Below are positions 1 to 64,000 of a stretch of 64,000 nt of DNA, piece after piece. Under the pieces are notes generated by a model that saw only the letters and a list, made by a program, of their open reading frames with translations, did not search any database and was not told where the DNA came from. Location of the stretch: positions 1 through 64,000 of IMG/VR virus record IMGVR_UViG_3300035070_003528; one strand, written 5' to 3'. This stretch comes from a virus. Positions within the stretch are counted from its first letter, which is position 1. The number at the start of each line of letters is the position of its first letter. The position numbers and the translations under genes were made by a program.

Positions 1-929
1 TCGGCAATCAGTTCTTCATTAAAATTATCACCCAGCAACAACGCTAGTTTCTGATTGTTCTGCCACACTGCTCGTTGTGACTCTGTTAAACTTCCACTCA
101 TCATAGCAAACTCGTCTGTCGTAGCTTGTTCGTAATCCCGCAAAACACGCGCCCCAGTTGGTTCGTTGATGTAATGAGCAATAATATCCCACAGACTAAC
201 GTTTTTGCCGTCTACCTCACCCAATGCTTTAGGCGAAAGACGGTCAGGGAATAGGCGATAAGGAACAATGCTGGTTTCCTCATACTTATGAATACCCGGA
301 TCCTTCAACACCACCCCAATCGGGCAGGTGTGGTCTGGATTGTGTTTCAACCAAACGCGCATCGTCGCTTTCTGTTCAAGGCGTTTACTTGCCTCTGGAA
401 CTTTGCGCCCGGTTTTAACACCCTTTTCGCTGCCATCTGGACTGTCGTATTCATCCTGCAAATGGTTAATGATGAAGATGGTTTCAACTCCAAATTTAGT
501 CATCAACTCATCAAGCATACTTACTTCTACCTTGGGAGCGTGACCAAGTTTGCTCATTACAGCAAATTGACCACCGCCGATTACTTGTTTGTACTTTCCA
601 GCACGTTCCAAAAAGTAAGTTGTCCACGATTTAGCAAAGATTTCCCAGCTATCGAAGACAACGACCTTAACGCCATCAAGTTTCTTGAAATCCTCTAATA
701 CAGCCTGTACGAGCGCATGTTCCGGCTTTGGATGCGTAATGTCCTGCAAGATGTGTAGATAACTTCCGTAATGTGCGTAACCACGATTTTTATCACCAAA
801 TGATGGATACGGCTTCACGTCGAAGTTAAATACTGCAATCTCGCTTGGCTTTACGCCCGGTCGTCCCAGTGCGAACGAAGTTTTCCCAACGCCCATTTCG
901 CCAGTCACCTGAATAATACCATTAATCAT
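1..929 (-). CDS. AAA/P-loop ATPase, Sak4/AAA_24-like recombination protein (3' end runs off the window)
   Basis: Not in the ORF track. My translation from ATG at 929 (TAATG overlap with the upstream stop) gives MINGIIQVTGEMGVGKTSFAL (Walker A) and VVVFDSW (Walker B). Confidence 0.75.
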   Translation of the reverse strand, partial: MINGIIQVTGEMGVGKTSFALGRPGVKPSEIAVFNFDVKPYPSFGDKNRGYAHYGSYLHILQDITHPKPEHALVQAVLEDFKKLDGVKVVVFDSWEIFAKSWTTYFLERAGKYKQVIGGGQFAVMSKLGHAPKVEVSMLDELMTKFGVETIFIINHLQDEYDSPDGSEKGVKTGRKVPEASKRLEQKATMRVWLKHNPDHTCPIGVVLKDPGIHKYEETSIVPYRLFPDRLSPKALGEVDGKNVSLWDIIAHYINEPTGARVLRDYEQATTDEFAMMSGSLTESQRAVWQNNQKLALLLGDNFNEELIA

Positions 930-1294
930 TATTCACCTTCTATCCAACGAGATTCGGCCTTAAAAAACGGGTCAACCTCATTTGGTTCAAGCGCAATGGC
1001 AATCCCACCACTACGCTGCCAGTAACGCAATTGGTCATAAGGTCTAGCCGACGCACTAGACATTAATTTAATGACCAACATACTCTGCTTTTGAGTCGCG
1101 CCAAGTTCTTGCATCTTGGATAATCCAGCATACAAAATACTCGCACTGTCTTCCGTCATGAACAAGTCCTCGTCCACGACAAGATACAATACAGCACCGT
1201 TAGCAACGTGTTTCTGAATTAGCGCGTCGGTAACAACCGGTAAATTCATGGCTGTCGCTATGATGCTAAGTGGTTGCTGTAGTTCTTTGATCAC
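929..1294 (-). CDS. hypothetical protein (likely GTG start at 1294)
   Basis: ORF coupled at both ends (GTGA and TAATG overlaps). Confidence 0.6.
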   Translation of the reverse strand: MIKELQQPLSIIATAMNLPVVTDALIQKHVANGAVLYLVVDEDLFMTEDSASILYAGLSKMQELGATQKQSMLVIKLMSSASARPYDQLRYWQRSGGIAIALEPNEVDPFFKAESRWIEGE

Positions 1295-2100
1295 AGGCTT
1301 GCCTTCATTGCGTTTAGATCCGCCATAGTGATGCCAGTGTCTTTCCAATCAGTCAGCAGACTAGGAACTGATTTGCCACCAGCAAGTTCAGCCATAATAT
1401 TCGTCGCGCATTCAGGCCAGTCAGCCGCATCTAGAACCCAACCAGCAGGAACAGGGTAGGTAGCAACTGCACCACCTTCTACTTCAACACCATTTGCGCG
1501 GCAATACTCAACGAGTTCTTCTTTTGTCGAGAACGCTGCTTCAATATAATCATGGTAACGCGGGACAACCGTGTCGTCATCCTTGCGAACAATTACGCCA
1601 TCCTTAAAGCGAACGGTGTCGTACCCAAATGTAGTCTCGTCTTCTGGATTAAATCGAGGATGGCGTTTGCTTGCCAAATGAATCCAAATTGGCGTATCAT
1701 ACATTGCTGATGGAACATTTTGTCGCAATCCATCAGCGAAAATGCCCCACTCGAAAACCGGCTGCATTACACTGTTAACCTTTTCGTTTTTGGCAACAAA
1801 GTACAAATTCCAGTCTTCATCTTGCTTGAAATTGATGTCAACTACGCTGGTGTCCTTAATCAACGTAACACGAAATGCTGCCGCACTACCTTTGTCACCC
1901 ATCGAGGCGGCTTTCTCTTTCGCTTTGGCTACGTCACCATTTTCAACAGCCACGAAACGATCTGCCCGTTCCAATCCTTCTGCAAACGAGAAGAACCCAG
2001 GTGTAACAACCGCCTGCTGAAACTTGCCATATAAACCAGATGTACCGGCTTTGGTGGCCTCATCGAGAAATGCTTCTAAATCAAATACTTGTTCGGTCAT
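1291..2100 (-). CDS. hypothetical protein, possibly ssDNA-binding/recombination partner
   Basis: 269 aa with a strong AGGAG RBS; first gene of the operon containing the Sak4-like ATPase. Function inferred from position only. Confidence 0.55.
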   Translation of the reverse strand: MTEQVFDLEAFLDEATKAGTSGLYGKFQQAVVTPGFFSFAEGLERADRFVAVENGDVAKAKEKAASMGDKGSAAAFRVTLIKDTSVVDINFKQDEDWNLYFVAKNEKVNSVMQPVFEWGIFADGLRQNVPSAMYDTPIWIHLASKRHPRFNPEDETTFGYDTVRFKDGVIVRKDDDTVVPRYHDYIEAAFSTKEELVEYCRANGVEVEGGAVATYPVPAGWVLDAADWPECATNIMAELAGGKSVPSLLTDWKDTGITMADLNAMKASL

Positions 2101-2221
2101 TAAAAAACTCTCCTTAGTTAAATAAAGTTATATAGGAATAATACCAAAACAATTGTTATATATAAATAGGACAAACGGGTTACGTATTGATACTTGACAA
2201 TGTGTTAAAATGGTTATTTAT

Positions 2222-2590
2222 ATGGGTAAAATGAGTAGAGACAAAGGAAAGCGAGGAGAGCGCGAAAGCTGCACAGTCCTCGAACGTATATTAGGCATCA
2301 AACTTCGTCGTTCGCAACAGGTAAAAGGAACGGCCGATTCTGCTGATATTGAACCAGTGGACAGCGAATGGAAATTGCATCCTGAAATAAAGAGAACAGA
2401 GAGCACGATTTCAGTAGCTACGTATAAGGCAATCAAACAAGCGGTTGCCGATTGTGGGGATAATATTCCGTTCGTCATGTCTAGAAAAAATGGTGAAGAT
2501 TGGCTAATTATCATTCGTGTTGATGACCTAATTCCATTTTGTGAAGAAGTGCTAAAAGTAAAGAGCCAGCATACGAAAGGCTGGCTCTAA
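2222..2590 (+). CDS. PD-(D/E)xK Holliday junction resolvase-like nuclease
   Basis: SRDKGKRGERE N-terminus, DI...EIKR catalytic pattern, RKNGEDW. Confidence 0.75.
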   Translation: MGKMSRDKGKRGERESCTVLERILGIKLRRSQQVKGTADSADIEPVDSEWKLHPEIKRTESTISVATYKAIKQAVADCGDNIPFVMSRKNGEDWLIIIRVDDLIPFCEEVLKVKSQHTKGWL

Positions 2591-2609
2591 CAAGGAGGGT
2601 GAGAGAAGG

Positions 2610-2939
2610 CTATTTTCCTCGGAGCTTATTAACCCCAAGCACTACGGTATCCCAAACGAGATGGTATGCGGCCGTAGCACCCGCAAATAAGGTTGTTGCC
2701 AACGTAACTAATTCAGCTACTCCCCCGTTAGCAAAGTCAATCCCAATTACGTTAGTCCAATTAAGCAACAATACGGTTGCGCCAGACAACACCGCTACTA
2801 CAATTCGTTGAGCGGCCGTACTGGTTTCTTCGTCAACTACACCAACGTATTTCCCAAAATACTTCAATAACTGCATGATTACCATAACAACTAATGATAA
2901 CCCTGCGATTGCTTCTGGTGAAAGTCCAATAATTTCCAT
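2610..2939 (-). CDS. holin-like membrane protein
   Basis: 109 aa, three hydrophobic segments, basic C-terminus (NKLRGK). Confidence 0.6.
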   Translation of the reverse strand: MEIIGLSPEAIAGLSLVVMVIMQLLKYFGKYVGVVDEETSTAAQRIVVAVLSGATVLLLNWTNVIGIDFANGGVAELVTLATTLFAGATAAYHLVWDTVVLGVNKLRGK

Positions 2940-2965
2940 GTGTGTTTCTCCTGTTTAATTTATTA

Positions 2966-3220
2966 TCAGTCTCTATTATACTTGATAGACTTCATAGCGT
3001 CAACAATAAATCCATCAGGAACCTTGTAACAAACAACGGCGTAACCGGTGTACCCCTCATTAGCCGGATAGTTCCTGTAACACAATTTGTACATCTTTCC
3101 AATCGCTTCATCTTCATTATAAGAAAGAACAATTACCACATTGTGATTGGTTTCAATTTTGTAACTACCTTGGTAACTAACCTGACGCTCCGCCAAAATC
3201 GAACCTGCATAAATCATCAT
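2966..3220 (-). CDS. hypothetical protein
   Basis: ORF overlapping the phosphoesterase stop; start is uncertain. Confidence 0.45.
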   Translation of the reverse strand: MMIYAGSILAERQVSYQGSYKIETNHNVVIVLSYNEDEAIGKMYKLCYRNYPANEGYTGYAVVCYKVPDGFIVDAMKSIKYNRD

Positions 3221-4191
3221 GAATTCACCTCGCTTACTTGCATCGGTATAAATATTGGTTGATTGCCCCGATCTAGCACAACGCCACAACCGAGTACAAT
3301 TTGCCCGTTATATTGTCTTCCATATGCCATTGCATAGGCGTTCTCGTCAAGTCCACACCCGACATTAAGTGCATACCAATTTGGGCCAAGGTATTTAACC
3401 CCAGGATTAATATGTGTGTGTCCCTGTACAATACTGCGTCCCATTTTTAACGCTCTGTTATATGCCGCATGAGTCCCACCAGTTACGCCGTGTTCGTATG
3501 TAATCCCATCAGCAACCCATGATAAGCCCCATTTCCATCCGTCTGGACTTCCCCAAATTTCTTCAAACGAGCGGATATACCGTTTGGGGATGCCAGATTT
3601 AAAGGCACGACGCATGGGTCGATCATCATGATTACCAATACAAATGTATGCGTCAGGAAAAGCATCGTACCATTTCTGTAATGCAAGCTGGGCCTGCTTG
3701 GCCTCATGTCCAGCAGAATATCCATCTGGATCAGAGTCCCATGCCGAAAGCGCGTGTTCATCAACTACGTCACCAATAAAAACAATGGTATCGCAATTGT
3801 ATTTTTCTCGAACACCTATGCAAAAATCTAAATACGATGGGTGACTAAATGGCTCGTGAATATCTCCAATGACGAGAATGTTATTAGAACCAATAATATG
3901 TTCGTTTACAGTATAAGATTTTACAGCACTATCTTTTTTGACTTCACCTTGAAGCCGAGATAGTTTATCTTGCATATCACTGCCTAACGAGGTTTTGATC
4001 AACACCTGTGGCGTGTTGGCTAGATTACCTACAAATCGGTAAAAACGCTTTCTGCAAGCATTGCCAGTTAACTCTGTGTCGAATGTGTCGTTTACTAAAT
4101 CGGATAAGGTATCCCAGGTGATTTCTTCGTCAGATTGCTTCGTTGTGTAAATAAAAAGATTAATCCTGTCGTTTAATTCGTTGTTATTCAT
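3217..4191 (-). CDS. calcineurin-like metallophosphoesterase with N-terminal extension
   Basis: GDIHEP, GDVVD, GNHD, HG and GHTH motifs. Confidence 0.9.
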   Translation of the reverse strand: MNNNELNDRINLFIYTTKQSDEEITWDTLSDLVNDTFDTELTGNACRKRFYRFVGNLANTPQVLIKTSLGSDMQDKLSRLQGEVKKDSAVKSYTVNEHIIGSNNILVIGDIHEPFSHPSYLDFCIGVREKYNCDTIVFIGDVVDEHALSAWDSDPDGYSAGHEAKQAQLALQKWYDAFPDAYICIGNHDDRPMRRAFKSGIPKRYIRSFEEIWGSPDGWKWGLSWVADGITYEHGVTGGTHAAYNRALKMGRSIVQGHTHINPGVKYLGPNWYALNVGCGLDENAYAMAYGRQYNGQIVLGCGVVLDRGNQPIFIPMQVSEVNS

Positions 4192-4265
4192 AAACTCTCC
4201 TTGTAAGAATTATATCACAAAGAGTACATGACATAAAACGATATATCTATAGCACTAAAGTAATA

Positions 4266-4294
4266 TTGTACGGCCGTGGTGCGGTTGTTATAAT
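4266..4294 (+). promoter_or_regulatory. sigma70-like promoter TTGTAC-17-TATAAT with extended TG
   Basis: ttgtac at 4266-4271, tataat at 4289-4294, 17-bp spacer. Confidence 0.6.
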
Positions 4295-4299
4295 GTTGG

Positions 4300-4360
4300 G
4301 GACATTTGAACACACCTCCATGTAAAACCCCTGTGATAATTTCATGGGGGTTTTCGTTTT
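4300..4360 (+). ncRNA. candidate ~60-nt sRNA carrying an anti-Shine-Dalgarno sequence (CACCTCC)
   Basis: Promoter, no ORF on this strand, CACCTCC at 4313-4319, intrinsic terminator at 4324-4360. Confidence 0.4.
4324..4360 (+). terminator. intrinsic terminator
   Basis: aaaacccctgtga...tcatgggggtttt hairpin followed by a T-rich tail. Confidence 0.65.
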
Positions 4361-4526
4361 AGGCGATTAGTAGACGATTGTTGGTTGATTATGGTATAAT
4401 GGGGTAATTATAAATAAAAGCTCCAGCGGTGCTGATACACCCTAGAGCATGACCGACTAGATTGGATAGCCGATATATAGATGTTAGCGTACTCAACCAG
4501 TCTTGTCAAAGGATTGGTTTTTTGTT

Positions 4527-5609
4527 ATGTATAAGAAGTTTAATGAAACACGTGCCGAAACAATTTTTGTGGACGAATGGATAGAAATGGTTTGGGCAAG
4601 TTCTGTCAAGGATTATTACGAAAGCCTGGGATATGAATACACGGGCTATTTAGATAAATTCTGGGTTCATATAGACGATCTGGTAGCGTCTTCTGGGGTA
4701 TATGTCAATGTTCAATGCCCGGTCTGTATGGAAATCAGAAGTTCTCGGCGAAGTCAAACAAAATATTCTGGACACACTCTATGTAGGGGATGTACGAAAA
4801 TCCTGGATTTAACGAACATTAGATTTGGCAGATGGGTTGCTCTCCACATACACGAGATTGTTAATGGGCAGGTTTATTGGATGTGCCGATGCGATTGCGG
4901 AACAGAGAAGCCAGTTCAAGGAGCTAGTCTAATGAAGAAAAACACAACGTCTTGTGGTTGCTACCGACATGAGTTTTTGTCTTCTAGAACAGGAAAAAAA
5001 AGCCCGGTTTGGGTGGGGCCAATCACTCTCTGTTGCGAACAATGTGGGACGGAGTACGAAGCCAGGGATTCATGGGATGCAAAAAGGCGAAGATTCTGTT
5101 CAAAGGAATGCCAGGGCGTTTGGGCGTCTGAAAATAGAGTTGGGGAAAATAGTGCGAATTGGAAAGGCGGCGATGTTGAACTGAAATGCGAATGGTGTGG
5201 AGAATCGTTTCTTGTGCACCAAGGCAGGGCTAACGAGGCGAGGTTTTGTTCTAATGCATGTGTGGGAAAATGGCGCTCAGAAAACATCATTGGCGAACTT
5301 CATCCAAATTGGGATAGCAGTTTGTCTGATAGCGAAAGATATGTCAATAGGAGTTCTATAGAATATCATCAATACATAAAAGACGTAATGAAAAAAGATG
5401 AATATACCTGCCAAATCTGTGGAGGTACGGAAGACATAGAGGTTCATCATCAATATTCATACGCGCACTACCCAGAATATGCACATGACGTTCGTTATGG
5501 ACTTGTAATGTGTGAATTCGATCACAAGTCGTTTCATAGCTGGAATGGGGGATATAACAAAAGGTGCGAACCGGCAGATTTGGATAGGTGGTTGTACGAA
5601 ACTGCGTAA
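4527..5609 (+). mobile_element. free-standing HNH homing endonuclease with Zn-finger/CxC repeats
   Basis: C-terminal CQICG...EVHH...N-equivalent..C..DH HNH motif; RFG..CRCDCG repeats; FCSxxC fingers. Inserted on the opposite strand next to the tail tube gene. Confidence 0.85.
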
Positions 5610-5611
5610 AT

Positions 5612-5642
5612 AAAAAAGACCCTCATCGCGAGGGTCTTTTTG
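5612..5642. terminator. bidirectional intrinsic terminator
   Basis: aaaaaagaccctc-atcgc-gagggtcttttt between convergent genes. Confidence 0.85.
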
Positions 5643-5649
5643 TTATACT

Positions 5650-6972
5650 TTAAGAGTAGCAGTTGGGAGGGATGTTGTTCAAAAATTCCATCTTTAGAAT
5701 TCCGTCCTCAGCACTATTGATTGATTGCACGTCGACTTCAAGAATTTGCATATCTGAGTCCTCGCCTCGCGAAACTTCACTGTAGTACAACTCCGTAAGG
5801 GATGCTGTCATTTTTTGGAATACGCCAGTCGATAATTTATAAGGCGATGTCCAGGTGGCTACCATTCGATTCGAGCTTGCTCCAGACCAGACCTCATACT
5901 CGCTTTCATCATTAAATAACAACCGCATACTTCCTTCAAGCATATTTGAACCGAAGAAAGCCCCTTGTGGGCCTTGTTGATTTACGGCCGTTCTGTAATT
6001 GCGATTGCCAGCCGTATACGATAGCGTGAGGTCGAGTGCCTTTTCAAAAGGTACAGAATCCCTAGTTAAGCTCAATGTCCACGCAGGCCACACTCGCACC
6101 GCGCTAACCGCTGGTAGGTCTGTCAAGTCGCAAGTTGCGGTCGGGCGACCTTCCCAACTAACTGAACCAGTGATTAGCCCATCTCGCGCCTCGGCTGGTG
6201 TGCTCAACTCAAACTCAGTTACCAGCATTCCTCCAAAAACTCGCATTCTCGAAGTAGCTCCGGCTGACGGATCGCCCATGGATTGAATACTAAATGTCGG
6301 GTTGCTACTGCCGTTAACACTAACGATGTGCTGGAAATACTTGATGCCATTAATGCTAATTGTTGCATCATTATCTGACCATGCGGTGATGCTGCTTGCC
6401 CCAATCGCACTAAACGAAGTTCGTGTATACAGACTACCAGATGAAGTGAAACTAATAATTTCACTCGCGGAGAAACCGTCGCTATCTACCCCCTGAACGT
6501 TAACCCAGCCTGGGGCAGAAGTGCTACCTACATAAATCTGTAGAATAGCCCCGCCATCACCCGGCTGATTAACTAATACAATCGATTTGCTAGTAGCCGC
6601 CGCAACCGGTTCAAGCTCAAGCATACTTGCGCCGTTTGTAGACGGAACCGAGTTACTAGACATGCTACCCAATGCACCGTAGACGATCAAGGGTAAAAAG
6701 TCCATCGTTACATCAAAGGAAAAATCTCCATCAGACCATCGACGACCAACGACTGGACGACGATTGTATCGCGCTCGGCTTCCGGCTCGTCCTTCTGGGA
6801 ATATCGTGGCTTGTCGATCCCATAGATCGGGTGTACCACTTACCGTGATAGGAACCCAAGGGCCACCTTGCCAATAATAAGGATTCGCACTGAGGCTCGG
6901 AGCAACGCCATAAACGTCTTCCCTTGCAATAGCAAGTCCTATGTTGAATGTTGATTGTGGTACACCACTCAT
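5650..6972 (-). CDS. major tail tube protein (with inserted domain)
   Basis: IGLAIAREDVYGVAP N-terminus typical of tail tubes; 440 aa; follows the neck genes. Confidence 0.75.
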   Translation of the reverse strand: MSGVPQSTFNIGLAIAREDVYGVAPSLSANPYYWQGGPWVPITVSGTPDLWDRQATIFPEGRAGSRARYNRRPVVGRRWSDGDFSFDVTMDFLPLIVYGALGSMSSNSVPSTNGASMLELEPVAAATSKSIVLVNQPGDGGAILQIYVGSTSAPGWVNVQGVDSDGFSASEIISFTSSGSLYTRTSFSAIGASSITAWSDNDATISINGIKYFQHIVSVNGSSNPTFSIQSMGDPSAGATSRMRVFGGMLVTEFELSTPAEARDGLITGSVSWEGRPTATCDLTDLPAVSAVRVWPAWTLSLTRDSVPFEKALDLTLSYTAGNRNYRTAVNQQGPQGAFFGSNMLEGSMRLLFNDESEYEVWSGASSNRMVATWTSPYKLSTGVFQKMTASLTELYYSEVSRGEDSDMQILEVDVQSINSAEDGILKMEFLNNIPPNCYS

Positions 6973-7030
6973 AGTTTATCTCCTAATAATTAAAATACTT
7001 AAAGTATTATACATAATTCCTATTTACTAA

Positions 7031-7498
7031 TCAATTAGTTCCCCTGAACTCCCACTGTAGCACAAGGCCGGTATAATCAATGCCCTGCCAATTCAATAAC
7101 CCACCTGCACCATAATTCCAACTACCAAAAACAGCGCGTTGAGCACCTAATGATAACAGGTCTTCCATTACAGCGCGTTCCTGAAACTTCTCTCGGAACT
7201 TACCAGGAAAAGGTAACACGGCATTTTCTAAATACTTAAGCGTCCCACCTTGCGACATACGTTGAGCTACAAAGAGTAACCCAGTAATATTAATGACGTT
7301 CTCCCAGCGATTAGGATGAGCCTTAGTATCTTGTGTACCTTCACTTGGATAAAACACAACGGCCGGTATCACACCAGTCCCAATGCTATCAGGATTTTGC
7401 GCGAAACCATACGCATTTCGGATCCCATCAATCGTTCTGCAATGGGTAGCCAACTTGTCTATTATTCGTTGTTCGGCATCGGCCGTAAAATTCGCCAT
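7031..7498 (-). CDS. tail terminator/completion protein
   Basis: Size, position before the tail tube gene, and a PAVVFYP motif. Confidence 0.6.
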   Translation of the reverse strand: MANFTADAEQRIIDKLATHCRTIDGIRNAYGFAQNPDSIGTGVIPAVVFYPSEGTQDTKAHPNRWENVINITGLLFVAQRMSQGGTLKYLENAVLPFPGKFREKFQERAVMEDLLSLGAQRAVFGSWNYGAGGLLNWQGIDYTGLVLQWEFRGTN

Positions 7499-8394
7499 TA
7501 GAAACTACTCACATCTATTCCACGATAACGACGAAGCGCATCACGAATGTCTTTCGGCCAACTGTCTGCAAGTTCAAACCCACCCATTTGCGGGAAGAAA
7601 TGTCTTGTACCAGTTGGGTTATTCCTAACTTCGTATTGCCAACGAGCCAGTCGCATGGTATTAATTTTAATTTCGTATTCCGGTTCCCAGATTTGAACCA
7701 ACGTACCGCTTGCGTGATCTCGTGCTGTTGTACCATTCATCCCACGGATTACGTGTGTGAAGTTCTCTGGGCTTGCACCGTATCCAGTATCGAGAACATA
7801 AACAAATTCTGTGTCAGAACCGCTTCCAAGTCGCCAAATTTGTTCACTCTTAAACCGTGGCGAAAAACCAATGTCGTTATAACCAGCAGATGAACCTGTG
7901 TACAACGTTGTGTTACTTGCCGCCATGTCATCCAACAAACAAGTTCCGCTGTTTATCCACGCTTCGTTAGTATACTCATAATCACTGCGATAACCTTCAA
8001 TAATATCAGTTACTACACTACGACGAGGCGTACCAGACCAGTTAAGCAGACTACCGCTGTTGTCGCGAATCTCCGCTGTGTTATAAGGGGTTAGGTTCCA
8101 GTTGTCTCCACACCGTAACATCACAGCATCGAGAGATATTGGCTGATCCCCAGCCTGCCCACTTAGACCAATTAGCTCCAAAAACATATTGGGATATTCA
8201 ACAGTACGGCCGTCAGGGGGATGATCGAAATACAACGTTCGTCTTGTTGGAAAGAACTTTTTGCGCGTGAAACGATCTACACCACGAGATGCCTGAATTA
8301 GATAATCACGAAGAATCACATTCAAGCCGCTTGATGTATTATCATTAAAATCGAAATAACTTTTTAGTTCACTGAGACTCGCGTAACTATTCAT
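7498..8394 (-). CDS. head-tail adaptor/connector with inserted domain
   Basis: YASLSELKSY...ASRGVDRFTRKKF N-terminus and PKDIRDALRRYR C-terminus; internal RGMNGTTARDHASGTLV module. Confidence 0.75.
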   Translation of the reverse strand: MNSYASLSELKSYFDFNDNTSSGLNVILRDYLIQASRGVDRFTRKKFFPTRRTLYFDHPPDGRTVEYPNMFLELIGLSGQAGDQPISLDAVMLRCGDNWNLTPYNTAEIRDNSGSLLNWSGTPRRSVVTDIIEGYRSDYEYTNEAWINSGTCLLDDMAASNTTLYTGSSAGYNDIGFSPRFKSEQIWRLGSGSDTEFVYVLDTGYGASPENFTHVIRGMNGTTARDHASGTLVQIWEPEYEIKINTMRLARWQYEVRNNPTGTRHFFPQMGGFELADSWPKDIRDALRRYRGIDVSSF

Positions 8395-8402
8395 AAATAA
8401 TC

Positions 8403-8434
8403 AAAAAAAGGGGATGGCCTGAGTAGACCACCCC
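8403..8434 (-). terminator. intrinsic terminator after the capsid/decoration genes
   Basis: On the minus strand, gggtggtc-tactca-ggccatccc followed by T7. Confidence 0.65.
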
Positions 8435-8465
8435 CACAGGCATATTGCCATTACGATTTTAAAAA

Positions 8466-8864
8466 CTACGCAATCACATCGCTGAGCACAGTCGTGCCGG
8501 TCAATTGAGTTACAGGCACATTACGTTGACCCTGTACTTCAAAAATAACCGTAGCAACTGTGCTGCCCCCAGTATTGTCGTAAGACAGACGATACCAAGT
8601 TGCGCTAGATTGCAGCGGCATACCCCGAACAACCAGTTGAGATGCAACGGGCGCAATACTCAAACCAACTTGTTCAAAGGTGCCATTAGATGCAGCACTG
8701 CGCTCGATGTTAAATACCGTCTGTGCAGAGTTTGCCACAGCCAGTACGTTCAGCCAACGACCAGTCGCGCCAATGTTAAAAGGATTACTGGAACCCCCGT
8801 CTGCGAAAGTTACACCAGACAGAGCCACAGCATATTGGATAGCACTACCATTCATTCCATTCAT
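8466..8864 (-). CDS. capsid decoration/head accessory protein
   Basis: Small beta-rich protein directly after the major capsid gene; GGAG RBS. Confidence 0.55.
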   Translation of the reverse strand: MNGMNGSAIQYAVALSGVTFADGGSSNPFNIGATGRWLNVLAVANSAQTVFNIERSAASNGTFEQVGLSIAPVASQLVVRGMPLQSSATWYRLSYDNTGGSTVATVIFEVQGQRNVPVTQLTGTTVLSDVIA

Positions 8865-8876
8865 TTCATTATCTCC

Positions 8877-10337
8877 TTATGCGCTAACCTTTTGGGCCTT
8901 GAATCTCCAAGGCTCTACAACTGCACCACCTAACCGGCGACGCATGAATAGCGCAACTTTGTTTTGACCAGTCGTGGTAGCATCCATTACTCGTTCCACC
9001 GTCATACCTACACGGTCTGCGATAACATAACCATTGAAATTACCAAAGATCAATGGATATTTATTTACGCCAACGGCCGGAATCGATTCCGATTCGTAGA
9101 ATGGATAACCCAATACGGTCGCAGGTTCACCAGCGCGGATAGCCGGTTCCCAAAGGTATTGACCAGTCGTGTCTTTCAGCTTGCGGATTGCGGCGTGTGT
9201 ACTACGAGTACCCATCAGAATAGCACCGTTGCGATACTGTTGAGGAAGCGAGTAAACCAAGTCAATCAAACCGTCTGCTAACAACGTGCTGGATGCCCCA
9301 GAATTAACTACTGCTACACCAGTTACAGGGATTTCTTCTGCGCCGGATCGTGCGCCCAAAATACCGTAAGGAACGTTCCCGCCCGTACCGGTGATGAAGC
9401 GAACATCTTCGTCGATACCAGCGGCTTCACCAAACAACTCGGCCATCATCTGAATCATGTTAAAAGCACTGTCTTCTAACTGATTCCGGCTCAAGTCAAC
9501 TCGCGCCATCGTGGTGTGAATCGGAATACGTTCCATACCAAATGTCGGATTAGTCAAAGCGGCAGATGCGTCAGATGGATTTTCATCAATCCAGGTCACA
9601 GTCACAGCAGAGGTATAACGATCATCCCCGCCCAACAACTTGGGCCATTCAATAGCATCACGATTGGTCGTAACCTTTCGTGCGTATCGGCGAACAACAC
9701 CAGTGTCAGCGATTTTCTTCACCATCTGCGCCCGATAATCTTCCGGCACTAGATAACCACCAAGTTCACCAGTTGATTCGGCAATAGTAGCTTTGACGGT
9801 CTTGTAATCAATACCATCACGTACGTCTTGTTCAATTTGTTCCGGCAACATGATCATCGTCTTCAACAGATTTTCTTCATTGCCACTCACGCGACCAGTA
9901 CGCACGTATTTCACAAACGCACTTTGCTGGTCAACTCGTTTTTGCTGATAATCACTCCCATACAGGTCTTTGATAAGAGCAGTCGTTGCATCTTTGTCAG
10001 TACCGAATTTCGTAACATACACATTTTTTGTCGTGTTGTTTTGTTCAACATTTTCTTCGGTCGTTTCAAAGGGCAAACGAGCAGCAGTTTTAACCACAGG
10101 TTCAGAAACTTCTTTACTCTCGAACTCAACGGCCGTAGCTGCATCAACAGCCTGTAGCGATTTGATTTGAGAGGTATAGGTTTCAACCTGAGATTGATAA
10201 CTAGCAGCGCGTTCTTGCAGTTTTGCTACTTCATCCATTTTACCGTCAGAGAGTGCAGTATTGGCCTCAGCCAAGACCGTCTTCACAGTCCCTAGCAATT
10301 CGGCTCGTTTTGCAATCAATTCTTTCAGATTCATCAT
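8877..10337 (-). CDS. HK97-fold major capsid protein with N-terminal coiled-coil delta domain
   Basis: GGYLVPEDY, KLKDTTGQYLW, LGYP, FGNF, RRLGG motifs. Confidence 0.95.
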   Translation of the reverse strand: MMNLKELIAKRAELLGTVKTVLAEANTALSDGKMDEVAKLQERAASYQSQVETYTSQIKSLQAVDAATAVEFESKEVSEPVVKTAARLPFETTEENVEQNNTTKNVYVTKFGTDKDATTALIKDLYGSDYQQKRVDQQSAFVKYVRTGRVSGNEENLLKTMIMLPEQIEQDVRDGIDYKTVKATIAESTGELGGYLVPEDYRAQMVKKIADTGVVRRYARKVTTNRDAIEWPKLLGGDDRYTSAVTVTWIDENPSDASAALTNPTFGMERIPIHTTMARVDLSRNQLEDSAFNMIQMMAELFGEAAGIDEDVRFITGTGGNVPYGILGARSGAEEIPVTGVAVVNSGASSTLLADGLIDLVYSLPQQYRNGAILMGTRSTHAAIRKLKDTTGQYLWEPAIRAGEPATVLGYPFYESESIPAVGVNKYPLIFGNFNGYVIADRVGMTVERVMDATTTGQNKVALFMRRRLGGAVVEPWRFKAQKVSA

Positions 10338-10347
10338 TTTCTCCTAA

Positions 10348-11223
10348 CTAAATTTCTAAAGTAATTTCTGTCAATCGGGCTTCCAGTTCCTGCTGTTTTA
10401 ACTCCCGTCCTAGACGTTCCTTCTCGGAACCGTTGTCATCATCGGTCGATTCAACTTCTAGTTCAGGAAGTCCCGCTGATTTATAATGTTTATTCAACTC
10501 CGCAATTGGAGTATCTACCATTCGGTATTCTGCTGGGCGATGTGTCCCAGTCATCTCCACCATAGGCCATCTAGTGATCTCACCAGATTTCGTAACTCGT
10601 TTGGCCGCTGACAACACACCAGACGATGGATATAGCATCCGTTTCTCAATAAGTGGCTTAACCAGCTTTTTATATGCCTCGTGTTCAGTGATCTTAGCCT
10701 TAAACCACATACCAACTTCATCTTCTTCCATTTCAGTGACTCGACCAATCACGGTGGATTTAATCGTTCCGTCCATGCCGTGGTCAAACAAAAATGGAAT
10801 TGCGCCCATGCCATCGAAAACGCTTTTAATCTCGGCTGTTTTTTGCGTGAAATACTCTCCGTGGTAATCCTTATTTTCAGAATCTCCCCACAGAATTCCG
10901 TATGCACCAATTTCATCATCACCAATGGCTTTAATAGCAGTTAGAAACGAGGCGTACTTTGTTTCATACCCAGCCACTCGCTTGACCTTTTCCCATTGAT
11001 TAACATCGGAAATTTCAACATCTTCTCCATCACGAGAATACGGAACTTTCCACAAATCCTTGTCCTTCTGGGCAATGACATAAGTCGGAAACGTTTCTAC
11101 AATCCAGCCACTATAGCCAAATTTTTCTTCCCACTCGTGCCGAACGTCAGAAATCATTGCGTCGAACGAAATCTCGTCAATTGATTCTGTTTGAACATCT
11201 TCTAATTCAGGTTCTTCATCCAT
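10348..11223 (-). CDS. prohead maturation protease (HK97/herpes-like fold) with N-terminal extra domain
   Basis: GEYF, FDHG, IGRV...DEVGMWF, SSG, W..E.T...PAE; immediately precedes the capsid gene. Confidence 0.85.
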   Translation of the reverse strand: MDEEPELEDVQTESIDEISFDAMISDVRHEWEEKFGYSGWIVETFPTYVIAQKDKDLWKVPYSRDGEDVEISDVNQWEKVKRVAGYETKYASFLTAIKAIGDDEIGAYGILWGDSENKDYHGEYFTQKTAEIKSVFDGMGAIPFLFDHGMDGTIKSTVIGRVTEMEEDEVGMWFKAKITEHEAYKKLVKPLIEKRMLYPSSGVLSAAKRVTKSGEITRWPMVEMTGTHRPAEYRMVDTPIAELNKHYKSAGLPELEVESTDDDNGSEKERLGRELKQQELEARLTEITLEI

Positions 11224-11250
11224 AATTTCGCATAGCCTAAGTAATTAAAC

Positions 11251-11340
11251 AAAAAAAGAGCGACAAGCCAATTAAGACCTGTCGCTCTGGGCGATCTAAA
11301 TATTCGTTTTTATTTTATGTTATCCTGCCCCGCTTGTCAA
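11251..11340 (-). promoter_or_regulatory. late promoter (TTGACA-17-TAAAAT) followed by a promoter-proximal terminator/attenuator
   Basis: -35 at 11335-11340, -10 at 11312-11317; hairpin agagcgacag...cttgtcgctc plus T7 at 11288-11251. Confidence 0.65.
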
Positions 11341-11467
11341 GGACGGTGTTTAAAAAACAACCAACCGCCAACTCCGAGGCCGATAACCAGCAAAATAGTA
11401 CCACAAACTTGTACTGCATTATCTATCAATAACCCAAATAATCCGATGTCACTTCCCATAATTTCTC

Positions 11468-12334
11468 CTACGCTAATAAACCTTCTAACAAAGGCGTTTG
11501 CCAGTCGTAAGAAGATTTAAATAACGTCATATTGCCATCCATGTCCAGGTATTTAGAAAATAACCCGTGTTCGTATAAATCTGCATTAATCCAATCGCGT
11601 TTCTTTAACTGATTATAGAAATAAGCACCATACGCGAATTGATTCAAATTGTCTACTTCATGCAATCTGTCAAACATGTACGTGTATACAGGTTCCATAT
11701 CAATTGGTTCACCAAATCCAATCGCTTGATACGGTAGGACAACAAAGTATTCAACAACATCACGATATTCATTAGCAATGTTTAGCATAGTGTCCACGTC
11801 GTTAATACTCATTGGAATAAAATGAAGATTAAGTTTTGTGATGCCGCATAGCTTTTTAATCGCAACTCGCCAGTATTTCTCTAAATGAGCATGGGTAGTA
11901 ACAGCAACTCCGCCAGCATATTCTTCTGTAGCATCGAGAACTGTATTAGACAAATGCATTCCGTTCGTTGTGTAATTAGGCATGATACCCAATCCGCGAA
12001 TTGTTTTCATGAACTCAGGGAAATCTGGATGCATCGTTGGTTCACCAGCCCCACCAATCGCAATCTGGAACGGCCGTTCATTCATGCTCATCGAACCGAA
12101 ATACTGCGTTGCCTTGCCGACTACATTGTCATAATTCTTCCCCCGTGGTGTTGAGCTAATATAGCAATACTGACACCTACCGGCGCATAGGCTATTTATT
12201 GCCACATCGTAGAGTTCTGGATACTGCAACTCAGTATAGTCATTACTATCACAGATTCTCCAATGAACAGTTTTCCCGCTTGGGGAGAACAATGCCGCAT
12301 AATTGCTATCACTAAATACACGTTTTCTAACCAT
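11468..12334 (-). CDS. radical SAM protein
   Basis: CAGRCQYC (CxxxCxxC), GGAGEPT, YTTNG. Likely start MVRKRVF at 12334, overlapping the upstream stop. Confidence 0.9.
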   Translation of the reverse strand: MVRKRVFSDSNYAALFSPSGKTVHWRICDSNDYTELQYPELYDVAINSLCAGRCQYCYISSTPRGKNYDNVVGKATQYFGSMSMNERPFQIAIGGAGEPTMHPDFPEFMKTIRGLGIMPNYTTNGMHLSNTVLDATEEYAGGVAVTTHAHLEKYWRVAIKKLCGITKLNLHFIPMSINDVDTMLNIANEYRDVVEYFVVLPYQAIGFGEPIDMEPVYTYMFDRLHEVDNLNQFAYGAYFYNQLKKRDWINADLYEHGLFSKYLDMDGNMTLFKSSYDWQTPLLEGLLA

Positions 12335-12800
12335 CGTATGATGCCTCGTGGGAAAACAATCGCTCAACAAGTTTGCCTATTTCGGTAGGAGCACCGTCTT
12401 TGAGAGAAATCAAATACGATGATTCACGATATTCATAATCATTCTCGAAAAAATCATCTGTAATAATTCCTTCTTTAACCAGACCAAGACCAATATCAAT
12501 AATTCGCTTACGTTGATCAGCACTATATGGTTCATCAAAGATAGTTCCGTAATGCGACATAATAGTTGCGGCATCATCTTCATCCATCTCTTCAAAATAC
12601 TCGTCGATATATTCCAGCTTGCTCATATCTTTTACTACTACAATATCAAATACATCACGAGACTTCTTTTCTGTTCCAAAGTGCTTCAATAATTCATCAA
12701 TGAAATTGTGCATGGTATCCGGCGAACTCGCCATACTGTACACAACTGACGAACTGTTTGTAATAATGTCTGTGCTAAACGGTTTAATAACAATGTTCAT
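12327..12800 (-). CDS. conserved phage protein with N-terminal 'DIITNSSS' motif
   Basis: Motif visible; translationally coupled to the radical SAM gene. Confidence 0.65.
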   Translation of the reverse strand: MNIVIKPFSTDIITNSSSVVYSMASSPDTMHNFIDELLKHFGTEKKSRDVFDIVVVKDMSKLEYIDEYFEEMDEDDAATIMSHYGTIFDEPYSADQRKRIIDIGLGLVKEGIITDDFFENDYEYRESSYLISLKDGAPTEIGKLVERLFSHEASYDG

Positions 12801-13114
12801 TTATCTTATCCTTTTGTAAATTATTTAACTTCTTCTGGCATATTATCAAACAAAATCAATAACAAGCCGCAACTACCAAATAAAAACATCAGCACTTGCC
12901 AATACGCGCTTGCACCAATTGTCCACAATGTCGTACCAATCAGCAACGCCATACAAAACATGCCGATACCGGTTTTTGTGTTAATACTCATCATTTAAAA
13001 CAGTTAGAATGCCTAACAATAGTAACATACTACAGATACATAATACAAATGGGTGTTGAAAAAAATAGCCAAACGCAACGGCCGTTATTATCATTGGTAA
13101 TCCAGCGATTCGTT

Positions 13115-14194
13115 TCATAAACATTCCTGCCCCACATATTTCATAACCATACTTGACGCATTTTTACCATCGACCATTGCAAACAAAGCCCCACTATAAC
13201 GGTGTTCTTTTACTGCGACAGCGAATTCCTTCCTGCTCGTTTTTGGCGCAGCGTCATATGCTCGAACTATTTCCTGTGTAATATCATTAGAAACAGTATT
13301 GAATTCGTCGTACCATTCCTCTATTTGCTGAATGAATTCATCTGGAATATCAGGCATGTCTTTGCCATTTTTCCACATTTCATATGCGTTTTTTTTGCTA
13401 ATATTATTAATGATTTTATGTAACCACACATAATCATCGCCTTTTACTTTAAATCTCTGCCCGTTGCTATATAGCAAAACATATCCCTCTTGCTCTGTGC
13501 CAACTAATTCGTTAGCAGCGCAAATCACTTCCTCGTAACTGTTGAGTTCGTAAACAACCGGCGTACTAAACCCCATGTATGTCGCAAACTCTTTAACAGT
13601 TGAAAAGGGTAGTTCATCACCAGTATATCTGTCAAAAATAGCCAATAAAACCAAATCGGTTCTATCTCCATAGTTAACAACTATCGGAGACAATTCTTTA
13701 TTCTCTGGGTAAATTATTTCAAATAACAGAGTCCATGTATATGGTATCTCGTCTACATAGAAATATATATTCAAATAATTCGTTGCCCAAGCGGCCTGAT
13801 TGGAAAAAAATGAGCCACGAGTAGCAATTTTGTGTTCACCGTCTTGTCGATACAAAATACCAAGACTGCCATCAACTTTCTCAAATACATTCACGAGATG
13901 AGTACCGTTTCTTGGTAATGCAACAGATTCGCCACTTGCTCCATATTGCTGACCGTAATTAAAGAATTTTGGAAATGGTTGCGCAACTATCTCTCCAGTT
14001 GTCTTGTCAATAATCAATCCACGACAAACTCGCTCGTATGCATTCCATTCGTTAGCCCATTGCGCTTCATGAGTGTAGCTAAACAAAACCAAGCTGCCAT
14101 TGTGATCTGTTTTAATTCGGCCGTATTTTGTCCAGTCAGTTTCTCCGGCTAATAACGCATCTCTTATTTCTAAAGCGGTGTCGATTAATCTCAT
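13115..14194 (-). CDS. T4 Rnl1-like RNA ligase
   Basis: CRGLI, PFPKFFN, EKVDGSLG (KxDG), ATRGSF, FEII, EGYVL, KVKGDDY. Confidence 0.92.
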   Translation of the reverse strand: MRLIDTALEIRDALLAGETDWTKYGRIKTDHNGSLVLFSYTHEAQWANEWNAYERVCRGLIIDKTTGEIVAQPFPKFFNYGQQYGASGESVALPRNGTHLVNVFEKVDGSLGILYRQDGEHKIATRGSFFSNQAAWATNYLNIYFYVDEIPYTWTLLFEIIYPENKELSPIVVNYGDRTDLVLLAIFDRYTGDELPFSTVKEFATYMGFSTPVVYELNSYEEVICAANELVGTEQEGYVLLYSNGQRFKVKGDDYVWLHKIINNISKKNAYEMWKNGKDMPDIPDEFIQQIEEWYDEFNTVSNDITQEIVRAYDAAPKTSRKEFAVAVKEHRYSGALFAMVDGKNASSMVMKYVGQECL

Positions 14195-14203
14195 TAAAAA
14201 TCC

Positions 14204-14506
14204 TTACATAAATAACGTAACAACATAACCAGTCGCTACAACAAAAACTGGGCGTAATAAACTAGACACTATATTTACAACTCCATCCTCTGTACTCGCT
14301 TTTTTACTGGAATCAGTTTTCGGTGTTTCGGTTGTAAGCATCCCAATTAACAACGCAATACCAATGGCAACTGGTATCGTTAATTCAGGGACATTAAAAT
14401 AAGGAATAACAAACCATCCCCACAATTTAACGAATGCCCAACCGTTCAAAAGCGCACTCGCAAATATAATTGATACATACAATATAAACAATCCAACGTA
14501 TTTCAT
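14204..14506 (-). CDS. membrane protein
   Basis: Hydrophobic 100 aa; LWGWFVIP..N.PELT motif; GGAG RBS. Confidence 0.65.
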   Translation of the reverse strand: MKYVGLFILYVSIIFASALLNGWAFVKLWGWFVIPYFNVPELTIPVAIGIALLIGMLTTETPKTDSSKKASTEDGVVNIVSSLLRPVFVVATGYVVTLFM

Positions 14507-14515
14507 AACAATCTC

Positions 14516-14791
14516 CTACCAACGCTCGTGATAATTTGTTAACTCTTGGACGAATTTATCAAACTCAATTTCCATAATATCAAAGTAATCCCAAGTGAAT
14601 CGTTTTGCGAAATACTTATTCCCACTCTTGACTAATGTCCATGTATTAAAACCTGGACTTAACCAACCTTCTGTCCATACAGACATCAACGGATCGATTG
14701 TATTTCGCTCTTTATCAGTCCACGCTCCATCGTATACATGGCTAATTCCATTTGGTTCCATATTTTTCATAAACAAAGATGCAATATTCAT
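14516..14791 (-). CDS. hypothetical protein
   Basis: AAGGAG RBS and upstream TATAAT. Confidence 0.65.
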   Translation of the reverse strand: MNIASLFMKNMEPNGISHVYDGAWTDKERNTIDPLMSVWTEGWLSPGFNTWTLVKSGNKYFAKRFTWDYFDIMEIEFDKFVQELTNYHERW

Positions 14792-14866
14792 AACAATCTC
14801 CTTAAGTAATTTCGATTATTATATAACATAAATTAATTCGTCACAATGGTAATAAAGTGCTATGTC

Positions 14867-15013
14867 TTGACTACTGTATAGATTTGTAGATAATGTAAGT
14901 ATGATCCAAAACTAACTAATGTAGTTCAGTATTAGGTAACGGCCGTGGTTGTTACTGTGCTGGACAGAATGTGAATGTGAGATCAACTAGGCTAACACAG
15001 GTTGGCCTTTTTT
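14867..15013 (+). ncRNA. candidate sRNA transcription unit (promoter, long hairpin, terminator)
   Basis: ttgact-16-gataat; hairpin ttcagta..gtaacggcc-gt-ggttgttac..tgctgga; terminator aggctaac-acag-gttggcct plus T run; no ORF. Confidence 0.4.
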
Positions 15014-15269
15014 ATTTCTATATACTATTCTTTCATTATTTATAGGAATTATTTTTGTTACTAAAAGTCATTTACTGTCGTTGATAAGTGCGTGCGTGTG
15101 CCTTTTTGACTGTGATGCACAGACTGTGACTGGTTGCAACTGCTGTCGCTAAGAAATATGTGATAACTGTGTGGATTTGTGACAAAAATATGTGTTGTGT
15201 GTTAAAAAACGAGGTGCTGTTCCAACGCAAAAAACCGGCTACCCGGCAATCAACTTAAGCAAATCAGTG

Positions 15270-16085
15270 TTATTCTAGTTTATATCGCCAGTTCCCTTTA
15301 TTCACTTCGCCCCAGTTGATTTCACTAACAAGCACACGGCTGTGTTGATTCTTTGCCAGCTTAACCAATTCGATTTCCATGTCGTTTGCTACTGTGACAA
15401 ACATGCGTTCGTGCTCTTCAATCGCTGCCTGTAGCGTATCGGCCGTCGGGTTTAGGTGACGAGTACGATTAACAACTTCTTTATGAATCGCAATTAAATC
15501 ACTTGGCTTGCCACTGATGACAAAGATGTGGTTATAAACATCGATGTATTCGCCATCTTCTTCAACTTCTTCCACGGTTCGTTGGTAGCCACCTGTCACA
15601 CGCGAGTTAGGCGGAGTAGCGAAAGTGGCATCGACCCACTGTGCAGTCATGTCGCTCATGCACAGAATGATGTCACCATCTTGCGGCTCAATAACGCACA
15701 GAATAACTAATGTTCCATCAGGTTGCGGAATACGCATCACTCGTTCGATACCATGTTCACGGCGCAGTTTGTTGCAATCATTGTCATCGCCAACAACCTG
15801 GACAACGGTTCCGGTTTTGAAGTGCGCCATTGTATCAACAATGATATTGAACTTATCCATGCGGAATTGTCTACTACAGGACTCGCATTCATTTTTGTTC
15901 TTACAGCGATAAGTCCAGTGTTCAAACGTTCGCGTGGCATTGTTTAGCTTATAACTAGGAAACCAGCACCACGCTACCGGACTGGACATCATGTCGGCAA
16001 TTACACCAGCGCGATGACCCTCGGCTTCCGCTAAGAATGCGCCAAGGTTAAATGAATTTTGTTCAAATACTTTTTGATCTAACAT
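15270..16085 (-). CDS. hypothetical protein with a CxxxxxCxxC Zn motif, paralog of 63198..>64000
   Basis: RCKNKNECESC; shares an MRxPQxDG motif with the right-end ORF. Confidence 0.6.
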   Translation of the reverse strand: MLDQKVFEQNSFNLGAFLAEAEGHRAGVIADMMSSPVAWCWFPSYKLNNATRTFEHWTYRCKNKNECESCSRQFRMDKFNIIVDTMAHFKTGTVVQVVGDDNDCNKLRREHGIERVMRIPQPDGTLVILCVIEPQDGDIILCMSDMTAQWVDATFATPPNSRVTGGYQRTVEEVEEDGEYIDVYNHIFVISGKPSDLIAIHKEVVNRTRHLNPTADTLQAAIEEHERMFVTVANDMEIELVKLAKNQHSRVLVSEINWGEVNKGNWRYKLE

Positions 16086-16086
16086 A

Positions 16087-16341
16087 TTAACTCCAATCTA
16101 TTTGATCTTCACGAATCACTTCTTTAGTCACAACTTTCTTAATCGGGACTCTATTGTATTTTCGGGCAACCCGTAGCAATATCTCATCTTTTTCTCTTAG
16201 GGCTTGTTCAATTGTGTCAAAGTCAGGTAGGATGTGTCTGGACGCATGTTCTGATTCTTTCAATACTGCTTTTACTACTTTATCAATATTATCCCAATAG
16301 AATGTTGTTATTTCGATTTCTTTTATTCTTGGCGCGTTCAT
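16087..16341 (-). CDS. hypothetical protein
   Basis: ATGA coupling with the upstream ORF. Confidence 0.6.
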   Translation of the reverse strand: MNAPRIKEIEITTFYWDNIDKVVKAVLKESEHASRHILPDFDTIEQALREKDEILLRVARKYNRVPIKKVVTKEVIREDQIDWS

Positions 16342-16544
16342 GATTTCCTTCTCTTTCTAATCTCGCTGATTATTGTGCCAAGTTGTCCAGTTCTATGGAA
16401 TTTCCCACAATAATCACATTTGTAATATCGCTGCCCTTTTTGATAAGCGTCTGACTCATTATCATAAGCAACTTTATAAGTACAAGATCGCTGTCGCCGT
16501 CTTTTTTCTTGTGCTTGCTCAGAAAACTCACTGTACTTATTCAT
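16338..16544 (-). CDS. small Zn-finger protein
   Basis: SCTYKVAY...YYKCDYCGKFHRT. Confidence 0.65.
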   Translation of the reverse strand: MNKYSEFSEQAQEKRRRQRSCTYKVAYDNESDAYQKGQRYYKCDYCGKFHRTGQLGTIISEIRKRRKS

Positions 16545-16558
16545 AATTAACCTTTCAG

Positions 16559-16640
16559 TCGGCTAGATAGGAATCGAACCTATAAGGAATAATCCAATTG
16601 ATTTTAAGTCAATCGCGTTTGCCAATTTCGCCACTAGCCG
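16559..16640 (-). tRNA. tRNA-Leu (anticodon TAA), CCA not encoded
   Basis: Acceptor stem CGGCTAG/CTAGCCG, D-loop TGGCAAAC, anticodon arm ATTGA-CTTAAAA-TCAAT, long variable arm, T-loop GGTTCGATTCC, discriminator A. Confidence 0.93.
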
Positions 16641-16656
16641 TACAAATCTATTCTCG

Positions 16657-16995
16657 TCAATTTTCAACACGAAAACTTTGCACAACACCATCGAACACTG
16701 TGATTTCATTCCAGTATCTTCCGTTTACCTCTCTTTTGGTACAATACACTCGCATGTAAGCAGTCCCGTTTTCTGCGTTACTACTATCATCATTGTCATC
16801 TGCTTTGCATTCGTGAGCAATAACAGTTGTCACATCATTGTTGATTAGCGTGATTTCATAAGATAGAAGCTGGTCTTGATACTGTGCGCTCATTGCGTCT
16901 TCTGTGGCATTGATGTCTATTTCGTACCCCTGTCCATCTTGGCACGATGTTGATAAAATAATCACAAAAATTAATACCGCCATTAGTTTCTTCAT
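16657..16995 (-). CDS. lipoprotein
   Basis: MKKLMAVLIFVIILSTSC signal peptide with lipobox-like Cys; GGAG RBS at 17002-17005. Confidence 0.65.
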   Translation of the reverse strand: MKKLMAVLIFVIILSTSCQDGQGYEIDINATEDAMSAQYQDQLLSYEITLINNDVTTVIAHECKADDNDDSSNAENGTAYMRVYCTKREVNGRYWNEITVFDGVVQSFRVEN

Positions 16996-17009
16996 AATAT
17001 TCTCCAAAT

Positions 17010-17137
17010 AAAAAAGACCATTTACTAACTGCTCAAAGTTTCCCTTGAGTGCCACCCCAAGTCAATTATCTAATACACTATTTACGGGCTTATGTATTTA
17101 GACGACTAACTTTGAAGCAGCTAGTAAATGGTCTTTT
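17010..17137 (-). ncRNA. C4/CI-like antisense RNA candidate (three-way junction)
   Basis: ~28-bp terminal stem (aagaccatttact..ctgc..caaagtt / aactttg..gcag..agtaaatggtctt) with two internal hairpins, an upstream TGcTATACT -10 and a trailing T run. The loops are complementary to upstream sequence at 17152-17171. Confidence 0.55.
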
Positions 17138-17426
17138 AGTATAGCACAATTCCGTAAACAATAGTGTGGCAGACTATTGCGGCTAGTTAAAAGTTAAATT
17201 GTTAAGTGTTGAGTGAGGAGATTTACAACTGTTTTATCTAAACCCTCTTGCCGAAGTACCGAATTCAGTCTCGACTTTCAATCAACAACTGTCAAAATGA
17301 TACTACCATACGGCCGTTTTGTCAACCAGTACCATTATCCCAATTAAGTTCCCCTTGTGATTGACAGTCCAATAAATACCCCAATAAAAAACGCGATTAC
17401 GATAATTGTTAAGATAGTTATAATGC

Positions 17427-17747
17427 TCATTTCACCTCATCAGACCATTGCTTTCGGTAATAGTCATAATACGGTTCTACAATTCGTTCATTAAAATTGC
17501 CTACGGTTAATTCATTAAGCCAGTCATCTTCCTCTGGCGAACCGGCCGTGTTTTTGTAGAATTCAACAAATGCTTCTGTTAATAGTTTCTCTTTGGTCGC
17601 AACTGTGTCGTATGGATACATATTCATCATATGATTGATGTGGTTTACATACCATTCAAGTGGATGAGATAGCCCACAGGCCATTCCTAATTGCGCTGTG
17701 TAGATGAATGTTTCCATTTGCTCTACGGTCATCTTTTCTTCTTCCAC
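17427..17747 (-). CDS. hypothetical protein
   Basis: GGAGG RBS and GTG start. Confidence 0.6.
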   Translation of the reverse strand: MEEEKMTVEQMETFIYTAQLGMACGLSHPLEWYVNHINHMMNMYPYDTVATKEKLLTEAFVEFYKNTAGSPEEDDWLNELTVGNFNERIVEPYYDYYRKQWSDEVK

Positions 17748-17885
17748 GATTCCTCCTATATCAATACAAATGATAAGAATAAAATAATAGATATAATAAT
17801 CATGCCGATGCTAAATATTACTAAATCGTTCCAGCAATCCATTCTGTTCCAGAATTCCATGTCATCCCATCGTTCGTTCTCAGAG

Positions 17886-18122
17886 TCATTCATTAGTCAC
17901 CAATCCGTTGTACAAATAAATATCCTCACCATCCCAGGTAAATTCGGTTATGATTGGTTGGTCATATTCCATGTGATTATACCCATCTGGCACAGTTGCA
18001 TGTGGGATTACATCGTTTGGCTCAAATTCAACTCGCAACACAACACCACAGCGGCATTTCTTTGATTTGAAATTGTTTAGTTTATTCTCTTTTCCACAAA
18101 TACATCTAACTACTGCATACAT
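17886..18122 (-). CDS. small Zn-ribbon protein
   Basis: CICG...CRCG; GAGG RBS. Confidence 0.6.
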   Translation of the reverse strand: MYAVVRCICGKENKLNNFKSKKCRCGVVLRVEFEPNDVIPHATVPDGYNHMEYDQPIITEFTWDGEDIYLYNGLVTNE

Positions 18123-18336
18123 ATTTCACCTCATACCCGAAGGTAATACTTACATTAGTGGCAAGCCGTATTTATTTGGATACCAGAGTTTGCATAATGT
18201 CTCTTTTGCAATTTGATATTCAGTGAGTAAATCGGCCGAGATTGGAACATTTTTTATAAACGCCTTTTCCCGCAATGCCTTCAATTCGCCCTTGAATAGA
18301 TTTTTCTTATTTCGTTTTGTTGCCTGTTTGGCTAGC

Positions 18337-18735
18337 CTAGTTATTTTCATTTCGACTCCACAGGTGATTGAAGTTAATGAATTCAGGCAATTCTTCGCAT
18401 TCAAAGAATTCGTCGCCAGGAACAAGCCATTCTCCATTCTTCAATTCAGGCTTTCCCTCATAGAGATAAGCAGAGCCGTTTTCGTCAAAGGCGAAATATT
18501 TATAATTCTCTGGCACGGCATCCCAATTGATGGAGATGATTGGTTGCGGCCGTTTTTCAACAGTTTGTTTCCAGTTGTCATTGCTTGGTTTGCATTTCAT
18601 AAAATCTCCCGTAATATCAAGCCACCCATAATTGCCCATACTCGGTTTTTTCTTGTACCAGTACCAAGCACCACTGCCGTCCTGTGCAACATATTTCGCC
18701 CAACTCGGCGCGTCTTTCCAATTTGGCTTATTCAT
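18337..18735 (-). CDS. hypothetical protein with a tandemly duplicated domain
   Basis: NWKDAPSWAKYVAQDGSGAWYWYKKKP and NWDAVPENYKYFAFDENGSAYLYEGKP. Confidence 0.65.
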   Translation of the reverse strand: MNKPNWKDAPSWAKYVAQDGSGAWYWYKKKPSMGNYGWLDITGDFMKCKPSNDNWKQTVEKRPQPIISINWDAVPENYKYFAFDENGSAYLYEGKPELKNGEWLVPGDEFFECEELPEFINFNHLWSRNENN

Positions 18736-19012
18736 AATATACCTCCCAAAAATCTTGAATTAATTCTTCGTCATCAGTAAGTTGTTTCAGCACTCGTCGG
18801 AGTGCGATTTCTTCGCCAATGTATTGGTCGTAATTATCGTTGACTGAACAATATGCATAATCTTCAAGCACAGTAGTTGTGTTGTTTTCGTCAAATGCGA
18901 TAGAACAACCAACGGCGCGATTTGCATATGCATCGTGACCAACTCGCATGGGTGAATCAGACATATTAAGATACTTGAATTCTACCGTATAGTCGTATAC
19001 ATGGAAAATCAT
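18728..19012 (-). CDS. conserved phage protein (gp49-like)
   Basis: AYCSVNDNYDQYIGEEIALRR motif. Confidence 0.55.
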   Translation of the reverse strand: MIFHVYDYTVEFKYLNMSDSPMRVGHDAYANRAVGCSIAFDENNTTTVLEDYAYCSVNDNYDQYIGEEIALRRVLKQLTDDEELIQDFWEVYYE

Positions 19013-19129
19013 GTCGCTTCACCGTATTGTTCATGGTACTGAATTCGCAAAACAAATTTAATATCGTCTTGTTCTTGCTTAGTTAAGAACCAATAATTTC
19101 GCAGCTTGTTTTTGAGTTTACCAAAATCC

Positions 19130-19336
19130 TTATCGTTCACGTTGTTCTCCTATTTGTGACCATGCCTCTCTGTATATTAATACCTTATCATCTACATCAA
19201 CATCATCCCAATCTGGTAATACATCTCTGTTCTGCACCATATCAAACTCTTGTACCGCTCGTACTTTGTCACCTTCCAATAAGTACACGGTCATTTTAGC
19301 CACGTGTACTAAATCAGAAAACACTTCATTATCCAT
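19130..19336 (-). CDS. hypothetical protein
   Basis: Coupled ORF in a minus-strand early operon. Confidence 0.5.
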   Translation of the reverse strand: MDNEVFSDLVHVAKMTVYLLEGDKVRAVQEFDMVQNRDVLPDWDDVDVDDKVLIYREAWSQIGEQRER

Positions 19337-19562
19337 TATACATTTTCTCCCACAATTTCCATGCTTGCTCCTTTGATAATTCTGGTTTACCCAACAACGC
19401 CCTCATTCTATTTATCTCTCGTAATGTAAACTTGTGGTCGCCAGAGATATTTTTAAACGAGACTATTTTACCATTTCTTAACCAACGATAAATAGTGCGT
19501 CTGGACACGCCAAGAAATTCAGTTACATGTCCGGTATAGAATTCGTAAATGTCATCCATTAC
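19329..19562 (-). CDS. MerR/excisionase-like helix-turn-helix protein
   Basis: YTGHVTEFLGVSRRTIYRWLRNGKI...GDHKF. Start uncertain (GTG at 19571 or ATG near 19562). Confidence 0.7.
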   Translation of the reverse strand, partial: VMDDIYEFYTGHVTEFLGVSRRTIYRWLRNGKIVSFKNISGDHKFTLREINRMRALLGKPELSKEQAWKLWEKMYNG

Positions 19563-20011
19563 CATCTCTCCCACAGTCTGTAACTCAAACTCGTGCATAT
19601 TTTAACTAGCTTCTTGTCATCTAATTTACGTGCGCTCAAGTCAGGTGCGCGACGTACTATTTTCATAACCCCGCTGTCGGTGATTGTTATCAACCCAGCA
19701 TACGGAGGAAGTTCGCCAACCACAGGCCAAAAACCATGCACCACAAAATAGAACCGGCGTGGAATATTACCTGGACTTGGCGAATTAAAATAACTTCTCA
19801 ATTGATTGTGTTTTGGCTTGTTGAAGTCATTCAGAAAATCTGCCCTGTTTAGCTTTATCTCATATTCATGCGCATACCCATATCTGGTCACTCCCACGAA
19901 ATCGCTCTCTGCATTATTGAATAAATAGATATTCGGTATGCCGAATTTATACATGTTCCTCACAAGAACAAGTTGCTTGTATAGTATTTTCTGAATGTCC
20001 TTCTCTGTCAT
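19559..20011 (-). CDS. MmcB-like PD-(D/E)xK nuclease
   Basis: ESD...EYEIKLNRADFLND...KH, FYFV, ELPPYAGL. Confidence 0.75.
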   Translation of the reverse strand: MTEKDIQKILYKQLVLVRNMYKFGIPNIYLFNNAESDFVGVTRYGYAHEYEIKLNRADFLNDFNKPKHNQLRSYFNSPSPGNIPRRFYFVVHGFWPVVGELPPYAGLITITDSGVMKIVRRAPDLSARKLDDKKLVKICTSLSYRLWERW

Positions 20012-20065
20012 ATTGATATTATATAATCGAATTGATTGCGATGATATAGTACAAATGTGTCATAG

Positions 20066-20100
20066 TTGATTTTCGCATAGCGGTGACATATAATGGCAAC
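20066..20100 (+). promoter_or_regulatory. late promoter of the tail operon (TTGATT-17-TATAAT-GGCAAC), probably leaderless
   Basis: -35 at 20066-20071, -10 at 20089-20094, ATG six nt later, no RBS. Closely matches the promoter at 46284-46317. Confidence 0.6.
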
Positions 20101-20550
20101 ATGGATAAATTAAAAACATTTCCCAAGAGTACGGAAATATTAGAAGTTTCTGAACTCGGCATTGACGACGCACCCGGTGTGGTGTTTGAATTTTGGAAGA
20201 ACCCCAGCAAGCCCACTGTGACGGCCGTTTTCGACGTAGTAATGGCATCTGCCGATGAACTCAGCGGGTTGTCAAAATACAAGATGGAAGATTTGGAGAA
20301 GCGATATTATTCTGCATTGTGCGAATTGATTATCGATTGCAATATCGAATCTCTTGATTTTAGTTCACCAGAAGCAGCAATGGCATCATTTGAAGCACCT
20401 GATATTCCAATTGGGTTTGTGCATCAAGTTATCGCTAGTTATCTAAGTCATTTGCTACAGTTCAATGATGCTGTAAAAAAAGCACTCGCGTTGTATTTGA
20501 TAGGCTCGGCTTCTGGAAACGACAACGCGACGACAAAGGACGAAAAGTAG
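20101..20550 (+). CDS. tail assembly chaperone (gpG-like)
   Basis: Immediately upstream of the tape measure gene; contains a slippery A7 run. Confidence 0.8.
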   Translation: MDKLKTFPKSTEILEVSELGIDDAPGVVFEFWKNPSKPTVTAVFDVVMASADELSGLSKYKMEDLEKRYYSALCELIIDCNIESLDFSSPEAAMASFEAPDIPIGFVHQVIASYLSHLLQFNDAVKKALALYLIGSASGNDNATTKDEK

Positions 20551-20741
20551 ACGAGAGTATATTTACGCAAGCCGAGCAGGAACTTGATCCTGAATTGCGC
20601 GATACCATCTACAACATGCGAATAGCAGCGGCGTACAATCATCACACTGGGGCTGGCATTACTCATTTTGATGTGGCACAGTGGGGATGGCGAGATCAAT
20701 CCCTTGCGCTTAATGCTATTGTTTTTATGAATAAAACATAA
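20101..20741 (+). CDS. tail assembly chaperone gpGT-like, -1 programmed frameshift product
   Basis: A AAA AAA at 20475-20481. The -1 frame stays open (KKSTRVVFDRLGFWKRQ...FMNKT) to TAA at 20739-20741, which overlaps the tape measure ATG. Confidence 0.8.
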
Positions 20742-23491
20742 TGACTATACAATTACTGATTGATAGCAAATTTAATAGTGCTGGGGTTAAGGAAGCAGAG
20801 GCCAAGGTACAGCGTCTTGCTAAGTTTATTGAGCAAGAGATGAGTACAACCAGCGGGAGTTCTGATTTTTTTGTTAATCAGATGAATGCAGTTAATAACC
20901 CCGGTACAATCGCCGCTATAGAACAACAAATAGCTAAAGTGGATGCGCTTGCCGCAGCGTTTAAGAATGCAGCTATTCAACAATTCTCTCTTGGAAACAT
21001 TGCGGTTGGCGAGGGTATTCAAAAACAGGGCGAAGCACTTGAGCGCACGGCCGAGAGTATGCGCAAATTAACGGGAGCGACAGAACAGCAGAATAACGAG
21101 CAGGAAAAACAAGGCGGGGTTCTTGATTTCATTAACAACAAGTTTAATAAATTTGCTTTTGGCTTGTTTGTTGTGCAAGGTGCTATCAATACAGTAACTC
21201 GATTAATAAAAGGAATGACGGACGCACTTATCGAGGGTGCAAGTATAGCGGATCGTAGTAATTCGTTTAATGTTCTACTGGAAGACGCTGGGGTTAATGC
21301 CGAGGCGATGAGGGCTAGTTTGGTCGGTGCATCACAAGGCGCGATTACGCTTGATGCGGCAATGCGACCGACATTGCAGTTAATGAAAGCAGGTGTTCCA
21401 GAAGTCGCTGGTATGGCTGACAAGTTACTTGAAATGGCAGTTGCTTCCGCAAAACTGTCTGGTGATTTGAGCCAAACAGAGCAAATTTACACAACGCTTG
21501 TTCGTGGTATCGTTCGTGGCTCTCCCCGATTGATTGATAATGCTGATATTTATTTGAAACTCGGTGATGCAAATGAGATATACGCTGCATCTATAGGGAA
21601 AACAGTCGAGCAACTAACTGCCCAGGAGAAAATCATTGCAACAGCAAATGCCGTCGAGGCTCAAGGCGATGCGTTAATAGAACTTGCCGATAAGGTAGAC
21701 AGCACGGCAATTACGTTCCAGAACTTGAAAACAGACGCGGAAGAAGCTGGTCAAGCCCTGTTGTCAGAGGCGGCAACCGGTGCGGCTGGTGCAATAGAAT
21801 GGTTCACCGATCTTGTGCTTACAATGGGTGATGCAACCAGTGCGATGTATGGATTTAGCGAGGAAACGCAAGTCAAGTTGAGACAATTTCGAGAAGCATT
21901 TGCCCAAAACCCATTCACGACATTTGTTCAATCTGTCATTGTTGGCGCAACGGCCGTTAGTGAGGTTATTAAATTTGTTATTAATACCTTGATGGAATTT
22001 CAGAAAGCATTAAAAGATGCGACGATAGCTGGGGTTCAGTCTATTGGCATTCTTGTTGACGTAGCTCGTGGCGCAATGACAGCCGCAGAGGGCATGGCCC
22101 AGATAAAACAAGTGGCGTTGGATGCGGCAAATTCTATGCGTGACGGATTTGACGCATCAGAAGAATGGAATCAAGCGATGGGGCGCGTGGATGAAAAGGC
22201 TAGAGAAGCCGCAATATCGCTTGGTCTTGTTACTCCAGAGATGGATAATCTTGAACAATCGACTGATATGGCATCGGCTGCAAACGATAGGCTTAGTTCA
22301 TCATTTAATAGTCTTTCTGCTGGTATCCAAGCTGCAATAGAAGCCCGTACTGGGTTAGATGCGCAATATCGAGACCGAAAAATAGACATAGAAGAAGGTC
22401 TTAGAGATAAGATCCTTGATATTAACAAAGACACGGCCGAGAAACTTGGCGACATTAGCACGGATTTGCGCGATAAGCTGATAGAAATTGGCGAAAAATA
22501 CCAAGAGGATGTCACGAAATTAGCAGAAGATACGGCAGAGAAATTACAAGACATAGACACGGACTTGGCTGAGAAACTTGCTGACATTACGGAATCTTCG
22601 CAAGACGACAGAACGAATGCCATCAAGAATCGTAACAAGGGCATTGAAGATGCGGAAGAAGATCACCAACGCAAACTAACCGACATCGAGCGCAAGTACG
22701 AAGCGAGTCGGATGAAGGCATTGATTGACCGTGATGCTCGTGCGTTGTTTGAGGCTGAACAAAGTCGCAAGGATGACATCGCTAGTGCTGATGAAGATTT
22801 GCAGGACAAGTTAAAAGATGAAGAAGAAAAACTTCAAGAACAAATTGATAAAATAAATGAGCTTGAAGAAAAACGTCGCCAAGATGCCATTGATGCGGCC
22901 GAAAAACGTCGCCAGGATGCGCTAAAATCTCAAGCCGAACAACTGGACGACCTTAAAAAAGCATTGGCAAAGCAAAAAGAGGAAGAAAATAAAAATGCAG
23001 CAGAGAAACGACGTGACGCTCTGCAAGACGCACAAGAACGTCGCCAAGATGCACAGGATGGCTATCGTGACAGTTTACAGGACTTGGATGAATGGTATCG
23101 AGAACAACAGCTTCGTCAAAAAGAAGCAAACTTACAACAGAAACTAAACGAATTACAGCACTTGGAAGAAATGGGCGAATTAACTCAAGCCCATTTAGAC
23201 GAACTTCGTGGTATGTGGAATGATTACAACGGATTTGTTTCAAACGCCGGGGGCAGTGGTGGTGGGGGAAGTTATGGTAGCCCATCGTCAGGTGGCGGAG
23301 GCGGAGGCGGATCGTCCAGCACTCCTGGTATCGGCGTTGGGGGCGGCACTGGTGCTGGAGTTGGCAACAACAGTCAGATTAATCAATGGCAGCAAAACAA
23401 CATGAAGCTACAGATTAATAGCAATGATAAAATGTTAGAAGACGTGCTTCGTAGTAGCACATATGATTATATGATAGAGGTAGTGCAATGA
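20741..23491 (+). CDS. tape measure protein
   Basis: 916 aa, Ala-rich helical sequence with long coiled-coil repeats (EKL.DI..D) and a Gly-rich C-terminal linker. Confidence 0.9.
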   Translation: MTIQLLIDSKFNSAGVKEAEAKVQRLAKFIEQEMSTTSGSSDFFVNQMNAVNNPGTIAAIEQQIAKVDALAAAFKNAAIQQFSLGNIAVGEGIQKQGEALERTAESMRKLTGATEQQNNEQEKQGGVLDFINNKFNKFAFGLFVVQGAINTVTRLIKGMTDALIEGASIADRSNSFNVLLEDAGVNAEAMRASLVGASQGAITLDAAMRPTLQLMKAGVPEVAGMADKLLEMAVASAKLSGDLSQTEQIYTTLVRGIVRGSPRLIDNADIYLKLGDANEIYAASIGKTVEQLTAQEKIIATANAVEAQGDALIELADKVDSTAITFQNLKTDAEEAGQALLSEAATGAAGAIEWFTDLVLTMGDATSAMYGFSEETQVKLRQFREAFAQNPFTTFVQSVIVGATAVSEVIKFVINTLMEFQKALKDATIAGVQSIGILVDVARGAMTAAEGMAQIKQVALDAANSMRDGFDASEEWNQAMGRVDEKAREAAISLGLVTPEMDNLEQSTDMASAANDRLSSSFNSLSAGIQAAIEARTGLDAQYRDRKIDIEEGLRDKILDINKDTAEKLGDISTDLRDKLIEIGEKYQEDVTKLAEDTAEKLQDIDTDLAEKLADITESSQDDRTNAIKNRNKGIEDAEEDHQRKLTDIERKYEASRMKALIDRDARALFEAEQSRKDDIASADEDLQDKLKDEEEKLQEQIDKINELEEKRRQDAIDAAEKRRQDALKSQAEQLDDLKKALAKQKEEENKNAAEKRRDALQDAQERRQDAQDGYRDSLQDLDEWYREQQLRQKEANLQQKLNELQHLEEMGELTQAHLDELRGMWNDYNGFVSNAGGSGGGGSYGSPSSGGGGGGGSSSTPGIGVGGGTGAGVGNNSQINQWQQNNMKLQINSNDKMLEDVLRSSTYDYMIEVVQ

Positions 23492-23820
23492 GTTACGCAA
23501 TAAACGGAAGCGCAACAAGCATTGGGCCAACTAGCGTTAGGTGGATACCAATCGTGTCAATAATAGATCACAATCAACAGCCTGTTATTGCCGGTTTCGA
23601 TATTGAACTCGTGTTTGATGTTAGCCGCCCAGCCGATGGATACCAATGGCTAGACAACGTATCATCGACTTCCGTGAATCTAACGATCCCAGATCGATGG
23701 AAAACATCGTTTATTACACTGTCATCTGTGTATTGTGAAATAATGGAATCTCCACCTCAACTTGACATCCACTTAGAACCATTCACGTTGATGGTACACG
23801 GGGTATATGCGACGATATGA
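23488..23820 (+). CDS. distal tail/minor tail protein
   Basis: Position and ATGA coupling after the tape measure gene. Confidence 0.55.
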   Translation: MSYAINGSATSIGPTSVRWIPIVSIIDHNQQPVIAGFDIELVFDVSRPADGYQWLDNVSSTSVNLTIPDRWKTSFITLSSVYCEIMESPPQLDIHLEPFTLMVHGVYATI

Positions 23821-26789
23821 GACATGCATGGTCACAGGCAGAACTTGATTTAGTAAGTAGTAAATGCCAACGAGCGAAATGGTATCTTGCTATTCATCGG
23901 CCGCAAATACTAGCCTACTACGAAGTTGTATCTACTCCAGTAGATCATCCTGTAAGCGCAATCGATGTGCTTAATGTATCAGGTAGCCAATTTGTTGATG
24001 GCGGTCACACCGTTTGGGTAGGAACAGCAAGTGGAGCAAGTGATTTAGGTGCAGTTCGCCTACGTCGCCCACCAAGCGAATGGGATGGGCCATTTATGCC
24101 TGTCATGGAAAGCGGCAGTGGACTTGTGCGCTGGAATGAAGCAACTCACATGACTGTTGTTGATGAGTATCGACCGTGGGTGAAGCACCCTAGATATAAT
24201 ACAGCAACGTCACAGTGGAATTGGGACTATGACTATACTGATGCTGGGCAGTTAAAAATATATCCACCAATGGCGGTAATGGGTGCGCCTTTTGTCGGGA
24301 TACTAAATAACAATCAAATCAGTGGTAGCTTTGTCGGTGAACACAGCTTGGCTTTCGATCAATCAATAAGCAGCTACACATGGACATTTCCTGACGGCCG
24401 TAACTATTCATACAACGGCACAGAAACCAGTCCACTTGTTGTTGGTTTTACTGGTGCAAGCCCATTTGGCAATTATGCAAAACTCGCCGTTGTTGATTCC
24501 GGTGCGGCTTCTCACGTTGGTAAGCGACTGATGTTTGCATTTGATGATTTGAGTTCATTGCCCCGTGTCGCATTTACTAGCATTACTGGTGGCAAAAATC
24601 AAGGTGGGTATGTTACTCAAATTCAAACATACGGTCTTGATGACACTAGCTTGCCGCCTGGAACAGAAATAATAATTTTTGAGGCAGCGAGTTATGGCAA
24701 CACAGCATGTGAAATGGGTGGGAATAGCCCGTTTCGACAAAACGTTGTGTTTAGGGGATGGATAACAAACGAACAAATAACCAAAGACCCCAATACTGGT
24801 ATGGCAATTATTACGGCCGAGACAATCGACGGCATAATGAAAAACCAGCCAAGTTACGACACATTTTATGTGCAAACAAGTCCAGTACCATCATCTAGCG
24901 AGATAATTGGCACATACAATTTGTCCCTTGACCGTGTTGCTTTTAATCACATGCGCTGGAGGTCTACGGTTGGCGATATTTGTGACTTCTATCCAGCAAG
25001 TGGATTGGCAATGAGTTTGCATCCTGTATACCAAAATCTTCCTCGTGGAAGTTGGTGGGAGCAACTTCGTACTAATTATTACGAACGCGGAATGCTGTGG
25101 GGTGTTGGCAGCGATATGCAGAGTAATATTTTTAGCTATGAAGATATTAATATCACCGGAACAAGTGCTAACTATACTGCATTCCCGCAATTTAACTCTC
25201 GTAACTTTGGTGGGCAAATCAGTATCGAGCGCGTTTACCACGATACGGCCGCACAGGTCAAAATGTACGCAGTTGCAAGTACAACTCCATTTGGCGCAGA
25301 ATCCCCTGGTAATGTACTTGGTTACGCTGGTGGTAATGTTGAGCACACACAGGGTTTGATGGTTGACACACAAGACCGTTTGATTACATGGAGCGGCAAC
25401 TGGAGAGCTAAACAAAATGCTGAATTTAAACGAGTTGTCACACCGCTGGCTGGGAATTTGCGTATTGACCCAATCCCCAATGCCATTATTCCATTCACGA
25501 TTGCATCAGATAGAAATGCACGTAAGTTGAATTGGAGCAACAAGTTGTTCATCCCGCAAGATGTGACAATTAATTACAACATCGGCCGTGGTGTAACAAC
25601 AGAATTAGTTTCCGAGGAAGTGGTAAACGGCAAAGGTGGTAGTTCGATAACATTTCCCGTAATAACGGCATTACCACCACCAGATCCAGAAGACAATCCA
25701 CCACCACCCGGCCCGTCTGTAGGCAGTGACGTTGTGTATGTTATGGGAGCAAACCATTTAGGACGGACTCGAAACTTCGGAGCTAATCATCCAGTTTGGG
25801 ACGATGTACCAATCCCATCAGTAACACGGTGTTATGATTTTATACTTGACCCGTGGAATCCCAAGAACGGGGGATGGCTATCCACAACCCAAGGCCTGTA
25901 TCGCACGAGTAACCTAGACAGTGCTGTTCCAAGTTGGACACAAGTATTGTCCAAGTCTGGAATAGAATCTAGCACGGGACGCAGCGACTATGGTTCTGGA
26001 TACAAGATAATTGGAAGCATTAACAAACAGGGCTACTTTGCGTTCTTCTTCCTTGTCTATACGGCTGGGGAGCAATACCTGTATTGTGCGTATACGTCAA
26101 ACAACGGGACAACTTGGGGATTCTCAGAAGTGAGCAACTTTAGCCTTGGAGACTGGGGTGGTGCGGCCGACTACGTTCCTCACCTTGTTAGCAACAATGT
26201 CGTTCTTTACGCAGCCGGGATTGAAGTAATTAACTCCCCAACTTCTGCTCGTCCAGAGGTTTTTAGATCCATGAACGGGGGGGTCACTTGGAGTAGCGTT
26301 GGATCAATCGGAAGTTTTGTTACCGCTGGGAACGCTACCCCATTTTCAGTCCATTGCCCTTACAACGACAATAGCGACGGTCTTGATGTATATGTAGCCA
26401 ATGTATTGGGTGTGTACAAGAGTATCAATGGCTCGACATTTAGTAGCTTGGGCATTACCCCTCAGACGAACATTAATCGAACTTCTATTGAGACATATAC
26501 CCAAGATCAAAAGATTGTGTACATTTGGGACAGCAGCGACAACATACGGGTATCGACGAATAATGCCATTAGTTTTGACACACGCGGTTCCGTTCCAGGT
26601 ACACTAAAAGCGGCTGGTGGGTTTCCGTTTAATTCACAACGATATTACGCAGTAAGTAATACTGGGATTTATGCGAGTTTTGATGGAGGAAACAGTTTCG
26701 TTGACAAAACAAACAACTTCCCTGTTTCAGAACTTAGTCCAAGCGCAAGTTACAACAAGGCAGTTATTGTGCCAGTGTGGGTGTCATGA
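23817..26789 (+). CDS. tail tip/hub protein with C-terminal Asp-box (BNR) beta-propeller
   Basis: 990 aa; Pro-rich linker; repeats SNNGTTW, SMNGGVTW, SINGSTF, STNNAISF, SFDGGNSF. Confidence 0.7.
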   Translation: MRHAWSQAELDLVSSKCQRAKWYLAIHRPQILAYYEVVSTPVDHPVSAIDVLNVSGSQFVDGGHTVWVGTASGASDLGAVRLRRPPSEWDGPFMPVMESGSGLVRWNEATHMTVVDEYRPWVKHPRYNTATSQWNWDYDYTDAGQLKIYPPMAVMGAPFVGILNNNQISGSFVGEHSLAFDQSISSYTWTFPDGRNYSYNGTETSPLVVGFTGASPFGNYAKLAVVDSGAASHVGKRLMFAFDDLSSLPRVAFTSITGGKNQGGYVTQIQTYGLDDTSLPPGTEIIIFEAASYGNTACEMGGNSPFRQNVVFRGWITNEQITKDPNTGMAIITAETIDGIMKNQPSYDTFYVQTSPVPSSSEIIGTYNLSLDRVAFNHMRWRSTVGDICDFYPASGLAMSLHPVYQNLPRGSWWEQLRTNYYERGMLWGVGSDMQSNIFSYEDINITGTSANYTAFPQFNSRNFGGQISIERVYHDTAAQVKMYAVASTTPFGAESPGNVLGYAGGNVEHTQGLMVDTQDRLITWSGNWRAKQNAEFKRVVTPLAGNLRIDPIPNAIIPFTIASDRNARKLNWSNKLFIPQDVTINYNIGRGVTTELVSEEVVNGKGGSSITFPVITALPPPDPEDNPPPPGPSVGSDVVYVMGANHLGRTRNFGANHPVWDDVPIPSVTRCYDFILDPWNPKNGGWLSTTQGLYRTSNLDSAVPSWTQVLSKSGIESSTGRSDYGSGYKIIGSINKQGYFAFFFLVYTAGEQYLYCAYTSNNGTTWGFSEVSNFSLGDWGGAADYVPHLVSNNVVLYAAGIEVINSPTSARPEVFRSMNGGVTWSSVGSIGSFVTAGNATPFSVHCPYNDNSDGLDVYVANVLGVYKSINGSTFSSLGITPQTNINRTSIETYTQDQKIVYIWDSSDNIRVSTNNAISFDTRGSVPGTLKAAGGFPFNSQRYYAVSNTGIYASFDGGNSFVDKTNNFPVSELSPSASYNKAVIVPVWVS

Positions 26790-27430
26790 AGATAGATTGC
26801 TTGTGTATTACAACCAGCCGAAGGAAGACGTTTAAGAATTGGGTTCTATGGAATTACCTAAAACAAAACTACGCAAATAAACGCCTTGTTGTAATAAGCG
26901 ATGATGATGATTGGCCTGAGTGGGTTGATTTCATGTATGCACACATTGATGAGCCAATTCCGGTTAAACGCAACATGGCAATGAGTGTCGCGTCTGGTGA
27001 TGTGATTACATGGTTTGACGACGACGATTGGCAGCACGTTAATAAATTAAAAATAATAGCAGAAAACATAGAGCTACTAACAATGGTGGGATGCAGTCAC
27101 TCGTTCTTTTACGAGCCAATTACACAAAAAGCGACTTATGTTGACACCGGAACTGTGCCGATATTCAACAGCCTTGGCTTGATGAGGTACGGTCTACCAG
27201 CGTTTGCTGAACATATGATACAATACAGTGACACGGATTGGATTAATAAATTACTTGCGTATCGTAGTGTTGTAATAAGCGAAACAATGATGTTCTTTTG
27301 GATTACGCATCAACACAACATTAGTAATCCAATTAATAAAATAAAACCGAATGAGAAGATGAACTACTATCTTGATGGAGAATCATGGCAACAATTGAAG
27401 AAGCTCGCTCTGCGCTTGCAAACCGCTTAG
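26786..27430 (+). CDS. GT-A (GT2-like) glycosyltransferase inside the tail operon
   Basis: CLCITTSRR, LKQNY...LVVISD, KRNMA...GDVITWFDDDDW, SDT, HQHN. Confidence 0.8.
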   Translation: MKIDCLCITTSRRKTFKNWVLWNYLKQNYANKRLVVISDDDDWPEWVDFMYAHIDEPIPVKRNMAMSVASGDVITWFDDDDWQHVNKLKIIAENIELLTMVGCSHSFFYEPITQKATYVDTGTVPIFNSLGLMRYGLPAFAEHMIQYSDTDWINKLLAYRSVVISETMMFFWITHQHNISNPINKIKPNEKMNYYLDGESWQQLKKLALRLQTA

Positions 27431-30390
27431 GGCAATATAAAAAACAAACACCAGTTCGTGTAGCATTTTTAGGTGATGGCCGTGGGAACGCAGCTAGTAA
27501 TATGGTTCCGCCTGGAGAGCCCGACAAATACTGGGCTAGAGAAAGCATCGATGGCGACAAGCCGTTCAAGGTGATTAATCGCAGTCCAAATTTTACCCCA
27601 GCATTTAATTTACCCGTTCTACTTGGCTATCCAGAGGACGATCCAGACCAAGAACAGGTTATGGGTATTCACCGTGGATTGGTTCAATTTAGTATTGGCA
27701 ATGCTGGTTCGGCAATAAGTGGCACTGCCCCGCACCACACGAAGCATGAATGGGGCGGCGGTGACGAGGTGTATGTAGACCCTCGCATGTTCAAGCCTGG
27801 GTTAATCAAGCCGACTTCACCAGCCTCAATGTATGTCAAGGTACTGGCTTTTCAACACTATTATAATACATGGCAACGGTATGATGGTGGCACATCACCG
27901 AATCTAGCCCAATACGTTCCCGCATCAGATTATCGTTATGTGCTGCTTACGCTTGACCCAGACACTAATCAATTGTGCGTTCGCCCCGGTAGTGTCTTTA
28001 CGCCCGATCTGAGCATTGATAGCATTATTAGCAATCAGGCGACAAATACATTTCGGCACATACCTACCCCACCTGGAAATGAAATTCCACTTGGGGTCGC
28101 ATTGCTTGAGCCTGGTACGACAAAAATAGATTGGAACACCAATGGCGTAAATAACTTGCTTCCAATGCGAGTTCTGTTGAGTTCGCCAACGAGAGAAATA
28201 AACGAACGCCTCAGCTTGCTTGAATCGGCGACTGGAGTCAGTAGCTTACCATCAACAGGCGCAGCTAACTCTATTCAATCCGATTTATTACCAGCGCGTA
28301 TAGATGGCAACATTACGCGAATTGTACTTAACCGCAATAGTACATCAGCCGCATTGCCGACTCTTTTTGTCGGAGAGCTTGGTTTTGTAAATAATTCTCC
28401 AGTTCAACTCGTTCTTGGCACAGCAAGCGGCAATGCTGTATTTAGCTCTGGTGGTGGGGCATCAGTGCTAGATGACTTGGCAGACGTGCGCATCGAAGAC
28501 CTGCTTGGGAACCGGGCGTTTATGTTCGACAGCGGGGCAAACATTTGGACATCAACAAGCGTACTTACTGTTCCCGTTTTGTCTGGGATAGGCTATATAT
28601 TCAACGAGACACAGACGGGAATATATACAAAAAACGTACCGCTTATAGTTTACGATGGTGGATTTAATGAAATACTAACCGTAGGGTACGCTGGGGAGTC
28701 AGGCCAACTGGAATATAACCCAAGTCAGGCGGATAATAGATTTATCTTTTGGAATAGCAGCGGTATATCGGCCGAATTCGATTCTAATACAAATACGGCT
28801 CGTCTAGCGACAATCAATTCGCCGTCTGCAATCGATATACAATACGATAGCGACAAGGTGTTGTTAAATTCTCAATCAGGCACAATGGCTGAATTAGATG
28901 CTACAAACGATTTGTTTAGATTTGCCACGGAAAGTTCGCCAAGTGCATTAGCAATAAACTACGCAAATAATAACATTGCATTCGCGGTTGATAACGTTCG
29001 TTTTGAAACAACGAATGCCAGTTGTGCGTTGGGTATAAACTACGCAGAAGACTCTATTATTGTGGCAAGCGGCGTTAATTTATACAAATTTGGGACAAGT
29101 AATGTAGATGGCGACAGCTTTGTGTTTTTCGCTGGTGGTCATGGGTTTCATGTTGGTGGTTCTCCAACTCCATCAAGTATAGTCGAGAGATTAACTTTAC
29201 ATGAGGTTGATTTGCGTGGTTTGGTTATGTCATCCCGCTCTAGACAAAGTGGCGGGGGGGAATTATTTAGATTCGTAAAATACGGGCGCAACCCAAGTCT
29301 CCCAGTCGATACGTCCTATATGATAGAAACGGTGAATCAGATAGATCCAACAACAAGTAGCGAAGATGCCGAATGGACTATTCAAACACGTGTTGCTGGC
29401 ACAATGGGAAGCCGGTTGCGTATAGGCGTGTCCGAAACCGAGATAAATGGAGCAAGAGCAGACCACGATACCAAAATAGCAACAAGCGCAAATGCTAGTA
29501 TGTTTGTTGTGGACAGTGGACTGGGCGCAGTTCAAATTGGAACGTCTGCTGCTGGACAGATTGCTGATTTCAGAGACCATTTGATTGAATTTAATAAGAA
29601 TCAAAATGATATTGATACGGTTATTAGAACGTCTGGTAATGCCAGTATGTTTGTTGTGGATGCGGGAAATAATAGGATTGGGATTGGCACGGCAACGCCT
29701 GGTTTTGACTTAGAATTAAGAAAAGACACTAACGGACTAACTGCGTTTCAAATCACAAACAATACAGTCGGGACTGATTCGCTGGCGCAGTACAGGCTGG
29801 CGACCGGAAGCAGCGCCTATGCTATCGGCCTAGCTAGTTCTGCAATCTCTGGTGCGTTAGGAGATTATGCGGGGTACGGGTTTTTTGATGCGAATTCATT
29901 TATGACAGGATTGGCAATCGCAGCAACAGCAACAAACGGAGTAGTTGATATTAGAACGGGGGGAAGAAACCTTTCCAATAGAAAGGTAATTGTCGGCAAT
30001 GGAATTCAAGTTGGCACTCCAACGGGTGGTGACAAGGGCGTTGGGACAATCAACGTATCAGGAAATGTGTATAAGAACAACTCGCTGTACAACAATCCAG
30101 ATTACGCTTTTTTCAATTATTTTCACGGGCATAATGGGCCATTTTCAAACAACCCAGGAGCAAGAGAATATGCTGGGCTTTTGCCAATTGATCAATTAAA
30201 AGAGTATGTAAGCAAAACCTATCATTTGCCAGGGAGAAACGACAATGAGCCTATGGGGATTTTCGACATGGCTGACATCGCACAGCAATGGATAGAAGAA
30301 CTGTCTTTGTATATAATAGAATTAAATGATCGAGTAAGACATATGGAATCTTTATTATTAGATAAGGGTATAGTTATAAACAAAAGGTAA
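27385..30390 (+). CDS. tail fibre/receptor-binding protein with C-terminal chaperone-like coiled coil
   Basis: 1001 aa; RIGIGTATP repeats; C-terminal PDYAF...LPIDQLKEYV..HLPG...IEELSLYIIEL. Confidence 0.8.
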   Translation: MATIEEARSALANRLGQYKKQTPVRVAFLGDGRGNAASNMVPPGEPDKYWARESIDGDKPFKVINRSPNFTPAFNLPVLLGYPEDDPDQEQVMGIHRGLVQFSIGNAGSAISGTAPHHTKHEWGGGDEVYVDPRMFKPGLIKPTSPASMYVKVLAFQHYYNTWQRYDGGTSPNLAQYVPASDYRYVLLTLDPDTNQLCVRPGSVFTPDLSIDSIISNQATNTFRHIPTPPGNEIPLGVALLEPGTTKIDWNTNGVNNLLPMRVLLSSPTREINERLSLLESATGVSSLPSTGAANSIQSDLLPARIDGNITRIVLNRNSTSAALPTLFVGELGFVNNSPVQLVLGTASGNAVFSSGGGASVLDDLADVRIEDLLGNRAFMFDSGANIWTSTSVLTVPVLSGIGYIFNETQTGIYTKNVPLIVYDGGFNEILTVGYAGESGQLEYNPSQADNRFIFWNSSGISAEFDSNTNTARLATINSPSAIDIQYDSDKVLLNSQSGTMAELDATNDLFRFATESSPSALAINYANNNIAFAVDNVRFETTNASCALGINYAEDSIIVASGVNLYKFGTSNVDGDSFVFFAGGHGFHVGGSPTPSSIVERLTLHEVDLRGLVMSSRSRQSGGGELFRFVKYGRNPSLPVDTSYMIETVNQIDPTTSSEDAEWTIQTRVAGTMGSRLRIGVSETEINGARADHDTKIATSANASMFVVDSGLGAVQIGTSAAGQIADFRDHLIEFNKNQNDIDTVIRTSGNASMFVVDAGNNRIGIGTATPGFDLELRKDTNGLTAFQITNNTVGTDSLAQYRLATGSSAYAIGLASSAISGALGDYAGYGFFDANSFMTGLAIAATATNGVVDIRTGGRNLSNRKVIVGNGIQVGTPTGGDKGVGTINVSGNVYKNNSLYNNPDYAFFNYFHGHNGPFSNNPGAREYAGLLPIDQLKEYVSKTYHLPGRNDNEPMGIFDMADIAQQWIEELSLYIIELNDRVRHMESLLLDKGIVINKR
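29491..29660 (+). repeat. internal repeat in the tail fibre gene
   Basis: aatgctagtatgtttgttgtgga (29491) and aatgccagtatgtttgttgtgga (29638), both encoding NASMFVVD. Confidence 0.7.
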
Positions 30391-30397
30391 ACAACCA

Positions 30398-31018
30398 ATG
30401 AGTAATACAAGTTTGACAAATTACAGTCTACAATCGATACTTCCAAAAGATGTGTCTGGATACAAGTTCATGGCATGGGTGAGATCGGATGCGTCCGTTG
30501 CACCGTTTACGCTGCCACGAGGAATCGGTACGTCAGTCAATGATAGTGGTTATATGTTTAGCAGCTTAGGAGTTGGGGTACATTCTGGTCTATCACCCGT
30601 AAGAAGTCTAGACCCGCTAATGACATTGGGTGGTGTTTACATAGAGAACATCAATGCCGCAACACCGGCCTCTCCTGTAGCATCTGGGCAAGCTAAATTT
30701 ATCACCGCCACTGAATTGGGTGAAATTCATGCGATTCCAGCAGCGAAGACAGCCAGCCAGGTGAGTACATCAGCAAATGCGCTAAAAACAACCAGTGGTA
30801 TTCTTTACGCAATCCACTTAGCGGCAAGCAATGTAAATGTTGGCAGTGTATTCCAGGCTAGGGATTTTGATCGGGATATGTTTACAATAATCGCGCCACA
30901 AAGCAGTTTTACACACGAGGTAATAATTCCTAGTGGTGGCATCGCATTTGGAACATCGTTGCTACATGCGCAAACAATCAGTGGTGGTGCGGCTAGCATG
31001 ACATTTGTGTTTCGTTAA
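30398..31018 (+). CDS. putative virion structural protein
   Basis: Last gene of the tail operon; beta-rich; its stop overlaps the convergent KdsC-like stop (TTAA). Confidence 0.55.
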   Translation: MSNTSLTNYSLQSILPKDVSGYKFMAWVRSDASVAPFTLPRGIGTSVNDSGYMFSSLGVGVHSGLSPVRSLDPLMTLGGVYIENINAATPASPVASGQAKFITATELGEIHAIPAAKTASQVSTSANALKTTSGILYAIHLAASNVNVGSVFQARDFDRDMFTIIAPQSSFTHEVIIPSGGIAFGTSLLHAQTISGGAASMTFVFR

Positions 31019-31515
31019 GTTATTACAAGTTCTGGGAATAGTTCTTGTATCCAAGGTTGTGTTAGAATTATATTAATCGCCTCTCTAACACAACCTTCTC
31101 CACCTTTTTTAGCCAGCACAATAATACCGTCAATTGATTTTACTTCATCTTCGGCATCGGCAGGGCAGAAGGCTAGTGTAGCATTTTGTAGTAGTTCCAA
31201 ATCTGGTACGTCATCAGAAATGGCAATATACTTTGTGGGGTGTTCATGAATAAACTTCGCCTCGACCAACCATGCTATTTCTGCATATTTATTACCAACT
31301 CCCAATGAGCAAGTTATTTGCAGTTTATTTGCGCGATGTTTAATTGATTGATCGTTTTCTCCAGACATGATAAATGGGACAATATTAGTTCTTTCTTTTA
31401 GTAATTGGAATCCATGCCCATCCCTCACAGAGAACCATCTTTCTTTGTTGGGATAAGATACCGTTCCGTCCGTCATCACCCCGTCCGCGTCAACTATCAT
31501 TGGAATCGTCATCAT
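31015..31515 (-). CDS. kdsC: KdsC/KDN-9-phosphate phosphatase-like HAD enzyme
   Basis: DADGVMTDG, F.VRDGHG, K, SDDVPD, PADA, GGEGCVRE. Confidence 0.85.
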   Translation of the reverse strand: MMTIPMIVDADGVMTDGTVSYPNKERWFSVRDGHGFQLLKERTNIVPFIMSGENDQSIKHRANKLQITCSLGVGNKYAEIAWLVEAKFIHEHPTKYIAISDDVPDLELLQNATLAFCPADAEDEVKSIDGIIVLAKKGGEGCVREAINIILTQPWIQELFPELVIT

Positions 31516-31690
31516 CGTTCTCCCAAATCTGCTCAAATTCATCGAATCTGCACAGTTCTATTTTTTCTTCACCGTAATGAATACCCTTGAAATACGCAAA
31601 TAAACTGTGCGGAGATGATTCCCCGACCTTTTTCACTTCGGTTCCTTCATCAAAAAAAGTATGCGGCCGTGCGATATAAATTACTGTCAT
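31490..31690 (-). CDS. hypothetical protein
   Basis: Coupled small ORF (FFDEGTEV...ELCRFDEF). Confidence 0.55.
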   Translation of the reverse strand: MTVIYIARPHTFFDEGTEVKKVGESSPHSLFAYFKGIHYGEEKIELCRFDEFEQIWENDDDDSNDS

Positions 31691-32506
31691 TTATCCTCTC
31701 AGTTTTTCACGTACTGGAATCTCACTCGGATAAACTCGCTTAACTCCATCACCAAAGATGACTGGAATCTTATTCCGTTCTCGCGCAATTAATTCCAATC
31801 CCTTTTGCTCTAACGATGCCGCCTGATCTGTTCCAGGTAACGACCGATCTAACGTAGCGTGTGCTTCAATACCCCATGCGCCCATTGCTATTCCATATAT
31901 ACTGGACATAGGACTCGATGAGTGATTCGAGTAACCGACTGGTAATGAATATCGTTGTCTTAGTGTATTAATTACATTAAGGTTAATTTCGTTATCAGCA
32001 ACAGGATAGCTGCTCGTGCAGTGCATTAGAATAAGATTATATCCATTTGGAAACAACTTTACAGCATGATCGATTTCTTCAATGGTTGACATGCCAGTTG
32101 ATAAGATAATTGGAATACCCGTATCAATCGATGCGTTCAGCAGCGCATCATTTACTAGCAATGCACTAGGGATTTTAATGAACGGGGGATGGTATTTCGC
32201 TAATTTCTCTAGACTAGGAATATCCCACACAGAAGCGAATGCTTGTCCAGCGTATTGCTTCATCCATAGATTTAGCTGGTCGTCATTGATTTCAATTCGC
32301 TCTTTATATTCGATGTATGTCATTGGCGTACCGTCGAACCATTCTCGTGGTTTATTCCATTGATCTTTTGGCACACATAGTCGCGGGGTGCGAAGCTGTA
32401 TTTTAACGTAGTCAAAATTTGCATCTAATGACATATTAGATAGTTTGATTAAATTCTTAAAACTGCCGTTGTGATTCAAACCCAATTCAGAAATCAACTT
32501 AGTCAT
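31691..32506 (-). CDS. neuB: NeuB-family nonulosonate synthase lacking the C-terminal SAF domain (KDN-9-P synthase-like)
   Basis: ISELGLNHNGS, VKIQ, SVWD, KIPSA, LSTGMST, HCTSSYP, GYSNH, EAH.TLDR..PGTDQ.ASLE. Confidence 0.9.
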   Translation of the reverse strand: MTKLISELGLNHNGSFKNLIKLSNMSLDANFDYVKIQLRTPRLCVPKDQWNKPREWFDGTPMTYIEYKERIEINDDQLNLWMKQYAGQAFASVWDIPSLEKLAKYHPPFIKIPSALLVNDALLNASIDTGIPIILSTGMSTIEEIDHAVKLFPNGYNLILMHCTSSYPVADNEINLNVINTLRQRYSLPVGYSNHSSSPMSSIYGIAMGAWGIEAHATLDRSLPGTDQAASLEQKGLELIARERNKIPVIFGDGVKRVYPSEIPVREKLRG

Positions 32507-33195
32507 TTTATCACCTTTGCTCTAAATTCAACACGGCCGTCATCCATATCCAAATAAGCCGCCTCGTACCCCTCGTAAGAACATGCTTTGATTAACTCAA
32601 GTACCAACATCGCAGAATATGCAGTTCGCTCATCGTCTTTAAACATTTCGTTCAGCGTTGTACCAAGATCGTGCGCCCCACGAAATTCTTTCAACGTATG
32701 AACAACGTCAATGTTTTGCTCAATATCAATGGGTGTAAAATCGCCCTCTGAGATGAGTTCTGCAACATTGTGTAGGAAAGTAGGCAATTCGTCGAAAAGT
32801 CTCTGTTGTAGTGTTTCCGCGGTGTCAGATAGGCGCACAGGAACAGGATGTTGGAGATAAATATCACCACGATCTATTTTGGCCGTCATGCGGTGAGCCG
32901 TCCAGCCACTTCCTTCGCCAGTTAGAACAGCCCAGAAGTTAGGGAAACTACCACGATGGTGCGGTAATAAACTTGGGTGAATATTTATTGTGCCAAGTCT
33001 TGGAATATCAAATTCGTTGTTTTTAATAATACGATTGTAGAGCAGGGAGACAACCAAATCATATGAAGGATTTACAAGACTATGATCCTCTAGATATTGA
33101 ATATCATGTCCCATTTCTCTTAATTCCTGCAAAAACGCTGCTCGTATAGCCGAGTATTTCTTTTGAGTTAATATTCCTATTTTCATTCTACCCAC
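32503..33195 (-). CDS. sugar N-formyltransferase (PseJ-like)
   Basis: INIHPSLLPHHRG, G.TAH.M...IDRGDI; located inside the nonulosonate cluster. Confidence 0.85.
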   Translation of the reverse strand: MGRMKIGILTQKKYSAIRAAFLQELREMGHDIQYLEDHSLVNPSYDLVVSLLYNRIIKNNEFDIPRLGTINIHPSLLPHHRGSFPNFWAVLTGEGSGWTAHRMTAKIDRGDIYLQHPVPVRLSDTAETLQQRLFDELPTFLHNVAELISEGDFTPIDIEQNIDVVHTLKEFRGAHDLGTTLNEMFKDDERTAYSAMLVLELIKACSYEGYEAAYLDMDDGRVEFRAKVIK

Positions 33196-33428
33196 AATTT
33201 TCCCTGTTTCATGATAACAACACCACTCCCACCAGATGTAATCGTTGCAATAGATCCATCATCATAATATGTTTGAGTATCAGACATCCATTCTTTGCAG
33301 TTTGGGCAAATATCTATAGCAATTTCTCTTTTGTAAATTTCGTACCACACTTTTTTGCTTTCTCGTTCATTAAACATAAATGTATGGCAACATTTTCTAC
33401 AGGTTATTTTATAATTGAAGTCGATCAT
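33183..33428 (-). CDS. small Zn-ribbon protein
   Basis: CRKC...CPNC. Confidence 0.55.
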   Translation of the reverse strand: MIDFNYKITCRKCCHTFMFNERESKKVWYEIYKREIAIDICPNCKEWMSDTQTYYDDGSIATITSGGSGVVIMKQGKLWVE

Positions 33429-34282
33429 CGCACTACCGGCCGTAGCCAGTCCTCGTCGCTTCGTCGATAATTATCTCTACAGAATTGTTCGCCCGTTGTG
33501 AATCCATCCTGATACCCGCCACGAGCTAGACGAAAACGCTCTGCCCATGTAACCATTTCTCTAAATTGAGATGGGGATAAACTATGTTCGGCCTCGTTGC
33601 CAAGTTTATCGAAAAGGTCGAAATGAGCCTCGATGGTTGTTGCGCCTAATAAAACTGAACTTGCGTTCAAAACCGGGTCTACGAAATGGCTACTCAGTCC
33701 ATAATCAATGAACCCAGTTCCATCCATATCGTACGTAAACTCGCTCACAATTTCCAGCATCCGTCGCATATTAAACTCTTTTAATTGAATTGGATAGCCT
33801 GGATGACAGTGCAAAATGGTGATGTCGTCAGGGAAATCGTCACCAGGACGTAGCAATGTGATCGCTGTTTCGATTTCTTCAATTGTCGCCGCCCCAGTTG
33901 ACAGAATAACCGGTTTCCCGTTTTGCGCCAGTTTGTTTAGTAACGGAATATAGGTAATGTCCCAACTAGCCACTTTCCACTCGTTAACAAATTCATCGAG
34001 AACATCAACGGCATCAACATCGAATGGCGTACACAGAAATTCGATATGATTGGTACGGCATTCAGCAGCGAGTTGTGGTAGCCATTCTCGCGGTAGAGCA
34101 ACGGCATTCAGCGACTTTTGTACATTTGGATTACTGTGTAATGTATCGCCTGTAAATAGTTGGAATTTAGCATGTGTTGCTCCAGCCGCAGCAGCTTCTT
34201 CGATCAAAGCCAGTGCTCGGTTAAGTGAACGGCCGTCCTTTTTTGTAACATAATTAGAGCCGATTTCAGCGATAAATTTCAT
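33425..34282 (-). CDS. pseI: second NeuB-family synthase (PseI/LegI/SpsE-like)
   Basis: FIAEIGSN, KFQ, TPFD, KVAS.DI, PVILSTG, LHC..YP, EAHF; adjacent to the PseG-like gene. Confidence 0.8.
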   Translation of the reverse strand: MKFIAEIGSNYVTKKDGRSLNRALALIEEAAAAGATHAKFQLFTGDTLHSNPNVQKSLNAVALPREWLPQLAAECRTNHIEFLCTPFDVDAVDVLDEFVNEWKVASWDITYIPLLNKLAQNGKPVILSTGAATIEEIETAITLLRPGDDFPDDITILHCHPGYPIQLKEFNMRRMLEIVSEFTYDMDGTGFIDYGLSSHFVDPVLNASSVLLGATTIEAHFDLFDKLGNEAEHSLSPSQFREMVTWAERFRLARGGYQDGFTTGEQFCRDNYRRSDEDWLRPVVR

Positions 34283-35078
34283 TGTATACCTTTTGTATCA
34301 TCTCAAGCATGTGAGAAGTATTTTGTTTCTGCATATTACTCGCCTGTCTGGCTACCATAGATAGCGTGAAGGTATCTGTCAATACATCTGGGTTAATACC
34401 TTGTGGCATAGCAAGTTTTTGGTAAATAAAATAACTGTAGTTAACCATTTGATTTGGTGCTGTTAGTATCAAGACGGTTGGTGCGCCCTGGTAAACCATT
34501 TCTTTTGCAGTCACACCAGCGGCTGTAATTACACACCGGGCGTTACGAGAATCTTGCATAAGTAAATTATGAGGAACGTCATTTGTCACCACAAAGTCAA
34601 TTCCGTGTTCTTCGCAGTAGTCCATGTAAGGCTGTGCGTTCTTCCAGTAATCAATGTAATTACTGCCGGGGATAAACATCACTGTTTCGCCGCCAATCCA
34701 ACTGTTTTCCTGCACGTCTTTACTAACGGCGTAGAACATTGCATTGCCGTATGATGTGGCTTCCCAACTAAAATCCTCTGCACCACCAGATACATAAACA
34801 ACTAAGTCAACGCCAGTTCCTTCATACTGAACACCAAATTCATCAGAAAGTAGTACGCTAAATACATCTGCGTCAAGTAGGTGTTCGTATTGCTGATTAC
34901 CTGGGTCAATGATAATAATATCGCCATGAATATAATTTGGCTTAGTATCACCCAATGACATTATTGTATATTCGTTATCAATATATTGGGAAATAGCATT
35001 AATGCGAGAACGATTACCATTGACAGGAATTAATTCTCCGTTCAATTCAACGTGCGTGGCATAAGCAAGATATATCAT
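34266..35078 (-). CDS. pseG: PseG/SpsG-like UDP-sugar hydrolase (GT-B fold)
   Basis: GNRSR N-terminal motif (GH..R-like), VITAAGVTAKE...GAPT.....APNQ; lies between the PseF-like and PseI-like genes. Confidence 0.6.
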   Translation of the reverse strand: MIYLAYATHVELNGELIPVNGNRSRINAISQYIDNEYTIMSLGDTKPNYIHGDIIIIDPGNQQYEHLLDADVFSVLLSDEFGVQYEGTGVDLVVYVSGGAEDFSWEATSYGNAMFYAVSKDVQENSWIGGETVMFIPGSNYIDYWKNAQPYMDYCEEHGIDFVVTNDVPHNLLMQDSRNARCVITAAGVTAKEMVYQGAPTVLILTAPNQMVNYSYFIYQKLAMPQGINPDVLTDTFTLSMVARQASNMQKQNTSHMLEMIQKVYNEIYR

Positions 35079-35785
35079 AAGTAATTCAGCAACTCCGCAG
35101 CGTGAATAAAATCATCAGGCGTGTCAATATCAACTGATTTCCGTTTGTCCATTTGGAAAAACTGGTAAGGAGGATAGCGGTAAGTGCGATACAAGCTAAA
35201 TTGATTAGCATTAGTAATGTAAATTGCGCCATTTTCGATAACCGGCCATTCTTCTAGCCATTGTTTACCCAATCTGAAACGGGGATCGTGGTTCAATGGC
35301 TTTGCTTCGCTCATCCCATTTATTGACCACACGAACGAATCCACTTGGTATCCAGAGAACAAACATCCTGTTCTGTCGCTTGCGTACCATTGGTTAATTG
35401 CGTTATCAATATCTTCCGCTGTGCGCAAGGGACTTGTAGGCGCGAGAAGAACAAGGTAGTCTGGTGCAACAAGTTCGCTTTTGTGCTGCAAGGTTCGCAA
35501 CATATCAAGAAAGACCTCATCAGTTTGCGTAAAGTCCTGCGAGAGTTTTGGGTCTCTATTTAATACATCGAAACGCATTCCCGACTTATCGATTTGGAAC
35601 GCAATATCATTTGCCATCACAGCAAGTTCTTCGTCCTCTGTGCTAAAGTAGACTTTATCAACGCTACTTTCTAACGCCGCTTTGATAGTCCAATAAATCA
35701 GCGGGTGTCCCTTGATTAGTTTTGCGTTTTTGCGCGGAACTCTCTTGCTATTTCCTCGTGCTGGAATGAATGCGTAAATTGTCAT
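35075..35785 (-). CDS. pseF: CMP-nonulosonic acid synthetase (NeuA/PseF family)
   Basis: IPARGNSKRVPRKN, STED, PTSPLR, ENGAIY, DIDTPDDF. Confidence 0.92.
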   Translation of the reverse strand: MTIYAFIPARGNSKRVPRKNAKLIKGHPLIYWTIKAALESSVDKVYFSTEDEELAVMANDIAFQIDKSGMRFDVLNRDPKLSQDFTQTDEVFLDMLRTLQHKSELVAPDYLVLLAPTSPLRTAEDIDNAINQWYASDRTGCLFSGYQVDSFVWSINGMSEAKPLNHDPRFRLGKQWLEEWPVIENGAIYITNANQFSLYRTYRYPPYQFFQMDKRKSVDIDTPDDFIHAAELLNYL

Positions 35786-36666
35786 ACCGCCTCCTTTTGT
35801 TTATATTTGCACCAATCTAGGTAGTCTTGTTTCGTACATGATACATGATAGCCACCCATGAATCTAACGTGAAAATCATAATGGCATTCATGACAAAGCA
35901 CAATCCCGTTATCCTTTTTATACCTCATTTCTAGATAATCGCTATAATTGAACAGGTGGTGCGCAACTGTTTTGTGCCCAGAGCCACAAACCGCACAATT
36001 GTATCCGTATTTTTTTCGTACCCCTCTTCGCCAGATTAAGTACCTTTCGTCGTCTTCTCTCTTTGCCTCTCTTTCTTCATCTGTTAAATTAGGATTGTAT
36101 CTTGGATTCGTTTCTCCAGTTAACCTTTCAATAAGATCCTCCGTTCTTTTGCATCCACAGCTTTCTTGCCCAGTTCTTAACGCGTTGCCGGAGACAATTA
36201 TTTCTTTTCCGCAATCACACACGCATCGTCTGTATTGATACTTTCCTCCCAAGTACTCTTTAACAACGAGCCTGCCATATCGCTCTCCCGTCATGTCTAT
36301 GTATCGGGAATGGGTTTCTCCAATCTTTAAGCACCCGCAACTTTTTGTTTTAAAAATCAATTGGTTTGTAGAGACTTTTGTTACCTCGCCACAATCGCAT
36401 ACACAAAGCCACTTTTTATCATCAACCAAATACTTCAAAACATAAAGCTTGTCAAATCTCATTCCCCTTAAATCCCTTACCATACTACACGACTTGCAGT
36501 ACGTGGAGCGGATTTTTTCTAGATTTAAATATGAAACAATTCTGGTTTTTAAACACAGAGGGCATGAGACATAAACATTTTTACCTGATTTTCTGTTTTC
36601 CATTGAATCCGGATCCAGAAATATGAAAACTGGATCTGATTTCGTCATCGTCAATATATCATTCAT
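35782..36666 (-). mobile_element. free-standing HNH homing endonuclease inserted in the sugar operon
   Basis: CVCDCG repeats, CAVCG...AHHL...NGIVLCHECH; overlaps both neighbouring genes. Confidence 0.85.
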
Positions 36667-37684
36667 AAGCACACACTCCGCTATTTATTGTATCAACGAT
36701 GTACTGGCATTCATCATCACTTAACGAATTATGGATAGGTATGCTAAGGCTGTGATTATAGTGGTGTTCTGCGATTGGACAATTTGCGTATAAGTGACTA
36801 TACAATGGTTGCATGTGTACTGGCTTGTAGTGAATTTGTGTTCTTATCTGATTTTGCAACAGATAGTCTTTGACAAAATCTCTTTGCTCTTTTGTTTTGA
36901 ATGTAATTGGAAACAAGTGCAAAGAATGGTTTTTATGATAAGGCGGGAGTTTCACCAAATGATCTAATTCTGCCCGATAGAATTGAGCAATTGTGTGCCG
37001 TCTGTTATGATCTGTATCCCACCTATCAAGTTGAGATAGTAATAGAGCCGCCTGGATGTCTGTCATTCTGTAATTCGCCCCAACAAAAGAAGCATCCCCA
37101 TCACTATTTCTTCCATGATTGCGGTACTCACGAGCAAATTCTACAAACTCCTTATTGTTAGTCAGGATAGTGCCTCCTTCTCCAGAATTCCCCAAGGTCT
37201 TTACGGCATGGTGCGAGGTTATTCTACATTGATAGTCACCAAACTCATTCATGTGCTCATGAAAAAAATGAGCGTCGTCAGCTATTAATCCACTACCAAC
37301 AACCGGATAACCACACAAGGAGACGGATAGATCGTATGTCTGGGTTGTCAATAATTTGTCATCTGCATCGGCAAGCTTGATTGGGATTCCTAGTCTGGTA
37401 ACAGAATTCGCGGTAGCCACAAATGTTAATGTGGGTACTGATACCCATTTTGGCTTTTCCATCTGATTAAAAAACCACTCAGCGGCAATGTACAAACCGG
37501 CAGTAGCATTAGATACAGCAACAGCAAAGCGATAGCCAGTAAATTCAGCTATCGCTTTTTCATATTTTTCTATTGTTGGGCCAGATGTAAGCCAATTACT
37601 TCTCAGGACTTTTTCGACTGCGCTTACGTCTTGATCCGTTATCGTCGGCTGTGCGTAATGAATCGGTAATGTCGGTGTCGTCAA
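36659..37684 (-). CDS. pseC: DegT/DnrJ/PseC-family PLP sugar aminotransferase
   Basis: LTSGP, AVSNATAGL, TFVATAN, DDAH, SHHAVK..GEGG, NYRMTDIQAA, IHYKP. TTG start at 37684 after GAGG. Confidence 0.9.
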   Translation of the reverse strand: MTTPTLPIHYAQPTITDQDVSAVEKVLRSNWLTSGPTIEKYEKAIAEFTGYRFAVAVSNATAGLYIAAEWFFNQMEKPKWVSVPTLTFVATANSVTRLGIPIKLADADDKLLTTQTYDLSVSLCGYPVVGSGLIADDAHFFHEHMNEFGDYQCRITSHHAVKTLGNSGEGGTILTNNKEFVEFAREYRNHGRNSDGDASFVGANYRMTDIQAALLLSQLDRWDTDHNRRHTIAQFYRAELDHLVKLPPYHKNHSLHLFPITFKTKEQRDFVKDYLLQNQIRTQIHYKPVHMQPLYSHLYANCPIAEHHYNHSLSIPIHNSLSDDECQYIVDTINSGVCAYE

Positions 37685-37829
37685 TTTCTTCCTCGTGTTC
37701 AACAATGGTATAAACTATTCCTTTTTCGTCGTATTCGCACCTCCGGGTGTGAAGTATGGCTTGTTCGTAACTCCACCCTAATCCAATGCCATCTTCGTGA
37801 CTATCTAATTTTACTGTGTAAGTTGTCAT
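37596..37829 (-). CDS. hypothetical protein
   Basis: ORF with RBS between the GroES and PseC genes. Confidence 0.45.
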   Translation of the reverse strand: MTTYTVKLDSHEDGIGLGWSYEQAILHTRRCEYDEKGIVYTIVEHEEEIDDTDITDSLRTADDNGSRRKRSRKSPEK

Positions 37830-37843
37830 AATTCTATAGTTCC

Positions 37844-38113
37844 TTAGTCCTGAGTTTTGTATGCTTGTATATCAGAAACGTCTAACACGTGCAAGGTTTG
37901 CCCGTCTACTTCTAAAGAAAGAGCATCAGAGGCGTTGTAATAAATCACAGTGCCTATTGTAATAGCTATATCTCCCAAATCGACGACTTCCCCACTAATG
38001 AGATACCCATGCTTCGTTGAGTTAACCATTACAATACCAGAGTCTAATTCTTTTTCAAATGATTTGTCGGGCTTAATTAAAACCCGATCTCCATAAGCGA
38101 AAATTGTTGCCAT
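37844..38113 (-). CDS. groES: GroES/cpn10 co-chaperonin
   Basis: GDRVLIKP...SGIV...GEVVDLG...DIQA; 89 aa. Confidence 0.85.
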   Translation of the reverse strand: MATIFAYGDRVLIKPDKSFEKELDSGIVMVNSTKHGYLISGEVVDLGDIAITIGTVIYYNASDALSLEVDGQTLHVLDVSDIQAYKTQD

Positions 38114-39045
38114 TAAATATCTCTCCTAATCATTTCTACTAATTCTATTTGTGTAAATCTCTCGGCTTGTTGTGACGATAACATGCCGTCATACCCGTAT
38201 GGTAATTCGCCGAATCTACCTTGAGCGAGATGCAGGTACTTCCCATGTAAATCAGTAACGGCCGACATACTCAATTCTTCATCGCAAGTCATTTGTTCGT
38301 GTAATTTCTCACCGGGGCGAATACCGATTATTTTAACCGTCGCTTTTTTATTATACGCAATTTGATACGCATCTGCCAATTCCGCAATAGTACACGATTT
38401 CAAGTTGGGGATTATTTTACATCCACTGTAATCAGTTGCCATCAGCACATAATCAACTGCATCGGTAATTTGGTAAAAATAACGAGTCATAGTCGGTTCA
38501 GTTATTTCCAAAACAGAAATATCTTTCTTCATCTCACTATGCCATTTTTCAATCAGACTTCCTGTGCTTTTCCACACGTTGCCAAATCTAAGCACAGTTC
38601 CGCCTGAGTTTAGTACCATTTGTTCTGCGACTGCCTTACTTTGTCCGTATACATTAACGGGAGCAGCAGCCTTATCCGTACTGATGAAAACAAAATTACG
38701 GGTATCGTACTCAGAGAATACATCTAGTACATTTTGAGTGCCATCGATATTTACACCAATTACTTCACGGGTATTCACCTGCGCCATGCTAATATGCTTG
38801 TATGCAGCAGCGTGAATAACATCGGGCCAATTTGCTTTGCCAATTACATCTTTTACAGATTCTTTATTACGAATATCACCGTTGATCATCGTAACGTCAC
38901 TGCCCCATTTGCGAGACAGCGTTTCTTGGTCTGCCCATCGTCGGCTAATACCGTAGATGTGATTATAAATGCCCCGGCGCAACACCTCGTCAACAACGTG
39001 ACGGCCGAGGAACCCAGTGATACCTGTGATTACTAAATCAGTCAT
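38113..39045 (-). CDS. pseB: UDP-GlcNAc 4,6-dehydratase (PseB/CapD family)
   Basis: ITGITGFLG, IHAAAYKH, STDKA..P.NVYG.SK, RFGNV..S.GS, IRPGEKLHE. Confidence 0.9.
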   Translation of the reverse strand: MTDLVITGITGFLGRHVVDEVLRRGIYNHIYGISRRWADQETLSRKWGSDVTMINGDIRNKESVKDVIGKANWPDVIHAAAYKHISMAQVNTREVIGVNIDGTQNVLDVFSEYDTRNFVFISTDKAAAPVNVYGQSKAVAEQMVLNSGGTVLRFGNVWKSTGSLIEKWHSEMKKDISVLEITEPTMTRYFYQITDAVDYVLMATDYSGCKIIPNLKSCTIAELADAYQIAYNKKATVKIIGIRPGEKLHEQMTCDEELSMSAVTDLHGKYLHLAQGRFGELPYGYDGMLSSQQAERFTQIELVEMIRRDI

Positions 39046-39415
39046 CGCTCGATACGGCCTCTAGGTGTGTGTTCATAATTAATGCATTAAGTTCAGGGAC
39101 ATACGCAACTGGGTAATCTATCTCATCTAACTCTTCAAGGTTTACCGTAAGGTAACTTAGAATATCTGAGAATACGTCCTCTAGCCATTTCATGGTTGCT
39201 TCATCAATGTTATAATTTTCGTCGCGATACCGATAAGTAATATTTCCCCATCCAATCCATCCATCAAGAATGGACTCGCGGTCGGTTCTGTAGGGAAATG
39301 TTATGGTGTTTTTTAACGCTGAAATAAATCTAAAATCGTTGCTACTAATATCAAATATCTCAGCGGCACGATTAATATTTAATCCGATATTAATTGTATC
39401 GTGCGGGCTAATCAT
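39038..39415 (-). CDS. hypothetical protein
   Basis: Coupled ORF within the operon. Confidence 0.55.
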   Translation of the reverse strand: MISPHDTINIGLNINRAAEIFDISSNDFRFISALKNTITFPYRTDRESILDGWIGWGNITYRYRDENYNIDEATMKWLEDVFSDILSYLTVNLEELDEIDYPVAYVPELNALIMNTHLEAVSSDD

Positions 39416-40521
39416 TTACCACCAATTACCTCTGCGATATGTTGTGCATTTGATAAATTGTCATACACATCATAATACCGTTCTTTTTCGCATAGCGCGA
39501 TAGTTCTATAGTCATCTAAATTCGCCGCGATTTTATCCAACGCGGCCAACCATCCTGCTTCATTTGATTTATCACACGTTGTCAAAATGCCCTGGTCAAC
39601 AAATATACCAGATTTGCAATCAAAGAAATCTCGATATACTTCTGATTTTGTCGCAACGAATGGAATGCCCATTGCAATATATTCCATCACCTTGAGCCTA
39701 CTTCGTCGTTGATCGTATGGCATAGCCAATGGGGCGAGTCCAATATCAAAGCTACTTAATATACGAGGCCAATCGAAGAACATTACATAGTGACGAAACC
39801 ATAGCTGATCATCTGGTAATCCAAGTTGTTTAATCAATCTATTGTCGCCAACCAGCCCAAATTGCCAATCATCGTGCTTAGATAAAAACTTGTGTAACGC
39901 ACGTTCAACGCCACTGCGTGAGAAGCTAGTGAGATGGCTAAGACTTCCTCCCCACCCAACAGTCAACTTGCTACCTTTAACATGGGGAATATCGTATCGG
40001 TGCGATTCGATGTAATTTGGCAAGTATTTCATTGGCGCAAACTTATTCCAGTCTGAACACAGCACACGACTTGGGGTAATGCCACCTGTAACATATTTCA
40101 ATCCGTCACGAAACTGGTCAACAGGATGCTTATCTAATGTACGAACGTATTTATGCCCACCTGTGTTGACCTCTACTTCACCTTTGCCCCAGAACTTAAA
40201 GGCAGCGTTCTCTTCACCGATGTACTGATAGGCATCATCAAACGATACATAAACTTTTTTGCCTCGGCTCATCCAGTATGTAGCAACTTTGATGCTTTCA
40301 TCGAGCAGTACACGTTGGATGATAATAATGTCAGTTTCGTTACACGCCAGTTTGCATCGTGCGTTATTGGTCATCCAGTCTTGAACATAAATCCAAGAAA
40401 TGTCATACCCAATTGATCTCAGTGCGTTTGCGGGAACAGAAAACGTGTAATTCGACGAATTATATTCAGCGAAATTGTCTGCAAATACTAGGGCTAATTT
40501 AAATTTATTCTTGCTGGTCAT
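39412..40521 (-). CDS. GT-B (GT4-like) glycosyltransferase
   Basis: IIQR, FDD, PNY, VGWGGS.SH, DIGLAPL...RRSRLKVMEY..MGIP.VAT. Confidence 0.85.
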   Translation of the reverse strand: MTSKNKFKLALVFADNFAEYNSSNYTFSVPANALRSIGYDISWIYVQDWMTNNARCKLACNETDIIIIQRVLLDESIKVATYWMSRGKKVYVSFDDAYQYIGEENAAFKFWGKGEVEVNTGGHKYVRTLDKHPVDQFRDGLKYVTGGITPSRVLCSDWNKFAPMKYLPNYIESHRYDIPHVKGSKLTVGWGGSLSHLTSFSRSGVERALHKFLSKHDDWQFGLVGDNRLIKQLGLPDDQLWFRHYVMFFDWPRILSSFDIGLAPLAMPYDQRRSRLKVMEYIAMGIPFVATKSEVYRDFFDCKSGIFVDQGILTTCDKSNEAGWLAALDKIAANLDDYRTIALCEKERYYDVYDNLSNAQHIAEVIGGK

Positions 40522-41668
40522 TTTTTAATTCGTTATACCGCCGGTCTACCCAATTATTATCATGTTTCATTTCTAGTGCTTTCCTAAATGCAAACAGTGC
40601 TTCATTGCGGTCGCCAATAGCCAGATAGCACTCGCCGACAAATCCATAGGTTGCCCAGTTATTCGGCTCTTTTTGCAATGCCCAATTAATGCAATGATGA
40701 ACAAATGCATTATTATTCGATTCTATTGCCTTGTGTGCTGAAACGATAAAAGCTGGGTATTCCGCATCATTGACGTATTTAATTGCCTGTAATTCATTTA
40801 CCAGCGATTGTTTAACGCCGGTAAATGAGCAAGCCAGCATCAAAGTGACAAGTTGTTCGTCTATGTTCGCCTGTGGTACGAATTGAAGTTTTTTCAGTGT
40901 TGCGGCAAGTTCTTCTATTACAATGTTATCGCTGCCTCGTAAATCATTGGGATTAAGCAAACTCATAGCCGTTTCTGGATAACGAGTTGCCAAGAACACA
41001 CGACTGCGACCTTCTTTATACTGTCGCTGCATGAACGATTCCAATGTGTGTTTATGATAATGGAGATTGATTGCCGTTGGATCAAATGAAGTTGCATACC
41101 CCTGCTTGCGTAGTTCGTGACCAAACGCAACATCTTCCCAGGCGGCTGTGGGGAACTCTTCTGGAAATCCACCGAAATTAAGGAAATCATCGCGATTCAT
41201 CGAGAAGTTCGTTGTTAGCAAAAACCCAGTAGCGTCTGTTTTCCAGCCGGTGTTAGTTCGTAGATTAGACCAATTCGCTTGCATCCCCATACGATCTAGC
41301 CACTGCATGAAACGAGTATCTAGCACGTCTGGATGAAATGGGCTGTATCCTTGTAATGCCGTATGTTTATTGTAATAATGGTGGATTTGATGACGTAGAA
41401 TTAAATCTCGTTGCGGGAAGCAATCGTCCCCAACAAAAAGAACAGTATCCCCAACTGCCTCACGTGCGCCTACGTTACGCGCAACTGCTGGGCCACGATT
41501 AGTTTCATTATTGATTACACGCACAAATGGAGAGTTGTATTCAATATATTCTCCGCCATCGTTTACAACAATAACCTCAAATTCTTTCGCTGTTTGATGG
41601 TCGTATTTATCTAAATGAGCGTACAAAATATGCTTGTTGTTGTATGTTGGGATAATTACACTAATCAT
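40505..41668 (-). CDS. GT2 glycosyltransferase with C-terminal TPR
   Basis: ISVIIPTYN, VVNDG, GPAVARN, FVGDD, GGFPE.F...WEDV; TPR-like helices at the C-terminus. Confidence 0.9.
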   Translation of the reverse strand: MISVIIPTYNNKHILYAHLDKYDHQTAKEFEVIVVNDGGEYIEYNSPFVRVINNETNRGPAVARNVGAREAVGDTVLFVGDDCFPQRDLILRHQIHHYYNKHTALQGYSPFHPDVLDTRFMQWLDRMGMQANWSNLRTNTGWKTDATGFLLTTNFSMNRDDFLNFGGFPEEFPTAAWEDVAFGHELRKQGYATSFDPTAINLHYHKHTLESFMQRQYKEGRSRVFLATRYPETAMSLLNPNDLRGSDNIVIEELAATLKKLQFVPQANIDEQLVTLMLACSFTGVKQSLVNELQAIKYVNDAEYPAFIVSAHKAIESNNNAFVHHCINWALQKEPNNWATYGFVGECYLAIGDRNEALFAFRKALEMKHDNNWVDRRYNELKNDQQE

Positions 41669-41673
41669 AATGC

Positions 41674-42222
41674 TTACTTGCCCCCTTTCATTGCCGTTTT
41701 CACACAAAACGGAGCACATACACCATTGCTGAAATGACTCGCTGCTTCTAATGCCAGCAAAATACGAGACTGCGGCTCATTTGATGCGCTGGAAAATAAA
41801 CTTCCTAGAGCAAAGTTAGCCCCGCACCCCACCGCCGCATAATCATCCATATGTATATTAACCTGATAATCAACCTCTATGTTATAAATCTCTCCACGGT
41901 ATCCAACAATAAACTGTCCTCCAGATTCTTGCCCGTCCCGTATGGTCGAGAATCCCCCAGACGATAGACATTCTCTGACACAATCAACAAAAGCTGTTGC
42001 CATATATTCTGTGTCATCCATTCCATCTGGCTGATTTGGGGCGTTTAGTTTATACTGTAATAGCTGTCCCATTCTGAATGATGTGGTATACCCGATAATA
42101 AACTCTCCTTTAACAAACACCTTCTCTAATTTGGACGAAAATATTTCCCATCCATTAGCGGCAGCAGAGTCAGCACCAACATAAACTGTTCCGTTCTCTT
42201 TTATTGCAACAATGCACGTCAT
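41674..42222 (-). CDS. HslV/proteasome-beta-like Ntn peptidase
   Basis: N-terminal MTCIVA...GADS, KVF, AVGCG..FALG. Confidence 0.8.
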   Translation of the reverse strand: MTCIVAIKENGTVYVGADSAAANGWEIFSSKLEKVFVKGEFIIGYTTSFRMGQLLQYKLNAPNQPDGMDDTEYMATAFVDCVRECLSSGGFSTIRDGQESGGQFIVGYRGEIYNIEVDYQVNIHMDDYAAVGCGANFALGSLFSSASNEPQSRILLALEAASHFSNGVCAPFCVKTAMKGGK

Positions 42223-43358
42223 AATGTTCTCTTTATTTCCTTAACCACAACGGTCGTTGCCTTGCCAAGATTCTCTCCGAATTCATCACGAATAAACTTA
42301 GCCACTTGTTTTGTGTCAAATTCCGCAATGTGCTCTTGAATATTCGCCAACATATTAGGGAAAGTTTGCTGTGTTGCACTCAATGCCGCAACTGGAGCTA
42401 GTGGTTGTAGAATATCGTATCCGTTTTGCTGGTATTCAATTACAACTGCACCTAACGCAACTGCTTCTAACATAATCGTGCTATGCTGACCAACTACAAT
42501 TGTGTTGCCATTACGGCATAGAATCAGATTCTCCGGCGCGTTGTATGTCGTTAGTTTCTGGGGTAAATCACCGTATGTTCCTGCTTCTAGCTCAAACGGA
42601 TGTGGGCGAAACACGAAATCGAAACCAAGTTTTGTGGCAAAGTTGTGAAGGAAACTTGCATCTTGTGCTATGTTTCCAATGTATTCCTCTTGAAGTGTCG
42701 GGACAAAAAGCACGGTTTGCCGCCCACCGGATAGAGCATGTGCTTCTTCTCTACTCATGTTAACATATTTATCTAAATGGACAGGCCCAGATACAACCAG
42801 TTGGCTATTTTTCAACCCGGCAGCGATGTATTGCTTTTTAGTTGTGCTACTCCAAACAAACAGCTTGTCAACAAATTCACTTGCTGACTGTTGTTTATTC
42901 ATGGTAATCTGATCTCTGTCGCGCAATACACCCTCTTGAAAAGCGAATACTGGTACACCTGTTTCTTGTGCAAGGTAAGCAAGCGGTTTAGCAAAGAAGT
43001 TGTTACTGTGGAGAATCAAAACGGCCGTTGCGCTTGAAATTACATTGCGATAGGTTACGATTAATTCAGCCGCCTCTCTAACTGAGTATACTTGCCACCA
43101 AGGAGCAACCCCAGGCAACAATGGCATGTCTCTAAGCGTTCTCTCGACAATGCTGTCAACCAATTTGTCGTCACCGGGTTTAAATGATGTATACGAATGA
43201 ATGTACGGTTGACCAGACGCATTCATGTACAACAGCGGCGGGTCGATGTTGATGGCATTATTGGTTATCAACCAGCGCACATCTCGATCTGCCAATGCGT
43301 CAAATACCGGCTGTAATTTTTTCTTATGGTGTTCTCTACCACTGAATACTAAGATCAA
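42219..43358 (-). CDS. GT-B protein, candidate nonulosonate (sialyl-type) transferase
   Basis: QEG, FVWS, SGPVHLD, RPHP.E, HST..LEA motifs as in HP-containing CMP-sugar transferases. Confidence 0.65.
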   Translation of the reverse strand: MILVFSGREHHKKKLQPVFDALADRDVRWLITNNAINIDPPLLYMNASGQPYIHSYTSFKPGDDKLVDSIVERTLRDMPLLPGVAPWWQVYSVREAAELIVTYRNVISSATAVLILHSNNFFAKPLAYLAQETGVPVFAFQEGVLRDRDQITMNKQQSASEFVDKLFVWSSTTKKQYIAAGLKNSQLVVSGPVHLDKYVNMSREEAHALSGGRQTVLFVPTLQEEYIGNIAQDASFLHNFATKLGFDFVFRPHPFELEAGTYGDLPQKLTTYNAPENLILCRNGNTIVVGQHSTIMLEAVALGAVVIEYQQNGYDILQPLAPVAALSATQQTFPNMLANIQEHIAEFDTKQVAKFIRDEFGENLGKATTVVVKEIKRTL

Positions 43359-43573
43359 CTAATTCCTCCAATCTTATGTTCTAGATCGGCTGTAACCTCA
43401 AGCCAATTTTCCGGCACTGAATTGTTTGGCGCATATTCCCACACAATAAACTCTGTTCTGTACCCCCTGCCGCATTTTTTGCACCTGAATATTTTGTAAT
43501 GCGACACAGAAATAGTTTCGCCACAAACGCAGTCAACAAAACATTGGGTATCTTCGCTGCTGTAATTAATCAT
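43355..43573 (-). CDS. small Zn-ribbon protein
   Basis: CVCG...CKKCG. Confidence 0.55.
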   Translation of the reverse strand: MINYSSEDTQCFVDCVCGETISVSHYKIFRCKKCGRGYRTEFIVWEYAPNNSVPENWLEVTADLEHKIGGIS

Positions 43574-43753
43574 AGTACCCCACTAAATACTAGTATCATA
43601 ATATTTTTTCTATGAACAGCCAGCCAATATGCAATTGGTTCGATCTTTGCTTATTAAATGTTTGAGCATTTTTGAAGTGATAAAGTCTAAATTTATTTGA
43701 TAAGCGAAGAACAACTTTGCCTATCTTGAAAATCTTTTTCAGTCTAAGATTGC

Positions 43754-44665
43754 TCATTGTAAGACTCCTGAAAAAAAACTAGCTTTCTCTGTATTTGCAA
43801 TATCATAATAAGTAATCTTTACATTTTCTGGAAATTGACGAACCAAGTTTTCGTCATAAGTTGGGAGTAATACCTCCTCGCAGTTATGTAATCCAATAGC
43901 ATCCTGTAATTCAATTTGTTCGTGCTGTGCTAGTTGTGGGAATGTTTTCATAAACTTACGCCATTCTGTGTTGTTAGGAAACCCGATAACCAGTTTTTTG
44001 TCACCGAGTTCAATAGACTGGAACATAACCAATGCCTTCCAATCAAATCGACTGTCGTAATACATTCCAATTGTTTTCTTTCGCAATTCAGTTGGGCGAG
44101 GACGAGTTGGCACATCAAGCCCAGCAGAAACAACTTTCTTTATTTTATTCTTCAATAGAAATTGACGCTCTTGTTCGTGACTAACAACTAGGCTTATTTT
44201 GTTATACCAACGCAGAAAATCCATATGCTGGCGGTCTAGTATACTACTGGTTTTAACGGCCGTCGCTTTACCAACGTGTTCAACTGCTTGCCAAATAACT
44301 GGATTGTGTAAATCGAACGAGACAATCAGTTCGTCAAAATTAATCATATCCAGAATGCTAGTAATATCATTGTGTGGATAATACCAAAAGCGCAGTCGAT
44401 CAATACCCAGAACTTTCCACGCTGGCAATGAAGTAGTATCAATATTGATACCATCTAACACACCGGGCATAGCGATTTCATTGAATGATTTATCCCGTTC
44501 GGCCGTTGTGCTACTACGTGAAACAATTGGGATAATACTAATACCGAGTTTGGTAAATGGGTCAGAAAGTTGTGCTGACGCGATTACAATTCGCTCTGAT
44601 GTTGGGGTGCGCAATATCTCAGCCAGCAGTAATTCAGACGAACGGGTTACGATGAATAACTTCAA
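43754..44665 (-). CDS. degenerate GT-B-like/carbohydrate biosynthesis protein
   Basis: TTGA overlap with the upstream GT gene; alpha/beta pattern; catalytic motifs not recognised. Confidence 0.45.
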   Translation of the reverse strand: MKLFIVTRSSELLLAEILRTPTSERIVIASAQLSDPFTKLGISIIPIVSRSSTTAERDKSFNEIAMPGVLDGINIDTTSLPAWKVLGIDRLRFWYYPHNDITSILDMINFDELIVSFDLHNPVIWQAVEHVGKATAVKTSSILDRQHMDFLRWYNKISLVVSHEQERQFLLKNKIKKVVSAGLDVPTRPRPTELRKKTIGMYYDSRFDWKALVMFQSIELGDKKLVIGFPNNTEWRKFMKTFPQLAQHEQIELQDAIGLHNCEEVLLPTYDENLVRQFPENVKITYYDIANTEKASFFSGVLQ

Positions 44666-45849
44666 ATTCGCTCCTCCCATGTGCTAATGTAACTAGCAAC
44701 GGCCGTTTTGCCCACTGCTCCGCGATTGATGTCAAGCACACTGTTGTTCCAATTGTGTTGCATAATAACGTTCTGTAACTCAGCTATGTTTTTTGTTGGC
44801 AACACGTCATTGAACTGCAACTCATCAAGTTTGCTTACAATCGCACGTGCGACTCGTTCTGTTGCAGGTGCATCTAATCCACATGCCGCAATGTACTCTA
44901 CATCTGGGTCTGGCTCGAAAAACGCTGTTGTTGCATACTCTAGTAATTCACTAACACTGAGGCAACTTGGACGATTGGCGTATCCATCGTCCTCTGGTTC
45001 GCCAAATGAAACAACTGGTTTGTTTTGTAACATTGCGTCGAGTTCCGTAATACAACCAACCCGATTTACCACAGCGTCACACGCTGCAATTACATTAAAC
45101 ACAGTGTCTTGGGTAACGCAGACGTAGTTACGCTCGTCGCACCAGCGTTGTATTTCAATGACATCTTCCATTGGGTGCGGTTTTACAAGTATTTGCCAAG
45201 ATGGATTCTCGTCGTGCAGAGCATCAACGGCCGTCATGAAGCGTTGGCGTTCTCTCATTTCGTTTTGCGCAAATACCAGCGGGTCTTCTCTTCCGCTGAT
45301 TTTTGTAACGCCTAGGTCATGCCAGTCGCTTTTGTTAAACTGTGTGTCTTGAAACGCGAATTTTGCTTGTGGAAATGATGTGAATACACCAACAACCGGG
45401 TCATCTCCAAGTCCGTATTTGGCACGTACTTTGTCGCAATCGTCAATTAGATTCGTGTGGGTGTAATGCACATCGAAACGGGGGCAACCAGTTACAACTG
45501 CGTCGGTTGTAGTAAATTGTTTGGCAACGTGTTCGTTCCACGATAGGAATAAATCAATTTTTCCATCTTGACTGTTTACAAACCACTGCTCTTGTTCGAC
45601 AGTGTTCGGCCGTCCTTCTGTTGGCATTACAATACTGTATGGCGCACGACGAATAATTTCTTCATTACGAAAACCAATTGCATGGTTCAGTATCACAACA
45701 TGAGGCTTGAATAATTCCATTGTTTCTCGCCACAAGTCGATTGAAACAGCTATTACATCATAATTACGTAACTCAACCAAGCGTTTTTTGACCAACAAAC
45801 ATGGAATTGTGTCTCGATAACGACTGTCTACAAAAATTGCTACTCTCAT
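44662..45849 (-). CDS. surface carbohydrate biosynthesis GT-B protein, candidate nonulosonate transferase
   Basis: RD, PTEG, SWN, TGCPRFD, KPHPME, CITELDA..NKPV. Confidence 0.7.
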   Translation of the reverse strand: MRVAIFVDSRYRDTIPCLLVKKRLVELRNYDVIAVSIDLWRETMELFKPHVVILNHAIGFRNEEIIRRAPYSIVMPTEGRPNTVEQEQWFVNSQDGKIDLFLSWNEHVAKQFTTTDAVVTGCPRFDVHYTHTNLIDDCDKVRAKYGLGDDPVVGVFTSFPQAKFAFQDTQFNKSDWHDLGVTKISGREDPLVFAQNEMRERQRFMTAVDALHDENPSWQILVKPHPMEDVIEIQRWCDERNYVCVTQDTVFNVIAACDAVVNRVGCITELDAMLQNKPVVSFGEPEDDGYANRPSCLSVSELLEYATTAFFEPDPDVEYIAACGLDAPATERVARAIVSKLDELQFNDVLPTKNIAELQNVIMQHNWNNSVLDINRGAVGKTAVASYISTWEERI

Positions 45850-46010
45850 GCAATCATGTACTCCATCAACGTAGGCAGGGGCAAAACAGTCGTATGCTTA
45901 TCCCCGTGGTGTCGGCCTACAAAGATTAGACTAGCACCACTGGTTGACCACACGAACGAAACAATTGGTGTGTTGCAGTCCTTGCAGCGAAGCAATACGC
46001 TAGTTGCCAT
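45846..46010 (-). CDS. 54-aa Zn-finger protein, Com-like regulator candidate (not in the ORF track)
   Basis: MATSVLLRCKDCNTPIV...GRHHGDKH...; coupled at both ends (TAATG and ATGA overlaps). Confidence 0.55.
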   Translation of the reverse strand: MATSVLLRCKDCNTPIVSFVWSTSGASLIFVGRHHGDKHTTVLPLPTLMEYMIA

Positions 46011-46210
46011 TAAGAAAAGAAAATTCGGTTCAGAGTTGCTTTTAGCTGGGACAGGAATTGACCAAGTTGTTCCTGGTTGCCAGTGTCAACATTACGGCCG
46101 TGATTCAACACGACTTCCCACACTCGTTGGGCATCTGCCAAAGACACCGGTTCTCCCTGTGCCATTTTTGCGAATGCTGCTGTTTGTAATTCTAGGTTAA
46201 GATTGTTCAT
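46010..46210 (-). CDS. hypothetical protein, first gene of the glycosylation operon
   Basis: AAGGAG RBS. Confidence 0.6.
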   Translation of the reverse strand: MNNLNLELQTAAFAKMAQGEPVSLADAQRVWEVVLNHGRNVDTGNQEQLGQFLSQLKATLNRIFFS

Positions 46211-46220
46211 AATTCTCCTT

Positions 46221-46317
46221 AAAATAAAAAATGCGCCACTGTGGGCGCAAATTAAAAAGCAACTAGCCCATCAGGTGGTTCTAGTTGCCATTATATCATC
46301 GTTATACGAAATGTCAA
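46221..46317 (-). promoter_or_regulatory. promoter TTGACA-16-TATAAT-GGCAAC followed by two terminator-like hairpins
   Basis: -35 at 46312-46317, -10 at 46290-46295; hairpins gcaactag..ctagttgc+T5 and tgcgcc..ggcgca+T6. Confidence 0.65.
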
Positions 46318-46826
46318 CGATTGAATATTTGTTGCAATGCGTTTCCTATTTTTTGCGCAGCTTGTTGTAAATAACTATCTGCGCGAGTAACCGAATAGCG
46401 ACTCTCGCCGGTTCGTCGTATATCTATTCCAATCTCAGCCCCTATTTCTGTCACGTTGCGCCAACCGTGCTGCCTATGAAATGCGGCTTGCTTTGCATTA
46501 TCATGCACATATGGTGAATATGTAGCTGGATTATCGACGGTTGTAGACGATCCAAACGGAGAATTGACCGCCCAACTTGGCCCAAGATTTTGACTACGGG
46601 GGTCAACACGGCCATTTGCGTGAACTAACCCACTGCCACGTACCCAATATGGAACAGGCGGTCTGTTTCCAGCATTTTCTGGGGGGTACACACGTGCCTC
46701 TCGTACAAAGTCGTATCCAATGCGACGAGAAATATCTTGAACTTGTAATGTCGCTTCTTGTTCAACACGTGCGGCGAAAATAAGATTCGCTTTGTTCACA
46801 ATATAAGCGCGTAAATCTACTGCCAT
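46314..46826 (-). CDS. virion morphogenesis/neck protein (HK97 gp10-like)
   Basis: YPP...W.RG.G...L..SW, N.ATYSPYVH...QA.FH...GW; directly after the portal gene. Confidence 0.6.
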   Translation of the reverse strand: MAVDLRAYIVNKANLIFAARVEQEATLQVQDISRRIGYDFVREARVYPPENAGNRPPVPYWVRGSGLVHANGRVDPRSQNLGPSWAVNSPFGSSTTVDNPATYSPYVHDNAKQAAFHRQHGWRNVTEIGAEIGIDIRRTGESRYSVTRADSYLQQAAQKIGNALQQIFNR

Positions 46827-48421
46827 TGTTCAAACAACTCGTTTAGTTCTTCTTCTGTGGCAATCGCTTTCAGGCCAGTCGTTATCTCATCAAATATATC
46901 CCTAGGAATAATATTTGTTTCAAACGGCCGTGCTAGAGCATCGCCCTGTCGTTCTAGATTGCGACGAGCCACAGTACGGTATCGTTTTAGTTCTGCCCGA
47001 ACCCCCTCTTGAACTGCTTTTACGTTAACTTCATTACCGATTGCCGGTTCGTCATTTCGGCTCATTTGATTTGTTATTGATTCAGGATCTTGAAAATCGC
47101 TGAGATTACCCACTTCCGGCGGTTTTGCTTGGTCGCGCCCAGAAACATCTGCAATGCCAAAGAACTGAGCCACGAAACTACTGTTTGTCGCCAGGGGCAT
47201 CGGCAAATCGCCAAGTCCTTCCATTCCCTCTGGATCAACCAACGGTGCATCACCATCGTTCTCACGCATTTCATTAACTGTTCGCCAACGACTGTAAATC
47301 ATGCTCTCTTGAATATTTAGCGCACGGTCGTATGTGCGGGGGTCTTCGTACATAGCATAAACTTCGTCATTGGGATAAAACCGCTTAATGACTTGGTTTT
47401 GGATATGATCTTGGAGCATGATAAACAGGGGATAATATACCTGCTCTTTGAGAATCTTATCCATTTCCTTAAGGCCTTCTCCAGATGTCAATCCATTACT
47501 ATGAATTGGGAAGCCGAAGAAAATCGTATCTATTTCATCACGATTCATCTGCTGCGCCAAGATGGTTTGTAGTTCATTTTGTGTAAAACCAAGCGACTTT
47601 GTATCAATCTGTCCCGCACGGGTTACGGCAATTGTACTTCCCTCGTCCTGCCAATCCCGTTTAATCTGTGCTTTGGCTACCTCGAAGTCTGCGGGTGAAA
47701 GGTCTGGATCTAGGCTAACTAAGGTCAGTGGCAATCCGCGATTTTCATTAAACAGCTTATCCTGAGACTTTTGTAAACCAAGTTGGATTTGCGCCGGAGC
47801 AATAGCAGCTAAAAACGGTGGCAAACTGCGCCAGTAGTCGGACGGATCGGCATATCGTATCCACAGAATATAACGACCGTCTATTATGATTGGTTTAGCA
47901 TCGTTCTCTCTGGGGAAGTAGGCGAATTTGGTGACGTAGTTATTTTTATCTTTAATTGGTTCTATTTGGTGAGAATTAATAGGCCAAATTTCGACAAGTT
48001 CATCGGAGTTATCCGTGTTAGGAGCAAGAAACGCAAATGCGCCCTTGCGACTGGTTTGCAGATGACTCATTAAATAACCAAGCAAATAACTTTTGGTCAT
48101 CCACGGGTTTGGGTTATGGTATATATCGAGGAACGGATGATCTAAGTCGTCAATCATCTTGCGCGACTCGCCTTTTCGTTTCATCCTGAATTTTGCTGCC
48201 CAAACATTTCTGTTTATTAGCTGAATATCAGCGTACACCCAGCCAATGATACTCAATAAACGAATAAGTTCTTCTTCTGTGTACGCATCCCAATTCACTG
48301 CCTGACTGTCATAAATGCTTACATCACTGCCAATATATCGTGGCACAGATTGTGTTAGTGCGGCTTTTGAGAACCGACTTACCATCCAATTGCCAACTGT
48401 TCCAAGAAAACTATCTGCCAT
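46817..48421 (-). CDS. portal protein (HK97 family)
   Basis: VYA.I, HPFL...PNPWM, EIWP, I...FG.P, TVNEMR; follows terL. Confidence 0.9.
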   Translation of the reverse strand: MADSFLGTVGNWMVSRFSKAALTQSVPRYIGSDVSIYDSQAVNWDAYTEEELIRLLSIIGWVYADIQLINRNVWAAKFRMKRKGESRKMIDDLDHPFLDIYHNPNPWMTKSYLLGYLMSHLQTSRKGAFAFLAPNTDNSDELVEIWPINSHQIEPIKDKNNYVTKFAYFPRENDAKPIIIDGRYILWIRYADPSDYWRSLPPFLAAIAPAQIQLGLQKSQDKLFNENRGLPLTLVSLDPDLSPADFEVAKAQIKRDWQDEGSTIAVTRAGQIDTKSLGFTQNELQTILAQQMNRDEIDTIFFGFPIHSNGLTSGEGLKEMDKILKEQVYYPLFIMLQDHIQNQVIKRFYPNDEVYAMYEDPRTYDRALNIQESMIYSRWRTVNEMRENDGDAPLVDPEGMEGLGDLPMPLATNSSFVAQFFGIADVSGRDQAKPPEVGNLSDFQDPESITNQMSRNDEPAIGNEVNVKAVQEGVRAELKRYRTVARRNLERQGDALARPFETNIIPRDIFDEITTGLKAIATEEELNELFEQWQ

Positions 48422-48436
48422 TATTAATCTCCGCGA

Positions 48437-50041
48437 TTACTCGATATGGATAAGACCAAATGAAAGAGGTACAACGCAGAACTCAATAGCAGCAAGGCAC
48501 AGCACGAATGCCATAGCTAGGTCATCGTGCATCCCCTTCGGTGCTTTATTTGTTCCGCTCTCTACCACACTCATTTGATCGTAAGTTTCTTCATCGTAAA
48601 ATATACAATCACCAGCCTTTAGGCGTTTTGCCGCTTCGTGAAAAGCCAGTGGTTTACTTGCGCTATTTTGTGTCCAACCCGTTTTTCTACTACGTTCAGA
48701 TGCCGCCCAGCCTTTCAACAGGCGCAAGTTACTGTTGTCCTGTAGCCAATTTTTCACGGTTCTCCCATGCTCATTTAGCTCGAACAACACAGCGGCACTA
48801 TTATAAAATCTTCCAATAAGGTCAATATAAAATGAAAATAAAGTTGGTTCAATGTGTTCGTTAAGAACAGCTACTTGCTCTTTTGTGCTTATTTTCATTA
48901 CGCTTAATGCGCTGTCATCGCTTGCAGCTAGTCCTTCTGCTGGATCGGCCGTGACGACATACCGTTCCTCTGGAATAGGCAGTTCGTAAATACGCAATCC
49001 TGGCACAATGGGCAACTCGTTTTCTTGCCCCATTTCATCAAATTCTTCTATTCCGTCACCAACAAGGCCGTCACCGCCCACGAACACAATTGGCTTGCGG
49101 GGTTGGTAGCACTTGTCTAGCCAAGTTTTTTTAAACCGTTTATTCACGCTTTTTGGTGCAAGTGCTTCTTCTGGATGGGCAGGGAATGTTTCGTAAATAT
49201 AATCCAACGTCCCGTCCATGTTTTCAGACAGTTCTTTTTGTTTCTCGTACCATTCTAATGTGCGACCTGGAACAACATCGTATGGAATAAAACTAGGCGT
49301 GTATTCCGTCTGCCCTCGCATTGCCCCTTTGTACAATTCTGTAAACGTACTTTGCGGTCTGCTCTTGTCCGTTTTACTGACAAGAAACAACTTTCCTTTT
49401 AACCCAACTGTTGGGGCAAGGTTCAGCAGCACTTGTTGAAGTGAAATATTACTGCGATACAATAGTGCGGCTTCATCAATTAGTACATGTGTTGCGGAAT
49501 AAGAATCCCCTTTGTGAGAGGAAAGCGCAAAACAAACAGAACCGTTGGCTAATCTCCATTCTGTCTTTGTGTCACGTACTGTTTCGCTACGCATCCAAAA
49601 CGGTAGCGATTCGTAAATCCCTTTTATCTTCTCCAGTAATTCTTGCGCCTCTATTTCACCGCGAGACAGGATTAAAATAAAAGCTTTGGGGCGAAATAAC
49701 ATCTCGTACACAAAATAAACCAATGCCAGTGTGGTCATGCCAACCTGTCGCGCCTTTAGGCACACAACACGATTGAGGGTATAGAATTTGCGAAGCGCAT
49801 CAAGCTGGTTATCGTACTCTACATCGGTATCCCACAGCACAAACGGGACAGATCGTTTCTCGTCATTGGAAAACACATAGACATAGTTAATAATCCAGTA
49901 AACTAGACCGAATGGCGTAGTTAGACTATCTGCCATGCACCTGTCTAGTTCTCTGATTATTTCCGGCTTACCATACCCGTTTGGGTCGCCGTCTGGACGT
50001 TCCGATACGTATTTTATGCCATCGAATGCATTGTTTCGCAT
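48437..50041 (-). CDS. terL: terminase large subunit
   Basis: LKARQVGMTT Walker A, LIDEAA Walker B, ADPAEG nuclease motif, ELNEHG, HDDLAMA. Confidence 0.95.
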   Translation of the reverse strand: MRNNAFDGIKYVSERPDGDPNGYGKPEIIRELDRCMADSLTTPFGLVYWIINYVYVFSNDEKRSVPFVLWDTDVEYDNQLDALRKFYTLNRVVCLKARQVGMTTLALVYFVYEMLFRPKAFILILSRGEIEAQELLEKIKGIYESLPFWMRSETVRDTKTEWRLANGSVCFALSSHKGDSYSATHVLIDEAALLYRSNISLQQVLLNLAPTVGLKGKLFLVSKTDKSRPQSTFTELYKGAMRGQTEYTPSFIPYDVVPGRTLEWYEKQKELSENMDGTLDYIYETFPAHPEEALAPKSVNKRFKKTWLDKCYQPRKPIVFVGGDGLVGDGIEEFDEMGQENELPIVPGLRIYELPIPEERYVVTADPAEGLAASDDSALSVMKISTKEQVAVLNEHIEPTLFSFYIDLIGRFYNSAAVLFELNEHGRTVKNWLQDNSNLRLLKGWAASERSRKTGWTQNSASKPLAFHEAAKRLKAGDCIFYDEETYDQMSVVESGTNKAPKGMHDDLAMAFVLCLAAIEFCVVPLSFGLIHIE

Positions 50042-50073
50042 AACGACATAATATCACAAACGTTGTCAATAGT

Positions 50074-50682
50074 CTATTGGTCTACTATTTTGTACTCACC
50101 CTCTATGCTCTCGTCATTTAATTGTGGCCTTGGTGGACTCAGTTCGGCAGCGTGTTGCTTATGAACCTCAAGATAATAATCAAACGAGAACCGAGTTTGG
50201 TCTATCTCGACCTTTTTGGGAACTTCGATAGGAACCAAGCTGGCCTGTTTAGTCATCAGCCTGTCCAATGCTTTGAGCAGCGTATCTTTTGCTTTTACAT
50301 AATGCCCAATGTCATTAATTGTTAGCCCATCATCATCTAAAAAATCAGCTAAGGTTCCTAATTCCTCAATATCTTCTAGCACATTGTTTATTTGTTCGTC
50401 AGTTTGGTCTAACTGTCTGACCAGAATCCCCTCTGCGAGTCTTTCTCTATTCTCTTTTGTTTCTTGTCGCACCGCGAGAAGATCTCGATAAGCAGTCATA
50501 TTTGAATAAGCAGGCATATGTTCAGCAAACCACGGTAATTTACGTGCTTCTTCTGATATACGCTGGTATGTCCAGTCATCATTAGGCCGAGCCATCATCA
50601 TTTCCATGATCATAGTTCGTCTTTCGTCAATTATTTTTTCACTCATTGTATTTGCGGTTGCCCCGCGTCTTTTTCTTGGCAC
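50074..50682 (-). CDS. terS: terminase small subunit (HTH)
   Basis: WTYQRISE...TAYRDL HTH followed by a coiled coil; directly upstream of terL. Confidence 0.65.
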   Translation of the reverse strand: MPRKRRGATANTMSEKIIDERRTMIMEMMMARPNDDWTYQRISEEARKLPWFAEHMPAYSNMTAYRDLLAVRQETKENRERLAEGILVRQLDQTDEQINNVLEDIEELGTLADFLDDDGLTINDIGHYVKAKDTLLKALDRLMTKQASLVPIEVPKKVEIDQTRFSFDYYLEVHKQHAAELSPPRPQLNDESIEGEYKIVDQ

Positions 50683-50761
50683 TTTATTACTATTCCTTTT
50701 TTATTGTAATCGTCTATGATTTATTGTAATACATAACGAACACCCCTATCAAGGACAATGT

Positions 50762-51052
50762 ATGATTAGTATACCAGAAAAGTTCTTATGCCCTAATTGT
50801 CTATCGTCACACAAGTTGGACGAAAACATGTTATTTGTTATAGACAGTCTGGAAATGCTAGACAATCCGGATTGGCATCCAATAATTTGCCCAACATGCG
50901 GCATCGATTTTATTATCACAGACGAATTTCGTTGTTTTATCCCAGATGAACCGACGATTGTTTCGGCTGAAACACAAAACGAGTTACTTGCCATGAAAAC
51001 AGTTGTTGCGGTAATGGGCGTATGGCGAACAAAAAAACCGGAGGCAAATTAA
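50762..51052 (+). CDS. Zn-ribbon protein
   Basis: CPNC...CPTC; stop overlaps the methyltransferase ATG. Confidence 0.6.
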   Translation: MISIPEKFLCPNCLSSHKLDENMLFVIDSLEMLDNPDWHPIICPTCGIDFIITDEFRCFIPDEPTIVSAETQNELLAMKTVVAVMGVWRTKKPEAN

Positions 51053-51495
51053 TGAATGTACTATCGCTTTTTGACGGAATGAGTTGTGGGCAAATCGCGC
51101 TACATCGCGCTGGGATTAAATTTGATAAATACTATGCCAGTGAAATAGATAAATATGCAATCGCCGTGACTCAGCACAACTATCCCAGCACAACCCAATT
51201 GGGTGATGTTACAAAATGGAGAGAGTGGGATATTGATTGGGAGTCGATTGGGTTAATTATTGGGGGATCTCCATGCCAAGGGCTTTCCCAATCTGGGGCT
51301 GGGGCTGGATTAAAAGACGAGCGTAGTGCATTGTTTTTTGTGTTTATGGATATACTGCGCCACGTACAATCATTAAATAGCAATGTGGTATTTTTGCTGG
51401 AAAATGTTGTGCCTCGTAAAAAAGAGTGGGCAGAGAACATGACGGAAGCATTATTTTTGGCGTATATGGGCAGCAATTGGGAAAGAGTTGACTAG
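51052..51495 (+). CDS. DNA (cytosine-5) methyltransferase, N-terminal half (motifs I-VI)
   Basis: LSLFDGMSCG, SEID, GGSPCQ, LLENV. Confidence 0.9.
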   Translation: MNVLSLFDGMSCGQIALHRAGIKFDKYYASEIDKYAIAVTQHNYPSTTQLGDVTKWREWDIDWESIGLIIGGSPCQGLSQSGAGAGLKDERSALFFVFMDILRHVQSLNSNVVFLLENVVPRKKEWAENMTEALFLAYMGSNWERVD

Positions 51496-51523
51496 TATCG
51501 GCATCTAATTTATAATTACTGGT

Positions 51524-52171
51524 ATGATTATAACTAAGAAAGTATTCGCAACCGTATCCGGCAGAAATAAAAAGCACTATGAGGAAAAGGGATACAATCT
51601 CCCTTACAAAAAAGATAATCGGGGAAGAACCGGTATACCAAAGGGTACGCAAATCGAAGTCGATGTATTAGATATACATCCATCGAGCCAGATTAAGATA
51701 CAATATAAATGCGATGATTGCGGAAACATTTCGGAAGTTCCGGCTCAATCGATTTTTTGGAGAAAAAACAGCCAGTATAACAAAACCGGAGAAACAGTAT
51801 GTAGGTCATGTGCAAACAAGAGGATGTCTGGAGAAAACAGCGGAAACTATAAACACGGTAATATTCGCTATCCAGAATATGTATCAAATGCCAGAAAAAG
51901 GGGCATTGAGTTCTCGTTATCCGTAGAAGAATTCGAGGAAATAACAAGCCAAGAATGTCATTATTGCGGGGGGGTTTCTGTCGATAGAAACCCCAAGAGT
52001 CGGGGGCAGGGGATTGACAGAAGAGACAGTAATCGCGGATACGAATACTCCAACTGTGTTCCATGTTGCGCGACGTGCAATTTTGTCAAAAATTCTATGC
52101 CATACAACGAATTTATTCAATACATTAAGGACTTATACACAAAGACAAAGGACTATGAAATTCAAGAATAA
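51524..52171 (+). mobile_element. HNH/His-Cys homing endonuclease splitting the methyltransferase
   Basis: CHYCG...GIDRRDSNRGY...NCVPCC..CN..K. Confidence 0.85.
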
Positions 52172-52844
52172 AACAACCGGAGAAATGGTCGAGTGGAACT
52201 ATATCGGCATAAACTCAGCATTGCTTTCCGCACAATCGAGAAAGAGGCTGTATTGGACTAATATCCCCAATGTTGAGCAACCAGAAGACAAAAATATATA
52301 CTTGATTGACATCATCGAATCTGGACGGACAGATTCGATGAAAAGCTATTGCATTGATGCAAACTATTTTAAAGGTGGAAACCTAAAACAATATTTCGAG
52401 AAATCTCGCAGACAGCTTGTTTTTCAAGACAAGTCGCCCACTATTGTTTCCACAATATATAAAGAGAATCCCAAAAGTGTGCTACACAGAAAAAAGTTAG
52501 GCTTGCTAATTGGCGAACAAGTTCCAACAACATTCAGCCGACATGAAAAACTGTCTGGAAAAATATTGGATAAATCCCTTCCGTTAGAATCTAGCAATTG
52601 GAGAGGGTTAAATAGAAACCAAAGACAAACCGCAATTGCAAATATGATTGAATCTGGGGATGTTGTTATTAGAAAATTAACTCCAATTGAATGTGAAAGA
52701 TTGCAGACAGTAGATGATAACCATACCCAGTTTGGTGATTTTGGCGGTAAGATCAAAAAAATAAGTAATACCCAGCGGTACAAAATGCTAGGTAACGGAT
52801 TTACCGTAAGCGTTATTTCTCACATCTTATCTCTTATGATATAG
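52155..52844 (+). CDS. DNA (cytosine-5) methyltransferase, C-terminal half (motif VIII, TRD, IX-X)
   Basis: INSALLSAQSRKRLYW, RKLTPIECERLQ, RYKMLGNGFTV; own AAGGA RBS. Confidence 0.88.
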   Translation: MKFKNKTTGEMVEWNYIGINSALLSAQSRKRLYWTNIPNVEQPEDKNIYLIDIIESGRTDSMKSYCIDANYFKGGNLKQYFEKSRRQLVFQDKSPTIVSTIYKENPKSVLHRKKLGLLIGEQVPTTFSRHEKLSGKILDKSLPLESSNWRGLNRNQRQTAIANMIESGDVVIRKLTPIECERLQTVDDNHTQFGDFGGKIKKISNTQRYKMLGNGFTVSVISHILSLMI

Positions 52845-52890
52845 TGGGTGGATATTGTTTTGTAACGAATAGATAAAGGCCGGTAGGATA

Positions 52891-53541
52891 ATGATGGGAA
52901 AAATTTTATATATCTACAAGATAACAAATATAATAAATGGGAAAATCTATGTGGGAAAACACTCTGCAAAAAATATAGAGAATTCATATATGGGGTCTGG
53001 TATAGCTATCAGAAGAGCTATAAAAAAGTACAGACTAGATAATTTTCGCAAGGAAATTCTTTGTATTTGTGAAAACGAAAAAAAATTAAATGAAATGGAA
53101 ATTTTCTGGATAGCCAAAACGGGTTCTTTTAATGATGGCTACAATATGACCAAGGGTGGCGAAGGGGCGCTTGGGTATAAACCAACAGAGGATGTCATTA
53201 AAAGAGCCGCCGAGTCCAGAGCTAGATATTACGAAGAAAATCAAAGCGCCCGTGAAATCTTATCCGAAAAAGCAAGAGAAAGAATCGGTGAGAAAAATCC
53301 GTTTTGGGGTAAGCGCCTATCTCAAGCGCATATCAAAAAAATGACTCAAGCAAGAATTAGAGCAATAACCGGAAGAAATAACCCGTCTGCCGTTAGGGTA
53401 AAATGTATAGAAAAAGATATTGTTTTTGATACAGCAAAAGAAGCGGCAGAGTATTGTGGATTAAAATATTCGACCACAATACTCAAGGCCGCAAAGGGCC
53501 AGCTAAAAACAGCAGGAGGATACAAATGGGAACTGGTCTAA
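52891..53541 (+). mobile_element. GIY-YIG homing endonuclease with NUMOD3/NUMOD1-like tail
   Basis: YIYKITN..NGKIYVG, YMGSG, E..WI, GYN...GGEG, NPFWGK, TAGGYKW. Confidence 0.9.
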
Positions 53542-53543
53542 CC

Positions 53544-53606
53544 AACGGATGGACTGTTGATGTAATAGCTCATATCTTTTCGCACATGGAGAATCATGCT
53601 AATTAA
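53544..53606 (+). pseudogene. displaced original C-terminus of the methyltransferase
   Basis: Encodes NGWTVDVIAHIFSHMENHAN*, a paralog of NGFTVSVISHILSLMI* at 52794-52844. Confidence 0.8.
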
Positions 53607-54477
53607 TTTCGCGTATAACCCCCATCTCGTTAACAAGCCACCGAAGCTACCGTATGTAGCTCATCGTGCGAATTGGCGCAGGATAAATGGTGGATTTATT
53701 AACAAACGAGGTAGGCCAGAGACATTAGCGAAATTAATTAAACAGGGATACCCGTATACATCAGCGCATCGTCGGTATCGCCACAAGCGGAACTTCATTA
53801 AAGGTCAGGTTCTTTCTCTGGATTTCGATCATGATGGATTTGATACGTTGCTCAATGATACGTTCATCAATACCTATGCTTATTTTATCTACAACACGCC
53901 TAGTAGTACGGCCGATAATCCCCGTTCTCGCGCTGTGTTTGTGCTACCCCATGCAGTTGATCAACCAATTTTGTTTGGAGCAATGGCACAGGGATTGGTG
54001 GAAATGTATGGTGATGCAGACGAGAGTTGCAAAGACCCTGCTCGTATTTTTTTCGGCAGTTTAGATTGTAACATCGTCACGATTGGAAATGTTCTACCAA
54101 ACGAGTTGATGGAAGAAATCGCATCGGATGTATTGAAGCGAGAACAAGAACACCAGAGTTACGAGCCTATTGTTAATAACATCTCATCAGAAACAGTACG
54201 TGATGCTGTTATGCGTCAAATAGAAAGAATTCAATTCGCTGCCCCAGGTGAAAAACATGGCACACGGCTTGCTGTCGGAACTACCGTTGGCGGCTATGTT
54301 GCTGCTGGTTACTTGTCTTATCAAGAAGCAAGTAGCTATTTGTTACAAGCCGCTATAAGTAATACATCTGCCCCACGTCTTGCCGAGAAAGATGTACTTG
54401 ATGGACTTTCTTACGGCATGTCAAATCCCCTTTGTATACCCCCAAAAACGTTCGCTGATTACGGCATCGAAATTTAG
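53596..54477 (+). CDS. primase-polymerase-like (AEP) protein with helical C-terminal domain
   Basis: SLDFDH, TPSST...PRSRAVF, D.SCKDPARIFFG, PGEKH. Confidence 0.7.
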   Translation: MLINFAYNPHLVNKPPKLPYVAHRANWRRINGGFINKRGRPETLAKLIKQGYPYTSAHRRYRHKRNFIKGQVLSLDFDHDGFDTLLNDTFINTYAYFIYNTPSSTADNPRSRAVFVLPHAVDQPILFGAMAQGLVEMYGDADESCKDPARIFFGSLDCNIVTIGNVLPNELMEEIASDVLKREQEHQSYEPIVNNISSETVRDAVMRQIERIQFAAPGEKHGTRLAVGTTVGGYVAAGYLSYQEASSYLLQAAISNTSAPRLAEKDVLDGLSYGMSNPLCIPPKTFADYGIEI

Positions 54478-54537
54478 TACCCCCTAGCTCGGTTAGCAGT
54501 ATTATGTTACTATGGGTAAAAAAGCTATGGTAATATA

Positions 54538-55092
54538 ATGTGCATGGATGAAACCAAAACCAAGCTGGGGGAAATTGAGCGTCATTTAGAACAAACCGCC
54601 CAGAGACAAATAGAAATACTCAAGACAATCAGTCGCCTGGACAAGCAAAATAGCGAAACCCTCAGCGACGTTGCGCTGGTTCTCCGTGAGCAAGCGCGTA
54701 ATAACCTAGATACAAGTAGGCTGTTAAACGATTTGTCCAGTGAGGTTGCTGGTCTTGCGTTTGAGATTGAGGAACTAAAAAGCTGGCGCAGATTAACAAC
54801 CGGTGGTCACAGCTATGATTGGATTAGCGAAAGTCGCGCAGAACAAAGCCGTATGGCATACCGTGCGCTCAAAGATAGTTTTAACGAAACAGAATTAAGA
54901 GAAATCATTATGAATCTATCTATAGATCCGGCAGAAATTACTGGTGGCAGTTTGGCAGAGATGGCAATGTGGCTAGTTGAGCATTGCCGACGAAACGGCA
55001 AGTTCTGGAACCTTGTGAAAGAAGGACGAGTTGCTAGACCAATGGGGTTGTGGCCTGTCAGTACCGGAGAACTTGGAGGCAGCACATCATGA
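54538..55092 (+). CDS. coiled coil plus effector-associated (EAD, Death-like) domain protein
   Basis: C-terminal LKDSFNETELREIIMNLSIDPAEITGGSLAEMAMWLVEHCRRNGKFWNLV.....RP...WP matches the EAD pattern by eye. Confidence 0.6.
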   Translation: MCMDETKTKLGEIERHLEQTAQRQIEILKTISRLDKQNSETLSDVALVLREQARNNLDTSRLLNDLSSEVAGLAFEIEELKSWRRLTTGGHSYDWISESRAEQSRMAYRALKDSFNETELREIIMNLSIDPAEITGGSLAEMAMWLVEHCRRNGKFWNLVKEGRVARPMGLWPVSTGELGGSTS

Positions 55093-55215
55093 CAACCTTT
55101 CTCGCCCAAAGCGTTGAATACGTTCGTAGAACTAATGAGTTAATAAAAATACACAATGAGAAAACAAAAATACGTGTAGAATATTTACAAAAAGACTTAA
55201 AAACAAAGGAAAAGA

Positions 55216-57786
55216 ATGTTAACAAGAAATAAAATTGGTTTCCATGTCGGCCCAGATGCCCCAGGGAGCAACTTGACTGGAATTGGTAACTGGATGAGAC
55301 AACTTCATGCCGCTGGAATACCGATGGTATTGAAATCAGTAGACAACTACGGCCCTATTTATGAAGCAGATAAAATAGTTGATCCAAACAATACTGTTGA
55401 CCACACATTTGTTTTTAGACTGTCTGATTCAGACTTTTATTCATTCGACACGCCACCTTATAAAGATCCTCAGTATATAAACGATCCGGAAGGTGGGGCT
55501 GTTCTACATTGGAACATGACAAAGCAAAAACTTCCTCCTGAATTCAATAAAGAACGAGTGTGGCTTGAGCTAACTAATGAAGTTGATCGCAATTTGTGTA
55601 CTTGGTTAGACGAGTTTGCCCTTAAAATAGCGCAACTAGCGAATGCCGAGGGGTATAAAGTTGCGTTATTTGGCTGGGCTGGGGGCGAACCAGAACCGCA
55701 GGGCTGGGAGGAAATGCTGGACTTCCTCCGATATTGTGGGGATAATCGCGATAAATGCGCGATTGCAATACATGAATATAGCTTTATTGTCACAGATATA
55801 TTCGATCAATGGCCGTTCAAAGTTGGTAGATTCCAATATCTTTTCGCAATTTGTGATAAATTTGGGATAAATCGGCCAACTACGTTGATTACAGAATGGG
55901 GATGGACTTTAAATGACGCACCTGGGTCTACAACTGCCCTAATAGATATTGAAGCAGTTTCAAATGTGTATAATCAGTATGACAATATACTAGGGGCAGC
56001 GATCTGGTATCTTGGCCCAGGATTTAACATTGCAGATAAGGTTCAAAAACTTATCCAGCCAGTCACGGACTGGACAATTAATTCATTCGTTGAAATAGAC
56101 GAAATTAATCCACCTATAGACGAATTGCCGTCAATAAATGGATGGGAGCAATATATGGAAACAAGTAAGATAGCAGTAGACGTAACTGTAGAAATAGAAG
56201 ACAAGGAAACATTCATTGGATTGGTGCGCGGAATTGGAAGCGCAAATGCCACAGGTGCTCAGTACAGATGGCTATACAACGATGGAACATACAATGTATA
56301 CACCGACTGGGTTGGTCTATCAGCAAGCAGCATACCACAATTAGATATACGAGGACTGGAATTCTTGGTTAGTACAAGTCGGATGTTAACCAAAACGGTT
56401 CCAGTAGAAATCGAATGCCCAAACCCTAATCCGCTCCCTGTTGTTGAGTTTCCGCTCGTTGTGGACTATTCTCACTGGCAGGGAGCAACAAACCACGTGG
56501 CTTTGAAAACAGCAGGCGTTTATAAGTTTATGTCAAAAATTACTGAACATACTGTTTATGTTGACACCGAATTTCTGTCTAGATACCAAAATGCGGTTGC
56601 TGCTGGATATAAAAAAGAAGACATCGCGCCGTATCATTTTTACCGATTCAACAAAAGCCCGGTTGATCAAGCCAATCACTTCGTCAATACATATAAATCA
56701 CTTGTGGGCAATCCAGCCTGTGCATTTGTAGCAGATGTAGAAGACGTTGATAACACTGCCGTTGGCAAACAAGGCGAATTGAAGCTGTTTCTAGATATTG
56801 TAGAATACTTAACTGGGTTCAAGCCTATTATTTATACCGGTAGCTGGTGGTGGACGGCCGCTCGATGGGGTGGTGCTGTTCCTTGGGCGAAAAACTATGC
56901 AATGGTAGAAGCCGAGTACCCGCTAGACCCAGTAAATGACTTCGTTGATTTCAATGCAGCGCACAACTGGACTAAAACACACAGCCCAGCATTGTCATCT
57001 GACTTCACGATTCATAGCTTCTGGCAATTTACAAGCAAGGCAAATGGGATTGCGTTCGGTGTGAGTAGTAAATACCTCGATGTTCAATCGTTCAATGGCA
57101 ATCTTGACGAACTACGTGCTGTTTATACAAAAAAAGGAACTGTGTTAACTGACCCGCGTCCAAATACCAATAAAATAGACATGCTACAGTATATTAGAGG
57201 GCAAAATGGCATTCAATACGAGATGCGCTTTCCAAATGGAAACCAAGAACGCTATCAAGTTCAGTGGGACGTTGCCAATCCGCAAATATGGTACATCGTC
57301 AAGGGCGAAAATCAAGGGCATTACGAGCGTTGGTCTTACGATGACAATTACATCTACCTAGAAATGGACACCTCTCCAGCAAACGCCCCCGATGGGCAGG
57401 CTGTGTATTACACCATTGACAAAAACGGCCGTTCGCCAAAATATCGTCGATTCATGTCTGTTGGAGAGGTATTTAATGACGGTGGACATGTCGTCACATT
57501 CAGAAACGTGTCAAATTGTGCAATAAATACCAGTGACCCCCGCAGTGGAAACGCTGCAAATAACACAACGTTTATTCGTGGGGCATATACAGATACTTTC
57601 TATAACAATATTGTACTAACGGATGTAATTGAGTGTTTGGAAAATACTGAGGGTCAATTCTGGGGTAAAGGATTTGGACGAGTTCGCTGGCAAAGTACCT
57701 GGGGAGAAGCCGAGATCAGTGAAATTCATTCACCCGGCTCTCGTCCAGATGTGTTGCGCCAGCATATTACTTGCCTTGGTCAATAA
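55216..57786 (+). CDS. multidomain endolysin: N-terminal glycoside-hydrolase-like barrel, GH25 muramidase and C-terminal domain
   Basis: GH25 motifs DYSHWQG, YHFY, ADVE, IIYTG, WQFTS, LD; N-terminal NE...HEY...ITEWG pattern. Confidence 0.8.
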   Translation: MLTRNKIGFHVGPDAPGSNLTGIGNWMRQLHAAGIPMVLKSVDNYGPIYEADKIVDPNNTVDHTFVFRLSDSDFYSFDTPPYKDPQYINDPEGGAVLHWNMTKQKLPPEFNKERVWLELTNEVDRNLCTWLDEFALKIAQLANAEGYKVALFGWAGGEPEPQGWEEMLDFLRYCGDNRDKCAIAIHEYSFIVTDIFDQWPFKVGRFQYLFAICDKFGINRPTTLITEWGWTLNDAPGSTTALIDIEAVSNVYNQYDNILGAAIWYLGPGFNIADKVQKLIQPVTDWTINSFVEIDEINPPIDELPSINGWEQYMETSKIAVDVTVEIEDKETFIGLVRGIGSANATGAQYRWLYNDGTYNVYTDWVGLSASSIPQLDIRGLEFLVSTSRMLTKTVPVEIECPNPNPLPVVEFPLVVDYSHWQGATNHVALKTAGVYKFMSKITEHTVYVDTEFLSRYQNAVAAGYKKEDIAPYHFYRFNKSPVDQANHFVNTYKSLVGNPACAFVADVEDVDNTAVGKQGELKLFLDIVEYLTGFKPIIYTGSWWWTAARWGGAVPWAKNYAMVEAEYPLDPVNDFVDFNAAHNWTKTHSPALSSDFTIHSFWQFTSKANGIAFGVSSKYLDVQSFNGNLDELRAVYTKKGTVLTDPRPNTNKIDMLQYIRGQNGIQYEMRFPNGNQERYQVQWDVANPQIWYIVKGENQGHYERWSYDDNYIYLEMDTSPANAPDGQAVYYTIDKNGRSPKYRRFMSVGEVFNDGGHVVTFRNVSNCAINTSDPRSGNAANNTTFIRGAYTDTFYNNIVLTDVIECLENTEGQFWGKGFGRVRWQSTWGEAEISEIHSPGSRPDVLRQHITCLGQ

Positions 57787-58186
57787 AAACCTTGCACAAC
57801 TCGTACTGCGGAGATGGCAATTCGTTATCAATTCCCTGATCCCAAATCGCAAAGCACGTATCGCGTTGTTCCTCTGTATACGGCCCCATCGGAGGTAAAT
57901 CTTGCAAAAACGGCCGTGTCGGCGGAACAATTGCTTGCGGTGTAGCAACGGATTGTAATTCTGTGAAGAAGGCTGTCGCCGTTGCGTTGAAATCAATCGA
58001 TTGAGGTGTCCATGTCGGTAATGGCGTAATAGTTGGCACGGTAATAACATCCCCTTGGGTGTTAATCACCGATGGCGCAACAGGCTGTCTATTAACCACA
58101 ACGGATAACCCATTTTGGCTCATAAGCATATACCCAACAACTAAAACAAGAATAACGAGAATTGGAGTTGATTTATTCATCTCCAT
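57767..58186 (-). CDS. membrane-anchored Pro/Thr-rich protein
   Basis: N-terminal transmembrane segment; PTITPLPTWTP; C-terminal Cys pair. Confidence 0.6.
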   Translation of the reverse strand: MEMNKSTPILVILVLVVGYMLMSQNGLSVVVNRQPVAPSVINTQGDVITVPTITPLPTWTPQSIDFNATATAFFTELQSVATPQAIVPPTRPFLQDLPPMGPYTEEQRDTCFAIWDQGIDNELPSPQYELCKVFIDQGK

Positions 58187-58281
58187 ATGATAATCAATTG
58201 CTTTTATTTAATAAACAGTACATTCGTGCCATTCGTATTGCGCTGAAAAGATATATAATATTGAAAACAAAGGAGATATTT

Positions 58282-58497
58282 ATGATACTTAAAATTACAG
58301 ATCAAACAGGACACAGTGTTGCAGATACAGATACGGATTACGACCTAGCCGTGGACTTGTTCAAGAAAGCAGTAGATCGCGGCATGTGGGGCAAGGGAAT
58401 CAAGGACGGCCGTAGCGAATTCGTTTCTGTCACGACATTGGATGAAATTCTTGATTATGACGAAGTAATTATGTTGCCTCGTCAAGTTGGTGGATAG
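58282..58497 (+). CDS. 71-aa ubiquitin-like (beta-grasp-type) protein ending in Gly-Gly
   Basis: AGGAG RBS; MILKITDQTGH...DEVIMLPRQVGG-stop. Confidence 0.6.
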   Translation: MILKITDQTGHSVADTDTDYDLAVDLFKKAVDRGMWGKGIKDGRSEFVSVTTLDEILDYDEVIMLPRQVGG

Positions 58498-58500
58498 ATT

Positions 58501-59322
58501 ATGCAGAATTCGTATCTAGATGGACTCACGCAATGGGAGTTGATACAACTTGTCGCTACATCTACTTATCAAGAAAATTCGCTACGACAGCAAACCTTGG
58601 AAGCGTGGCGGGAGATGGCGTACTATGCCCATGACAATTTCAAAGAATTCCTAACCGGCGTACTAAGTAGTGCGATAGAAGAACGTACTTATATATCAAT
58701 TAGAGTGGAAATCGTTATTCATGGCAATGCTTTTTATGATTCGTATTACATACGAAGAGTGCCTGATATTTCCTACTCATCCTCTTATCTAGAAATATTT
58801 GTTAGCTCAAATCGTTCTCGGGAATTCGCGGTTTCTTTTTCTCCGCCAAGCGAAGATATATTATTTTATCCATCGAAGATGTATGAATATATTAGTCGGG
58901 TTATCGCTGCAATTGAAGCACACATTGCAAATAATGATAATTGGCGCAGATTCGCAGAAGGGGTACATAGAACACAAAATGCGTGGCAATGGACTATTGA
59001 TGACCCTGTAAAAAAAGTAAATAAACGGGCAGAAAAACTACTGCTCTCTCATTGCACGAAAAAACAGCGCAAACAATATAAGGCAAATCAGTATTTTGTT
59101 GTGATTGGTGGCGAAACTGGCACAATGTATCGAATTAGACGTGCATCCCAAATAAACATCGACGTGTTTGTTGACGGTGAAATTGAATACAAACTCTGCA
59201 CCGTTGCCGATCCTAGAAAAAACAGTGGGCTACCAATAGAGGATCAGTTACTTGCACAGAAAACTATGATAGAATTACAGGAAAATCATTTTCTGGAGAT
59301 AGCGAAACGATGGGAACTGTAA
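58501..59322 (+). CDS. conserved phage protein, partner of the GG-terminated protein
   Basis: C-terminal RAEKLL...F.V.GG.TG..YRI...KLC...LP.EDQLLAQK...E..FL..A; starts 3 nt after the Ubl stop. Confidence 0.6.
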   Translation: MQNSYLDGLTQWELIQLVATSTYQENSLRQQTLEAWREMAYYAHDNFKEFLTGVLSSAIEERTYISIRVEIVIHGNAFYDSYYIRRVPDISYSSSYLEIFVSSNRSREFAVSFSPPSEDILFYPSKMYEYISRVIAAIEAHIANNDNWRRFAEGVHRTQNAWQWTIDDPVKKVNKRAEKLLLSHCTKKQRKQYKANQYFVVIGGETGTMYRIRRASQINIDVFVDGEIEYKLCTVADPRKNSGLPIEDQLLAQKTMIELQENHFLEIAKRWEL

Positions 59323-59785
59323 TATTTATCATACTGTGTTTCATTTTGTTAGTTGCAAACATATTGGCAATAAATTACGCATTTAAGAGGCAATCGTGAA
59401 GCAAATTTTGATTAAATACCACCCGCTGTGGCAAGAAGTATACAACTATGAGTTCAATCAGGCTTGCCAACGGTTTAAAAACAGTCGTGGATACTGGCCT
59501 CAAGAAACGTACAATTATGTTCTCAATTCGGTTGAGGCGGAAGCGCGAAGTAACGCAGAAGCAGTTATTAGGGCGTTGAATGAAGACTCGTGAGATGGTT
59601 CTGCAATGGGTAGAAGAAAACCCGTTGTGCAACAAAGAAACTATTGTTGCACATATAAAGGGCAAGCCAAGTCTGCTTGTTCGCAATGTCATAGCAGACT
59701 TGTTTAAAGAAAATGTACTTTACTGCACTCGCGCTGGGAAAATATTTATTCCAGTGCCAATAAACTCTGCGTTTAAGGAGATTTT

Positions 59786-60097
59786 ATGAATTCGCTCGTG
59801 CGTATGCAGAAATTAGACGAATTACACACGCGGATGAAATCAATTTTGGCCGCAAAAGGTAATGATTATGCAAATGATGACGTACTCAGTAACTTCAAAC
59901 TAGCTGGAGCAATATGTCAAATGACGGCAGAAAAACAGTGTTTGTCACTTATTGCAACAAAAGTCGCTAGATTGGGTGTGCTATTAGACGGAAAGCAGGT
60001 GCATAACGAAGCAATTGACGACAGTGTGATAGATTTAATAAATTACGGCTTTTTATTACTATGTTTACTGGAGGACAATGATGAAACTGCTAATTAA
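59786..60097 (+). CDS. DUF1599/nucleotide-modification-associated all-helical protein
   Basis: KGNDYA...NF...K.ARL...E.IDDS..DL.NY. Confidence 0.65.
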   Translation: MNSLVRMQKLDELHTRMKSILAAKGNDYANDDVLSNFKLAGAICQMTAEKQCLSLIATKVARLGVLLDGKQVHNEAIDDSVIDLINYGFLLLCLLEDNDETAN

Positions 60098-60452
60098 TAC
60101 CTTAGATAATCAATGGCATGACGCAGATGAGGTGATTTTACATGCTGTTATGCAGATTTTGACAGATTTTGTTGAAAAAGAGCAACCGGACACACTAGAT
60201 TTCTCAGGCGATCAGAATTACGCCCATGCCTGGAATGTCATCACAGAAGTATATGATTGGTGGAAAAACGGCCGTATTGCCCGACACGGCCCCCTTGACG
60301 ACCTAGATTTGACAGATTTAGACCTAAATGACATATCTGATGACGACAGGGGCTTGTTTAGTGCTAGTAATGCCCTTCGTATGCGTTGGTATGAAGAAGA
60401 TACGACAATGATACAGCGCGTTGTGTCTATCCGTGATTATTTGTGGACTTGA
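60078..60452 (+). CDS. conserved phage hypothetical protein
   Basis: WHD.DE.ILHA.MQIL.DFVEKE...YDWW...R..LWT. Confidence 0.6.
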   Translation: MMKLLINTLDNQWHDADEVILHAVMQILTDFVEKEQPDTLDFSGDQNYAHAWNVITEVYDWWKNGRIARHGPLDDLDLTDLDLNDISDDDRGLFSASNALRMRWYEEDTTMIQRVVSIRDYLWT

Positions 60453-60531
60453 TGTAACGCCATGACTATGACAAATGTCACTGTTTCATGTGCTAATTTA
60501 GGTTATAATAGACAAAACAAAGGAGGTAAAC

Positions 60532-60585
60532 ATGGAACTGTTGATTGAACTGATTACGTTGCTCGGTAATTATTGGGCAGGCTAG
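60532..60585 (+). CDS. 17-aa hydrophobic peptide MELLIELITLLGNYWAG in its own transcription unit
   Basis: TATAAT at 60504-60509, AAGGAGGT RBS, double TAG stop, terminator at 60592-60630. Confidence 0.6.
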   Translation: MELLIELITLLGNYWAG

Positions 60586-60591
60586 TAGAAT

Positions 60592-60630
60592 AACAAAAAG
60601 GACTCTGTTAATAGCAGGGTCTTTTTTGTT
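60592..60630. terminator. bidirectional intrinsic terminator
   Basis: aacaaaaaggactctgt-taat-agcagggtcttttttgtt. Confidence 0.75.
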
Positions 60631-60868
60631 AATAGCACTTAAGCACTATTCCCCTATCTGTCATTTATTATATAATATTCAAATGAAACGAAATAATCTA
60701 ATAGCAGTAATTATTTGCACAGCAATCGGCTTTATTGGAGTTATTATTGCTGTTCTGGTGAGGTGAAATGATTAAATTGTGGTATATCAAGACATTAATC
60801 AAATGTATATTCCGGCAAATCGCTAACTCAATCAAGTTGATTACAAAGTTAATTCCGGTGAGGATGTT

Positions 60869-62627
60869 ATGATTCCAAAGATTGATTCTGTGCAGGACGA
60901 GCTTGATTATTACATGCGCGATGACAGATGTGTGTGTTGGTCATGTACTCGTAGTAAAGAATTTGCTACCATTGTAAACAAGCTCGATAGCGATGAAGAT
61001 AAAAAATGGATGATAGCGTTTTATAATTCTGTTGTCGAACAAGAAGACGCAAGTGAATTAGAAATATTATATTGGAAGACTAGAAATGCAACCGATCCAT
61101 AAAATAATGATGTTCAAGGTAATCTGTAGACTGATTCTCATCATAATCGAAATGATGGACAAATCGGGCAACACGGTCGATATAATCCAAAAAGAACTTG
61201 ATGAAACAGTTGATTTTTTAATGAAATACTACATGGGAGAATGGCACGACGATGAGAATAGTTAAGGATGATTCAGTAACAACCGTGTACGGATATTATC
61301 GGTGTCCAGAATGCGGCCGTACTTATTACGCTGGTGGTATTTTCTATCACAGTGATAATTGTTCTAAACACGGTTATTTAGAATGCGAGTATCATGTTGG
61401 GCCACGATGCAAGGAGTACAGTGATGCAGAAGACGAATGAAAAACGCGTTGTCACATGCCTAGTTTGCGATGGGGCAGGAGAATACGAACGAAATGGTAA
61501 AACGAGAACCTGCTGGCTTTGTAACGGAACTGGCGAGACAATTTTATTCGAGGTGAAAAGTAATGGGTGATATTACACGAGAAGAATGGGAAAATGACGT
61601 ACTAAACACACGTTAGGGACGTTACGGCCGAAAAGGAAGAACAAAATGACAACTGGGATAACAATAAACAACGCAAAAGCGATAGCATACAGTCTGAGTA
61701 AGGGCAAAGACAATGGTGGGATAAGCCGCAATGCGCTTGCCGATCATTTAATTCATGCCGCAAACCAGATGGAAAAGCAAATGACTGAAATCGAATTGCT
61801 AACAAAAGCCCTTGCCATTTATGCAGACCGTGATAATTGGGCGCAAGATGCCTGTACTAGCGTATTAACTGGTGAGGTTCGCGCTGATGGTTGGGAGTTA
61901 GAAGAAGATGTGACGGTGCTTCTAGACGATTATTTTGTATGGAGTTACGATGGTTCTGCCGGGTACGATATAGCACAACGTGTCTTGAATAAAATAAAGG
62001 ATAAATAAGAATGAAGAATGGAATGACAGAAATATTTAGAATATTTTGCGACGATAGACAAATAAACCATTGGCGAGAACCGTTCTGGCATTATTGCCAA
62101 GCGAACAATATACAAGACACGACTGAGGCCATGACGGCCGCATGGGACGAATTCTTACTGATGCTCTATCATTTTTAGTGACAAATGGAGAATGATATGA
62201 AAATTAATGATGTTGTAGCTACAAATGAGAATAATTTCCGTATAATATACAACAAGCCAAAAACGCGCCTGGTTATCCAAGATGGTTTGATTTATATTGA
62301 CAGCAGTCAGGAGATGCCAAATGCATGGCGTAGATTATGGTACTGGGTTTTGCTTGGCTGGAAGTGGGAGTCGTTAAATCAATCAGAAGACAAGGTAATG
62401 GTGAAGGAATGAGCGACGACAAAGAAGCAGCATTTATTGTCGATGACGTAATTCAGTTGGCAGAAGCAGTCCTTAGTAATTGGTATTATAATAATCCGAA
62501 TGGAGCCGATAGAGGCGATTACTGCTGGAGAAGACAGTATTTGCGTAATGGTCTCATTTTTAATGAAGACCACGATCCGAGTTGCCCAGTTATAATTGCA
62601 GACGCGGTATTAACTGGGTACAAGTAA
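60869..62627 (+). other. cluster of small early hypothetical genes (60869-61102, 61252-61440, 61646-62008, 62185-62412 and others)
   Basis: Short, coupled ORFs with RBSs; several carry Cys Zn motifs. Confidence 0.55.
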
Positions 62628-62673
62628 ATAGCCACACCTTTTTCAGCATGTCACGAAAAAGATGTGGCTATTT
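62626..62673. terminator. bidirectional hairpin terminator between convergent operons
   Basis: aaatagccacacctttttt...aaaaagatgtggctattt. Confidence 0.7.
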
Positions 62674-62694
62674 CATTACTATCAGTGGTTGTAA

Positions 62695-63198
62695 TTAATC
62701 GAAGTTTCTCTCGCCGTGCAATCTGTCATATTCATCCATAAATCTCTGCCTTTCTTCTAAGCACTCATTGCAATAACATGGATTGTCTTCGTTATCATAC
62801 CATTCGTCTTCTTCTTCATCGTATAAATAAGCTGTACAGATGTCGTGATCGTAATAATAATCAGCCGGTGTTTCAGACGATCTAGCCATTTCTAGAAATT
62901 CAGATACATAATCATGAGAGCATTGAGCGGTTTCATCGAATACAAAATTTTCGTTTATCGCTTTAATATCAAAATCCCTTTGCTTTCTGTAATACCAAGT
63001 AGACATGTCGTATTTTACAGTAGCTCCATTAGCCAGGGCATAGTCTACACTTAGATTTGCTGTAAAATCAATAAACTCTTGTAAATTATCCCATGTAACT
63101 AGGGGCTGATTCCATCGATTAACTAACCCGTCTGGTATATTTTCAAAATCATAAAACACGAAACACACAACAATATATTCTCGTTCTTTCATATACAT
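62695..63198 (-). CDS. acidic hypothetical protein, paralog of the C-terminal part of the upstream ORF
   Basis: VFYDFENIPDG...W....VTWDNLQEFI versus VFYPVFKIPNG...W....VNLDNLQEYV. Confidence 0.6.
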   Translation of the reverse strand: MYMKEREYIVVCFVFYDFENIPDGLVNRWNQPLVTWDNLQEFIDFTANLSVDYALANGATVKYDMSTWYYRKQRDFDIKAINENFVFDETAQCSHDYVSEFLEMARSSETPADYYYDHDICTAYLYDEEEDEWYDNEDNPCYCNECLEERQRFMDEYDRLHGERNFD

Positions 63199-64000
63199 TA
63201 GAATGGAATTCCTTGTGCTGTTAGCTCGTTATTATAATCTTCAATTGCTGCTTGTAACTCTCGCTCTTGTGCAAGTTCTTCATCAGAATAAAAAACCTCA
63301 ACTAGATCGCCGAGTTGTTCGCGGCCAAGCTGCCCAACTTTTATTGCCATGTAATCCACTGGATCTGTTATGCCCATTGCCAGAGAATATAGTTCTGTAT
63401 CAAAGCCATCATCCAGCACATCTTTATTGGTCATGTGGTTTCTATTGTCGTTTACAAACCATTTGCTTATTTGGTTTTCTGTAAACTCCTCTTCTTTGAT
63501 ATAGCTAGCATCAATGTCCAGCACATATCCGGCGCATTCTGCCATCAATTCAATGAATTTGTTCTTTTTGTATTTAACGTATTCTTGAAGGTTGTCTAGA
63601 TTTACTGCCCCATGAGGCCATGTGCTTGCGAACCAACGCATTTTATTAGCTAGGCGCACATTGAATCTTTCCCCATTGGGTATTTTAAAAACTGGGTAGA
63701 ATACAATAATTTTAATCCCGTTAGAGTCGTCCTCTTTTTTTGATTTAGTCAAATTCCATTCTCTGCTGGAGGTTCTTTTTCTTACAGTGAAGATGTTTTC
63801 TTTTTCTACCAGTTCTCTTATCTGCTGCTGGACATCAACCTCAACAAAACAAAAGTCACTGTGATCCGGGTCTTCTTCCGTGACTATTATTGACATTCCG
63901 TCTGTTTGCGGGACGCGCATGAAGTTTATTTTGCTTCTACGTATTTTCTTGGACAGTCGCGCCCAATCAATATCGTCGTTAATAACACATCGGAACAGTT
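63198..64000 (-). CDS. hypothetical protein, 5'-truncated by the window edge; paralog of 15270..16085
   Basis: The frame stays open upstream of 63920 (FRCVINDDIDWARLSKKIRRSKINFMRVPQTDG). Confidence 0.6.
   Translation of the reverse strand, partial: LFRCVINDDIDWARLSKKIRRSKINFMRVPQTDGMSIIVTEEDPDHSDFCFVEVDVQQQIRELVEKENIFTVRKRTSSREWNLTKSKKEDDSNGIKIIVFYPVFKIPNGERFNVRLANKMRWFASTWPHGAVNLDNLQEYVKYKKNKFIELMAECAGYVLDIDASYIKEEEFTENQISKWFVNDNRNHMTNKDVLDDGFDTELYSLAMGITDPVDYMAIKVGQLGREQLGDLVEVFYSDEELAQERELQAAIEDYNNELTAQGIPF

Follow-up and report, generated by a model that had tools for sequence, protein, structure and literature searches.

A cluster of about 15 kb in the genome of an uncultured tailed phage very probably encodes a working module for the synthesis and transfer of nonulosonates, as judged from its gene content. 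The cluster is best explained as a glycosylation module native to a lineage of tailed phages with genomes of ~100 kb, and one that consists of soluble cytoplasmic enzymes only. It is somewhat better than an even bet that the module would serve to glycosylate some protein, no matter which, with nonulosonates in the cytoplasm. The analysed window comprised the first 64,000 nucleotides of IMG/VR record IMGVR_UViG_3300035070_003528, a genome of 101,465 bp with direct terminal repeats that is rated 100% complete. The cluster occupies positions 31015-46317 of the window on the minus strand, on which all of the features described below are located.

Organization of the cluster

Searches with Pfam and NCBIfam models recovered every gene class listed by the first-pass annotation, each in its place and on the minus strand. 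The scores of the cluster enzymes against equivalog models were all under the curated cut-offs, and thus the enzymes are divergent members of their families. The cluster had been described as an operon directly following terL and the portal gene. It is indeed located near the portal gene (46817-48421; TerL, 48437-50041), but a conserved 170-aa ORF (46314-46826), a promoter-like site, and a hairpin intervene. The promoter-like site (46317-46290) is of the sigma-70 type, with TTGACA and TATAAT separated by 16 nt and a TG extension (12/12). It was the sole perfect match within 30700-50600; promoter-like sites overall showed no enrichment over shuffled sequences. This site is likely the start of the transcription unit of the cluster. 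The GC-rich hairpin, followed by a T-run (46249-46232), comes after the promoter and ahead of the first small ORF; it may terminate the TerL-portal unit or else act as a leader element. The promoter, the hairpin, and the 170-aa ORF separate the portal gene from the cluster, which is probably a transcription unit of its own.

The biosynthesis and transfer genes were present as annotated, but three further kinds of gene had not been listed. The first is a homing-endonuclease-like ORF of 296 aa (35782-36672) inserted between the PseC and PseF genes, with weak Pfam matches (HNH_2, E = 0.002; HNH, 0.011), CxxC repeats, and a typical HNH motif, H-H...N...H. The others encode a GroES/Cpn10-like co-chaperonin of 89 aa (37844-38113) and a 182-aa protein (41674-42222) weakly matching Ntn-hydrolases of the proteasome-beta/HslV type, which starts with M-T-C-I-V-A and is kept in the relative G001 with 36% identity. 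Small ORFs were found at 45846-46210 (66 and 54 aa, the latter in the same position in relatives L003-L007 with 43-53% identity) and at 43355-43757 (72 and 53 aa, the former with a CxxC...CxxC zinc-ribbon pattern). Profile searches assigned the 125-aa protein at 39038-39415 to no family, and a 66-aa ORF with an acidic tail, which overlaps the start of the phosphatase gene (31490-31690), is uncertain as a gene. An 81-aa zinc-ribbon-like ORF (33183-33428) was considered as a detached SAF domain, which was supported by none of the searches run.

Relatives of the cluster

Two relatives of ~100 kb and a 17-kb fragment showed the same gene order at 30-50% amino-acid identity: the 395-aa GT-B enzyme, the 308-aa protein, the 379-aa GT-B enzyme, GT2-TPR, GT4, PseB, PseC, PseF, and NeuB. 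Relatives G001 (99% complete) and G002 each encode orthologues of both NeuB proteins, the formyltransferase, and the PseG-like protein, and a second synthase was kept in all three large relatives. In fragments L003-L007, the cluster is also preceded by TerL, the portal gene, and both the 170-aa and the 54-aa ORF; linkage to portal genes, for which a survey of IMG/VR had been proposed, was observed in them. The module is directly behind TerL and the portal gene in several relatives and beside tail genes in all. Such a pathway had been regarded as exceptional for phages. This was true of GenBank phages (3 of 50,697 records), but a NeuB relative is found in no fewer than 175 stretches of IMG/VR, and NeuB-containing clusters recur there. 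Our search of the literature found no paper on such NeuB-containing cassettes of phages.

Glycosyltransferases and the possible acceptor

The 395-aa GT-B enzyme (44662-45849) is of the TIGR04396/BFO_1060 type, with matches to NF046086 (1.6e-30) and TIGR04396 (2e-26) that were both below cut-off. Its motifs E-G-R and K-P-H-P-x-E are invariant, as are H225 and P226 in 47 homologues. The predicted model (pLDDT 93) was closest to TarL (Z = 19.3), with UDP-GlcNAc 2-epimerases/NeuC tying at 19.3, and then to TagF (17.6). A second HP-motif GT-B enzyme of 379 aa (42219-43358; NF046086, 5e-11; TIGR04396, 8e-7) has the motifs Q-E-G and R-P-H-P-F-E, which align with those of the 395-aa family, and its relatives are 31-40% identical. 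Both enzymes are related to the Pse/Leg transferases of Tannerella, which are proven by genetics, and they are candidates for a CMP-nonulosonate transferase and a second nonulosonate transferase, respectively. In Tannerella mutants of the BFO_1060 family, the CMP-sugar is still made but is missing from the O-glycan (PMC5420450).

As annotated, these two enzymes are accompanied by a GT2 enzyme fused to C-terminal TPR repeats (40505-41719; TPR, residues 345-389) and by a GT4-type GT-B enzyme of 369 aa (39412-40521; PF13692, 3e-7), which are 33-37% and 36-50% identical, respectively, to their counterparts in relatives. The GT2-TPR protein, which has no membrane segment, is a candidate for a protein-directed priming glycosyltransferase. 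The 308-aa protein (43754-44680) is probably a third GT-B glycosyltransferase, as suggested by weak structural neighbours in the Atlas (GT4/GT1 families, TM ~0.5). It is present in all relatives at 25-35% identity, and profile comparison showed no relation to the 395-aa family.

A virion protein is a tentative choice of acceptor, with slightly less than an even chance. The large tail tube protein of 440 aa (5650-6972), encoded outside the cluster, is richer in Ser/Thr than any other protein of the genome and, by this composition, a candidate; no Ser/Thr-rich tail was found in the MCP and the other structural proteins tested. In mycobacteriophages, capsid and tail tube subunits carry glycans (Freeman 2023, as cited in PMC12619734).

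Alternatively, CMP-nonulosonates might be added to the LPS, capsule, S-layer, pili, or flagellin of the host during infection, through its lipid-linked or protein glycosylation routes, and might block superinfection or keep progeny off debris. Even when they lack membrane segments, GT2 and GT4 enzymes often use undecaprenyl-linked acceptors. The consensus sigma-70 promoter would fit early transcription by the host polymerase, and those members of the BFO_1060 family that have been characterised cap the O-glycan of a protein on the cell surface. Furthermore, there is a precedent in prophage enzymes that modify Pse-containing capsules of Acinetobacter (PMC12053666). However, no product of the cluster has a membrane segment, the genome encodes no flippase, profile searches found no polymerase or priming phosphoglycosyl transferase, and a ligase is likewise missing. 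The TPR fusion of the GT2 enzyme points to a protein partner, and the module lies within the structural region, with TerL/portal or tail genes beside it in relatives. The genome also looks virulent-type, judged by its size of 101 kb and its terminal repeats. Host-surface remodelling appears rather unlikely, and glycosylation of a protein in the cytoplasm is preferred.

Enzymes for a proposed synthesis of the sugars

The PseB-like UDP-GlcNAc 4,6-dehydratase of the SDR family (38113-39045; TIGR03589, 6e-46; PF02719, 9e-57) scored higher with the PseB model (157 bits) than with FnlA (115) or LegB (50). Aligned to FlaA1 (2gn4, 1e-28), it keeps S-T-D-K and Y-x3-K, i.e. T-x9-Y-x3-K. Similarly, the PseC-like PLP aminotransferase of the DegT family (36659-37705; TIGR03588, 9e-69; Pfam, 9e-63) scored 232 bits with PseC, 134 with ArnB, and 120 with LegC, and keeps the context of the Schiff-base lysine, H-A-V-K. 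The 230-aa sugar N-formyltransferase-like protein of the formyl-THF type (32503-33195; PF00551, 2e-20) is the only N-acylating enzyme of the genome. It keeps the N-x-H...D triad and resembles PseJ, with a short N-terminal part; its residue 34 aligns with PseJ residue 30. The whole genome encodes no PseH, hexapeptide acetyltransferase, or NeuC/LegG epimerase.

NeuB2 (33425-34282, 285 aa; PF03102, 3e-50) belongs to a small family of mostly unnamed members. The PseI model (149 bits) was no better than the NeuB model (160), and its nearest solved or named relatives are SpsE (2e-24), LegI, and NeuB, not PseI; equivalents of the metal-ligand His and Glu are retained. NeuB1 (31691-32506, 271 aa; PF03102, 2e-52) scored 176 bits with NeuB and 127 with PseI, matched 6ncs (4e-33), has Leu where the N. 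meningitidis enzyme has Glu134, and belongs to a very large environmental family (>7,800 matches). Orthologues in relatives are 38-41% identical for NeuB2 and 38-48% for NeuB1. One of the two synthases had been singled out as lacking a SAF domain; this was correct, but the other lacks it too. Catalytic motifs are retained in both, and we propose NeuB2 as the putative synthase of a 5,7-diamino sugar and NeuB1 as that of a second nonulosonate. The PseF-like CMP-nonulosonate synthetase (35075-35785; PseF, 7e-25), with the motif IPARGNSKRVPRKN, also retains its catalytic motifs and is the single cytidylyltransferase of its family in the genome. The KdsC/YrbI-family HAD phosphatase (31015-31542, 175 aa; 1e-22) has intact D-x-D-G and D-D-x-x-D motifs. 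Its gene adjoins that of NeuB1, and a KDN-9-P route had been proposed for the pair. The best model was indeed KDN-9-P phosphatase; however, the scores were below cut-off (NF058599, 80.8 bits against 180; TIGR01670, 68 against 107) and the gene, present in G002, is absent in G001, so that this route is not established.

The PseG-like candidate UDP-sugar hydrolase (34266-35078, 270 aa) matched PseG weakly (5e-4) and had 10 matches in 1.84 billion representatives. The compact GT28-type GT-B fold predicted for it (pLDDT 86) agrees with the earlier assignment, but Asn22 in place of the conserved His of the family motif G-H-x-x-R weakens that assignment. This His is kept in 9 of the 11 members of the family; in PseG of C. 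jejuni it has been proposed as the catalytic base. With Asn22, the reaction may be weakened, may proceed in another way, or may depend on an enzyme of the host.

Alternatively, the upper pathway could end at a UDP-4-formamido-4,6-dideoxy-hexosamine used directly as glycosyl donor, with the 270-aa protein either an ordinary glycosyltransferase or inactive, and the NeuB proteins making only KDN/Neu-type acids from hexose or hexosamine (phosphates) of the host. Besides Asn22, this is favoured by the model of the 270-aa protein, which was closer to the true transferases MGD1 (Z = 19.5) and MurG (17.7) than to PseG (3hbn, 15.1). The formyltransferase resembles GDP-perosamine and dTDP-sugar formyltransferases as strongly as it does PseJ (FMT, 4e-14; GDP-perosamine formyltransferase, 6e-14; PseJ 6ci2, 3e-10), and neither NeuB is PseI-like by HMM. 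On the other hand, the 270-aa protein is PseG-sized and sits between PseF and NeuB2. Its orthologues in G001 and G002 retain the His and occur together with PseB, PseC, the formyltransferase, NeuB2, and PseF. The second Asn-bearing member of the family, P0052, suggests that the change is tolerated, and the pathway has no NeuC/LegG alternative. An upper pathway that does not feed the synthases is distinctly improbable, though less so than the readings on DNA and assembly below.

The best reading of the genes is that two nonulosonates would be made in the cytoplasm, a CMP-activated N-formyl sugar of the Pse/Leg type and a second one. In agreement with the first-pass annotation, the gene set is in principle sufficient for a CMP-activated 5,7-diamino nonulosonate, and a check of motifs found the catalytic ones kept in PseB, PseC, the formyltransferase, both NeuB proteins, PseF, and the phosphatase. 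Motifs do not separate Pse from Leg, as had been stated: NeuB2 is nearest to SpsE, LegI, and NeuB, and the sps genes of B. subtilis lead to Leg via UDP-linked enzymes that include a dehydratase of the PseB/CapE/PglF family (PMC7439481). The chances that the product is Pse rather than Leg or another isomer are evenly balanced.

DNA modification and phage origin

Some phages glycosylate 5-hydroxymethylcytosine, and the cluster might likewise place unusual sugars on modified bases of the phage genome. Glycosyltransferases with which phages hypermodify DNA, using a range of glycans, have been described (bioRxiv 10.1101/2023.12.21.572611), but that work mentions no nonulosonic, pseudaminic, or sialic sugars or CMP donors. 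Both a TET/JBP dioxygenase and a thymidylate-synthase-like hydroxymethylase are absent from the whole genome, and the TPR fusion and the BFO_1060-type relation indicate protein or glycan acceptors. This reading is very improbable.

The genome also encodes an MCP, protease, portal, TerL, tape measure, and tail tube. The tetranucleotide profile of the cluster correlated with the rest of the window at 0.972 (0.938-0.970 for other chunks of equal size), and the signature palindrome of the genome, ACGGCCGT, occurred at 0.40 per kb inside and 0.35 per kb outside the cluster. The cluster is a true part of the phage, since the record is complete with terminal repeats, the composition matches, and the gene order is kept in relatives. 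That it is an assembly chimera, or host DNA captured recently and with no working part in the phage, was a concern raised earlier and is in keeping with the bacterial type of the enzymes. It is nevertheless the least credible reading and is already contradicted by synteny, at 30-50% identity, in at least 7 IMG/VR records with the same TerL, portal, and tail genes alongside. It is further opposed by interruption with homing endonucleases of a type typical of phage genomes (others occur in the clusters of relatives) and by the near absence of the 395-aa family from 185,579 species genomes.

Proposed pathway

In the proposed pathway, UDP-GlcNAc would be converted to UDP-4-formamido-2-acetamido-2,4,6-trideoxyhexose, followed by removal of UDP, condensation of the free sugar with PEP, and activation with CTP, to give a CMP-linked 5-acetamido-7-formamido nonulosonate of the Pse/Leg type. 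NeuB1, with the adjoining KdsC-like phosphatase, probably makes the second nonulosonate via a 9-phosphate intermediate, and the one PseF-like cytidylyltransferase would activate both. GT2-TPR would prime the protein acceptor, GT4 and the 308-aa GT-B protein would lengthen the glycan, and the two TagF-like HP-motif enzymes of 395 and 379 aa would cap it with acidic sugars. The acceptor would most likely be a structural protein that the phage assembles in the cytoplasm, e.g. the 440-aa tail tube or the capsid. Taken together, because an enzyme module of ~15 kb is kept in its relatives as well, the phage probably attaches sugars to a protein, which may be one of its own particle.

Genomic setting of the cluster

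The 101,465-bp record, of which the window covers the first 64 kb, has direct terminal repeats, is rated 100% complete, and belongs to a tailed phage. The window encodes an unusually large, 440-aa Phage_tube_2-like tail tube protein (5650-6972, minus strand), a major capsid protein (8877-10337), a tape-measure-like protein (20741-23491), a portal protein (46817-48421), and TerL (48437-50041), together with a protease, large tail proteins, and an endolysin-like gene product. The DNA of TerL and portal gave no blastn match among 50,697 GenBank phage records. The head region also carries a radical-SAM/Fe-S oxidoreductase-like gene (11468-12370), an RNA ligase gene (phrog_562; 13115-14194), and a tRNA-Leu(TAA) gene (16558-16640), all on the minus strand.

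Between 46210 and 31015, the minus-strand ORFs of the cluster were tightly packed, with short gaps only. Upstream of them on the same strand lie a perfect TTGACA-16-TATAAT site (46317-46290) and, at 46249-46232, a hairpin followed by a T-run. The cluster therefore appears to form a separate transcription unit, located behind the block of TerL, portal, and a 170-aa ORF. The first-pass annotation had described one operon directly downstream of terL and portal; the cluster does lie behind that block, but the promoter site and the hairpin intervene.

Other ORFs are interspersed with the sugar genes. A GroES/Cpn10-like gene (89 aa; 37844-38113, minus strand) is located between the PseB-like and PseC-like genes and was not found by tblastn in G001 or G002, two IMG/VR relatives of about 100 kb. 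A 182-aa Ntn-hydrolase-like protein (41674-42222, minus strand), with the N-terminus M-T-C-I-V-A-I-K and a weak proteasome-beta/HslV match, is kept in G001 (25205-25747) at 36% identity. Several small zinc-ribbon-like ORFs occur inside the cluster, and an HNH-endonuclease-like ORF (35782-36672, minus strand) lies between the PseC-like and PseF-like genes. Homing-type genes were also observed within the clusters of the relatives, namely GIY-YIG and HNH genes in G001 and LAGLIDADG and TnpB (IS605 OrfB) genes in G002, with entries at L015:1792-2601, L015:5743-6906, L018:17247-18431, and L018:19024-19851 of the IMG/VR loci. In G001, an RtcB RNA ligase gene immediately follows that of the synthase NeuB1 (L015:15174-16370).

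Phage origin and relatives

The cluster is phage DNA. Its tetranucleotide composition correlated with the rest of the window at 0.972, compared with 0.938-0.970 for other chunks of equal size. The palindrome ACGGCCGT, which is over-represented in the genome, was present in 23 copies in the 64 kb (2300-62200), evenly spread and as frequent within the cluster as outside it, and the 55 copies of CGGCCG were likewise evenly spread, including inside the cluster.

IMG/VR scans with single proteins (portal and GTB395, the 395-aa HP-motif GT-B protein) gave no match; seven loci came from an alignment-based scan. Five of the seven (L003-L007) have the order TerL, portal, 170-aa ORF, 54-aa ORF, GTB395, and 308-aa protein, encoding proteins 25-53% identical to those of the window. 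L003-L006 run on through GTB379 (the 379-aa HP-motif GT-B protein), the GT2 enzyme with TPR repeats and, where the contig permits, the GT4 enzyme, and L006 extends to PseB, PseC, PseF, and NeuB. The linkage of the cluster to the portal gene recurs elsewhere in IMG/VR. A scan of species genomes for the GTB395 family returned one weak match and no clue to the host.

G001 (99,998 bp, 99% complete) and G002 (105,404 bp) contain the same cluster beside the same tail genes, and each carries both NeuB genes, the formyltransferase, PseF, PseB, PseC, and the PseG-like gene. The orthologues in G001 and G002 are 48% and 38% identical for NeuB1, and 41% and 38% for NeuB2. The G002 cluster spans about 31 kb; in addition to its TnpB and LAGLIDADG genes, it has at L019:2394-12000 (42.4-52 kb of G002) an NAD epimerase/dehydratase, two methyltransferases (class I and TylF-type O-methyltransferase), an ATP-grasp enzyme, two extra SDRs, a xylose-isomerase-like TIM barrel, and a DUF5131 protein. 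These extra tailoring genes suggest that the G002 sugar is more elaborately modified. The module is old in the lineage, with tailoring genes that vary and homing endonucleases peppered through it, as phage genomes behave.

Predicted enzymes of nonulosonate synthesis

All equivalog scores of the window proteins were below the curated cut-offs, and the proteins are therefore divergent members of their families. The PseB-like dehydratase (38113-39045, minus strand) scored 156.8 bits with the PseB model (cut-off 407.75), 115 with FnlA, and 50 with LegB, and its S-T-D-K and Y-x3-K residues are retained. The PseC-like PLP aminotransferase (36659-37705, minus strand), which retains the lysine context, scored 232 bits with PseC (cut-off 423.5), 134 with ArnB, and 120 with LegC. 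For the PseF-like protein (35075-35785, minus strand), PseF was the best model (7e-25; 88 bits, cut-off 205.7) and the nucleotide-binding motif is present; its gene is the single cytidylyltransferase gene of that family in the whole genome.

The formyltransferase (32503-33195, minus strand) has a Formyl_trans_N core with the motif I-N-I-H-P-S-L-L-P ... R-G-D-I, an N-x-H...D triad, and a short N-terminal part, and its residue 34 aligns with residue 30 of PseJ. PseJ (3e-10) was not its top match, which was Met-tRNA formyltransferase (4e-14), followed by GDP-perosamine formyltransferase (6e-14). The Asn-His-Asp triad and the shortened N-terminal subdomain nevertheless indicate a putative PseJ-type core. 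Neither PseH (TIGR03585) nor a hexapeptide acetyltransferase was found in the whole genome, and hence the formyltransferase is the sole candidate for N-acylating the 4-amino sugar.

The PseG-like protein (270 aa; 34266-35078, minus strand) matched the PseG model with an E-value of 5.5e-4, and a search of 1.84 billion representative proteins yielded only 10 relatives; orthologues were detected in G001 and G002 by HMM. An AlphaFold model built with the alignment of the relatives (pLDDT 86) showed a compact GT-B fold whose closest structural matches were two GT28 enzymes, MGD1 (Z 19.5) and MurG (Z 17.7); C. jejuni PseG (3hbn) gave Z 15.1 across 213 residues. In the PDB, the entry that the family profile matched best by sequence was likewise a GT28 enzyme. 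The family is marked by an N-terminal G-H-x-x-R and a C-terminal T-A-x-G-x-T-x-x-E...N-Q motif, in which G21 and R25 are invariant. The histidine of G-H-x-x-R corresponds to His17 of C. jejuni PseG, the proposed catalytic base of that enzyme. This residue is His in G001, G002, and seven other members, whereas it is replaced by Asn22 in the phage protein and likewise in one other member. No Epimerase_2 (PF02350) match, that is, no NeuC/LegG-type epimerase, was obtained in the whole genome at E-values up to 0.1, and the removal of the nucleotide consequently falls to the PseG-like protein. Because Asn22 replaces the family histidine, this step is plausible but the least certain of the pathway. 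The apparently complete PseB-C-formyl-G-I-F set described by the first-pass annotation holds in that each listed gene class is present, but every member scores below its cut-off and the PseG-like protein bears Asn22 in place of His.

Two synthases and a phosphatase

Two NeuB-family synthases are encoded on the minus strand: NeuB1 (271 aa; 31691-32506) and NeuB2 (285 aa; 33425-34282). The initial reading, in which the second NeuB, next to the phosphatase, lacks a SAF domain, was borne out for that protein (NeuB1), but the domain is absent from NeuB2 too, and not from one synthase only. SAF-less enzymes make up about 30% of the nonulosonate synthases in UniProt and cluster among environmental bacteria (PMC8208679); the missing domain is therefore no sign of decay. 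An 81-aa ORF after NeuB2 was considered as a detached SAF domain and rejected, as searches gave weak zinc-ribbon-like matches.

NeuB2 scored 160.1 bits with the NeuB model and 149.4 bits with the PseI model (cut-off 340), and its best PDB match was SpsE. Its close family has about 25 members, mostly unnamed; relatives outside that family carry LegI or NeuB annotations. The family of NeuB1 is very large (more than 7,800 matches) and consists of SAF-less synthases 270-300 aa in length; among solved structures, NeuB1 is closest to the 290-aa chain 6ncs (4e-33). Both proteins retain the equivalents of N. meningitidis E25, K53, Q55, K129, H215, E234, and H236, and the position of E134 is occupied by Asp in NeuB2 and by Leu in NeuB1.

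The KdsC/YrbI-type HAD phosphatase (31015-31542, minus strand) has intact HAD motifs, and its best model was KDN-9-phosphate phosphatase, with scores below the cut-offs (80.8 bits vs 180 for NF058599; 68 vs 107 for TIGR01670). The pairing of NeuB1 with this phosphatase suggests a predicted 9-phosphate route, either KDN-type, in which the synthase would use mannose-6-phosphate, or Neu5Ac-type. The orthologue in G002 passes TIGR01670, whereas G001 has no such gene though NeuB1 is kept; since only this phage and G002 show the pairing, and G001 does not, we infer the 9-phosphate route with that reservation. BT1714 and BT1713 of Bacteroides thetaiotaomicron are a KDN-9-phosphate synthase and phosphatase pair, in which, as here, a NeuB-family synthase adjoins a C0 HAD phosphatase of the KdsC/YrbI type. 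In contrast to that pair, the phage has no dedicated CMP-KDN synthetase, and its phosphatase scores below the cut-off and has no counterpart in G001.

Comparison with known nonulosonate pathways

The predicted route resembles PseBCHGIF of H. pylori and C. jejuni (PMC7910423) in the order of the chemistry, in the families for five of the six steps, in its UDP-linked, soluble, and cytoplasmic character, and in PseB and PseC being the best-scoring NCBIfam models. In that pathway PseB is an inverting UDP-GlcNAc 4,6-dehydratase of the Polysacc_synt_2 SDR type, PseC an aminotransferase specific for the L-altro 4-keto sugar, PseH a GNAT N-acetyltransferase, and PseG a compact GT28-fold UDP-sugar hydrolase carrying an N-terminal G-x-G-H-x-x-R motif. 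The phage route differs in being phage-borne, in having a formyltransferase in place of PseH, in a synthase that is SAF-less and by HMM not PseI-like, and in a very divergent PseG-like protein with Asn for His. The formyltransferase shares with PseJ (6ci2/6ci4) the Formyl_trans_N core, the N-x-H...D triad, and a similarly shortened N-terminal part, whereas the phage protein, a putative sugar formyltransferase, has about 80 extra C-terminal residues.

In the sps pathway of B. subtilis, Leg is made from UDP-linked precursors, with a dehydratase of the PseB/CapE/PglF family acting first (PMC7439481). The phage set resembles this pathway (SpsM, C, D, G, E, and F) in the UDP-linked intermediates, the six enzymes, and the dehydratase family, and NeuB2 has SpsE as its best match among solved structures. 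The sps sugar, moreover, coats a proteinaceous particle, the spore crust, formed within the mother cell. Unlike the phage dehydratase with its Tyr, SpsM has a T-x9-M-x3-K triad with Met; SpsD is an acetyltransferase; and sps has no second synthase. The 385-aa chain of SpsE has a C-terminal extension, presumably the SAF domain, that is absent from the phage enzyme. Leg and Neu pathways with NeuC or LegG differ from the phage genome in having the hydrolysing UDP- or GDP-sugar 2-epimerase.

PseB and PseC were the best-scoring models, but since the UDP-linked sps pathway gives Leg, the Tyr-type triad of the PseB-like dehydratase is also common to retaining PglF, and NeuB2 is nearest to SpsE, LegI, and NeuB, we regard Pse, with its L-glycero-L-manno stereochemistry, and Leg as about equally likely.

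Candidate transferases and acceptor

GTB395 (44662-45849) matched the model of the Tannerella transferase BFO_1060 (NF046086) at 1.6e-30 (106.5 bits, cut-off 200) and TIGR04396 at 2e-26. The E-G-R and H-P (K-P-H-P-x-E) motifs were invariant among 47 GTB395 homologues. GTB379 (42219-43358) matched NF046086 at 5e-11 (42.3 bits, cut-off 200), and when it was aligned to the GTB395 profile, Q-E-G and R-P-H-P-F-E were located at matching places. The structure model of GTB395 (pLDDT 93) had a fold similar to TarL (Z 19.3) and TagF (Z 17.6), and equally to UDP-GlcNAc 2-epimerases including NeuC (Z 19.3). GTB395 might thus be read as an epimerase of the NeuC/LegG type, a caveat raised by Foldseek, which ranked epimerases first, and by VIA, which tied them with TarL. 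However, the matches to BFO_1060 and TIGR04396 and the detection of PF04464 (TagF family) in some homologues oppose this reading. As no protein of the genome matches Epimerase_2, we favour the assignment of GTB395 as a putative TagB-like transferase.

Further glycosyltransferase genes on the minus strand encode a GT2 enzyme with C-terminal TPR repeats (40505-41719) and a GT4 enzyme (39412-40521). The 308-aa protein (43754-44680) was assigned, weakly, as a probable further GT-B; it was rejected as a paralogue of the HP-motif family, to which it had no profile relation. Pfam searches of the cluster proteins, with an E-value limit of 0.001 that was relaxed to 1 for unassigned proteins, found no Maf domain (MAF_flag10 or DUF115).

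The cluster encodes no flippase, polymerase, or priming phosphoglycosyl transferase, and membrane segments are absent from all its products; the system would therefore operate in the cytoplasm. By analogy, it would fit direct O-glycosylation of a protein, such as that of flagellins or of the capsid and tail tube subunits of mycobacteriophages, and the TPR repeats fused to the GT2 enzyme agree with an acceptor that is a protein. The cluster lies in the structural region. Ser and Thr are more abundant in the tail tube protein than in any other protein of the genome (21% overall, rising to 47% across residues 170-199), which by composition makes it a candidate acceptor. The idea of a DNA-linked glycan was rejected because the genome has no TET/JBP and no thymidylate-synthase-like gene; a preprint on DNA glycosylation (bioRxiv 10.1101/2023.12.21.572611) does not mention nonulosonates.

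Comparison with known transfer systems

In Tannerella forsythia, deletion of BFO_1060, Tanf_01245, or TFUB4_00887 left the S-layer O-glycan without its terminal Pse or Leg derivative while the mutants still accumulated the CMP-sugar; the proteins, whose role was assigned by mutant genetics, have D/E-D/E-G and HP motifs and are TagB-like (PMC5420450). The phage proteins are alike in the GT-B/TagB-like character, in similar motifs, and in the location of their genes beside CMP-nonulosonate genes. These candidate transferases differ in being shorter (395 and 379 aa vs about 445), in forming two paralogues, and in scoring below the cut-off.

To our knowledge, glycosylating mycobacteriophages carry glycosyltransferases only and use the nucleotide sugars of the host. 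Capsid and tail tube subunits are the glycan acceptors in these phages according to Freeman et al. 2023, as cited in PMC12619734. As in the present cluster, the glycosyltransferases are phage-encoded and soluble, with genes near structural genes. Here, in contrast, a predicted de novo pathway for rare acidic nine-carbon sugars joins the transferases. The Maf flagellin islands resemble the proposed phage system as cytoplasmic systems for Pse or Leg O-glycosylation of a self-assembling structural protein, but differ in the Maf domain. Acinetobacter prophages also have genes touching nonulosonate chemistry, which alter Pse in capsules only by epimerising or acetylating the Pse made by the host (PMC12053666).

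Distribution among phages

A tblastn search with NeuB2 hit 3 of the 50,697 GenBank phage records, one of which is a Moritella viscosa record. In IMG/VR, a survey with two peptide patterns revealed at least 175 stretches encoding a NeuB relative. Among the best 80 of these, genes located within 10 kb were PseF-like in 34, PseB-like in 23, PseC-like in 12, and for a formyltransferase in three. A terminase over the Pfam cut-off was detected in three of the five records with the fullest sets, and a weaker terminase match in a fourth. Three unrelated IMG/VR loci, L082 (a 94-kb record), L088, and L046 (56.6 kb, rated complete), have PseB-like, PseC-like, and NeuB genes together with Terminase_6N, and additionally a formyltransferase gene in L082 and L088 and a PseF-like gene in L046. 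Such cassettes are therefore present in other phage lineages as well.

Our literature searches found no paper on nonulosonate synthesis genes in phage genomes or as auxiliary metabolic genes, and none describing a tailed phage with the full route from UDP-GlcNAc to a CMP-nonulosonate together with transferases. NeuB cassettes are a general, overlooked feature of uncultured phages rather than a single oddity, and what is specific to the present lineage is the two conserved synthases, the replacement of PseH by a formyltransferase, the BFO_1060-type proteins instead of Maf, and the size of the module.

Implications

The module provides, in compact and soluble form, predicted enzymes that are otherwise hard to obtain, namely SAF-less synthases, a PseJ-like formyltransferase, a minimal PseG-like protein, and non-Maf transferases of the Pse/Leg type, and such phage enzymes could serve chemo-enzymatic synthesis.

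The module takes up about 15% of the genome and has been retained by relatives at 30-50% identity, which points to strong selection. Sialic-acid-like sugars are known as decorations of bacterial surfaces and flagella, and phage glycosyltransferases are known as well. We tentatively propose, as a scheme that is possible though rather less than probable, that this lineage of siphophages of about 100 kb makes for itself both an N-formyl diamino sugar of the Pse/Leg type and a sugar of the KDN/Neu type, and attaches them with an HP-motif transferase for each to the tail tube or capsid. We know of no phage for which such a sialic-acid-like coat has been described. If the scheme is true, the virions would have a negatively charged coat resembling a bacterial surface, altering adsorption, stability, or recognition; and if the acceptor is the virion, the charged glycans could change the host range, how readily particles stick to mucus or biofilm, and recognition by antibodies.

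Follow-up and report, generated by a model that had tools for sequence, protein, structure and literature searches.

The 64,000-nucleotide stretch of uncultured-phage DNA analyzed here (the window) carries two adjoining genes which we tentatively interpret, with somewhat less than even confidence, as a putative phage module of a ubiquitin-like protein (Ubl) and a mini-E2-like protein that would require activation from outside. Since the pair is found in a great many phages with no activating enzyme alongside, it may constitute an undescribed minimal protein-tagging module, predicted from sequence and models; no published description of the two-gene module was found in the literature searched. 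An initial annotation of this DNA had proposed a Ubl module with a Cys-containing partner, an interpretation that as a whole is partly supported. Its view of the pair as an oddity of one phage had to be abandoned, however: by sequence comparison, the two genes are a divergent clade of a very large, mostly phage-borne and unnamed two-gene family.

What can be discerned from the locus itself? Both open reading frames were read directly from the window DNA and lie on the plus strand, the small one 5' of its partner. The small Ubl-like gene (58282-58497; ATG at 58282, TAG at 58495-58497) encodes 71 residues, MILKITDQTGHS...DEVIMLPRQVGG, with the C-terminus ...MLPRQVGG-stop. Following a spacer of only 3 bases (ATT), the partner gene (58501-59322, plus strand; ATG at 58501, TAA at 59320-59322) encodes 273 residues, among them the motifs YRI (210-212), KLC (Cys233) and LPIEDQLLAQK (244-254, annotated initially as LPxEDQLLAQK), so the annotated description of both reading frames was accurate. 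The partner consists of a clade-specific N-terminal region (residues 1-165; 58501-58995, plus strand) and a conserved C-terminal domain (residues 166-273, plus stop codon; 58996-59322, plus strand), in which the TGC codon of the invariant Cys233, in YKLC, occupies 59197-59199 on the same strand. The codons GGT GGA, which encode the terminal Gly-Gly (58489-58494, plus strand), double as a Shine-Dalgarno-like GGNGG sequence 7-12 nt before the partner ATG, and the two genes are one translationally coupled unit. A strong ribosome-binding site and a TATAAT had been claimed upstream of the small gene. The Shine-Dalgarno sequence AAGGAG (58271-58276, plus strand) is indeed present 5 nt upstream of ATG 58282, as is the hexamer, which was read directly at 58254-58259 (plus strand) as a candidate -10 element. 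However, no -35 partner emerged from a sigma-70 consensus scan, and shuffled sequences contain promoter-like sites at least as often as the region does, so that TATAAT is a candidate promoter element only. The surroundings of the pair are small unnamed genes; it adjoins lysis genes and lies outside the structural block.

A chance arrangement of reading frames is ruled out because both have many homologs that keep their adjacency. The co-occurrence that the annotation implied holds in 26 of 28 assessable loci, with the genes adjacent in 24 and fused in frame in 2, while the other 2 are decayed remnants devoid of both the small gene and the start of the partner. The partner starts 0-8 nt past the small-gene stop in most of 22 loci, and no third gene recurs across 22 neighborhoods. 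In the in-frame fusions (L029/L030), the junction reads ...PPMQGG-LMVML.... Stop-codon read-through as a general route to fusion was considered and rejected, for the genes share a frame here but have other frames in many loci. The family spans phage lineages by the thousands, jumbo phages among them, and the pair is also present in Virus Rctr197k and on Bradyrhizobium plasmids; the plasmid version is found in cultured Bradyrhizobium strains such as CB82, whose partner has 101 residues (WP_283043859.1) and whose Ubl has 72 (WP_283043560.1).

Despite this abundance, the family has no entry in the libraries consulted. Pfam, PHROGs, NCBIfam and PADLOC contain no match for either protein or their relatives, and PDB sequences, searched with each protein singly and with the family profile, gave chance-level rows only. 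Among GenBank phages, the genes of the window have no match at the DNA or protein level and typical partners of the family match nothing; typical small proteins occur there in just two records, both metagenomic (Virus Rctr197k and an uncultured phage of 595 kb). When GTDB species genomes were scanned for the patterns of A2 and A4, there was likewise no hit.

The Gly-Gly end on which the annotation had built its case proved to be conserved. All 8 close homologs of the small protein end in QVGG or QIGG, making Gly-Gly terminal in 9/9 together with the window protein. The window clade is homologous to a wide family of Gly-Gly proteins (hhalign probability 93.9%, E 1.6e-7), of which 120 were compared: 105 end exactly at Gly-Gly, 12 continue for 1-13 residues past it, and 3 end in Ala-Gly. 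A Pro stands at position -6 in 99 of the 105 relatives with the exact end. The extensions past Gly-Gly resemble Ubl precursors, but distant bacterial and metagenomic versions of the small protein have single-Gly ends (...VVG, ...IPG), which counts against our interpretation. Could the two glycines be kept only as the GGNGG ribosome-binding site of the downstream gene, with no Ubl-like meaning? Their codons do lie 7-12 nt before the partner start in nearly all loci. Across 22 loci, however, the Gly codons are GGC 18, GGA 14, GGT 7 and GGG 4; since all four are in use, selection acts on the protein, and the commonest (18/43) yields GGCGGC, a poor Shine-Dalgarno sequence. Moreover, Gly-Gly persists in the in-frame fusion, where such a sequence is unneeded, and ahead of short extensions, and conservation at the protein level covers the whole tail, hydrophobic strand and Pro at -6 included. 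This explanation is already disfavored, and we give it virtually no credence. The best explanation of the sequence record is that the functional end of the small protein is an exposed tail of the form (hydrophobic strand)-Pro-x-x-x-Gly-Gly.

The structural evidence agrees, at modest strength, with a ubiquitin-like, beta-grasp-type small protein. The leading AlphaFold2 (AF2) model has a pLDDT of 81.5, the other four 63-71, and its elements (E2-7, E10-15, H20-32, E36-41, E44-48, H50-56, E61-65) follow the order b-b-a-b-b-a-b, which is that of the beta-grasp. The Foldseek matches listed are nearly all beta-grasp proteins, led by SUMO, ubiquitin, PB1, Raf RBD and NEDD8, but they are weak (E>=0.048, TM 0.26-0.46). 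VIA matches (Z<=4.3) include BubA, TtuB, MoaD, Urm1, Ufm1 and Fubi, with these Ubls interspersed among Hfq and RuBisCO small subunit. The beta-grasp fold suggested initially is thus weakly favored by element order and by the top Ubl matches, but at low scores.

Given its tail, the small protein might also be a ThiS/MoaD-type sulfur carrier, adenylated and thiocarboxylated by host enzymes, whose sulfur the partner would use, or relay via its Cys, for a phage-specific thio-modification. It resembles E. coli MoaD (b0784) in size, in predicted beta-grasp order and in a tail of the type DEV-x-hydrophobic-P-x-x-GG, the end ...YDEVIMLPRQVGG being in register with ...GDEVAFFPPVTGG of MoaD; MoaD and TtuB are among the VIA fold matches, and such systems need an E1-like enzyme, which could be the host's, and no E2. 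Nevertheless, we regard this as very unlikely. The likeness of MoaD to the small-protein family is confined to the tail (hhalign probability 5-10%, not significant), and Pfam has nothing at E<=1, ThiS included, for the window protein or 10 diverse relatives. Unlike the ThiS/MoaD systems with MoeB/ThiF, to which there is no significant sequence kinship, the pair has a partner that is not MoaE, ThiG or TtuA; its domain of about 105 residues is matched to none of these, nor to rhodanese, and its highly variable N-terminus is ill-suited to a small-molecule enzyme. No cofactor pathway genes lie near the pair.

Like the small protein, the partner belongs to a large family, traced through its C-terminal portion. 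A profile of these roughly 105 residues matches 5,372 cluster representatives at E<=1e-3, whereas only 17 representatives reach E<=1e-30 with the partner, and among the matches listed, all below about the twelve best rows are confined to the C-terminal domain. The N-termini are variable in alignments, and the fold matches of residues 1-165 disagree with each other (nifX-associated protein, porphobilinogen deaminase domain 3, CapZ, HPF; Z<=5). Within the domain, the cysteine singled out in the annotation is invariant in 160/160 aligned family representatives examined, and it is also without variation in A2, A3, A4, A5 and A6. It belongs to a set of positions conserved to at least 95%, namely L181, Q189, F199, Y210, N219, C233, P245, D248, L251, Q253, K254, E258, E261 and A268; the polar members beside the Cys are Q189, Y210, N219, D248, Q253, K254, E258 and E261. 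A His follows at +2 from the Cys in 71% of partners, while the window clade (YKLCTV) has no adjoining His. A metal site around the Cys was rejected, as the flanking His residues are missing from this clade.

In the model, the domain is composed of H169-183, H187-196, E198-202, E209-213, E218-224, E227-234, H246-259 and H261-272, which puts Cys233 where predicted strand 4 ends, 13 residues ahead of helix 246-259. E2, UEV or RWD structures, all at Z<=5.5, account for about 18 of some 33 VIA rows that cover residues 166-273, although chains of these folds make up, by our estimate, a small share of the library of 48,161 chains. The best match is Ubc9 (Z 5.5, a value that the tool regards as within the common range; rmsd 3.1, 85 aligned), with further matches to GCN2 RWD (4.9), VPS37A (4.2), Vps23 UEV (3.5) and the bacterial CdnG-E2 (8hsb_B); FANCL, BRE, UBE2F, E2S, UbcH5b, Ube2W, Ubc8, UbcH10 and UBE2G2 also appear in the rows. 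Other searches were less coherent. Foldseek against the PDB gave inconsistent rows for the partner, with E2s not at the top; a second VIA run mostly matched unrelated alpha/beta domains to the N-terminal region; convincing rows from BFVD were limited to two unnamed proteins, and the ESM Atlas returned unnamed clusters only. At the sequence level, the HPN motif is absent from the domain, no Pfam family matches the partner at E<=1, UQ_con and Prok-E2 included, or nine of its relatives at E<=0.1, and the family profile found no E2 among PDB sequences. We therefore describe the C-terminal 105 or so residues as having a predicted E2/UEV/RWD-like fold, with modest support from modeling. Matches of the conserved domain mostly to E2/UEV/RWD folds lend support to the initial suggestion of a non-canonical E2, but the missing HPN and the low Z scores temper it.

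The same evidence can be turned toward a non-covalent pair, in which an RWD/UEV-like module does no more than bind the small beta-grasp protein, in the way that ubiquitin is bound by UEV domains. Such a complex would be an adaptor or regulator, its Gly-Gly tail and Cys serving binding or redox sensing and not transfer. Non-catalytic RWD and UEV domains such as GCN2, VPS37A and Vps23 score equal to true E2s, and the lack of HPN, the failure to find an E1, and the tight coupling with occasional in-frame fusion are all compatible with an obligate complex of this kind. Still, we consider it unlikely, as an invariant Cys accompanied by conserved N219, D248, Q253 and K254 would be unusual for a pure binding surface, and a Gly-Gly end kept exactly by 105/120 relatives and extended in precursor-like fashion by another 12/120 is what marks a reactive tail.

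If the tail is reactive, what activates it? A free carboxylate requires an activating enzyme to become a thioester. The absence of E1 and JAB genes, noted initially for the window, extends to the whole 101,465-bp record of this complete phage, which contains neither ThiF (PF00899) nor Prok-JAB (PF14464) or JAB (PF01398); ThiF is also absent from five other records, three of them at least 91% complete. The use of a host E1 is what we infer from a module that encodes no activating enzyme. It is alternatively conceivable, though distinctly improbable, that the pair is a complete, self-sufficient tagging system dispensing with an E1 of any kind, in which a Cys domain of about 105 residues alone would activate the free Gly-Gly carboxylate and ligate the Ubl to targets. 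If true, this would amount to minimal ubiquitin-type chemistry in thousands of phages.

An E1-independent route has a precedent in E2-CBASS, a type II short CBASS with a CD-NTase and a lone E2 (bioRxiv 10.1101/2022.05.25.493364; PDB 8hsb), where an E2-fold protein acts without E1 on the C-terminal Gly of its neighbor's product. By analogy, the partner Cys might cleave off a residue or domain past Gly-Gly, use the peptide-bond energy to capture the tail as a thioester, and pass it on to a lysine, much as the lone bacterial E2 acts on cGAS (bioRxiv 10.1101/2022.05.25.493364). The appearance of CdnG-E2 (8hsb_B) among the fold matches, the 12/120 small proteins with residues past Gly-Gly, the fusions L029/L030 and the His two residues past the Cys in 71% of partners would all fit. 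However, the window protein and 105/120 relatives end at Gly-Gly, and therefore have no peptide bond to cleave. While the E2-CBASS substrate is a 400-residue cyclase with a residue past Gly that is removed by a Cys/His protease activity, the phage substrate would be a 71-residue Ubl without such a residue, and the window clade (YKLCTV) lacks a His beside the Cys. We consider this route highly improbable.

The relation to the known conjugation systems bears on the physiological role. Those published for bacteria and compared here are host defense operons with their own E1, the lone E2 of E2-CBASS excepted. The Bil and Bub operons comprise a Ubl, an E2, an E1 and a JAB or other peptidase (PMC10557695, PMC11601596, PMC11601603). 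The phage pair shares with them a small protein, of putative beta-grasp type and with a putatively reactive C-terminal Gly, beside a small, Cys-bearing candidate E2-type protein, a setting of phage-host conflict, and BubA as a (weak) fold match of the small protein. Yet an E1 and a peptidase are constant parts of Bil and Bub, while the pair has no E1 or JAB; they are defense systems of bacterial genomes, while the pair is carried by phages and has no PADLOC or Pfam match; and in contrast to their E2, the phage E2-like domain has only about 105 residues and no HPN. A further precedent is TAPI of phages Lambda and T1, a phage Ubl paired with the JAB-NlpC/P60 peptidase TAPK (PMC1779556). It resembles our small protein in being phage-encoded, in its conserved C-terminal Gly and in a functional tie to the neighboring gene, but it is encoded in the tail module next to a JAB peptidase and has a second domain past the Gly, whereas the pair lies outside the structural genes, with an E2-like Cys domain as neighbor and no JAB.

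Might the module then be directed against host immunity? In such a role, the Ubl and the E2-like protein would compete with or trap host Ubl systems (Bil, Bub, type II CBASS), either by soaking up the host E1 or by intercepting its activated Ubl. Host Ubl systems do attack phages, as in the Bil conjugation to tail fibers (PMC11601603), and a module without its own E1 must meet a host E1 to be reactive; its place among small unnamed genes beside the lysis genes, not in the structural block, is also in keeping with counter-defense. On the other hand, occurrence in thousands of phage lineages, jumbo phages and Bradyrhizobium plasmids is, in our judgment, wider than expected for one class of defense, a decoy would not account for two genes, variable N-terminal region included, being kept together throughout, and PADLOC gives no match. 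On balance, we think counter-defense rather unlikely.

Returning to a tagging module activated from outside, we envisage the following scenario. The small protein would dock on the C-terminal domain of its partner, a binding suggested by the near-obligate adjacency of the genes and by the natural in-frame fusions. An adenylating enzyme from outside the module, most simply a host E1 of the MoeB/ThiF type, would activate the Gly-Gly carboxylate, and the activated tail would then form a thioester with the invariant Cys. From there, it would be moved to a target picked by the variable N-terminal region of the partner.

The pair presents a virus-carried, E1-free unit of a predicted Ubl and a mini-E2-like protein that comprises thousands of sequence clusters and is unnamed in family libraries. 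With 71 and 273 encoded residues, two synthetic genes are small enough for a direct test. If our interpretation is true, phages, too, would employ ubiquitin-type tags, with a borrowed host activating enzyme or by a chemistry yet undescribed, which would bear on the minimum size of an E2 and on how the ubiquitin system arose.

The phage record is complete (101,465 bp, with direct terminal repeats; the window is its first 64 kb), and its portal, capsid, tail-tube, RNA-ligase and GH25 endolysin genes identify a tailed phage. A T4 Rnl1-type RNA ligase gene lies at 13115-14194 on the minus strand (Pfam RNA_lig_T4_1, E 1.3e-17). Each gene of the pair is present in a single copy, and together they open a rightward block of small genes. 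The small-protein ORF (58282-58497, plus strand) encodes 71 aa ending ...DEVIMLPRQVGG-stop and has the RBS AAGGAG five bases 5' of its ATG; three bases past its stop begins the 273-aa partner ORF (58501-59322, plus strand), whose product includes YRI, KLC and LPIEDQLLAQK, with the codon of Cys233, within KLC, at 59197-59199. Every feature of the pair listed in the initial annotation is thus present. This includes the upstream TATAAT (58254-58259, plus strand), but a consensus scan found no -35 partner for this hexamer, and the region shows no excess of promoter-like sites. Immediately 5' of the pair lie a long GH25 endolysin-like gene (55216-57786, plus strand), in whose unusually long 856-aa product a central GH25 muramidase domain (residues 416-609) is the sole recognised part, and a divergently oriented gene (57767-58186, minus strand), which is convergent with the endolysin-like gene and overlaps its end by 20 nt. 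The latter encodes a 139-aa protein without a family match, possibly a lysis accessory protein, whose hydrophobic N-terminal stretch is likely a transmembrane helix.

Neither the small protein nor the partner has a match in Pfam, PHROGs, NCBIfam, PADLOC or PDB sequences, and the conserved C-terminal domain of the partner (residues 166-273) is nameless in every library searched. Among 1.84 billion cluster representatives, a profile of the partner alignment matched 5,372 proteins at E<=1e-3 and 1,994 at E<=1e-10. Beyond the dozen or so best, the listed matches are partial, ending at the C-terminal ~105 aa, in proteins of 106-377 aa whose N-termini are variable and often coiled-coil or Thr/Ser-rich. 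The close clade of near relatives comprises 16 partner homologues, whose N-termini diverge while the C-terminal ~100 aa, with the Cys, are strongly conserved, and eight 71-aa small-protein homologues (62-73% identity), all eight ending in Q(V/I)GG. The small protein of the window, although divergent, shows homology with the wide family (hhalign probability 93.9%, E 1.6e-7, 65 columns), from which a profile of 22 diverse members retrieved 164 relatives. In the best 120 of these, scored for their tails, 105 end exactly in GG, 99 of them with Pro at -6; 12 carry 1-13 further residues (GGA, GGC, GGAS and others), and three end in AG. All four Gly codons are in use in the GG (GGC 18, GGA 14, GGT 7, GGG 4), which therefore is conserved at the protein level; the GGNGG string coincides with the expected position of the partner's SD. 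Cys233 is invariant across 160 aligned partner representatives, in at least 95% of which L181, Q189, F199, Y210, N219, P245, D248, L251, Q253, K254, E258, E261 and A268 are also conserved.

The linkage of the two genes is near-obligate. Of 22 further IMG/VR loci from three wide-family sub-families, 21 have assessable upstream sequence; with the window and six close-clade contigs of metagenomic or viral origin (four contigs of this clade besides the window have the genes adjacent), they make 28 assessable loci, or ~21 independent lineages, since some are near-identical to each other. The small ORF is adjacent or fused to the partner in 26 of the 28: a homologue ending in GG lies directly 5' in 22, mostly with 0-8 nt between stop and start, a homologue ending ...PVAG is found in two, and two carry an in-frame fusion. 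The remaining two are decayed remnants (L005:1113-1457, L008:2261-2521), in which the partner C-terminal domain is start-less and no small gene lies upstream, so that this lineage seems to have lost the two parts of the module together. In an all-against-all comparison of neighbouring ORFs, no other neighbour gene is common to more than four related loci. One phage sub-family often encodes a small conserved protein (...WTVYDHPSDYP...DDP.I.EVWL) just 3' of the pair, seen in four related loci only (L010:4297-4536, L011:5104-5334, L013:4497-4712, L017:4303-4512) and absent from the window.

Several relatives depart from the common arrangement. At L019:3400-3618 and in L021 the small protein ends ...IVMVPFPVAG, Ala-Gly replacing Gly-Gly, as it does in the wide-family relatives P0256, P0277 and P0281. 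The natural fusion at L029:3242-4312 (near-identical in L030) reads ...FVPPMQGG-LMVMLDLETN...; its GG is internal, so that cleavage would be required for release. Upstream of it, a long open frame runs antisense to a real minus-strand gene. Cultured rhizobia are also among the carriers: ten matched Bradyrhizobium plasmids hold a distant pair in swapped order, with a small protein ending ...RLVVG, as on pCB82_1 of Bradyrhizobium sp. CB82 (NZ_CP121651.1; L033:2489-3172), where a 101-aa domain-only partner is followed after 160 nt by a 72-aa homologue ending ...FFPRLVVG. In another distant version, from metagenomic Virus Rctr197k (KX853510.1; L032:2309-3561), the small-protein fold occurs twice in tandem within a 143-aa protein that ends ...VPSTIPG, and the next gene encodes a 269-aa partner carrying the Cys domain; an annotated CRISPR repeat region lies 1.3 kb upstream.

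What can be discerned from the predicted structures? The small-protein model (pLDDT 81.5; 63-71 for the other four models) has the element order b-b-a-b-b-a-b of the beta-grasp. The listed Foldseek matches in the PDB are almost all beta-grasp proteins, led by SUMO, ubiquitin, PB1, Raf RBD and NEDD8, at E 0.05-0.3 and TM<=0.46, and VIA-wide, a Z-scored comparison against a library of protein chains, returned PB1, TBCB Ubl, BubA, TtuB, MoaD, Fubi, Urm1 and Ufm1 at Z<=4.3, intermixed with Hfq and the RuBisCO small subunit. These structural scores are weak, and we rate a beta-grasp fold as likely rather than demonstrated. The partner model (pLDDT 78) has two domains. For residues 166-273, ~18 of roughly 33 VIA-wide matches are E2, UEV or RWD folds, headed by Ubc9 (Z 5.5, rmsd 3.1, 85 aligned) and including GCN2 RWD (4.9), FANCL, BRE, VPS37A, UBE2F, E2S, RWDD1, UbcH5b, Ube2W, Ubc8, UbcH10, UBE2G2, Vps23 UEV, bacterial CdnG-E2 and a kinetochore KMN-junction chain, which we take to be an RWD. 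As every one of these Z scores falls within the range that VIA calls common, the argument for an E2-like fold lies in the concentration of matches on one superfold, which by our estimate should account for few of the library's chains. This concentration was not apparent with Foldseek alone, and no consistent fold was obtained for the N-terminal region. With UEV and RWD domains among the matches, the two proteins might instead form a non-covalent complex of that type, which we consider unlikely.

The absence of E1 (ThiF) and JAB genes noted for the window extends to the whole phage in searches with ThiF, Prok-JAB and JAB models, which gave hits in all 14, in 11 and in only 3 of the control genomes, respectively; the ThiF model likewise finds nothing in five further phage records carrying the pair, three of them at least 91% complete. 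Since a free carboxylate needs activation, the main difficulty of a conjugation reading is energetic, and activation would come most simply from a host MoeB/ThiF-type enzyme. The tail is similar to the end of E. coli MoaD (...GDEVAFFPPVTGG vs ...YDEVIMLPRQVGG), but the profile similarity between the small-protein family and MoaD is not significant; that the small protein serves as a sulfur carrier seems improbable. The lone E2 of E2-CBASS works without an E1, cleaving the residue after Gly via a Cys/His centre (bioRxiv 10.1101/2022.05.25.493364), and thus provides a precedent for E2 function without E1. By analogy, such cleavage could apply to relatives with extensions or fusions; for the window clade, however, it is excluded, as the small proteins there stop at GG and the Cys has no neighbouring His.

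Phage TAPI-JAB pairs and operons of E1, E2 and JAB genes are covered in a 2006 survey of prokaryotic Ubl systems, which describes no pair resembling this one (PMC1779556), and the recent Bil and Bub papers list solely bacterial operons that contain an E1 (PMC10557695, PMC11601596, PMC11601603), in contrast to the phage pair with neither E1 nor JAB. Searching the literature by phrase for ubiquitin-like proteins encoded by phages gave no hits. A role of the pair as a counter-defence decoy is rather doubtful. Our characterization establishes the size of the family, the conservation of tail and Cys, the near-obligate linkage with its fusions, the absence of E1 and JAB, and the predicted secondary structures; that the two proteins bind, that a thioester forms, where activation comes from and that targets exist is what we infer. 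Together these data instead fit a pair of genes whose Ubl-type small protein would offer its Gly-Gly tail to the mini-E2-like Cys domain of the partner, with specificity supplied by the variable N-terminus of the latter.
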